From: a virus
Taxonomy: Duplodnaviria; Caudoviricetes
DNA: 29,186 bases
Reading direction: 5' to 3' (one strand)
Virus record (IMG/VR): IMGVR_UViG_3300037465_000028
Span: 1 to 29,186 of that record
Under the pieces are notes generated by a model that had not been told where the DNA came from, searched no databases, and saw only the letters and a list, made by a program, of their open reading frames with translations. Below, one piece after another: positions 1 to 29,186 of this stretch. The translations under genes and the position numbers were made by a program. The first letter of the stretch is position 1; every line of letters begins with the position of its first letter.

Positions 1-59
1 CCTCGCTTCAAGTCGGCGCCATTCGCCAACGATAAACTTCTTAATGCTCTTACTCTCAT
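1..59 (-). CDS. 5' part of a small protein downstream of the capsid gene (truncated by window edge)
   Basis: ATG at 59 reads MRVRALRSLSLANGADLKR..., open to the window edge; typical position of a small head-associated gene. Confidence 0.55.
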   Translation of the reverse strand, partial: MRVRALRSLSLANGADLKR

Positions 60-131
60 AGTTTTGTCTTAAATTGTTTTTATCTCAACTTCCTTCCCTC
101 CTATCGGCCTACACCCTTCACCCCTCGGGAT

Positions 132-166
132 GGGGATGGCGGTTATTATCGCTAACCACCATCCCC
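132..166 (-). other. 14-bp RNA stem-loop downstream of the capsid gene
   Basis: - strand GGGGAUGGUGGUUA-GCGAUAA-UAACCGCCAUCCCC; the single + strand mismatch is a G.U pair on the - strand; no U-tract follows. Confidence 0.7.
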
Positions 167-186
167 GCACCCACCCGGCGTCAGGT

Positions 187-1323
187 TTAGGAGGCGGCTG
201 TTTTCACAAGCGCAAAGCTACCCGGCAACCCAACCGCTAAAGCGTGTTCGTTCAACGCCCTAAAAGCGGTCTGGTAAGCGGCAAATACGTTCTTGCCGCC
301 CACAGTCGCACTATCACTTCTCGCAATTTCAAGCGTTCCCTTATCGCCGTAGAACAATCCCCTCAAATTCCCAAACACCCCGAAAATCTTACTCGCTTGG
401 CTCCCATCGCTCGTCGCAGGAAGGACGGGCGATGTAAACACCGGAAAATTCAAGATGAACCCCTGCGGCTTCAACCCACTCCCCAAATCACTCATCAAAG
501 CGGGTGTCGGGTTCGTAATCAGGTAAGCTCCGGCGGTGTCCTTCAACTTCCTCAATGCCGCAAGCACGGTCTTATGGAAGAAGAATGCCGACCCGTCCAA
601 CTGGCTTTCCTCCAACTTCGCAATCAAGTCGTTCGCCTCATCCAAATCAAACTTCGCATAAGTGGTTTTCGTAGCGGCCATCGTCAATACCGTAATATCG
701 GCATTATTCAGCAAACCCGCAAACGGCGCACCCGTCCCCGTAAATCCCTGCTTGTCAATCTGATACGCCAACCCTTCCGCAATCAATCCCACCAGCCAAT
801 CGGCGAGGTTTACGTTGCTGGACTTCAAAAGCGAGTTGTCAATCCTAAATAGCGTGCTCCACTTTCTCGTCCGCAACACCGCATTCCCGATATTCACAGT
901 CGTTTCCGTTCCTTCTGCATCCTCGTTCAAATATTCTCCCTGCAATACCGACCCGGTGTAGCGAGGCACGGTAACCTCGTTTCCGGCAATCGGAATTTTC
1001 GTGGCAAACCTCGGCACAAGCCCTACGGTCTGCGCCACCCGGAAAATACCCGCATACACTTCCGGCGGGATTAAAATGCCACCAGTTTCCGGGGTTTCGC
1101 TAATCTGCGCCTTTGCTTTTACAAAAGCGTCCACCAAAATCTGTTTCTGCTCTCCAGTTAGGAACTCCCTGCCTTGCTCTCTCTCAACCCTAATCACCGC
1201 AACGGCTCTTTTCACCCTTTCGCTTACCATCGTATCCAACTCTTTCCCTAAATTCTTTTTCAATGCCTCGTCAACGGCAGTCCCCAACTTTTCCTCAATC
1301 AATTTCATTAGTTCTTCATTCAT
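187..1323 (-). CDS. major capsid protein, HK97 fold
   Basis: 378 aa; coiled-coil N-terminus, GGILIPPE, IFGVFGNL and FRALNEHALAV motifs typical of HK97-family capsids; follows the prohead protease. Confidence 0.93.
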   Translation of the reverse strand: MNEELMKLIEEKLGTAVDEALKKNLGKELDTMVSERVKRAVAVIRVEREQGREFLTGEQKQILVDAFVKAKAQISETPETGGILIPPEVYAGIFRVAQTVGLVPRFATKIPIAGNEVTVPRYTGSVLQGEYLNEDAEGTETTVNIGNAVLRTRKWSTLFRIDNSLLKSSNVNLADWLVGLIAEGLAYQIDKQGFTGTGAPFAGLLNNADITVLTMAATKTTYAKFDLDEANDLIAKLEESQLDGSAFFFHKTVLAALRKLKDTAGAYLITNPTPALMSDLGSGLKPQGFILNFPVFTSPVLPATSDGSQASKIFGVFGNLRGLFYGDKGTLEIARSDSATVGGKNVFAAYQTAFRALNEHALAVGLPGSFALVKTAAS

Positions 1324-1338
1324 TGTAGTTATTATTTT

Positions 1339-2610
1339 TTATTTACCGACTTTTAGATACTTCTCCTTATTTTCCCTTAACTTATCATTTAACACAGTGC
1401 TTAATGTTTTTAGAAACTTTTGGTCGTCCTTAAACCATTCACCCATCTCTTTCGCCAAAAGCGCTGGTTCGTTCTTAATGTCAGCTTTTCCTTTTTCGCC
1501 ACCTCCCCCGGCGGGTTCAGTAGCGGTAAGAAGCTCATCAAAAACACCAACAATTTTTCCTAATGCTCCCACCAATTCTCCTAATTGGTCTTTCGCCTCT
1601 TTAATTAAGGTTCGGTTCTTCTCACTCAACACCCTGCCGACCTTTTCACTATCATCAACTTTAGCACTTTTACCCTTCGGCACGCAAACCATCTCCCCAT
1701 CCTCCCCCATCTCATATTCTCCCTCCTCACCCCCGTCAGTCGTGCAAGTAGCCCCAATCTTAGCAAAATCAACGCTTTTATGCTCGTCCACCCACGCCCT
1801 CGCCTTATCCACATCCCACTTTTCTTTATCAAACAAATACCTCTGCACCTCCACTCCTACCCCACATTTCCCGCCGCTAAATTCCCCTTTCTTGCATCCC
1901 ACAGTCGCCTTAATCCCCTTACTCTCGCTAATGCTAATCGTCCTAAAACTTTCTCCGTCAAAATAATCTGGGTCTTGAACCCGGATGATTATGTATTCCC
2001 CTTCCGTTTCCGGTTCCGGCTTATTCGTAGTCTCCGCTTTCTCCTCAACCATAATTCCTTTAGTCACAAATTCCCGCACTCCATCCGCACCCAATAAACT
2101 CACCGCTCTTGGGTTCGCAGGCACAGGCACAAAACTCCACTCCAGTAATTCCGCTTCAGTAATAATCGTGTCGTTCTTTTCGTCCCGCTTCCAAGGAATA
2201 AAACCAACGCTCGCCGTCCTCAAAATTCCCACATCATATAACCGCCTAACCTGCTGGGCAAGCGGGTTCGCTTCCCCGGGCGCAAAAAACCCTTCCGCAA
2301 AATATCCATTTCCTTCTTTCTGTATCTTCTCGGTCACTCCCATCGGCAATCCGTAATAATCGTGCGCCCACAACACCACCGGGTTCATCAAATAATTCTC
2401 AAACTTCCAAGCGTCAGCCCTAATCACCTCCCCCTGCCTGTCCAAATCTTCGGTGGTAATCAAAATCTTAAACCGCCCGTATTTATCCTTATCCTCCTCG
2501 CTCACTCCCTTAATGTTTGCTAAAAACTTCTGCGCCTGTTCGCCTTTCAGCGCCTCTAAAATCTTCTTCATTTCCTCCTCCGTAAACAGTTTTCTCAAAA
2601 CTTCATTCAT
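1339..2610 (-). CDS. HK97-family prohead protease with C-terminal extra and scaffold-like domains
   Basis: 423 aa; DLDRQGEVI, NPVVLWAHD, TASVGF and LLEWSFVPVPANP motifs; about 230 extra C-terminal residues including KVGRVLSEKN. Confidence 0.92.
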   Translation of the reverse strand: MNEVLRKLFTEEEMKKILEALKGEQAQKFLANIKGVSEEDKDKYGRFKILITTEDLDRQGEVIRADAWKFENYLMNPVVLWAHDYYGLPMGVTEKIQKEGNGYFAEGFFAPGEANPLAQQVRRLYDVGILRTASVGFIPWKRDEKNDTIITEAELLEWSFVPVPANPRAVSLLGADGVREFVTKGIMVEEKAETTNKPEPETEGEYIIIRVQDPDYFDGESFRTISISESKGIKATVGCKKGEFSGGKCGVGVEVQRYLFDKEKWDVDKARAWVDEHKSVDFAKIGATCTTDGGEEGEYEMGEDGEMVCVPKGKSAKVDDSEKVGRVLSEKNRTLIKEAKDQLGELVGALGKIVGVFDELLTATEPAGGGGEKGKADIKNEPALLAKEMGEWFKDDQKFLKTLSTVLNDKLRENKEKYLKVGK

Positions 2611-2616
2611 ACTTTT

Positions 2617-2625
2617 ATTATAGCA
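2617..2625 (-). promoter_or_regulatory. extended -10 promoter TGCTATAAT, probably giving a leaderless protease mRNA
   Basis: TGnTATAAT consensus with 6 nt between the -10 and the ATG at 2610. Confidence 0.65.
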
Positions 2626-2639
2626 TATTATATCAACCT

Positions 2640-2981
2640 TTACGACCTTGGAAGTTCCGGCAACACCTCAATAAAGATGTCCGGAAACGTTATAATCTGT
2701 GCACTCGTAAACGTAATCTCAATCTCCGCATAATGCCTTCCCGCCACGTCAAAATCCCCCGCCTGCACCGTATACTTCACCTTCCCCAGTGTCGCCCCCC
2801 CATCCAGCGCCATTGTTCCCGTAAATTTCAAAGCGGTGTCGCCCTGCTTCTGCACTTTCAATTTAATGCTCGTACTATTCGTCAAATCAAAAGCGGTGCC
2901 GTCCGCATTTTGGAGTGTAAACTTCAAATCCCCCAACTTGTCATTCTGCACCACCTTAATTTCCGTAGGTTGCGCCGCCAT
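2640..2981 (-). CDS. BppU-N-like (Ig-like) virion structural protein
   Basis: 113 aa; pattern of FTLQNADGTAFDLT, GKVKYTVQAGDFDVAG and EIEITF...TFP resembles BppU/DUF2479 N-terminal domains. Confidence 0.65.
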   Translation of the reverse strand: MAAQPTEIKVVQNDKLGDLKFTLQNADGTAFDLTNSTSIKLKVQKQGDTALKFTGTMALDGGATLGKVKYTVQAGDFDVAGRHYAEIEITFTSAQIITFPDIFIEVLPELPRS

Positions 2982-2982
2982 A

Positions 2983-5900
2983 CTATTTTTTCAGCTTTAA
3001 TATAATCTCCCTTCCGGTGTCGTCCCTTTTTTCTATTATAGCACTTTTCGGGTTCTTCAATGCAAATCCCACGGCGTTCAGCAAGAGGGTAAAAGCCCCC
3101 CATAGTCCCCTCAAAATCACCTGCCCCGCAGGATACACCGAGGTCACTATTCCGCTCCAAATCACCCTCGGAATATAGGCAAAAAATTCCTCCGCTACGC
3201 TTATAACCTCATTCAACAGCTTGCTAATGCTTCTAACTATATTATCCGCAATTACCACGTTTTCCGCAAATATCTTAGCCACAATCTTACCCGCAAACCC
3301 GTCTATAATCGTCAAAACCTCCCCAAAAACTTTAATGGGTTGTTTTGCCACGCTATCCACAACGCTCATTATCTCCCCAAACATCCTGCCCACTCTTTTT
3401 GCCAAAACATCCGCAATAACCACCGCCTCCTCCAACGTCTTAGTAAACTGGACGGTCAATTTCACCGCAGTCACGCTGTCCACTATTGACACCACCTCGC
3501 CAAATACCTTTCCGGCTTGCCTCAAAACACTATCAATCACAATTACCGCTTCATTCAAAACTTTCTGCGCCCCCCTACTCACGCTATCAATAACCACAAC
3601 CGCCTCCACAAATACTTTAGCGGTAATTTTCCCAATGCTATCCGTCAAAACTACCGCTTCATTCAGCACCCTTCCAAAAACATTATTCACCACATCCACA
3701 ATCACCACCACTTCGTTTAACGCTTTTCCTCCCTGCTTTATAACGCTGTCGGCAATTATGATTGCCTCACTCAATAACTTTCCTCCCTGCTTTACCAAAC
3801 CATCAACTACTATTACGCTTTCTCCAAAAATCTTCCCCACAATTTTAGCCGCCACACTATCTACCATCACCACGACCTCGTTAAAAGTTTTTTGCGCCTG
3901 TTTAAGCGCACTATCCACTATACTTACTACTTCGCTAAATATTCTTGCCCCGCTTTTTGAGACGCTATCCACCAACACAATAGTTTCATTCAACGCCTTC
4001 TGACCCTGTCTTATTAAACTATCTGCAATCACAATCACCTCCATAAAAACCCTGCCAAAAATGGTATTTATGGTATCCACAATTACCACCGCTTCACCTA
4101 AAGCCTTCCCCGTTTGACGAATTAAGGTATCGGCAATCACTACGGCTTCGCTAAATATTTTAATCCCCTGTTTCAATACAGTATCGGCAATTACCACCAC
4201 TTCATTAAAAATCCTAATCACGTCCCTCTTTACGCTATCCGCAATCACTATAACTTCTTCCAACGCTTTTTGAGGTTGCTTTAACAAACTATCAACCAAA
4301 ACCACCACATCGCTTAAAACCCTCCCTCCGTTTTTCACTATGCTATCCGCAATTATTATTGCCTCCTCTTTTATAATCGCCACTATCTTTACGCTCACGC
4401 TATCCACTAAAACCACCGTCTCATTAAGGGTCTTTTGCGCCTGCTTCAATGCGGTATCTACCACCACAATTACTTCATTAAAGGTTCTTATGGCATCCCG
4501 TTTCACGCTATCCACAATCGTTATAATCTCATTCAAAACCTTTTGGGGCTGCCCAACCAAAACATCTACTATTACAACGGTCTCGCTCAATACTTTTCCA
4601 AAAAGGTTTACAATCGTATCAACAATTATAATCGCTTCTGTCAATATCTTCTGTGGCTGTTTCAAAATCGTATCCATTAAAATCACCGCCTCGCTCAATG
4701 CCCTATTCACGCTCTTGACAACGCTATCCGCAATCACTATAACTTCTTCCTTAATAATTGCGGTAATCTTCGCCGCTATACTATCCACAACCAAAATCGC
4801 TTCGCTCAAATTTTTCTGCCCCTGTTTAATCACGCTATCAACCAATAAAATTGTCTCCGCCAATATCCTCTGCGGCGACTTTGCCACGCTATCCACAATC
4901 AAAGCCGCCTCCGACAGTGCTTTCCCCGTTTGCATAACTCTCAAATCAACCAAAACTATCGCCTCCAAATTCTCTCTCGTAAAATTACTCCCAGCAGGCG
5001 GCGTAAAATCCACAAAAATTCCGCACTCATACATAGTCACATCCTGCCCTCCGGTGCTCGTTTTATCTTCTCCAACCTGCAAACTATCAATGGAAGTTTT
5101 AGTCCACGCCCCGCCGCTTACCGGCCTCGTATTATATGCCTTGCTGTCCAAAAATTTACCCGTAGGTTGAGAAGCCATCCAAGTAAACTGCGAGCTTTCT
5201 TTTCCCACTCCGTTTACGGTGCTTGCGCTTCCTGCGGTTGCCCTTTCAAACAAACTCCAAAAGGTCACCGCATTTATCACATCACTTGCGCCAATCGGCG
5301 TGCTATCTTCCACATTAAACATCTCTTTCGCTGCGCTGGTGCCAGCGTGTCTGATATAATTCGTTTCATTCGGCGGTTCCTCATCAACCCTATTCCACCT
5401 ATTCGTCCCGCTCCCGCCCAGCGTATCCCAAGCATTAGCATCCCCCAACGCATTCGGTTTCAATAAAATCCCATTACTGCTCCCGTGATAAGCGTCATCC
5501 CTCACCACAAAATCATCAAAATAAAAAGTTATAGGTTGGCTATCCGCATTTGTAATCCCTCCCAAATTATAGTGGGTGATATTATTGCTCCCCGTATTCA
5601 ATCCCGTCCCCGTCTGCACATTCCCCCCATCCACCTTCATCTCCAACTCTCCAACAGTTGCGCTTATCACCAATTTCATCTCCACCCTATACCATACCCC
5701 CGGCGACACACTCACATTATTCCCAATCTGCACCGGAGTAGCAGGCACCACATTCCACAACTCCAAATGCCCGGTCGTTGCGCTATCCTGCTTAAACCTA
5801 ATCTCCGCAATATTCCCCAGCCCAGCATCCTCGGTCACTAAAATCTTATACTCATTCGGAAATCCGCTTCCGCCGTTATCCGCCCACCTAAACATAAACT

Positions 5901-6117
5901 TCACATATCCGGTAGATACGTTCGCAAAATTCCCCCTATGCACATTGGCGTAATCAAACGCCCCAAAATGAGCGTTAGCGTTCGCCGCCATATCCGCCCT
6001 AAAACTCCTATCTCCGCTATTCTTTACGGTCGTTTCCGAATTAAAAGTCCCCACAAACGCATTATCAAGCTCCCTCTTATCCCCCGTTTCAAATCCGCAA
6101 GCGAAATGAACAGCCAT
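2983..6117 (-). CDS. large fibre-like structural protein: N-terminal lectin/LamG-like domain(s) plus about 33 tandem 18-aa repeats
   Basis: 1044 aa; WYRVEMK...LEMKVDG...FYFDDFVV beta-sandwich-like N-terminus; repeat E-x-hhhh-D from about residue 385 to 975. Confidence 0.75.
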   Translation of the reverse strand: MAVHFACGFETGDKRELDNAFVGTFNSETTVKNSGDRSFRADMAANANAHFGAFDYANVHRGNFANVSTGYVKFMFRWADNGGSGFPNEYKILVTEDAGLGNIAEIRFKQDSATTGHLELWNVVPATPVQIGNNVSVSPGVWYRVEMKLVISATVGELEMKVDGGNVQTGTGLNTGSNNITHYNLGGITNADSQPITFYFDDFVVRDDAYHGSSNGILLKPNALGDANAWDTLGGSGTNRWNRVDEEPPNETNYIRHAGTSAAKEMFNVEDSTPIGASDVINAVTFWSLFERATAGSASTVNGVGKESSQFTWMASQPTGKFLDSKAYNTRPVSGGAWTKTSIDSLQVGEDKTSTGGQDVTMYECGIFVDFTPPAGSNFTRENLEAIVLVDLRVMQTGKALSEAALIVDSVAKSPQRILAETILLVDSVIKQGQKNLSEAILVVDSIAAKITAIIKEEVIVIADSVVKSVNRALSEAVILMDTILKQPQKILTEAIIIVDTIVNLFGKVLSETVVIVDVLVGQPQKVLNEIITIVDSVKRDAIRTFNEVIVVVDTALKQAQKTLNETVVLVDSVSVKIVAIIKEEAIIIADSIVKNGGRVLSDVVVLVDSLLKQPQKALEEVIVIADSVKRDVIRIFNEVVVIADTVLKQGIKIFSEAVVIADTLIRQTGKALGEAVVIVDTINTIFGRVFMEVIVIADSLIRQGQKALNETIVLVDSVSKSGARIFSEVVSIVDSALKQAQKTFNEVVVMVDSVAAKIVGKIFGESVIVVDGLVKQGGKLLSEAIIIADSVIKQGGKALNEVVVIVDVVNNVFGRVLNEAVVLTDSIGKITAKVFVEAVVVIDSVSRGAQKVLNEAVIVIDSVLRQAGKVFGEVVSIVDSVTAVKLTVQFTKTLEEAVVIADVLAKRVGRMFGEIMSVVDSVAKQPIKVFGEVLTIIDGFAGKIVAKIFAENVVIADNIVRSISKLLNEVISVAEEFFAYIPRVIWSGIVTSVYPAGQVILRGLWGAFTLLLNAVGFALKNPKSAIIEKRDDTGREIILKLKK
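3035..3043 (-). promoter_or_regulatory. extended -10 promoter TGCTATAAT inside the 3' end of the repeat gene, upstream of the BppU-like gene
   Basis: + strand attatagca, identical to the intergenic copies at 2617, 9484 and 14775. Confidence 0.45.
3187..4965 (-). repeat. degenerate coding tandem repeat, about 33 units of 54 nt (18 aa), four 19-aa units and one 23-aa unit
   Basis: Counted in the translation from EAIVLVD to EVISVAE; recurring + strand motif cgctatcc. Confidence 0.9.
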
Positions 6118-6123
6118 AATATT

Positions 6124-6300
6124 TTAATATTTACCTTTATCCACTATCTCATATCCCTTCGCCTCATAACTTTTAATCAAAGTATTCAAACCCTGCTGGC
6201 TGTCAATTTTCCCGGTCTCCAAAACAAATCCATTTTCATCCAAAACGGTATATCGCCACTCGCTCCCGCTAGCTTTTTTATAAATAAATTTTTTCCCCAT
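6124..6300 (-). CDS. hypothetical protein, 58 aa (absent from ORF track)
   Basis: Hand translation MGKKFIYKKASGSEWRYTVLDENGFVLETGKIDSQQGLNTLIKSYEAKGYEIVDKGKY*; fills the gap on the coding strand. Confidence 0.7.
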   Translation of the reverse strand: MGKKFIYKKASGSEWRYTVLDENGFVLETGKIDSQQGLNTLIKSYEAKGYEIVDKGKY

Positions 6301-6311
6301 ATCCTTAAAGC

Positions 6312-6341
6312 GAAAATAGGGGCGACAAAACCCCTATTTTC
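6312..6341 (-). terminator. 11-bp perfect hairpin, possible terminator or attenuator
   Basis: GAAAATAGGGG-8 nt-CCCCTATTTTC between the 195-aa and 58-aa genes. Confidence 0.55.
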
Positions 6342-6375
6342 AAACTATTTCATTGGGTTTCTCTAATTCAACTCA

Positions 6376-6963
6376 TTAGTCAACATCAAATTTCCAAGTC
6401 ACCTGCAAACTGTCTCCACTCACCACGTTAATTGCGCTAAATACCTGTCTCGCCAACAGCACCCCAGCCGACACCGCATTAAACGCTCCACTCTCGGTCA
6501 CCGCAAAGCTGGCTGTAAAATTAAAGGTCAAAACCAACTGCGCCGTGTCATTGGTAACGTCCGTAGTCACCCGGCTCGCCGTAGCCGCCGCCCTTGCACC
6601 TCCGCCAGTCGTAATCTCATTCCCCAAAGCGGTATCACCAGCAGCAGCCGCAGTCGTTCCCGTCCCGATAGCGATAAAGGTAAACGCCGCTTCTCCCCCC
6701 GCTCCGTTAATCCGGCTCGCCACCCCAGCCTTCCCAGCATCCACTACCAAATTGCTCAACCTAAAATTATTCGCCCAAAATCCAAACAGCAACGGAACCT
6801 TCGGCGCAAGCGGACTCATCCATCCCTTTCTAATCAGCCACAGCATTAAAGCGTTCGGCTGCCAAATCGGTTTCACATTCCCTTTTTTATCTCTCAAAAC
6901 AAAATCTATATTCTGCTTCAATTGGAACCTTCCCTTAACAAGTTTTTTAATTAGTGTGTTCAT
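6376..6963 (-). CDS. virion structural protein (fibre-associated family), paralogue of 26703..27263
   Basis: 195 aa; NLVVDAG, IAIGTGTTAAAAGDTAL, TESGAFN and INVVSGDSLQVTW motifs common in phage fibre/baseplate-associated proteins. Confidence 0.7.
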   Translation of the reverse strand: MNTLIKKLVKGRFQLKQNIDFVLRDKKGNVKPIWQPNALMLWLIRKGWMSPLAPKVPLLFGFWANNFRLSNLVVDAGKAGVASRINGAGGEAAFTFIAIGTGTTAAAAGDTALGNEITTGGGARAAATASRVTTDVTNDTAQLVLTFNFTASFAVTESGAFNAVSAGVLLARQVFSAINVVSGDSLQVTWKFDVD

Positions 6964-7250
6964 TCTATTTCAGCGCCGACAAGCTCGTTAATCGTCTCAT
7001 CGGCTTTTTTATTTACTTCTTCGGCCTTTTTTGTTTCTGCCCCAATCTTCAAGTCCAAATCATAAGCTTCGCAAATATTCTTAATATCTCTTTTAATATC
7101 CTCGCTGGTAGCGTCCAGTGGATATCCCAACTTCCTCACGCTTAACACCTCATCGTTCTCGTTCACAATCTCCACCTCCACATCTAAAAATCCCACATTC
7201 GTTTCCCGCAATACATCCTTATTTACGCTTTTTATTTTTCCCTTCACCAT
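6960..7250 (-). CDS. hypothetical protein, 96 aa
   Basis: 4-nt overlap with the next gene; own promoter upstream. Confidence 0.75.
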   Translation of the reverse strand: MVKGKIKSVNKDVLRETNVGFLDVEVEIVNENDEVLSVRKLGYPLDATSEDIKRDIKNICEAYDLDLKIGAETKKAEEVNKKADETINELVGAEIE

Positions 7251-7288
7251 ATTTTGTAACTTAGTTTAGCCGACTTTCCGACCTTTTA

Positions 7289-7297
7289 AGTATAGCA
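7289..7297 (-). promoter_or_regulatory. extended -10 promoter TGCTATACT
   Basis: Intergenic, just after the portal stop and followed by AAAAGGTCGGAAAGTCGG. Confidence 0.55.
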
Positions 7298-7303
7298 CAA
7301 TCG

Positions 7304-9448
7304 TTATTCGCCGCCAATCTTCTCCGGCCTCACATAGCATCTGCAACGGGGGTGTAATGCGCCTCCCCACACATCATCATAATCCAATTGTAGCACACCA
7401 CCCTCTCCTCCCCTAACCAATGCTCCCTTCTTAAAAAACGGGTCATCCACGCTAATCTCCCTTCCGTTCATCGGTGCGCAAAACTGGCATACCCGCTCAT
7501 CTTCCGCAGTATACCACCTTACCGTCTCTACCACCCCGCTTTCCTTCATTCCCTCCCTAATCGCCAAATTCGCCACCCTAAACGTCTCTGTATCCGCCAC
7601 CATCTCCGCCCTGCCATCGCCCACGCTCCCCGCTATCTCCTCCTTCAGCTTTTCCCCAATATCCCTAATCCCTAACCCCTCCTCAATCCCCCTGCTAATC
7701 ACGCTTCGTATACTCTCAATACTCGTTGCGCTATAACTGTCCCCCAAATTCTGCAATTTCTCCGCCAACAACTTCCTCAACCTATCCGTCATCTTAAACG
7801 GCTCGCTAATCCCCAAACTATCCAAACTCGCCTGCGCCTCCTTTTCAAACAATTCAAACATTACCGGCCTGCTCACATCAATCACCAACTCCACCAATCC
7901 TTCGCCTTCGCCGCTCAACAAGTCCTTCGTGGTAATCCGACTCAATACTCTATTCTCGCTAATCAGGGTATCCAAATTCTCCTTCACTTCTTTCCACAGC
8001 TTTCCGTTCACTCCCTTTATCTTACTCTCCATCAGCTTCGTATACTTGCTCACCCTATTCACAAATGCTTTATGCCTCAACCCCTCCAAATCCAACCCGT
8101 CAATAACCTTCTTCACGCCATCCACAATATCCTGTTTCGTTTTATCCAATACTTCCCTCCTAAACATATAATTCTTTTTCAGCATTCTCTTACCCATCGC
8201 TACCGGCCTCCCGCCCTTCCCCTTCTCGGCTTTTTTCACCTCGCCCAACGCCTGCAAAGCGAAATTATAAAACACCACATCCCCGCCCTCTACTGGTTCC
8301 AATCCCTGCCCTTCTCTTACCTCATTCACCGTCATATATGGCGACGTCCCCAACCCAGCCGCAATCTTCTTTAATTCCAACTCTATATCTTCCGGCACGG
8401 GGCTTACAAAATCCAAAAACAAATCCTCCCCGTATCTCGGCACCAAAAATTCATTCAAACTGTCTACCAGCTTTTCCATCCTCGGCTTAATCGTCCTCAA
8501 CGCATACACGAAATTCGTGGCCTCCGCATTCGCCCTGTTCACCTCATCCGTAATCCCCAACCTTGTTCTCGGCACGCCGAACGCACTCAAAATCTTATTT
8601 TGAAATCTCTCGTCCAAAGTTCCGAAATCCATATCTTTCATATCACCCGCCAATTTCACCACCTCCAATCCCGCAGGTATCACCCCTATATTATGGGCGT
8701 TCGCAACCCCTTTATGTTCCTCTTTCCACTCCTCTTTTTTTCTCGTTACGTTAGCCGCTTGCGCCGGAAACTTGCTTTGCAACGCAAATTGCGGCACCGC
8801 ATTATTCTTAAAAAACGCCCTATTCCAATCCGTAGCGTTTATCTCCGCTTCAATCCATTCATACGCACCCTCCACGACGCTATACCCCTTCCTCGGATTA
8901 AACGGGTCGGTGTCCTTAAAATAAATCACACTCTCCGTCTCCAAATTTTTCTTAATCGCAACATTCTCCCCGCCTTCGCTATACGCCCAGCCCACAATCA
9001 TCCCGTCGTTGTCATACTTCGGTATCATTCCGTTCGGCATCAGCGGCAAAATCCTTTCTTTCCCTTTTTCCTTATTCAATTCCCAATATGCCTCTCCGAA
9101 AATATCCAAATGCTTGCTCCACAATTCCACTACATCCTTCTTCGTCATATTCTCATTCATCCCGTACAGCAAATCCAGCAATTCGTGGCTCTTTAATTCC
9201 TCCTCCACGTCTCCTTCGGCGCTCAAACGATACAGCTTGAACTCAATCGTTCCCACATCCTGCGCCCTCGCATTGACGCACGAAAACACCCATCCCCTAT
9301 ACAAATCCCTCAAATACGTTGCGCTCAATTTCCTTCTCCCCAAACTAAATCCGATAGTCGGCAAGCTAATCAAATTCACCCACTCCGCCTTCCCCGTAGG
9401 CACAAAAAACTTTCTATTCGCCCACCACCTTTTTACTGCTTCAAACAT
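7304..9448 (-). CDS. portal protein (HK97 type) fused to a Mu gpF/SPP1 gp7-like head morphogenesis domain
   Basis: 714 aa; portal motifs HLDIFGEAY, FFKNNAVP, ILSAFGVP, NRANAE, MTVNEVR; C-terminal WYTAEDERVCQFC and LHPRCRC. Confidence 0.9.
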   Translation of the reverse strand: MFEAVKRWWANRKFFVPTGKAEWVNLISLPTIGFSLGRRKLSATYLRDLYRGWVFSCVNARAQDVGTIEFKLYRLSAEGDVEEELKSHELLDLLYGMNENMTKKDVVELWSKHLDIFGEAYWELNKEKGKERILPLMPNGMIPKYDNDGMIVGWAYSEGGENVAIKKNLETESVIYFKDTDPFNPRKGYSVVEGAYEWIEAEINATDWNRAFFKNNAVPQFALQSKFPAQAANVTRKKEEWKEEHKGVANAHNIGVIPAGLEVVKLAGDMKDMDFGTLDERFQNKILSAFGVPRTRLGITDEVNRANAEATNFVYALRTIKPRMEKLVDSLNEFLVPRYGEDLFLDFVSPVPEDIELELKKIAAGLGTSPYMTVNEVREGQGLEPVEGGDVVFYNFALQALGEVKKAEKGKGGRPVAMGKRMLKKNYMFRREVLDKTKQDIVDGVKKVIDGLDLEGLRHKAFVNRVSKYTKLMESKIKGVNGKLWKEVKENLDTLISENRVLSRITTKDLLSGEGEGLVELVIDVSRPVMFELFEKEAQASLDSLGISEPFKMTDRLRKLLAEKLQNLGDSYSATSIESIRSVISRGIEEGLGIRDIGEKLKEEIAGSVGDGRAEMVADTETFRVANLAIREGMKESGVVETVRWYTAEDERVCQFCAPMNGREISVDDPFFKKGALVRGGEGGVLQLDYDDVWGGALHPRCRCYVRPEKIGGE

Positions 9449-9483
9449 ATTTCCTTTTCGTTTTAGCCAACGGCCTTTTAATT

Positions 9484-9492
9484 ATTATAGCA
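9484..9492 (-). promoter_or_regulatory. extended -10 promoter TGCTATAAT upstream of portal
   Basis: Consensus match in the TerL-portal intergenic region. Confidence 0.6.
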
Positions 9493-9501
9493 TACATCCT
9501 C

Positions 9502-11043
9502 TTACAACCCCAGCGCACTTCTCGGAATATAAGTAATCTCCTGCTTCTGCAATCCCCACCTACTCACTCCCAATAATAATATCACCAAAGCGTCCATTAA
9601 ATCATCGTGGGCTTCCACCCCAAATCCCGTCAGTTGGATAATCAAATCTTCCGCTCCCTCCCTCGGAAACAACACCTGCCCGTTCGCTATTAAATTGCTC
9701 ACGCTAAACAACCTCGCCCGTTTATCCTTCCCGCCCGGTTTAATCCCCATCGCAGGCAACAACCTTCTCCCCATCTCCTCAATGGCGGCCTTCTGATACG
9801 CCACCTCCTCCACAAACAGTTGCGTAGCCGTCCCGTCCCCCAACCCAACGCTAATACTCCCCGCCGTGTCAATCGTTTCGTGAAACCCCAGCCGCTCATT
9901 TACCATATTCGGCAAAATATAAATCTTAAAACTATCGTCATTCATCATATACACCTTTGCGCTCACCATCGCCGTATAATCAGCGTCCTCCTTCTTGCTA
10001 ATCGCCAAATCAATCCCCGTTGCGATATACACCAATTCCCCTTCCGCCTTATCCCCATCCTCAATCGGTAATCTGTCCCAATACTTAATCCAGCCGTCTT
10101 TAATCACCTGCCCCTCCTCCGGCACCATCTTTAACATATACTCTCTCTGCCACGTCCTCACATCCGCCACTTTCCTTTTTTCTTTTTCAATTTCTTTCTC
10201 ATCCCTAAATTTCCCCGGCCACAAAATCTCGCCGCCCTTCAAAATCGGGTATTCCCTTATCACGCCATCCCTTACCCCATTCAAAACTTCCCTCATAATT
10301 CTCGCCATCAACCCGTCCGAATGCAGCAAATTTCCCACTAAAACATATTTTGTTTTTCCCTTCGCTCCTGCAGGTATCACCACGCTCGTCCACCATCTAT
10401 ACACTTTATCTCTTTGCTCCTTATTCCTCACCATCTCATCGTTCTCAATATCATCCCCCACAATCAAATCCGGCCTAAACTGCTTATGCCTTACTCCTCT
10501 AATCGGTTGTCCCGTGCTTCTCGCCATAATCCGACAATCATATCTCGGCACCAAAATGCTCCGCTTCGTCCATTCATCGCTCGCTCTCTCCATTCCCGCA
10601 ATCGTCTTTTCCTCAATTTTCACATCAAATGCCCCCCAATCTTTTATCAGCTTCTCGTTCATTTCCAGTTCGCTCTTAATATTCTCAATATGCAACTTAA
10701 TCTGCTCAAAAGTATCCCCCAGCAACAAAATCAAATGCGCTTTCCCCGTAATCATCGCCCATATCGGCAACGCCAATACCGCCCACACGCTCTTAGCGCT
10801 TTCCCTAAATCCCAGAATCTCCACAAACTTATTCTCCCAATCAGCCAAAACCTGCGCCATATCTCTATGCATAGGCGCCATCGGATACTCAATATACTTC
10901 TCAAAATAGGTCGCAAAAAACCAATAAAAACTTTCCCGTGTTATCTGTTTCCTAAAACTCACGTCCCTCAAAATCCTTTCTATAATTTCCTCCTCCCTAT
11001 TTTGCAACCCCAACCTCGCTTTTTGTATGGTCGTCTGCTCCAT
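9502..11043 (-). CDS. terL: terminase large subunit
   Basis: 513 aa; GFRESAKS (Walker A-like), LIVGDDIE (Walker B), GIDLA and HDDLMDAL nuclease motifs; directly upstream of portal. Confidence 0.92.
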   Translation of the reverse strand: MEQTTIQKARLGLQNREEEIIERILRDVSFRKQITRESFYWFFATYFEKYIEYPMAPMHRDMAQVLADWENKFVEILGFRESAKSVWAVLALPIWAMITGKAHLILLLGDTFEQIKLHIENIKSELEMNEKLIKDWGAFDVKIEEKTIAGMERASDEWTKRSILVPRYDCRIMARSTGQPIRGVRHKQFRPDLIVGDDIENDEMVRNKEQRDKVYRWWTSVVIPAGAKGKTKYVLVGNLLHSDGLMARIMREVLNGVRDGVIREYPILKGGEILWPGKFRDEKEIEKEKRKVADVRTWQREYMLKMVPEEGQVIKDGWIKYWDRLPIEDGDKAEGELVYIATGIDLAISKKEDADYTAMVSAKVYMMNDDSFKIYILPNMVNERLGFHETIDTAGSISVGLGDGTATQLFVEEVAYQKAAIEEMGRRLLPAMGIKPGGKDKRARLFSVSNLIANGQVLFPREGAEDLIIQLTGFGVEAHDDLMDALVILLLGVSRWGLQKQEITYIPRSALGL

Positions 11044-11524
11044 AAATTTTTTCCGGCAACGCCAAAATTAGCGCCGCCTCTGCCAACCTCCTTCCTTCCT
11101 CGTCAAGCGGCTTCACATCCTCCATCCCCACCCCAATCTTCAACTTGCCCAGCTTCCTTTCAAAAATCCCGGCATCAAACATTCTTTCAAAAATCTCCAC
11201 ATCGGCCTTTATAATCGCTTTTGCCGCTCCAATCTTGTCGCTGTCCCTCGCCATCGGGTCAGTCATCACTCCCCACAAATGCCGCTTCACTTCCTTCATT
11301 TCATTCATAAACATCCCTATTACCCTATTCACCCGCCATTGCTCCATTCTCCCTTCCCTTCTCCTTAACTTATCCACAATCCTTCCCACATAATGCCTAT
11401 CCAATTTCAATCCCTTTGCTCCAAGCATTTCAGTAATTTTCACCACGCTCAAATCAGGGTCTTTCACCAATACCCTCCTCACCCTTACCAAGTGTTCATA
11501 CTGTTTATCGTCCGAATATTTCAT
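10997..11524 (-). CDS. probable terminase small subunit
   Basis: 175 aa, helical with an HTH-like N-terminus, overlapping the terL start; mainly positional. Confidence 0.6.
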   Translation of the reverse strand: MKYSDDKQYEHLVRVRRVLVKDPDLSVVKITEMLGAKGLKLDRHYVGRIVDKLRRREGRMEQWRVNRVIGMFMNEMKEVKRHLWGVMTDPMARDSDKIGAAKAIIKADVEIFERMFDAGIFERKLGKLKIGVGMEDVKPLDEEGRRLAEAALILALPEKIYGADDHTKSEVGVAK

Positions 11525-11544
11525 ATCCCCTTCTAAGTTGGCGC

Positions 11545-12588
11545 TTATTGGCTGTTGTTCTTTTCAAAAACCAATATTGGCTCTTCCTTAAATTTCCTTT
11601 TAATTCCCGGCATTTTGCTCATCTCCATACGCCTTTTCCCGATAAACTCCAATCCACACCCCATTCCGGCCTTTAATGCCTCCTCCTCCAAATTATAAAC
11701 ATCTTTTCCAATCTTTACATCAGCGATATTTACCGCCAACTTTCCTCCCGCCTTTACCTTTTTTGCCGCTATCCTCATCATCGGTTCCAAAAATCCTTCA
11801 ATCCACGCCCTAAACGCAGGATACCGCCTATAGCTTTGGTTTTCGTCCAAACTATATAATTCCTTCTTAAAATACGGTGGGCTGGTAAAAGCGAAATCAA
11901 AATATCCATCTTCCAAATCCCCGTCGCAATCCTCAAACGGCTTATTCAACAAACTTATTCGTCCCTCGCATTTCAAAAAGTCCTTAATCTTTATCAACCC
12001 TTCAAATGCCTCTTTGCTTGGGTCTATTCCGCAATAAAAATAGTTCCTCTTGCTCGCCATACATCCAACCAACCTTCCCCCAAATCCAGCGCTCATATCC
12101 AATATATTCCCTCCGTCAATTGGGCAAAACTCCTCATATATCGCCTTCGCCACCGCAGGCATAAAATTCCCCAAACCCTGCGTTCCGCCCACCATCCTTC
12201 CTAATTCAAAAAATTCGCTCACTCCGATATTCACCCTCCTCGCCAGCTTAATAACCTTATGGAATACCCGCCTTAACTGCTTCTCGTCCCGAAAACTTTC
12301 CAACACGGTCTTCCTCTCGCTCACCCTTAACCCAAACCTGAAATTCATAAAATAATTAGCCACACTCACCCCCGTATTGCTTTTCAAAATCCAATCTCTC
12401 ACCACCAACTTCTTTCCATTCAACGCCCTTAAATGCGCCCAGTCATTCTTCACTCGCTCCACGCTCGGCCTATAATCGTTCAGCAATTCCCCATCCTTCA
12501 TTCCCCTCATTTGCGCCAACGCAAATCCAAACGCCTCATCTTCGCCGTTAAAATAACCCACCTTTCCCGCTAAATTTACCCTAATCAT
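11545..12588 (-). CDS. amino-DNA methyltransferase (N4-C or N6-A)
   Basis: 347 aa; SAM-binding ILDMSAGFGG precedes catalytic FTSPPY. Confidence 0.85.
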   Translation of the reverse strand: MIRVNLAGKVGYFNGEDEAFGFALAQMRGMKDGELLNDYRPSVERVKNDWAHLRALNGKKLVVRDWILKSNTGVSVANYFMNFRFGLRVSERKTVLESFRDEKQLRRVFHKVIKLARRVNIGVSEFFELGRMVGGTQGLGNFMPAVAKAIYEEFCPIDGGNILDMSAGFGGRLVGCMASKRNYFYCGIDPSKEAFEGLIKIKDFLKCEGRISLLNKPFEDCDGDLEDGYFDFAFTSPPYFKKELYSLDENQSYRRYPAFRAWIEGFLEPMMRIAAKKVKAGGKLAVNIADVKIGKDVYNLEEEALKAGMGCGLEFIGKRRMEMSKMPGIKRKFKEEPILVFEKNNSQ

Positions 12589-12776
12589 AATATTCCTTCT
12601 TCATCTCCATCGTCGTCCTCATCCTCATACAATTCCCAATTATCCCTCGCCCATAAAATAAAATTCGTCAATGCCAACGTCATTTTGCCCCTTTCCTTAC
12701 TCTCTCCTTTCGGCCACTCCTGCTCAATGTAGTCCGGCAACATCCCTTTTAGCGTGTTAAAAACTTTATTCTCCAT
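12585..12776 (-). CDS. hypothetical protein, 63 aa with acidic tail
   Basis: Overlaps both neighbours on the coding strand. Confidence 0.65.
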   Translation of the reverse strand: MENKVFNTLKGMLPDYIEQEWPKGESKERGKMTLALTNFILWARDNWELYEDEDDDGDEEGIL

Positions 12777-13335
12777 TGCCTGTTATGTCTTTAATAAAAC
12801 TTTGCAGGCCGCCCTTTTCCTCAATAATCTTTTTCAGTTTCTCGTATGTTTCCGCCTCAATCTCGCCAGTTAAATCCCCAATCCTTACCCAACTATTTAT
12901 CGTCCCCAATGCGTAATCCTCAAATTCGTCATCTTGGTAGTCCTCAAAAAAAATATTCTTCTCAATATCCACTTCGCTAAACCCCACATCCTTCAACATA
13001 TCCTCGTCAAACTGCTTCAACAGTTCCCAGTCCCAATCGCCCAAATTCTTATTCAGTCGCAAATTCAATTCTTTTTCTTTCGCTTCATCCGGTATATTCA
13101 CATATACCACGGGTACCGTTTCCATCCCCAAATCCTTCGCAACCTTCAATCTAAAATGTCCTCCAATCACAATATTCCGCCTATTCTCTGCGGAATTTAC
13201 CAGTATCGGGTCTACCATCCCAAATCGCTTCACGCTCTCCGTCAAATCCCTCACGGCGTCCTCGCTCCACTTTCTCGGATTATAAGGGGCTGGGTTTAAT
13301 TCGCTTATTTTTACCTCCGTAATCTCCTTTGCCAT
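12766..13335 (-). CDS. ParB/Srx N-terminal domain protein
   Basis: 189 aa; LNPAPYNPRK, SVKRFGMVDPILV, IGGHFRL, LNLRLNK; usual ParB-MTase-terminase synteny. Confidence 0.88.
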   Translation of the reverse strand: MAKEITEVKISELNPAPYNPRKWSEDAVRDLTESVKRFGMVDPILVNSAENRRNIVIGGHFRLKVAKDLGMETVPVVYVNIPDEAKEKELNLRLNKNLGDWDWELLKQFDEDMLKDVGFSEVDIEKNIFFEDYQDDEFEDYALGTINSWVRIGDLTGEIEAETYEKLKKIIEEKGGLQSFIKDITGNGE

Positions 13336-13348
13336 AATCTTTTTGGAG

Positions 13349-13370
13349 GCGGGAGGTTATCCTCTCCCGC
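13349..13370 (-). other. GC-rich hairpin between the KH gene and the ParB-N gene
   Basis: GCGGGAG-8 nt-CTCCCGC directly after the KH stop codon; no U-tract. Confidence 0.5.
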
Positions 13371-13604
13371 TTAAAAATTCAATTTCACGCTCGCTCGCTC
13401 TTTCTCCTTCCCGCCAACCACTCGCACCAAACTCCTAATGGCATTCGCTACTTCTCCTTTCCTCCCAATCACCGCACCCCTATCCTTCTCCCCCACATCC
13501 ACCACATACAAAGTTCCCCGCTCATCAACCTTCCGCTCCACCCGCACGGCGTCCGGCTCGTCCACAATTCCCCTTATTACTGCTTCAATGTATTCTTTAA
13601 CCAT
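13371..13604 (-). CDS. khpA: KhpA/YlqC-like single KH-domain RNA-binding protein, 77 aa
   Basis: MVKEYIEAVIRGIVDEPDAV...DRGAVIGRKGEVANAIRSLV; GxxG loop and length match the UPF0109 family; start moved to ATG at 13604. Confidence 0.88.
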   Translation of the reverse strand: MVKEYIEAVIRGIVDEPDAVRVERKVDERGTLYVVDVGEKDRGAVIGRKGEVANAIRSLVRVVGGKEKERASVKLNF

Positions 13605-13608
13605 AATT

Positions 13609-13989
13609 TTATGCCCTAAATTGGATGCTGTAAGTGTTATTCTTCGCCTCAAAATTCCTCACAAACTTTTTCCATTCGCCTAGCACTTCCCAAAACGGCG
13701 TCTTGCTGTTTACCACAATATCAATAAATGCGCTGGCACTCTCTTGGTTAGTCACCTCGTTCTGGAAAATGTAACTCCGAAAATTCACATATCCGCTCCC
13801 CATCACAATCTTTATATCCAACCCGTCCTCCAGCTTCACAGAAAACACCTGCTTTACATCCTCTCTTAAATTCCCAGCTAATTCCTCCACCAATGCCTTA
13901 ATGTAATCGGCGCTTAACAGAGCTTCTTTATTGCCCACGTTAAATACCTTCCCCATCAAATGCACGGCTTGGTCGTTAAATGTAGCCAT
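13609..13989 (-). CDS. hypothetical protein, 126 aa
   Basis: Packed ORF on the coding strand. Confidence 0.7.
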   Translation of the reverse strand: MATFNDQAVHLMGKVFNVGNKEALLSADYIKALVEELAGNLREDVKQVFSVKLEDGLDIKIVMGSGYVNFRSYIFQNEVTNQESASAFIDIVVNSKTPFWEVLGEWKKFVRNFEAKNNTYSIQFRA

Positions 13990-14003
13990 AATCTCAATAT
14001 ATC

Positions 14004-14447
14004 TTATTTTATCCTATTCCAACATACCGGCCATTCGTTGTTTTTATCCACCTCTTTATCCTCAATCATACGCATTCCTATCTGCTTTTGCAATTCACAG
14101 TCAAATATCTTCGTCATCAGCCAATCATCGCCCACCTTCTCCCCGAAAAATCCGTACTTCAACCCATACCTCTTAAAGGTGGTCGGCTTAAATTGTAGGC
14201 ACCCAAAACTCGCAGTCCCATCCCTATCCACCCAGTTTATCGCCTTCTCATCTCCCCGGCTTTCGCACACCTCCAACCCATCAACCAGCTCCCTTACTTT
14301 TGTGGGTGCGTATCTCACAATCTCCGTCCCCAACCCGTCTCTCTCCACATACACTCCGTTATCCGCTCTTTTGGTAAATACCCACAACCCTCCACCGAGA
14401 AGCGCCATTAGGACTAATCCCAACAGTGCCTTTTTAGTTCCACTCAT
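14004..14447 (-). CDS. membrane-anchored lysozyme-fold transglycosylase, Rpf-like
   Basis: 147 aa; N-terminal hydrophobic helix, then CESRG, GCLQFKPTTF and WPVC as in Rpf/transglycosylase-like domains; next to a holin-like gene. Confidence 0.72.
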   Translation of the reverse strand: MSGTKKALLGLVLMALLGGGLWVFTKRADNGVYVERDGLGTEIVRYAPTKVRELVDGLEVCESRGDEKAINWVDRDGTASFGCLQFKPTTFKRYGLKYGFFGEKVGDDWLMTKIFDCELQKQIGMRMIEDKEVDKNNEWPVCWNRIK

Positions 14448-14449
14448 AG

Positions 14450-14728
14450 CTAATTGCTATTGGCGACTACTCCGGCAGCTACCAGCACCTTTTTTGGTGT
14501 TTTCGCTAAGTCAGCTAAACCGCCGAGCGCAAACGTTCCAATCACCGCTTCGTGTATGGCGAAATCCGCCACACCGAACGCTCCCAAAATCAAACCCACA
14601 ATCAAATTAAATGCGGGTATCAATGCCCTCAACACAGGGTAGCTATCTTTCGCCACCAAATACTTATACAGGTATACTGCGACAAAGTATACTGACAACA
14701 CAATTATCTGTTCCGGCGTTATTGTCAT
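14450..14728 (-). CDS. holin-like membrane protein
   Basis: 92 aa, 2-3 hydrophobic segments, adjacent to a muralytic enzyme. Confidence 0.6.
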   Translation of the reverse strand: MTITPEQIIVLSVYFVAVYLYKYLVAKDSYPVLRALIPAFNLIVGLILGAFGVADFAIHEAVIGTFALGGLADLAKTPKKVLVAAGVVANSN

Positions 14729-14774
14729 TTTTTAATTTATCTTCCTAATTCCGACCTTTCATAATCTCCTTTCC

Positions 14775-14783
14775 ATTATAGCA
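14775..14783 (-). promoter_or_regulatory. extended -10 promoter TGCTATAAT upstream of the holin-like gene
   Basis: Intergenic consensus match. Confidence 0.6.
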
Positions 14784-14786
14784 TAT

Positions 14787-15236
14787 TTACTCGTAGCTGT
14801 ATTTCACTATCAACCGCCCGAATTTAACCATAATTTCCTTCTCCTCTTGCGTCATACGGCTAAAATCAGGCGGCCTATGCATTCTCCCGGCAATCTCCGG
14901 CGGTAATTCAAAAATCACTATAACCTTCCCGCCCAGCTTCATCTTCGCAACGCTAAACGGTATAAATCCTCCCGCCTCCGCTATTGGGTTTGGAATTTTC
15001 CCGGTCTCTTTTTGAGGAAACAAATCATCCAGCGTCATTTTTCCTCTTTCCTCCTCAATCTTCTTATCCGCCTTCTCAAAAATTTCTTTCATCTTCCCCG
15101 CCAGCGCATTCACCAGCGAATTTCTAAACGGCTCGCTGTCCAGCATTTTCGCCAGCATTTCCGCCGCCTGCTCCGGCGACAACTCAACTTTTTTCTTTTT
15201 TCCTCGCTTGGTTTCTCCCATAAATTTTATGCCCAT
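14787..15236 (-). CDS. hypothetical protein, 149 aa
   Basis: Packed ORF on the coding strand. Confidence 0.7.
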   Translation of the reverse strand: MGIKFMGETKRGKKKKVELSPEQAAEMLAKMLDSEPFRNSLVNALAGKMKEIFEKADKKIEEERGKMTLDDLFPQKETGKIPNPIAEAGGFIPFSVAKMKLGGKVIVIFELPPEIAGRMHRPPDFSRMTQEEKEIMVKFGRLIVKYSYE

Positions 15237-15454
15237 TCTAAATCTTCGGGGCTTGTAGCTTCGGAAGTCGTGCCAGTTCTAATCCTTACCTGTGGTTTTA
15301 GTTGTGTATGGTAGCGGACGAAAATAAATTCTTCGTTAAAGCTGGTGATATATCCGTATTCCTCTTTATCTCCGCCCCTTGATACATACTTCACCATACG
15401 GGGTTCGCTAGCGTCCATAAACCACTTCGGCTTAATTTCTAATTGCTTAATCAT
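15227..15454 (-). CDS. hypothetical protein, 75 aa
   Basis: Packed ORF with ATGA overlap upstream. Confidence 0.7.
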   Translation of the reverse strand: MIKQLEIKPKWFMDASEPRMVKYVSRGGDKEEYGYITSFNEEFIFVRYHTQLKPQVRIRTGTTSEATSPEDLEWA

Positions 15455-15555
15455 TTTCTTTTACAATCTCCGCAAGTTTTTTCGCCCTTTTTCTTGCTCC
15501 GCTTCTGGCGGTGGCACTTCTCGCAAGTAAATTTCTCCTTTTTATTACTGCTCAT
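15451..15555 (-). CDS. 34-aa basic CxxC...CxxC zinc-finger peptide (absent from ORF track)
   Basis: MSSNKKEKFTCEKCHRQKRSKKKGEKTCGDCKRK*; ATGA overlaps with both neighbours. Confidence 0.7.
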   Translation of the reverse strand: MSSNKKEKFTCEKCHRQKRSKKKGEKTCGDCKRK

Positions 15556-16154
15556 ATTTTCTGCGGCGGCAATTTCCCTATGTCAAATAACTTATAATGC
15601 GCCCCCTTCACGTCGGGGTGGAACATTACCTTTAATCCTTTCGCCCTCGCCTTTCCGCAAAAATTCACATCCTCTCCCATAATCCACTTCCCATCCTTAT
15701 CCCTTAAAAATTCAAAATATGGGTAATCTAATGCGTCAAACACCCTCTTATAAATCAAAGTCAAGCTCATTCCCACTCCCTTCACCTCAACTGGCTTTTT
15801 CGGCGCATCCACCATAAACTCATCCCTATCCAATCTCAAAGCGTTTATAAAAACTCCTTTATTCCGGTCTATAAATTGACACCTTCCGCCTACAATATCT
15901 CCCTTCACCTTAAATAATTCCCACACGTTATTTCCCGGCACCACATCGCTATCCACAAACAGCAAAGCGTCCGCCCCGCTTTCCAAAAAACTTTTCGCAA
16001 TACTATTCCTCGCAAGTTCTACGGGCTGCACATTGTTTATAAAATTCAAACTTACGCTGTGACCTTCCGGCACCTGCGCTGGAAATCCAACCGCCCAATG
16101 CACCAAAAAGGCGTGCACCCAATCCATACTCGGTATCGCTACAAAAATTCTCAT
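15552..16154 (-). CDS. GT-A fold (GT2-like) glycosyltransferase
   Basis: 200 aa; ARNSIAKSFL, LLFVDSD (DxD), GEDVNFC and terminal His. Confidence 0.82.
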   Translation of the reverse strand: MRIFVAIPSMDWVHAFLVHWAVGFPAQVPEGHSVSLNFINNVQPVELARNSIAKSFLESGADALLFVDSDVVPGNNVWELFKVKGDIVGGRCQFIDRNKGVFINALRLDRDEFMVDAPKKPVEVKGVGMSLTLIYKRVFDALDYPYFEFLRDKDGKWIMGEDVNFCGKARAKGLKVMFHPDVKGAHYKLFDIGKLPPQKI

Positions 16155-16723
16155 TTTATTATCAACCCCAATCCTCTCGGGGTATTAAAATAAACCTTTG
16201 CGCCTGCCGTTATCCTTCCCCAAAATTCATTCATCCCTTTATGCTGTGGGGCAATATCGTGTATCGCCACCACGCCATACTCCCTCATTATACCCCACAC
16301 CAATTCCAATTCCTCCTCTCTCGTATCTATCCCGCTATCCAAAAAAATCATATCTACGCTTCTATTCGCTTTCGCCAATTCCTTAATCAAATCCCTCCCA
16401 GTTTTGTTATGCACCACCACCCGCTCAATCTTTTCCGCCGCTAATCTCTCGGTCGTTATAGTCGCCTTATCAATATACGGGTCGCAGGTGTGTAGCGTCC
16501 CAAATCCGTTTTTCATTAACGCTTTCCCAATCTCGGCGGTAGCGTCCCCCAAATAGCACCCCGTCTCCACCACCAATTCCGGCTTCAATAAATTCACCAA
16601 CCCGCCCAAAAATTCACATACCTCAACCTCCGAGGCGTAAAAGTCCCTCGCCCTCCATAATCCTATCTTCTCAATCCCTATAAGGGGGTTTTTATTCCCC
16701 GTTATTTCGCTTTCGGGCAACAT
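16151..16723 (-). CDS. class I SAM-dependent methyltransferase (Methyltransf_24-like)
   Basis: 190 aa from ATG 16723; VVETGCYLGDAT, DMIFLDS, GVVAIHD. Confidence 0.82.
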   Translation of the reverse strand: MLPESEITGNKNPLIGIEKIGLWRARDFYASEVEVCEFLGGLVNLLKPELVVETGCYLGDATAEIGKALMKNGFGTLHTCDPYIDKATITTERLAAEKIERVVVHNKTGRDLIKELAKANRSVDMIFLDSGIDTREEELELVWGIMREYGVVAIHDIAPQHKGMNEFWGRITAGAKVYFNTPRGLGLIIK

Positions 16724-16724
16724 A

Positions 16725-17009
16725 TTACAAATCAGGGTTAATCCAGCATTCCCTATTCTGCTCCAACACCAATTTATTTCTTTTAAGCGTAGCCATATAA
16801 GTCGCAAAACTCCCGCTCCCGCTATTCAATCCCACCGCCAATCCCAACTGCGCCCTCGTAAATTTCTTATGCGGGTTCTCCGCCAAAAACTTAAATATCT
16901 TCGCCGCACCCGTATAACTTTTCCCTGCGCCCCGCTTCGCTAAAATAGCGAACGTCTTGGTGGCGGCGTTAATCGGTATCTGCACGTTCCCTAAATTAAG
17001 TTTATCCAT
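16725..17009 (-). CDS. 94-aa protein with a Walker A motif joined directly to a winged-HTH; probable internally deleted HerA/DUF87-like ATPase
   Basis: TFAILAKRGAGKSYTG followed at once by KIFKFL...TRAQLGLAVGL...SGSFATYMATLKRNKLV; no Walker B or ATPase core. Confidence 0.6.
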   Translation of the reverse strand: MDKLNLGNVQIPINAATKTFAILAKRGAGKSYTGAAKIFKFLAENPHKKFTRAQLGLAVGLNSGSGSFATYMATLKRNKLVLEQNRECWINPDL

Positions 17010-17010
17010 T

Positions 17011-17796
17011 TTATTCCTTTTTTATCTCGGTTTTTACTTCCTCACGCTTTCTTCCGAAAATATCATCCAACTTTTTAGCGGTATCCTCGTCAGCACTCCT
17101 AAATTCACCCGCATACTTTACGATAATCCCTTCCAGCACTCCCAACAACTGCTCCCTTACATATAATCTTTTCTGCTCATAACTAAAAACTGCTCCTTCC
17201 TCTAATTCGCTCATCACCTCAAACATCATTCCTTTATATGCCTCCTTATCCTTAAACCAGCCCCTCCATTTCACCCAGCACCACATCACCCCATCCTTCT
17301 CCCTCTTATCCCTCACCTCATATAAATCCTTCACATCCACCTCGCCAATCGGCAGTTCGTCCCCTTTATTTAATTCTTTGGCTTCTTTGTTCATTTCTCT
17401 TTTGGTTTTTGGCTTTATTCCTTCCGACCCTTTATACTTCCCTATTCTAAACCAATAAATTTTCATCGCTTCCGCCCCCTCAAACTTGCTCGGTATCATT
17501 TCAAATTCGCCGTCTTTCTCCTTCTGCTTCAACCACTTCGCAAAACTTTTTCTTAATCTCGGCAATTCAATCCCCACATCATCCTCAAAATCCTCCCACC
17601 ACACATATATCCTGCTCACTCCCTCTCTTAATGCGCTATCCAACAGTTTTACGTTTATCCCCGCCCAATAAAATCCGTTGTGGTAAAAAGGTTTTTTGAG
17701 GTTAAATATCCGCCAAAACTTATATCCATCGCCGCTGTTAATCTCCTCAATCTCCAAACCCCAAAATTTTCTTTTTGGAAATCCGTAGGTTTTCAT
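17011..17796 (-). CDS. hypothetical protein, 261 aa, possibly two fused domains
   Basis: ATGA overlap with the nuclease gene; Lys-rich linker before internal Met at 17394. Confidence 0.7.
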   Translation of the reverse strand: MKTYGFPKRKFWGLEIEEINSGDGYKFWRIFNLKKPFYHNGFYWAGINVKLLDSALREGVSRIYVWWEDFEDDVGIELPRLRKSFAKWLKQKEKDGEFEMIPSKFEGAEAMKIYWFRIGKYKGSEGIKPKTKREMNKEAKELNKGDELPIGEVDVKDLYEVRDKREKDGVMWCWVKWRGWFKDKEAYKGMMFEVMSELEEGAVFSYEQKRLYVREQLLGVLEGIIVKYAGEFRSADEDTAKKLDDIFGRKREEVKTEIKKE

Positions 17797-18473
17797 AATT
17801 TATACAGCGGCGACAACTCGTTTCTTTTTTTCAATTCCAACACTTCGCTCCACCTCTCCTTCAAATACGCTTCAACCTCCTCCCTATACCTCTTTACCCT
17901 CCCAAACATCCTCATCACTCTCACCAAATCCCTGCTGGTATAAAACATCTCAAACCGCCCCGTCGCCAATATATTCCCCCACTCATCTATCTTCGTCTCC
18001 GCCCAATTCAATCTCATCTCACCCGGCAATTTATTATACTTCGCATACACCAATAAGGCGTAGAAATCCAACTGCTCGCTTTCGTCCACCATTCTTTTCG
18101 TCCATTCCTTCCCCGTCTTATCCTCGCCCACCTTCAATCCGTTCTCGTCAAAACTATCCAACCTCCCCAGCAGTTTAATCCCGCCCATCACCGCCTCAAT
18201 TTCAAATTCCCTTTTAGGATAGCTCGGAAGCATAATACGGGCGAACTCCAGCCCCATATCTTCCTCAATCCCACACCCTTTCTCTCTCGCTTCGCTAAAC
18301 ACCTTCCCGAAAACTACCCGCTCCTCGTTAAATCCGTTCTCTCCTAACACATACACATTCCACCATCTTTCTTTCCCAATATTCCAGCAATTCAACTGGC
18401 TCCAGCTTACATAATCCCTCGGCAATACAATCTTAAAGGAGTGTGCCGCTTTTTGCTTTTTGCTCTTGTTCAT
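17793..18473 (-). CDS. PD-(D/E)XK (RecB-like) nuclease
   Basis: 226 aa; VSWSQL, GRLD, EDKTG and QLDFYAL motifs; next to an annealing protein. Confidence 0.82.
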   Translation of the reverse strand: MNKSKKQKAAHSFKIVLPRDYVSWSQLNCWNIGKERWWNVYVLGENGFNEERVVFGKVFSEAREKGCGIEEDMGLEFARIMLPSYPKREFEIEAVMGGIKLLGRLDSFDENGLKVGEDKTGKEWTKRMVDESEQLDFYALLVYAKYNKLPGEMRLNWAETKIDEWGNILATGRFEMFYTSRDLVRVMRMFGRVKRYREEVEAYLKERWSEVLELKKRNELSPLYKL

Positions 18474-19122
18474 TTATTTTTTTATCAATTAACTCCGTTA
18501 ATTCGGCCTTTTGTTTTTCCCCAAATGTAGAGGCAATAATCTTCTCTTTCCATTGCCTCAAAATATCCACGCTCTCCTGCGTCCCAATCATCGCCTTCGT
18601 CTTATCAAACGCCGCCTCCTTGCTCATCCCTTTTTCCTTCGGTTTCCCATCCTCCAATTTCCCCACCCGCTCCAACTCTTTCCAATATACATCCAGCGCA
18701 ATCCCAAACAAGCTGGCGCATTTTTTCAGCGCATCGCTCGCCGCCGCTTTCAGCGTGTCCCCAATCGGAATTTCAGGGTATCTGTCGTGGTTTCCATACT
18801 GCCCCTTCGTAATGCTAAACCCCTTCTTGTGGTCTTTAATCGTCAATTCTCCATACACCGCCACGCTCTTATCCAAAAGAGTTTCCCGCAATACTTGAAA
18901 ATTCCAATTCACCGCTCCAAAAATCTCGTTCAATCTCGCTATCACATATCCCACCTCAACATAATCCGCTTCCTTCTTCCCCCTCACCACCCGCCGCTTT
19001 ATAAACTCCTTCGGCGTAGCCACAAATATCTTCTGCTTTTGCTCCGGCGCCAAGTCCAGCTGGCTCAACACCAACGCCCTACTCTCAACCTTTTTTATTT
19101 TCTTAATCTTTTTCTTTGCCAT
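18433..19122 (-). CDS. Rad52/Sak-like single-strand annealing protein
   Basis: DYVEVGYVIARLNEIFGAVNWNF and LKAAASDALKKCASLFGIALDVY; start moved to ATG 19122 (AAGATT context). Confidence 0.88.
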   Translation of the reverse strand: MAKKKIKKIKKVESRALVLSQLDLAPEQKQKIFVATPKEFIKRRVVRGKKEADYVEVGYVIARLNEIFGAVNWNFQVLRETLLDKSVAVYGELTIKDHKKGFSITKGQYGNHDRYPEIPIGDTLKAAASDALKKCASLFGIALDVYWKELERVGKLEDGKPKEKGMSKEAAFDKTKAMIGTQESVDILRQWKEKIIASTFGEKQKAELTELIDKKINEQEQKAKSGTLL

Positions 19123-19132
19123 AATCTTTTTA

Positions 19133-19750
19133 TTATTCTCCGGTTGCCCGACCCGCAACCGTTTTTACTTCCCTAACCTCAATTCCGGCTATCGCTACTC
19201 CGGCCAATGCGACCCTTCTAATTCTCACCATATCCGGCACCAAATACTCTCTCGGTATCTCCTTCTCATTGACGATAAACACTTCCCTCCGAATTACAAA
19301 TGTCGCCTTTCCCACCTTGCTCTCAATCGTTTTATCCACTTTCTTTTCCTCTAATGCCTCAACTTTCTTTGCGCCCGTCTCAAATTTCATCGTTCCCTTA
19401 TCCACCTTATCGGCAATTTTCGCTTCCTGCGCCAACCTTTCCTTCTCCTCTTTATTGCTAAATTCAATCATCGCTTTTTTAATCTTCCCCTCCGCCTCAA
19501 CCAGCTTATTCTCATAAGGCGCAAAAAAAGCACGAGCGTTCGCCAATGCTTCATTCAACGGCCTCACAATACTCCCTTTCGCTTCTACAATCTTTTTCTG
19601 CGCCGCCTTAATAATCCCCAAAAAGTCGGTCGCCTTCTCTAACCCGTCTTTGTCGGCAATCTTAATTTCCTCGCTCCGGCGCACCACCAATCTAACTTCT
19701 TTTTCTATTTCCTCCCTTATTTCAGGAGAAATCGCAATTTTGTTTTCCAT
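19133..19750 (-). CDS. coiled-coil protein with Gp157-like C-terminus, recombination module
   Basis: 205 aa; long heptad region, then IPREYLVPD...IAGIEV. Confidence 0.6.
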   Translation of the reverse strand: MENKIAISPEIREEIEKEVRLVVRRSEEIKIADKDGLEKATDFLGIIKAAQKKIVEAKGSIVRPLNEALANARAFFAPYENKLVEAEGKIKKAMIEFSNKEEKERLAQEAKIADKVDKGTMKFETGAKKVEALEEKKVDKTIESKVGKATFVIRREVFIVNEKEIPREYLVPDMVRIRRVALAGVAIAGIEVREVKTVAGRATGE

Positions 19751-19813
19751 AATCTTTTTAATTGTTTATCTTAACCTTTTTATCTTATCACATCCTCATA
19801 TAACTATAAGCAA

Positions 19814-19824
19814 GTTATCCACAG
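19814..19824. promoter_or_regulatory. DnaA box (TTATCCACA) upstream of the recombination operon
   Basis: Intergenic GTTATCCACAG, with a possible extended -10 TGATAAGAT at 19790-19782. Confidence 0.55.
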
Positions 19825-19826
19825 CC

Positions 19827-20042
19827 CTATTTCTTCACACGTCCCTTCCAAAATTCCTTCAAAAACCTATCCACATTCTCTCTCGGAATGTAATATCTCT
19901 TTCCTTTGCCTTTCCCCAAAACCCTCGGCTTGAAAACGTGCTTATATCTTTTTACAAAATCCCTTAACGCCGGATAGCTTTTAGGCAACGGTTTCGGCAA
20001 CAGCTTTCCTATATCTTTTAATTTAATCAGTTCTCCGTTCAT
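19827..20042 (-). CDS. small basic DNA-binding protein, excisionase/HTH-like
   Basis: 71 aa; LKDIGKLL...KRYYIPRENVDRFL pattern. Confidence 0.55.
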   Translation of the reverse strand: MNGELIKLKDIGKLLPKPLPKSYPALRDFVKRYKHVFKPRVLGKGKGKRYYIPRENVDRFLKEFWKGRVKK

Positions 20043-20079
20043 ATCTTTATTTTACCTTACTTTAATCGCCCTTTATCTT

Positions 20080-20109
20080 ACCCTATCATATTACATCCCC
20101 AAGCGTCAA
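20080..20109 (-). promoter_or_regulatory. possible sigma70-type promoter TTGACG-N18-TAGGGT with extended TG
   Basis: Good -35 and weak -10 in an intergenic gap; DnaA box at 20118-20126 just upstream. Confidence 0.4.
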
Positions 20110-20110
20110 A

Positions 20111-20311
20111 CTACAACTTATCCACAAACAGCCCAACTACCGGCCTATACAGCACCTTCACCGCCTCCGTCATCAAATCGCCCCCACAATACCCCAATCC
20201 GTGCGTCCTCTCGTATTCCACGCACCCCATCATCAACACCAGCCATAAGGCGAAAAACACCACATACCCAACCACAAACCACCCTAAAACTATCCCAATT
20301 TTTTTAACCAT
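20111..20311 (-). CDS. small membrane protein, 66 aa
   Basis: N-terminal transmembrane segment and a Cys pair. Confidence 0.7.
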   Translation of the reverse strand: MVKKIGIVLGWFVVGYVVFFALWLVLMMGCVEYERTHGLGYCGGDLMTEAVKVLYRPVVGLFVDKL

Positions 20312-20326
20312 AATCTTATTTTATCT

Positions 20327-20524
20327 TTATTCGGCCTTTAACTCCAACCCCAGTATCTCATAGCATTTCGCTATCTCCCCGCTATCCCCGTATTTCAAGC
20401 TCTCAACCCTCCCGATACATTCCTCAAATTTCTTCTCGTTCCAATCCTCAATCAATGCTCCCAAAAACGACAGCACCAACAATCCAATCAGCACAAAACC
20501 GACTATCCATTGCCACTTTTTCAT
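20327..20524 (-). CDS. small membrane protein, 65 aa
   Basis: N-terminal transmembrane segment and a Cys pair. Confidence 0.7.
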   Translation of the reverse strand: MKKWQWIVGFVLIGLLVLSFLGALIEDWNEKKFEECIGRVESLKYGDSGEIAKCYEILGLELKAE

Positions 20525-20525
20525 T

Positions 20526-20732
20526 TTACAAATCCATTACCCATAATTCTCCGACCTTTCTAAATCCGCCCACCACTATATCAAATTTTGGGCTTCCTTC
20601 CTCCTGTTCAACCAACTCTACTTCGCTGCTCAATAGGTGTTTCCTTGCTTCACGTAGCGCTCCGTCAAGATTATCCACCTCGGTAGTGTATGACCTTTTC
20701 CCCCGTCCCACATTAACCAATCTTATCTTCAT
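20526..20732 (-). CDS. hypothetical protein, 68 aa
   Basis: Packed ORF on the coding strand. Confidence 0.7.
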   Translation of the reverse strand: MKIRLVNVGRGKRSYTTEVDNLDGALREARKHLLSSEVELVEQEEGSPKFDIVVGGFRKVGELWVMDL

Positions 20733-20923
20733 TTTAATTTTAGGTTTAGCTTATATTCCTTAATCGCCCTTTCAAGTCGCCACTTATAATCCTTATCTCT
20801 CTCAAACAATTCACTAATCTCTAAGTCGTCGGCGCAATCCATACACACCCCGCTATAATCGTGCCTTATTGTTTTCCCACATTTCTTACAGGGTATTCCC
20901 TGCACAATTCCTAAACTTTTCAT
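20729..20923 (-). CDS. CxxC...CxxC zinc-finger protein, 64 aa
   Basis: CKKC and CMDC motifs. Confidence 0.7.
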   Translation of the reverse strand: MKSLGIVQGIPCKKCGKTIRHDYSGVCMDCADDLEISELFERDKDYKWRLERAIKEYKLNLKLK

Positions 20924-20939
20924 AATCTTAATTCTTAAC

Positions 20940-21590
20940 TTATTTTCGTCCCTTTGTTTGGTTCACGTTAAAGTAATTCACCAGTCCGCCATACAACGCT
21001 TCCACCTCCTGCGGCGTTCTCGTCCCCGCCAAATACATCTGCGCCTCTTGGTCGTTCGTGATGTAATACGCCTCGGTCAATGCGCTCACCAAATGCCCAT
21101 ATACAGTCACCCCAAATCCTCCTTTCAAATATCCTTCATCCGGCAACCCCAGCCCCGCAATCAAACTGTCGTGTAATGCGGTAGCCAACAGCACATCTTG
21201 TTTCTCGTTATAAATCACCAGCGTCCCGTCGTGGCTCGGGTCGCTATTCCCGTTATGGTGGACGGACACAATCACATCGCATTTCCTCCCCGCCAACGCT
21301 TGGCACTTGCTCACCGCAATATCAATCCTTTCCTTCCTGCTGCTAATCGTCTCATCTCCCTCACGGGTCAAAACCACCAACGCCCCATCCGCCTCCAACC
21401 TGCTCTTTAACGCCAACACCACATTCAAATTCACATCCTTCTCCGCCACTCCATAGGCGGTATTTACTGCGCCCGTTTCCGTCCCTCCGTGTCCGGCATC
21501 CAGCGCAATCAGCTTTCCGGTTACGGAGGTAGCCGCTGCTACTTGGCTGGCTAAAGCCAGCCCGATTAAACCAACCAATAATTTTTTCAT
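20940..21590 (-). CDS. secreted N-acetylmuramoyl-L-alanine amidase (Amidase_3)
   Basis: 216 aa; Sec-type signal MKKLLVGLIGLALASQVAA; LDAGHGG, AEKD, SVHHN and LTEAYY Zn/catalytic motifs intact. Confidence 0.92.
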   Translation of the reverse strand: MKKLLVGLIGLALASQVAAATSVTGKLIALDAGHGGTETGAVNTAYGVAEKDVNLNVVLALKSRLEADGALVVLTREGDETISSRKERIDIAVSKCQALAGRKCDVIVSVHHNGNSDPSHDGTLVIYNEKQDVLLATALHDSLIAGLGLPDEGYLKGGFGVTVYGHLVSALTEAYYITNDQEAQMYLAGTRTPQEVEALYGGLVNYFNVNQTKGRK

Positions 21591-21601
21591 TGTTTTGTTT
21601 T

Positions 21602-21751
21602 TTAATTTTTTTCTTCTTCAACTGATACGACCCTAAATCCCTTCTTCCAAATAAACTCAACCCACTCCTCTGCCTTCACCCTATCGGTAAATCTCGCATT
21701 CTGCTCCCCTCCCGAACCGTCTATCCACTTAACCACCCATATTTTCTCCAT
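21602..21751 (-). CDS. hypothetical protein, 49 aa (absent from ORF track)
   Basis: MEKIWVVKWIDGSGGEQNARFTDRVKAEEWVEFIWKKGFRVVSVEEEKN*; fills the gap between the HExxH gene and the amidase. Confidence 0.65.
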   Translation of the reverse strand: MEKIWVVKWIDGSGGEQNARFTDRVKAEEWVEFIWKKGFRVVSVEEEKN

Positions 21752-22316
21752 TTTGGTTTTGAGGCGCACCCAACGCCTTCTCGTAATACCGCACCTTTCT
21801 CAACCATTTCGCATATAGCGTCCTCGCTCTTTTCATTCTCGTCTCCGCCTTCGCCAAATTTATTCTCGCCAATTCATACCGCCTCGTTTTCACATCAATC
21901 ATTTTCTTCGCTATCACCTTCTCCCCAATCGGGTATCGCTCATCGCTAATAGCCGCCTTAATCCAATCAATATACCATTCCTCAATCGTGTCTCCGCTTT
22001 TCTTATGTCTCACTCCCAAGCAATGCCCCAATTCGTGGATAAAGGTTTCCGCTACGGACTGGCTAAACTCCAAACTATGCTTCCCGTATTTTCTTTCCTT
22101 CTCAATCACCCTCGGCAACTTCATCGCCACAAAAGTAGAATGGTAGTAGGCGTATCCACCAATCCACCATCCGCCTCTGTTATATCTTACCTTCACATTC
22201 ACGCCCCTCCCAATCTCCCAACGCTTTCCTTCGTCCCTTCTTACCCTCGCCGCACACAGCGCAAATATCTTCCGCAAATTCTTCGTCTCATATTTAGTTG
22301 TATTCTCAACCTTCAT
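21729..22316 (-). CDS. zincin-like HExxH metallopeptidase-domain protein with basic helical C-terminus
   Basis: 195 aa; FIHELGHCLGVRH. Confidence 0.7.
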   Translation of the reverse strand: MKVENTTKYETKNLRKIFALCAARVRRDEGKRWEIGRGVNVKVRYNRGGWWIGGYAYYHSTFVAMKLPRVIEKERKYGKHSLEFSQSVAETFIHELGHCLGVRHKKSGDTIEEWYIDWIKAAISDERYPIGEKVIAKKMIDVKTRRYELARINLAKAETRMKRARTLYAKWLRKVRYYEKALGAPQNQNGENMGG

Positions 22317-22495
22317 AATCTTATTGCTCTTATCCTAATCTCTTTTATTCGCCGACCTTTGTTTTCTTTCCTAAACTTCCTCACCACCTTCCCAATAGCA
22401 GAACTCAAATTGCCTTCCGCTATTTCCCCATCCCTATTCGGCCATTCCTTCGGGTAGGGGTCGTCCCACGACAATCTCACTAAATATTTATTCAT
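22313..22495 (-). CDS. hypothetical protein, 60 aa
   Basis: First gene after the strong promoter; ATGA overlap downstream. Confidence 0.7.
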   Translation of the reverse strand: MNKYLVRLSWDDPYPKEWPNRDGEIAEGNLSSAIGKVVRKFRKENKGRRIKEIRIRAIRL

Positions 22496-22540
22496 ACATT
22501 TTACCTTAATCTTAACGACCTTTTAATCTTATCTATGTAG

Positions 22541-22569
22541 ATGATACACCCGTTTTTAACTCCTGTCAA
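22541..22569 (-). promoter_or_regulatory. near-consensus sigma70/sigmaA promoter TTGACA-N17-TATCAT
   Basis: + strand tgtcaa 22564-22569 and atgata 22541-22546, 17-nt spacer. Confidence 0.85.
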
Positions 22570-22626
22570 GAACACACAAGTCCTTACATCATCCATTTTA
22601 CCCCAAAAACCCAATGAAACAACCGA

Positions 22627-22637
22627 GTTATCCACAG
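22627..22637. promoter_or_regulatory. DnaA box (TTATCCACA) upstream of the strong early promoter
   Basis: Intergenic GTTATCCACAG, identical to the 19814 copy. Confidence 0.55.
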
Positions 22638-22955
22638 CTACTGCCCAAACATCCTCTCCACATCTTTAATCCCATACGCCACCGCATAAACCCCTCCCGC
22701 TTCCTCAAATCCTTTCCCCCATTCTCTCTGCGCTTCGGTTGCTTCATTCCCCTCCACCTTACATTCAATTCCGTAAATCCTCCCGTCCTTCACGGCAAAA
22801 ACATCAGGGCTCCCCACATCCCCAAATTTATAAAAATGGCTTCCCCTCGTAAACCCTCCCGTATTATTCCGCCAGCAAAATATCCGCTTCACCCTCAAAT
22901 ACTCCAACACGCTCCATACTACATCCTTCTCTTTTAATTTCTGCCCCATAATCAC
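22638..22955 (-). CDS. VRR-NUC domain nuclease
   Basis: 105 aa; WRNNTG, GSPD, IECK and QREW motifs. Confidence 0.88.
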   Translation of the reverse strand: MIMGQKLKEKDVVWSVLEYLRVKRIFCWRNNTGGFTRGSHFYKFGDVGSPDVFAVKDGRIYGIECKVEGNEATEAQREWGKGFEEAGGVYAVAYGIKDVERMFGQ

Positions 22956-23050
22956 TTTTTACTCACCCGCTCTTTCTCGCAAAAATAGCAGGGCTTATTT
23001 TTATTCCTTTGGTTGTGCTTCTTACAAACCCTTATCCGGTGTTTTTTCAT
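22952..23050 (-). CDS. 32-aa basic CxxH...CxxC peptide (absent from ORF track)
   Basis: MKKHRIRVCKKHNQRNKNKPCYFCEKERVSKK*; GTGA overlap with VRR-NUC. Confidence 0.55.
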   Translation of the reverse strand: MKKHRIRVCKKHNQRNKNKPCYFCEKERVSKK

Positions 23051-23105
23051 ATCATTATGGTATAATCATTCTAGCCCTCTAACAACCCCGCAGGACTTCC
23101 GCAAA

Positions 23106-23211
23106 GCCCTTCCCGCAACAGGAAGGCATAAGGAGAAGCAACAACCCATCAGCGCACCTAAGCTGGCGCACATCCTCACGGATGATAAACGGGGTTTCGT
23201 TGCTTCTCCTT
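23106..23211. ncRNA. structured non-coding element (three-way junction plus hairpin) at the 3' end of the replication initiator gene
   Basis: 13-bp perfect stem 23130-23142 with 23199-23211 enclosing two hairpins; extra hairpin 23106-23127. Confidence 0.55.
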
Positions 23212-23218
23212 TTCTTTT

Positions 23219-24028
23219 TCATCTCATTCTTCTTTCCTCCGCCGCCGCTTCCTCCTGTAAATTACTCCTTTCCTCCGGCGACAATCCGAAATTCTTAAAT
23301 AGTCCTTTTTTCATATCCGATAATTTTTTTAATACTTCCTTCCTTTTTATTTCGTTTTCAAAATCAGGCAGTATCCGGTAATACAATTTCGCCAAACTCA
23401 ATCTCCCCTCTCTCCAATAATAAAAATATTGCTTATTGTGTTGTTCCCACGCCCACATAATCGCCCGTCTTATAAACTCCACATCCGGCCATTTCTTCCT
23501 AATCATTTTAGGATATTTATTTCTATCCAATCCTTTATCTCTTGGGTTCTCCCCGGTGGTTTCCTTATAGGCCAAAAAGAAGTTATTAACCCAGTTTTGA
23601 GGTTCGCTCCCTAACGGAGTTATATTCTTTGTACTATTCTCCTCTGTATTATTATGCGGTGCCTTTCCACCCCTACCCGTCAGTTCTTTTCCACCCCGAC
23701 CGTCGGGGTGTTTCCGCCCCCACCCCCCGTTCACCACCCTAATTACCCGCCTATCCAAATTATCCGCCTCCTTATTCAATTCCACTACAATCCTCCCTTT
23801 CTTTTTCAGGTTTATAATCACCCGCTTCGCTCTATCCGCACTCACATTAAAAAAAGCACCAAAATATTCGTTGGTGGCAAAACACCCATCCTCGTTATCC
23901 AAGCTATCTATCTCAACCAAAAAAACCTTTTCCTGTAAACTTAAATTTTCGTCCAACCAAATTTCTTTCGGTATCCAAACTCCCTTAAACGCCCTTTTCA
24001 CTTTATCTATTCCTTTTTCCTTAATCAT
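23219..24028 (-). CDS. phage replication initiator (N-terminal HTH)
   Basis: 269 aa; FKGVWIPKEIWLDENLSLQEK...IDSLDNEDGCFATNEYF typical of phage initiators; Gly-rich repeated linker followed by NNTEENSTKN. Confidence 0.82.
   Translation of the reverse strand: MIKEKGIDKVKRAFKGVWIPKEIWLDENLSLQEKVFLVEIDSLDNEDGCFATNEYFGAFFNVSADRAKRVIINLKKKGRIVVELNKEADNLDRRVIRVVNGGWGRKHPDGRGGKELTGRGGKAPHNNTEENSTKNITPLGSEPQNWVNNFFLAYKETTGENPRDKGLDRNKYPKMIRKKWPDVEFIRRAIMWAWEQHNKQYFYYWREGRLSLAKLYYRILPDFENEIKRKEVLKKLSDMKKGLFKNFGLSPEERSNLQEEAAAEERRMR
23664..23730. repeat. iteron-like repeats within the initiator gene, candidate origin
   Basis: TTTCCRCCCC at 23664, 23688 and 23711; palindrome CACCCCGAC-C-GTCGGGGTG 23692-23710; AT-rich tract about 23620-23655. 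Confidence 0.6.
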
Positions 24029-24062
24029 TTTTTGATGGTATCAAACCAACCATCTGGGTAAA

Positions 24063-24087
24063 GTGGATAACCTGTTAATTATCCACA
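24063..24087. promoter_or_regulatory. inverted pair of DnaA-box-like sites upstream of the initiator
   Basis: GTGGATAA-8 nt-TTATCCACA. Confidence 0.6.
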
Positions 24088-24105
24088 CCTCTTATATGAA
24101 ACTTA

Positions 24106-24206
24106 TGGACTTCCAACCCGTTATATGTTATGATAACCCAAAGCAAAAATGCCTCCCAGCTTTTTCTACCCCCGTATATCCAAACACAGGTCGGGGGTCT
24201 TTTTTT
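24106..24206 (+). ncRNA. candidate antisense small RNA unit (promoter, about 65-nt RNA, terminator)
   Basis: TGGACT-N17-TATGAT with extended TG (24106-24134); stem ACCCCCG/CGGGGGT 24168-24198 followed by C and T7. Confidence 0.5.
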
Positions 24207-24219
24207 GCCTAAAACAGCC

Positions 24220-24408
24220 CTATTCAGCCCCTCCGCCGTCCTCTCCGGCTCCTTTCTCACCCCTTTCCCCCCCGGCCTCGCCTGCCTCAATTTTAGCCAC
24301 TTTATCGCCTAATCCAGCGGCTTCCTCATCCGTAAGCTCAATCTCCTCCCCGGCGTTGGCTCGCTTCTCTCCCACCTCCACGTCCTCTAACGCTTTATAT
24401 TTCGCCAT
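24220..24408 (-). CDS. small acidic protein, 62 aa
   Basis: MAKYKALEDV...GEEIELTDEEAAGL; resembles the 48-aa ORF at 25490. Confidence 0.7.
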   Translation of the reverse strand: MAKYKALEDVEVGEKRANAGEEIELTDEEAAGLGDKVAKIEAGEAGGERGEKGAGEDGGGAE

Positions 24409-24447
24409 ACCAGTAAAACTCTTTTGGTTAATGCCGACCTTTCACCC

Positions 24448-25497
24448 TTACTTAAAGGTTTCGTTTAATTTTAATCTCGTTGGCTCATCCACCATCCCGT
24501 TCGCCGCCAATCCGTTCATCTTTTGAAATCTCTCAACGGCCTTAGCGGTTATCCCGTAATAATTCCCGGTCGGCTCCTGCGCCAAAGGAAATAAGTAGCC
24601 ATCCCCGTCTTTCAAATATCCCAAACACCTCTGCAACTGCGCCACATCAAATCCCTTATTCCCAGTTTTTAGTGTTCTTGTAAAAACATATTTAGGCAAT
24701 TCCGTCAATCCAGCGTTCAGCATTTCCAAATTGCTCAAATCCTCAAAATAACTTGCCCACGTCATCCGGCTTACCCACTCCTCGGTCACAATCCTTCTCC
24801 CGTTTATGCCCCTATTCGTCCCCCAGCTATCTTCAATCACCAATGCCTTCTTTCCGTTATGCAAAGTCCTATCCACCGCCACAACGGAATGGTGGTAGCT
24901 TAATTTACTCGCAGGGTTCAACAGCGGCACTTCCCTATCCCATTCGTCGTAATCCCACCTAAAAAACAAATTCACTCCCTTTCCGGTATCCAAAATCTGC
25001 GCTATGGCGTCAAAATTAAACGGCACGGCAAACCACGCTTTCGCCCTAAACACTTTTCCAATCACTTCAAAACTCTTTTTCCTGTCACTGTCATTATTCA
25101 TAGCCACCTCATCCAAATTATCCGAGGGCATTAAACTTTTCAGCGTAATCCCAGCTTTCCTCACAATCTCGTTAGCGTCCTGCCCCCACATCCCCGCACT
25201 CGGCTTATTGCTTCTTCTCGCATAAACATCTCTCGCCGACAATTCCATAAATAGCCCTTCTTCCAAAAAATTCAAAATCCCAGCTTCTTTCGCTTTGCTT
25301 TGCGCCACGCACGAACCACTCCCATCTTGATTGAAAATAGGATACTTCCGCCACTCGTTCTCCGGCTTCTCTCTCCATTCAGGCACCCCAAAAGCTAACA
25401 CCTCCTCGGCTCTAAAATCCTTCGCTTTCGCTTCCGGCGCCCTCGGGTCATCAACCGCTCCCGTCCCTAATGGCCTTTTTCTAAACCAGTTAAACAT
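24448..25497 (-). CDS. papain-like (C1) cysteine peptidase with C-terminal peptidoglycan-binding domain, probable endolysin
   Basis: 349 aa; NQDGSGSC, HHSVVAV, EDSWG; C-terminal LKTGNKGFDVAQLQ...TGNYYGITAKAVERFQ...GMVD. Confidence 0.85.
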   Translation of the reverse strand: MFNWFRKRPLGTGAVDDPRAPEAKAKDFRAEEVLAFGVPEWREKPENEWRKYPIFNQDGSGSCVAQSKAKEAGILNFLEEGLFMELSARDVYARRSNKPSAGMWGQDANEIVRKAGITLKSLMPSDNLDEVAMNNDSDRKKSFEVIGKVFRAKAWFAVPFNFDAIAQILDTGKGVNLFFRWDYDEWDREVPLLNPASKLSYHHSVVAVDRTLHNGKKALVIEDSWGTNRGINGRRIVTEEWVSRMTWASYFEDLSNLEMLNAGLTELPKYVFTRTLKTGNKGFDVAQLQRCLGYLKDGDGYLFPLAQEPTGNYYGITAKAVERFQKMNGLAANGMVDEPTRLKLNETFK

Positions 25498-25636
25498 TTT
25501 GGTCTTTTAATAGTTCTACATTATCCTTAAATTCTTTCGCTTCCCCAACACTCAACTCAACAATCATCCCTATCTTAACCCATTCAGCGGCTCTCGGCCA
25601 GTAAAACGGTTTCAAAACTTTATACTTCTTTTCCAT
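25490..25636 (-). CDS. hypothetical protein, 48 aa (absent from ORF track)
   Basis: MEKKYKVLKPFYWPRAAEWVKIGMIVELSVGEAKEFKDNVELLKDQNV*; overlaps the peptidase start. Confidence 0.7.
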   Translation of the reverse strand: MEKKYKVLKPFYWPRAAEWVKIGMIVELSVGEAKEFKDNVELLKDQNV

Positions 25637-25645
25637 AATAGTATT

Positions 25646-26698
25646 CTACTTCACTTTTATAATCCATAAAACCTCATAATACGGCGGCCTGTTTTCGTGG
25701 GCGGTATCGCTTCCGGTAGTGCTTACGTTATGCGCCCCCCCCTGCCCGCCAGAATAGGCATAAGCGTTTCCGCTTCCCGGCGCCCCAGCGCCACAGTCAT
25801 TCGGCGAACTATGCGTGTGAGCCGCCAATTCCGCAATAGTCAAAACGTGGGTATCTTCGCCGCCCGTTGCGCCGCTTCTTGTGCTGCCCCTCAAAAATCT
25901 TTTCGTTCCCGCACTCGCTCCGTTCAAATTCGGTATAACCACGCCGTTATACGGGCTTCCTGTATCGCTCAACGTCTGTCCATTGCATTCCGCCCAATTC
26001 TCTGGCAATCTTGGCGTTTTCCATACAAAGTAGGTTTTACTGGTAGCGAGGAAAATATCTGCGCTCAAACTCAACTGCGTCTGGCTATCAACAGCAGTCA
26101 CATAGGCAAAAGTCCCATCGGTATTATTCTCCACAATCTCCCCAATCTTTACCCCGTCTGTTTGGAAAGTAGCAGCACTATTTATCAGCTTATTTGCGCT
26201 AGTGCTGGTATTCGTCCCCGTGCTTCTCTGTGCGAAAGTTTTAAGCCACGATACAATCGCCCCGATAGGCATTAAACCCCCACTCCACACCAACCCCCTG
26301 CTATCCCTGCTCACATATCCATTCGTTGCGTCATCGTCATTCTTAATGCTGGTTGCCGTACTTCTCAAAAAAACCTCGCAAATTACAAACCTGCTCGTCG
26401 GGTAATCCGGCACGCTTGGAGAAGCAGCCGATACTCCCTGTATAATTTCCAGAGTCCCGTCTAACTTCAAACTCAATAAATCAATTCTGTTGTTGCTCGC
26501 AGGTGCGGTAAAAGCAGGCGAATTTCCGCCAGCCCACTTCACCACCGTCCCGTCAATATGCGCTATCCCATCTTCCACAAACAACGTCATATCTGGCGTT
26601 GCCTGCTCTCTCGCCCACAAATTCGTAATACCCGTCCTATTCAAGTTGGCGGCGGTCAATTCGGTGGTCTGCGCTTTGTATCTTTTTGGAACGGGCAT
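25646..26698 (-). CDS. tail fibre protein with split collar domain
   Basis: 350 aa; MPIGAIVSW...LPENWAECNGQ...IPNL...FLRG; HVLTIAELAAHTH and HENRPPYY..WIIK. Confidence 0.82.
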   Translation of the reverse strand: MPVPKRYKAQTTELTAANLNRTGITNLWAREQATPDMTLFVEDGIAHIDGTVVKWAGGNSPAFTAPASNNRIDLLSLKLDGTLEIIQGVSAASPSVPDYPTSRFVICEVFLRSTATSIKNDDDATNGYVSRDSRGLVWSGGLMPIGAIVSWLKTFAQRSTGTNTSTSANKLINSAATFQTDGVKIGEIVENNTDGTFAYVTAVDSQTQLSLSADIFLATSKTYFVWKTPRLPENWAECNGQTLSDTGSPYNGVVIPNLNGASAGTKRFLRGSTRSGATGGEDTHVLTIAELAAHTHSSPNDCGAGAPGSGNAYAYSGGQGGAHNVSTTGSDTAHENRPPYYEVLWIIKVK

Positions 26699-26702
26699 AT
26701 TT

Positions 26703-27263
26703 TTAGCTAATGGTTACCTCCCCATCAATCGTCAAACTATTAGAGGCGGTCACAGTCACATTTATCGCAACCCTATTAAACAACACCCCGCTATTGCTCG
26801 TTGCAGTCCCATTTATAAAAGTCCCAAATTCTCTCCACGTCCCCGTCGCTTCGCCTGCCGCCCAAAAAGCGGTAATAGTAATTTTATTGGTGCTAAAACT
26901 CAAACTGCTAATCACCTTTCTTGTGCTTGCGGTAGGCGTAATCAATCCCGTATCTCCGTTGGCAGGGGCTTGCGTGCTTGTCCCTAATTCTTGGTGAGTA
27001 ATCTTAATCTCGGTTACGGTGGATATGTTTGCGCTAATCGCCTTCGCTATCTGCTGTCGTCCCACAGTCGGCACCAAATTATGGGTGCTAAACACGCCCA
27101 CCTCTCTCCCAATCAATGCGCTCAACACCCCGCCCTTAAAACTATCCGGCAACCAAAAAGGTATTTTCCTTGCAATCTCCAGTTCCCGCTCATTCAGGTT
27201 CGCACCCTTCGCATTATAAAAACTCCACCTATTCCCTTTTATTCCCAATGCTTCCTTAAACAT
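26703..27263 (-). CDS. tail structural protein, paralogue of 6376..6963
   Basis: 186 aa; HNLVPTVG, ELGTSTQAPANGDTGL, WREFGTF and INVTVTASNSLTI motifs. Confidence 0.7.
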   Translation of the reverse strand: MFKEALGIKGNRWSFYNAKGANLNERELEIARKIPFWLPDSFKGGVLSALIGREVGVFSTHNLVPTVGRQQIAKAISANISTVTEIKITHQELGTSTQAPANGDTGLITPTASTRKVISSLSFSTNKITITAFWAAGEATGTWREFGTFINGTATSNSGVLFNRVAINVTVTASNSLTIDGEVTIS

Positions 27264-27282
27264 ATTTTTATTATACTAAATT

Positions 27283-28869
27283 TTAAGTGACCTTTATACC
27301 AGCGTCCGTCAATGGCTGCCTATTCCTATCGTTCCCATCCACAGGATAAGCTTCTCCCGCAACCCATATCGGCACCACATCTACCCCAAAAGGATTAACC
27401 CTGTCATTCAGCGCAAGCGTAGCTACCTCGCTAAAAGTAGGCGTAGCGCTCGGGTGAGCCACCACGCTCCATTCCGCCTCGCTCAAAGTAATCAATTCGT
27501 TATACCCCAAAATAACGTCAATAATCTCATTCTGGTCTATCTCTATGTTTTGGTTAATATTATCAATCAAAAGTTTCCCCAAAATATCCACGCTTCCCAC
27601 AATCTCGCTCGCCACAATAGTCACATCATACTCATACTTCATATTTCCCAGTCCGTCATTCGGGCTAAATATGCTTCTCTTAATTTTCTGTATCTTAAAC
27701 TTTTGGTTGCTCACTCCGAAAGTCGGCAGGTTTATCGTAATCTCCTGCCCCACCGCCAACCCGTCCTTATAGGTTCTAAAGCTCCCGTTCGTCGCCTTCT
27801 CCGCATATTTCCTCAATTCCGCACTCGCTTTTTGGCTTGCCTCATCCTTACTCTTAATATTGTTATCCACTATCCTAAATTCAAAAGTTCCATATTTCGC
27901 AATGCTCTGCTCATCGCTCTTATACACAATCACGGGCAATTCGTAATCTCCGTATATCCTCACAAAATTTCCGTTTGCTGGCTTGTTGTTTTCCCTAAAC
28001 ACAATCGCTGGCCGGTTCGGGTCATATAAAATATCAAAACTATTCGGGTCGTCCACTCCAAACTGCCCTTCGGTCAATGATGTCCAGTTGCTTCCTCCAT
28101 CCGTGCTTTTTTCAACCGCAAAATTCACATTCGGCGTAAATTTATGCCCCAAAGGAAAAGCGGCTTGCTGTCCATCCGCCACATACTTTTCCGCATTATC
28201 GGCGCTTAAACTAAATCTCTGTATCCCTCCTCTCACATAAATAGCATTTTTTACCTGCGTCAAATCGCTCTTAACCTCAAAACTCCCCACCACAAAATCA
28301 TCCGGCGCAGTTTCTCCCAAACCAAACGGCGCAGGACTTCCGCTGCTCGGAAAGAATTTAATATCTTTGTCGTAATCCACATACCAATCCCAGCCAAATA
28401 AATCCGCAACTCTTTGTATCGCTTTGCTCACATAGTCATAATTAAATTTAATATCCTTTATATTCCCCGCTCCTGTCTGCACCCCGGTCACAGTAAATCC
28501 GGTCGTATAGGTGCTTATAATATCCGCAATCACCACATCCGCCGCTTGGTTGGTGTAAGTCTTAGTAACCAATTTCCTATCCAAATCCACAATGTAATCC
28601 TTACAACTCACCTCCACCGCCTCAATCTTCCCGCTACTCAACCTGTCTTTAATTTCAATAATCCTTCCCGCAAATATTTTAGTCACACCCGCAGGTTCAG
28701 TAACAATAACCTCGTCGTTAATCCCCGGCTTATAGGTCTGATTGGGGCTGTGATATTTCAAACTAAACAGGCAAATATCCGGTTCTTTTGTCAAGTTGTA
28801 TTCAATATTAAAATCCCTCCAATTCACCAAACTGGTTTTATCCGCTCCGGCTATGGTTATTCTAATCAT
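27283..28869 (-). CDS. minor tail / baseplate hub-like protein
   Basis: 528 aa; IFAGRI, SCKDY, WDWYVDYDKDIKFF, VKNAIYVRGG, SIAKYG; lies downstream of the tape measure. Confidence 0.75.
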   Translation of the reverse strand: MIRITIAGADKTSLVNWRDFNIEYNLTKEPDICLFSLKYHSPNQTYKPGINDEVIVTEPAGVTKIFAGRIIEIKDRLSSGKIEAVEVSCKDYIVDLDRKLVTKTYTNQAADVVIADIISTYTTGFTVTGVQTGAGNIKDIKFNYDYVSKAIQRVADLFGWDWYVDYDKDIKFFPSSGSPAPFGLGETAPDDFVVGSFEVKSDLTQVKNAIYVRGGIQRFSLSADNAEKYVADGQQAAFPLGHKFTPNVNFAVEKSTDGGSNWTSLTEGQFGVDDPNSFDILYDPNRPAIVFRENNKPANGNFVRIYGDYELPVIVYKSDEQSIAKYGTFEFRIVDNNIKSKDEASQKASAELRKYAEKATNGSFRTYKDGLAVGQEITINLPTFGVSNQKFKIQKIKRSIFSPNDGLGNMKYEYDVTIVASEIVGSVDILGKLLIDNINQNIEIDQNEIIDVILGYNELITLSEAEWSVVAHPSATPTFSEVATLALNDRVNPFGVDVVPIWVAGEAYPVDGNDRNRQPLTDAGIKVT

Positions 28870-28871
28870 AG

Positions 28872-29036
28872 TTAAATCTTAAAAAATATTTTTACTATTC
28901 TCCACCACATAAATCCGGGTATCCATTTTGGCTTCGGCCTTACTGTTTTCATAATCGCTTCCCGCTCCGCTATCGCTAATCTCGTCAAATCCTTTCTATA
29001 CATCCTCCTCACTTTTTTCCAGTATTTTTCACTCAT
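28872..29036 (-). CDS. small basic protein, 54 aa (absent from ORF track)
   Basis: MSEKYWKKVRRMYRKDLTRLAIAEREAIMKTVRPKPKWIPGFMWWRIVKIFFKI*. Confidence 0.65.
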   Translation of the reverse strand: MSEKYWKKVRRMYRKDLTRLAIAEREAIMKTVRPKPKWIPGFMWWRIVKIFFKI

Positions 29037-29039
29037 ATC

Positions 29040-29186
29040 TTAAAAGCTCCTGCTCGGAATACGCATTACTTTTCTTAATCTGTCAATAATCTTATCGCCA
29101 ATCTCCACCGCCACCCTCTCGCTCAAAAATACGCTCCCCCTCATATCTATCATCACCCCCCCCACGCCAGCGCCAGCCAGCCCCCT
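29040..29186 (-). CDS. 3' end of probable tape measure protein (truncated by window edge)
   Basis: ...GLAGAGVGGVMIDMRGSVFLSERVAVEIGDKIIDRLRK...*; Gly-rich linker, beta strand and helix typical of TMP C-termini; upstream of the tail hub gene. Confidence 0.55.
   Translation of the reverse strand, partial: RGLAGAGVGGVMIDMRGSVFLSERVAVEIGDKIIDRLRKVMRIPSRSF

Follow-up and report, generated by a model that had tools for sequence, protein, structure and literature searches.

The stretch analysed here, called the window, is 29,186 nt long (positions 1 to 29,186 of record IMGVR_UViG_3300037465_000028) and comes from a Caudoviricetes virus. It contains seven exact copies of the word AAAGGTCG, all on the minus (coding) strand and none on the plus strand, and six of the seven lie 20–36 nt upstream of an ATG. 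The copy at 7279..7286 ends 28 nt before the ATG at 7250, 2 nt after a −10-like box, TGCTATACT, and is followed by a second copy, AAAGTCG (7271..7277, minus strand), 20 nt before the same ATG. The others are at 14752..14759 (23 nt before the ATG at 14728 and 15 nt after TGCTATAAT), 20552..20559 (within the upstream gene, 27 nt before the ATG at 20524), 22353..22360 (again within the upstream gene, 36 nt before the ATG at 22316, which lies in an ATGA overlap), 22516..22523 (20 nt before the ATG at 22495) and 24435..24442 (26 nt before the ATG at 24408). The seventh copy, at 1638..1645, is within the head-protease gene, with no linked start nearby. A sequence-only reading had reported these copies and spacings, the orphan at 1638 included, and each was verified.

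Variants of the word, likewise on the minus strand, precede other starts. The major capsid ATG at 1323 has AAAAGTCG 23 nt upstream (1347..1354), among the final codons of the protease; the protease ATG at 2610 has CAAGGTCG 32 nt upstream (2643..2650); and the portal ATG at 9448 has AAAGGCCG 22 nt upstream (9471..9478), 5 nt after TGCTATAAT. The form AAAGGCCG(A) is found at 18504..18511 (30 nt before the ATG at 18473) and in the last codons of an upstream gene at 20332..20339 (20 nt before the ATG at 20311). The word AAAGGGACG occurs at 3021..3029 (39 nt before the ATG at 2981) and, as AAAGGGACG(A), at 20947..20955 among the final codons of the amidase (23 nt before the ATG at 20923). There is a copy of AAAGGGCG at 12810..12817 (33 nt before the ATG at 12776), and AAAGGGCG(A) is at 15483..15490, 20067..20074 and 20765..20772 (28, 24 and 32 nt before the ATGs at 15454, 20042 and 20732). 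The remaining variants are GGGTCG at 19149..19154 (26 nt before the ATG at 19122), AGGGTCG at 21628..21634 (37 nt before the amidase ATG at 21590), AAAGGTCA at 27288..27295 (24 nt before the ATG at 27263) and a weak one, AAAGGTTA, at 19772..19779 (21 nt before the ATG at 19750). TCGA is absent from the window (0 versus 34.9 expected), and the GGTCGG, GGGCGA and GGCCGA variants follow from this. The phage also encodes a KhpA (PF13083; 13371..13604, minus strand), whose top matches are Patescibacteria KhpAs and whose leader is without the motif. Rfam, at the gathering score, gave no match in the window.

Since the G-rich minus strand carries all the genes of the window, the strand bias alone is weak evidence, and the result rests on positional and codon-shuffle tests. 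With 43 curated starts as the reference set, six of the seven exact copies end 15–40 nt upstream of a start, versus 0.27 expected (p ~2e-8), as do 14 of the 27 matches to the pattern AAGG[TCG]CG, versus 1.0 expected (p ~2e-13). A broader variant pattern, which overlooked the GGGTCG at 19149, places the motif or a variant at 21 of the 43 starts. The copies in intergenic leaders lie in gaps of 39–142 nt from the upstream stop, while in 10 genes the motif is wholly within the upstream coding sequence, compared with a mean of 0.74 and a maximum of 5 in 2000 synonymous shuffles of the gene ends. Thus the claim that motifs are built into the ends of upstream genes stands, and enrichment over a codon-shuffled background is borne out.

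The motif does not have the properties of a Shine–Dalgarno (SD) signal. It lacks complementarity to a 3′-tail CCUCCU, and its spacing is about 20–40 nt instead of 5–10 nt, with no motif 3–14 nt before the start in any of the 43 genes and the distances observed in that test running from 20 to 37 nt. In that same interval GGAGG is found at none of the 43 starts and GGAG or GAGG at two, in agreement with the near-absence of SD sites noted before. The predicted duplex with an anti-SD (aSD) is −1.6 kcal/mol near true starts versus −4.3 kcal/mol at internal ATGs. An A occupies position −3 in 33 of the 43 genes, and all six spacers described as ending in AAGATT-ATG do so.

The same word recurs in 12 further phage contigs and in an order of ultra-small bacteria within the Patescibacteria. 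In the 12 contigs, which were picked for having at least three motif hits each, there are 60 exact copies in 260 leaders versus 0.8 expected. The spacing there peaks at 19–27 nt, with an A/U-rich spacer up to the ATG, and the tolerated changes are loss of a terminal pair or C>U (a G wobble), with none at the second G. In the order of genome G198, 1104 motif matches were found versus 546 for reversed controls, 89 of 121 genomes being above their control, and the spacing is loose (15–70 nt). Ten of 18 host sites have A at +1; of 62 phage sites, 32 have G there, against 5% G in spacers, as would be expected from G–U wobble. Across 301 Patescibacteria, a set that takes in one unpublished genome (G157) from which nothing is concluded by itself, there is no genome-wide excess of the motif, so use throughout the phylum was rejected. 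The rplL leader has the motif in G332, and the exact motif is in none of the five other rplL leaders from genomes without an aSD, so rplL was rejected as a covariation marker; HU leaders have few matches. The proposed connection with Patescibacteria therefore holds for one order, and neither for the phylum nor for ribosomal-protein genes in general. The phage KhpA has its best match in G198, by a margin of less than 2 bits. The host of the phage is likely a member of this Patescibacteria order without an aSD. Relatives of the terminase in IMG/VR are mostly SD users and were uninformative.

In the order, 69 of 70 16S tails are without the CCUCC anti-SD, and all 61 of the helix 26 (h26) loops listed read AG-U-N-UCGACC-CU on stems of varying sequence, the tip being AG-UGUCGACC-CU. 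The UCGACC at the end of this loop is complementary over 6 nt to the GGUCGA of the motif, so that, as in the TURBS discussed below, an mRNA word is complementary to the h26 apical loop. Folding predicts an open loop of 7–8 nt. The 16S has one other CGACC, which is base-paired. Predicted duplexes with the central variants GGGCG and GGCCG are weaker by ~5 kcal/mol. Judged by eye, no pairing signal extends past +1, and the AAA of the motif has no Watson–Crick partner in register with h26. Invasion of the h26 stem by the AAA was rejected because the 3′ strand of the stem varies (CUUUC, CUUCA, CUGUC, CUAUC, CUGCA) and AAAGG is constant. Another candidate rRNA partner, CGACCUUU, is absent from the five 16S and five 23S loci searched. 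The suggestion of a non-canonical initiation or leader signal read by rRNA is thus supported, with the UCGACC of the h26 loop and not CGACCUUU as the putative partner. The UCGACC loop is far commoner than heavy use of the motif; pairing with the 16S trailer alone would account for the loop.

The pre-16S 3′ trailer contains a complement of the h26 loop of its own genome, and this word shifts along with the loop. Among 21 genomes with variant loops (12 distinct loop cores), 18 trailers have at least 6 Watson–Crick nt to their own loop and one matches the canonical loop. The mean match is 6.9 for the own loop versus 4.4 for the loops of other variants (p = 2e-4, 5000 permutations). The covariation extends to single bases: G339 has C in the loop and G in the trailer, and genomes with A in the loop have U in the trailer. 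Because the trailer word follows the loop, the h26 loop likely pairs with RNA; the open fold and the covarying complement, both computational, are consistent with a single-stranded loop available for pairing. A leader–trailer helix is predicted here too. It starts ~80–100 nt beyond the trailer word, and the word was for this reason rejected as a part of it. A nearby GUUG was rejected as its partner, since this pairing breaks down in G339, G370, G347 and G198, and the G330 trailer has no Rfam match. Patescibacteria that retain the aSD have CCUCCU-UUCU-A(A/G)GGAG hairpins in their pre-16S. With covariation at multiple sites as support, we propose the h26–trailer pairing as a possible new step in the maturation of the 30S subunit. 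The putative pairing of the h26 loop with the trailer, its proposed older role, is seen also in Chloroflexota, Actinomycetota and a cyanobacterium.

We consider it probable, from these complementarities, that AAAGGUCG(A/G), placed 20–40 nt before starts, pairs with the N-N-UCGACC loop of h26 and tethers the small subunit in place of an SD interaction. In the immature subunit the trailer would pair with the h26 loop, and its removal at maturation would free the loop. The GGUCG(A/G) of the mRNA would then pair with the loop and stack on the stem of h26, giving a pseudoknot in trans. The AAA possibly docks in the minor groove of the stem, since the stem sequence varies and the AAA is constant. 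An unstructured A/U-rich spacer of 20–40 nt would bridge the distance between the exit channel and the P site. The result may be stronger initiation, in the host at a few per cent of genes (groES, rplL, ssb, HU, SOD, Hsp20, pilin and khpA). In the phage the signal would serve a third to half of the genes, internal cistrons included, where it might also aid reinitiation.

The sequence-only reading had also named a ribosomal protein or the phage KhpA as possible readers. A site for such a host RNA-binding protein, enhancing or autoregulating translation, would make the h26 match incidental, or due to a protein that acts on the trailer as well. It is upstream of khpA that the motif occurs most consistently; khpA often adjoins the 16S gene, and KhpA is encoded by this phage and by viral contigs L409 and L369 (in L345, a KhpA-like ORF picked out by eye was not borne out by tblastn). 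The invariant AAA without a Watson–Crick partner and the loose host spacing also fit a protein site. Against this, KhpA is present in all 70 Patescibacteria searched, but the motif in khpA leaders tracks the loop: of the 41 genomes with a UCGACC loop, 22 have GGTCG 15–75 nt before khpA, and of the 28 with a variant loop one does, the interval having been chosen post hoc with the data already seen and the genomes being related. Moreover, the trailer word shifts with the loop, unlike a fixed protein site, and the phage khpA leader is motif-free. The case for KhpA as the reader is weaker for these reasons, and we regard a protein site as unlikely. Several results weigh against the h26 tether itself. 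Besides the weaker duplexes of the central variants, the lack of a pairing signal past +1 and the wide occurrence of the loop described above, the complement of the own loop is in none of the 28 variant-loop khpA leaders, and own-loop hexamers show no clear enrichment in ~640 leaders of variant lineages, with one suggestive rpsM leader in G110. The motif and the UCGACC loop are lost together, without natural compensation in mRNA leaders.

Pairing with h26 might instead serve as a standby or as protection of the 5′ end, the 30S subunit stabilising or preloading the mRNA without positioning the start. Broad spacing and the several copies 0–5 nt past −10-like boxes, at a likely 5′ end, would suit that role, but the 10 motifs within upstream coding sequences of operons, and the phage spacing peak with its A/U-rich spacer ending at the ATG, make it quite improbable. 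The −10-like boxes also bear on a DNA-level promoter or transcription-start element. Five or six of the 21 window copies are at most 5 nt after boxes like TGNTATAAT or TAAGAT, and two are upstream of a TATAAT set 6 nt before an ATG. Yet there is no fixed distance to the ATG or to a −10 box as a sigma70 promoter would have, the box being variable or missing; many copies are in coding ends without one; and sigma70-type sites between 12000 and 25000 are at chance level (18 versus 18.9). A promoter would leave the h26 complementarity unexplained, and we think it very improbable. The same low probability attaches to a displaced anti-SD, in which the partner would be the GUCGAC palindrome of a 16S 3′ tail left extended and unprocessed. 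In many genomes without an aSD the trailer word is ~16–20 unpaired nt past the usual anti-SD position, near the extra spacing, but in many it is 40–120 nt out. Furthermore, the word varies (GUUGAC, GUCGAU, GUCGAG) while the AAGGTCG of the mRNA is constant, for example in G339, and it tracks the h26 loop instead.

The proposed h26 tether resembles the SD/anti-SD system in that a short purine-rich leader word is predicted to pair with 16S upstream of the start, occurs preferentially in phages and before highly expressed genes, and has an rRNA site seemingly masked by a mimic in the precursor trailer. It differs in sequence, in spacing (20–40 versus 5–10 nt), in its predicted partner, the h26 loop, and in hosts without CCUCC. 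The TURBS of caliciviruses and influenza B pairs with the h26 loop of 18S rRNA, according to PMC5972666 and PMC3542737. Compared with TURBS motif 1 as described there, the present element is bacterial, has GGUCG and not UGGGA, and has no motif 2/2* hairpin. It occurs also in intergenic leaders, at transcript-first genes (hence not restricted to termination–reinitiation) and in cellular genes. With its other core and intergenic copies it is not a TURBS in the strict sense (UGGGA core, 2/2* hairpin, upstream termination, 40S). In Bacteroidia, initiation is SD-independent and the aSD is kept, sequestered by bS21, bS18 and bS6 (PMC13000453). The absence of SD, the A/U-rich start context and the A at −3 are shared with the system as described there; the present one differs in having lost its aSD and in carrying a distinct word upstream. 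The trailer of the pre-16S leader–trailer helix has a structural role in 30S biogenesis, according to PMC10250234, which mentions neither h26 nor helix 26. In contrast to that helix, the present element is 5′ of it and complementary to the h26 loop of the mature rRNA.

In a literature search that covered few subscription papers, the motif, bacterial mRNA–h26 pairing and h26–trailer pairing were undescribed. That the pre-16S trailer carries a word complementary to the h26 loop and covarying with it is a new observation. Tsurumaki et al. (PMC9297842) describe loss of the anti-SD in some Parcubacteria and a conserved h26 of unknown role; the present scheme is a concrete, testable proposal for both. 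On balance, we lean towards the view that a Patescibacteria order and its phages have swapped SD for a second mRNA–16S code, AAAGGUCGA on the h26 loop, with the trailer gating docking until maturation and the loop co-opted from its older pairing with the trailer. Leaders with AAAGGTCG and without SD are a marker to assign phages to these uncultured hosts, and they also improve the calling of start codons. If the tether is true, it would be a bacterial counterpart to the viral TURBS–h26 tether, and a ribosome-binding system that is naturally orthogonal.

The leader word AAAGGTCG and its variants had been placed by the sequence-only reading shortly upstream of start codons, and on re-check all of its coordinates and spacings were correct. 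The window, a 29-kb contig encoding capsid, head protease, portal, terminase, tail and lysis proteins, carries genes on the minus strand only. With 43 ATG starts curated from the ORF list, six of the seven exact copies end 15–40 nt before a start (expected 0.27), and 14 of the 27 copies of AAGG[TCG]CG are start-proximal (expected 1.0). The commonest leader hexamers at −45 to −15 are AAAGGT, AAGGTC and AGGTCG, and the broader pattern is present at 21 of the 43 starts. The linkage to starts exceeds a codon-shuffled background, with the motif lying wholly within the upstream coding sequence in 10 genes versus a mean of 0.74 in 2000 synonymous shuffles. The reported scarcity of GGAGG also holds, as it occurs 3–14 nt upstream of 0 of the 43 starts.

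The window has further features. Extended −10 boxes (TGCTATAAT-like) lie ahead of several late genes on the minus strand, at 2617–2625, 7289–7297, 9484–9492 and 14775–14783 and also before 2981 and 27263; two are 6 nt from the ATG (2610, 27263), a leaderless arrangement. The 1044-aa protein encoded at 2983–6117 has an N-terminal domain matching phrog_2448, followed by a long stretch of degenerate ~38-aa repeats (V/I-V-I-D-S-V-x-K-Q-x-x-K).

Two pattern scans of IMG/VR, covering 240 loci, yielded 15 loci with at least three AAGGTCG leaders, or 12 contigs with 260 leaders once duplicates were removed. These contigs were picked by the motif, and the counts thus tell what it looks like and not how common it is: 60 exact copies (expected 0.8) lie at spacings of 15–44 nt, mostly 19–27, and single changes are tolerated (AAAGGTCA 11, AAAGGTCT 6, AAAGGTTG 5 and AAAAGTCG 4). 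Their leaders have almost no SD-like words. For several window proteins, the best local match is in one of these contigs.

Among fetched loci, the best 45 matches to the phage KhpA are from Patescibacteria except for one viral contig, and the top match, by a small margin, is in genome G198. G198 has two khpA genes (C1:78562 and C5:5835), both preceded by the motif; viral contigs L409 and L369 also encode KhpA. The suggested search of Patescibacteria gave a divided answer, with no genome-wide excess in 301 genomes and a subset with phage-like leaders. The subset leaders precede genes that, judging by their N-termini, are probably khpA, HU, SOD, Hsp20, pilin and the like. In the 121 genomes of the G198 order, there are 1104 motif matches versus 546 reversed controls; 89 genomes exceed the control and 23 fall under it. 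Over 480 kb of genome G332, the motif precedes about 20 of 556 ORFs, with rplL, groES, ssb and khpA among them. In Patescibacteria, khpA often lies 1–5 kb upstream of the 16S gene (e.g., G256:C6, G195:C1, G208:C1, G136:C39, G039:C16, G273:C4 and G244:C8), which may point to some function in the handling of rRNA.

The word CGACCUUU, sought as a partner in host rRNA, is absent from five 16S and five 23S loci. The shorter CGACC occurs in 16S at helix 26 (h26) and at one further site, which is folded into a stem. Folding predicts the h26 tip to be an open loop of 7–8 nt ending in UCGACC, the complement of GGUCGA. In the G198 order, AG-U-N-UCGACC-CU is found in 61 of 61 true rows among the matches listed, unlike the remaining h26 stem, which covaries. 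The anti-Shine-Dalgarno (aSD) CCUCC is missing in 69 of the 70 genomes of this order with a 16S tail, four spurious rows being excluded, and is kept in most Patescibacteria outside it. Tsurumaki et al. (PMC9297842) find the aSD in just 48% of Parcubacteria and call the role of the conserved h26 unknown; we infer that the G198 order is the aSD-less subgroup described there. Aside from this order, 16S tails wholly or partly lacking the aSD were seen in G181, G259, G287, G164, G055 and G273, and G055, with a variant h26 loop, is the best candidate place for a compensated leader word. In Patescibacteria tails that retain the aSD, its own complement comes directly after it (CUCCU-UUCU-A(A/G)GGAG), and compensatory changes are apparent in G034, G150, G217, G110 and G202; this sequence looks like a Shine-Dalgarno mimic in the trailer.

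Immediately beyond the 16S 3′ end in the G198 order, a conserved word resembling GUCGAC is flanked by hairpins and is distinct from the leader–trailer helix. This word changes with the loop: a loop G is matched by a trailer C or U, a loop A in most cases by U (G049 and G256 being exceptions), and a loop C by G in G339. In an analysis of 60 genomes, limited to those with both h26 and tail in the fetched region, trailers of 21 variant-loop genomes, with 12 distinct cores, were examined for the complement of their own loop, and 18 contain one of at least 6 Watson–Crick nt; only 1 of the 21 has the canonical-loop complement. Loop/trailer pairs include UCGGUC/GACCGA, AGUCAACC/GGUUGACU, AAUCAAUC/GAUUGAUU, CAUAGAUC/GAUCUAU and UAUCAGUC/GACUGGUA. 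The mean match is 6.9 to the own loop and 4.4 to loops of other variants (p = 2e-4). Of 12 bacteria outside the phylum, four (a Dehalococcoidia member, Patulibacter, an actinomycete MAG and Leptolyngbya) have a UCGACC-type loop, and each of these carries the complement of the loop in its trailer; the remaining eight differ at the tip, with the wrong hairpin compared in four of them. The loop and its trailer partner are therefore older than the mRNA motif. The covariation makes it likely that the h26 loop has a natural RNA partner. Trailers of the G198 order also carry, beyond the h26-complementary word and the hairpin that follows it and just 5′ of the leader–trailer helix, a covarying H-type pseudoknot (e.g., AAGGUGU/ACACCUU together with GGUCGAG/CUCGACC, and a loop rich in A; loci L572, L573, L576–L578, L582, L589–L592, L599 and L678–L706), with no Rfam family at gathering score.

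TCGA is absent from positions 1–29186 (34.9 expected), presumably through restriction avoidance, which would point to a host enzyme that cuts TCGA; depletion is also seen in several other motif phages. The base after GGTCG is A in 10 of 18 host sites and G in 32 of 62 phage sites versus 5% G in spacers, and this G keeps a G–U pair. After the window variants GGGCG, GGCCG and GGACG, A comes next in 7 of 9 cases, the alternative route to TCGA avoidance, at a predicted cost of ~5 kcal/mol.

Most likely, pairing of GGUCG(A/G) in the mRNA with the h26 loop tethers the 30S subunit. The trailer would be removed first, the freed loop would then pair with the mRNA, and the A/U-rich spacer would thread the exit channel as far as the start codon. 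From their order, the elements are predicted to form an H-type pseudoknot in trans in which AAA would follow the minor groove of the stem, in line with general pseudoknot geometry and the fixed AG/CU closing pairs. Rival readings make the motif a protein site, with KhpA as the binder, a standby or stabilising site, a promoter element, or a partner of a trailer that is retained.

On the mRNA side, GGTCG lies 15–75 nt before khpA in 22 of 41 UCGACC genomes but in only 1 of the 28 with a variant loop (Fisher p = 6e-6), over a range chosen after inspection and among related genomes, 69 of the 70 entering the test (G175 had no khpA match). Against pairing with h26, the own-loop complement occurs in 0 of the 28 variant-loop khpA leaders, and own-loop hexamers show no clear enrichment in other leaders of the variant lineages (largest class 7 versus 3.9 expected); a doubled AAGGTTGA before rpsM in G110 is the single case. 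These data show co-loss, not compensation.

No description of the motif, of mRNA–h26 pairing in bacteria or of h26–trailer pairing was found in the literature searched. Tethering of mRNA by rRNA is of a known kind, and the use of h26 is already known from eukaryotic viruses: motif 1 of the TURBS element of caliciviruses and influenza B pairs with the 18S h26 loop near the mRNA exit (PMC5972666, PMC3542737). Tethering through h26 would answer the stated question of what this helix does, and it is open to direct mutational test.
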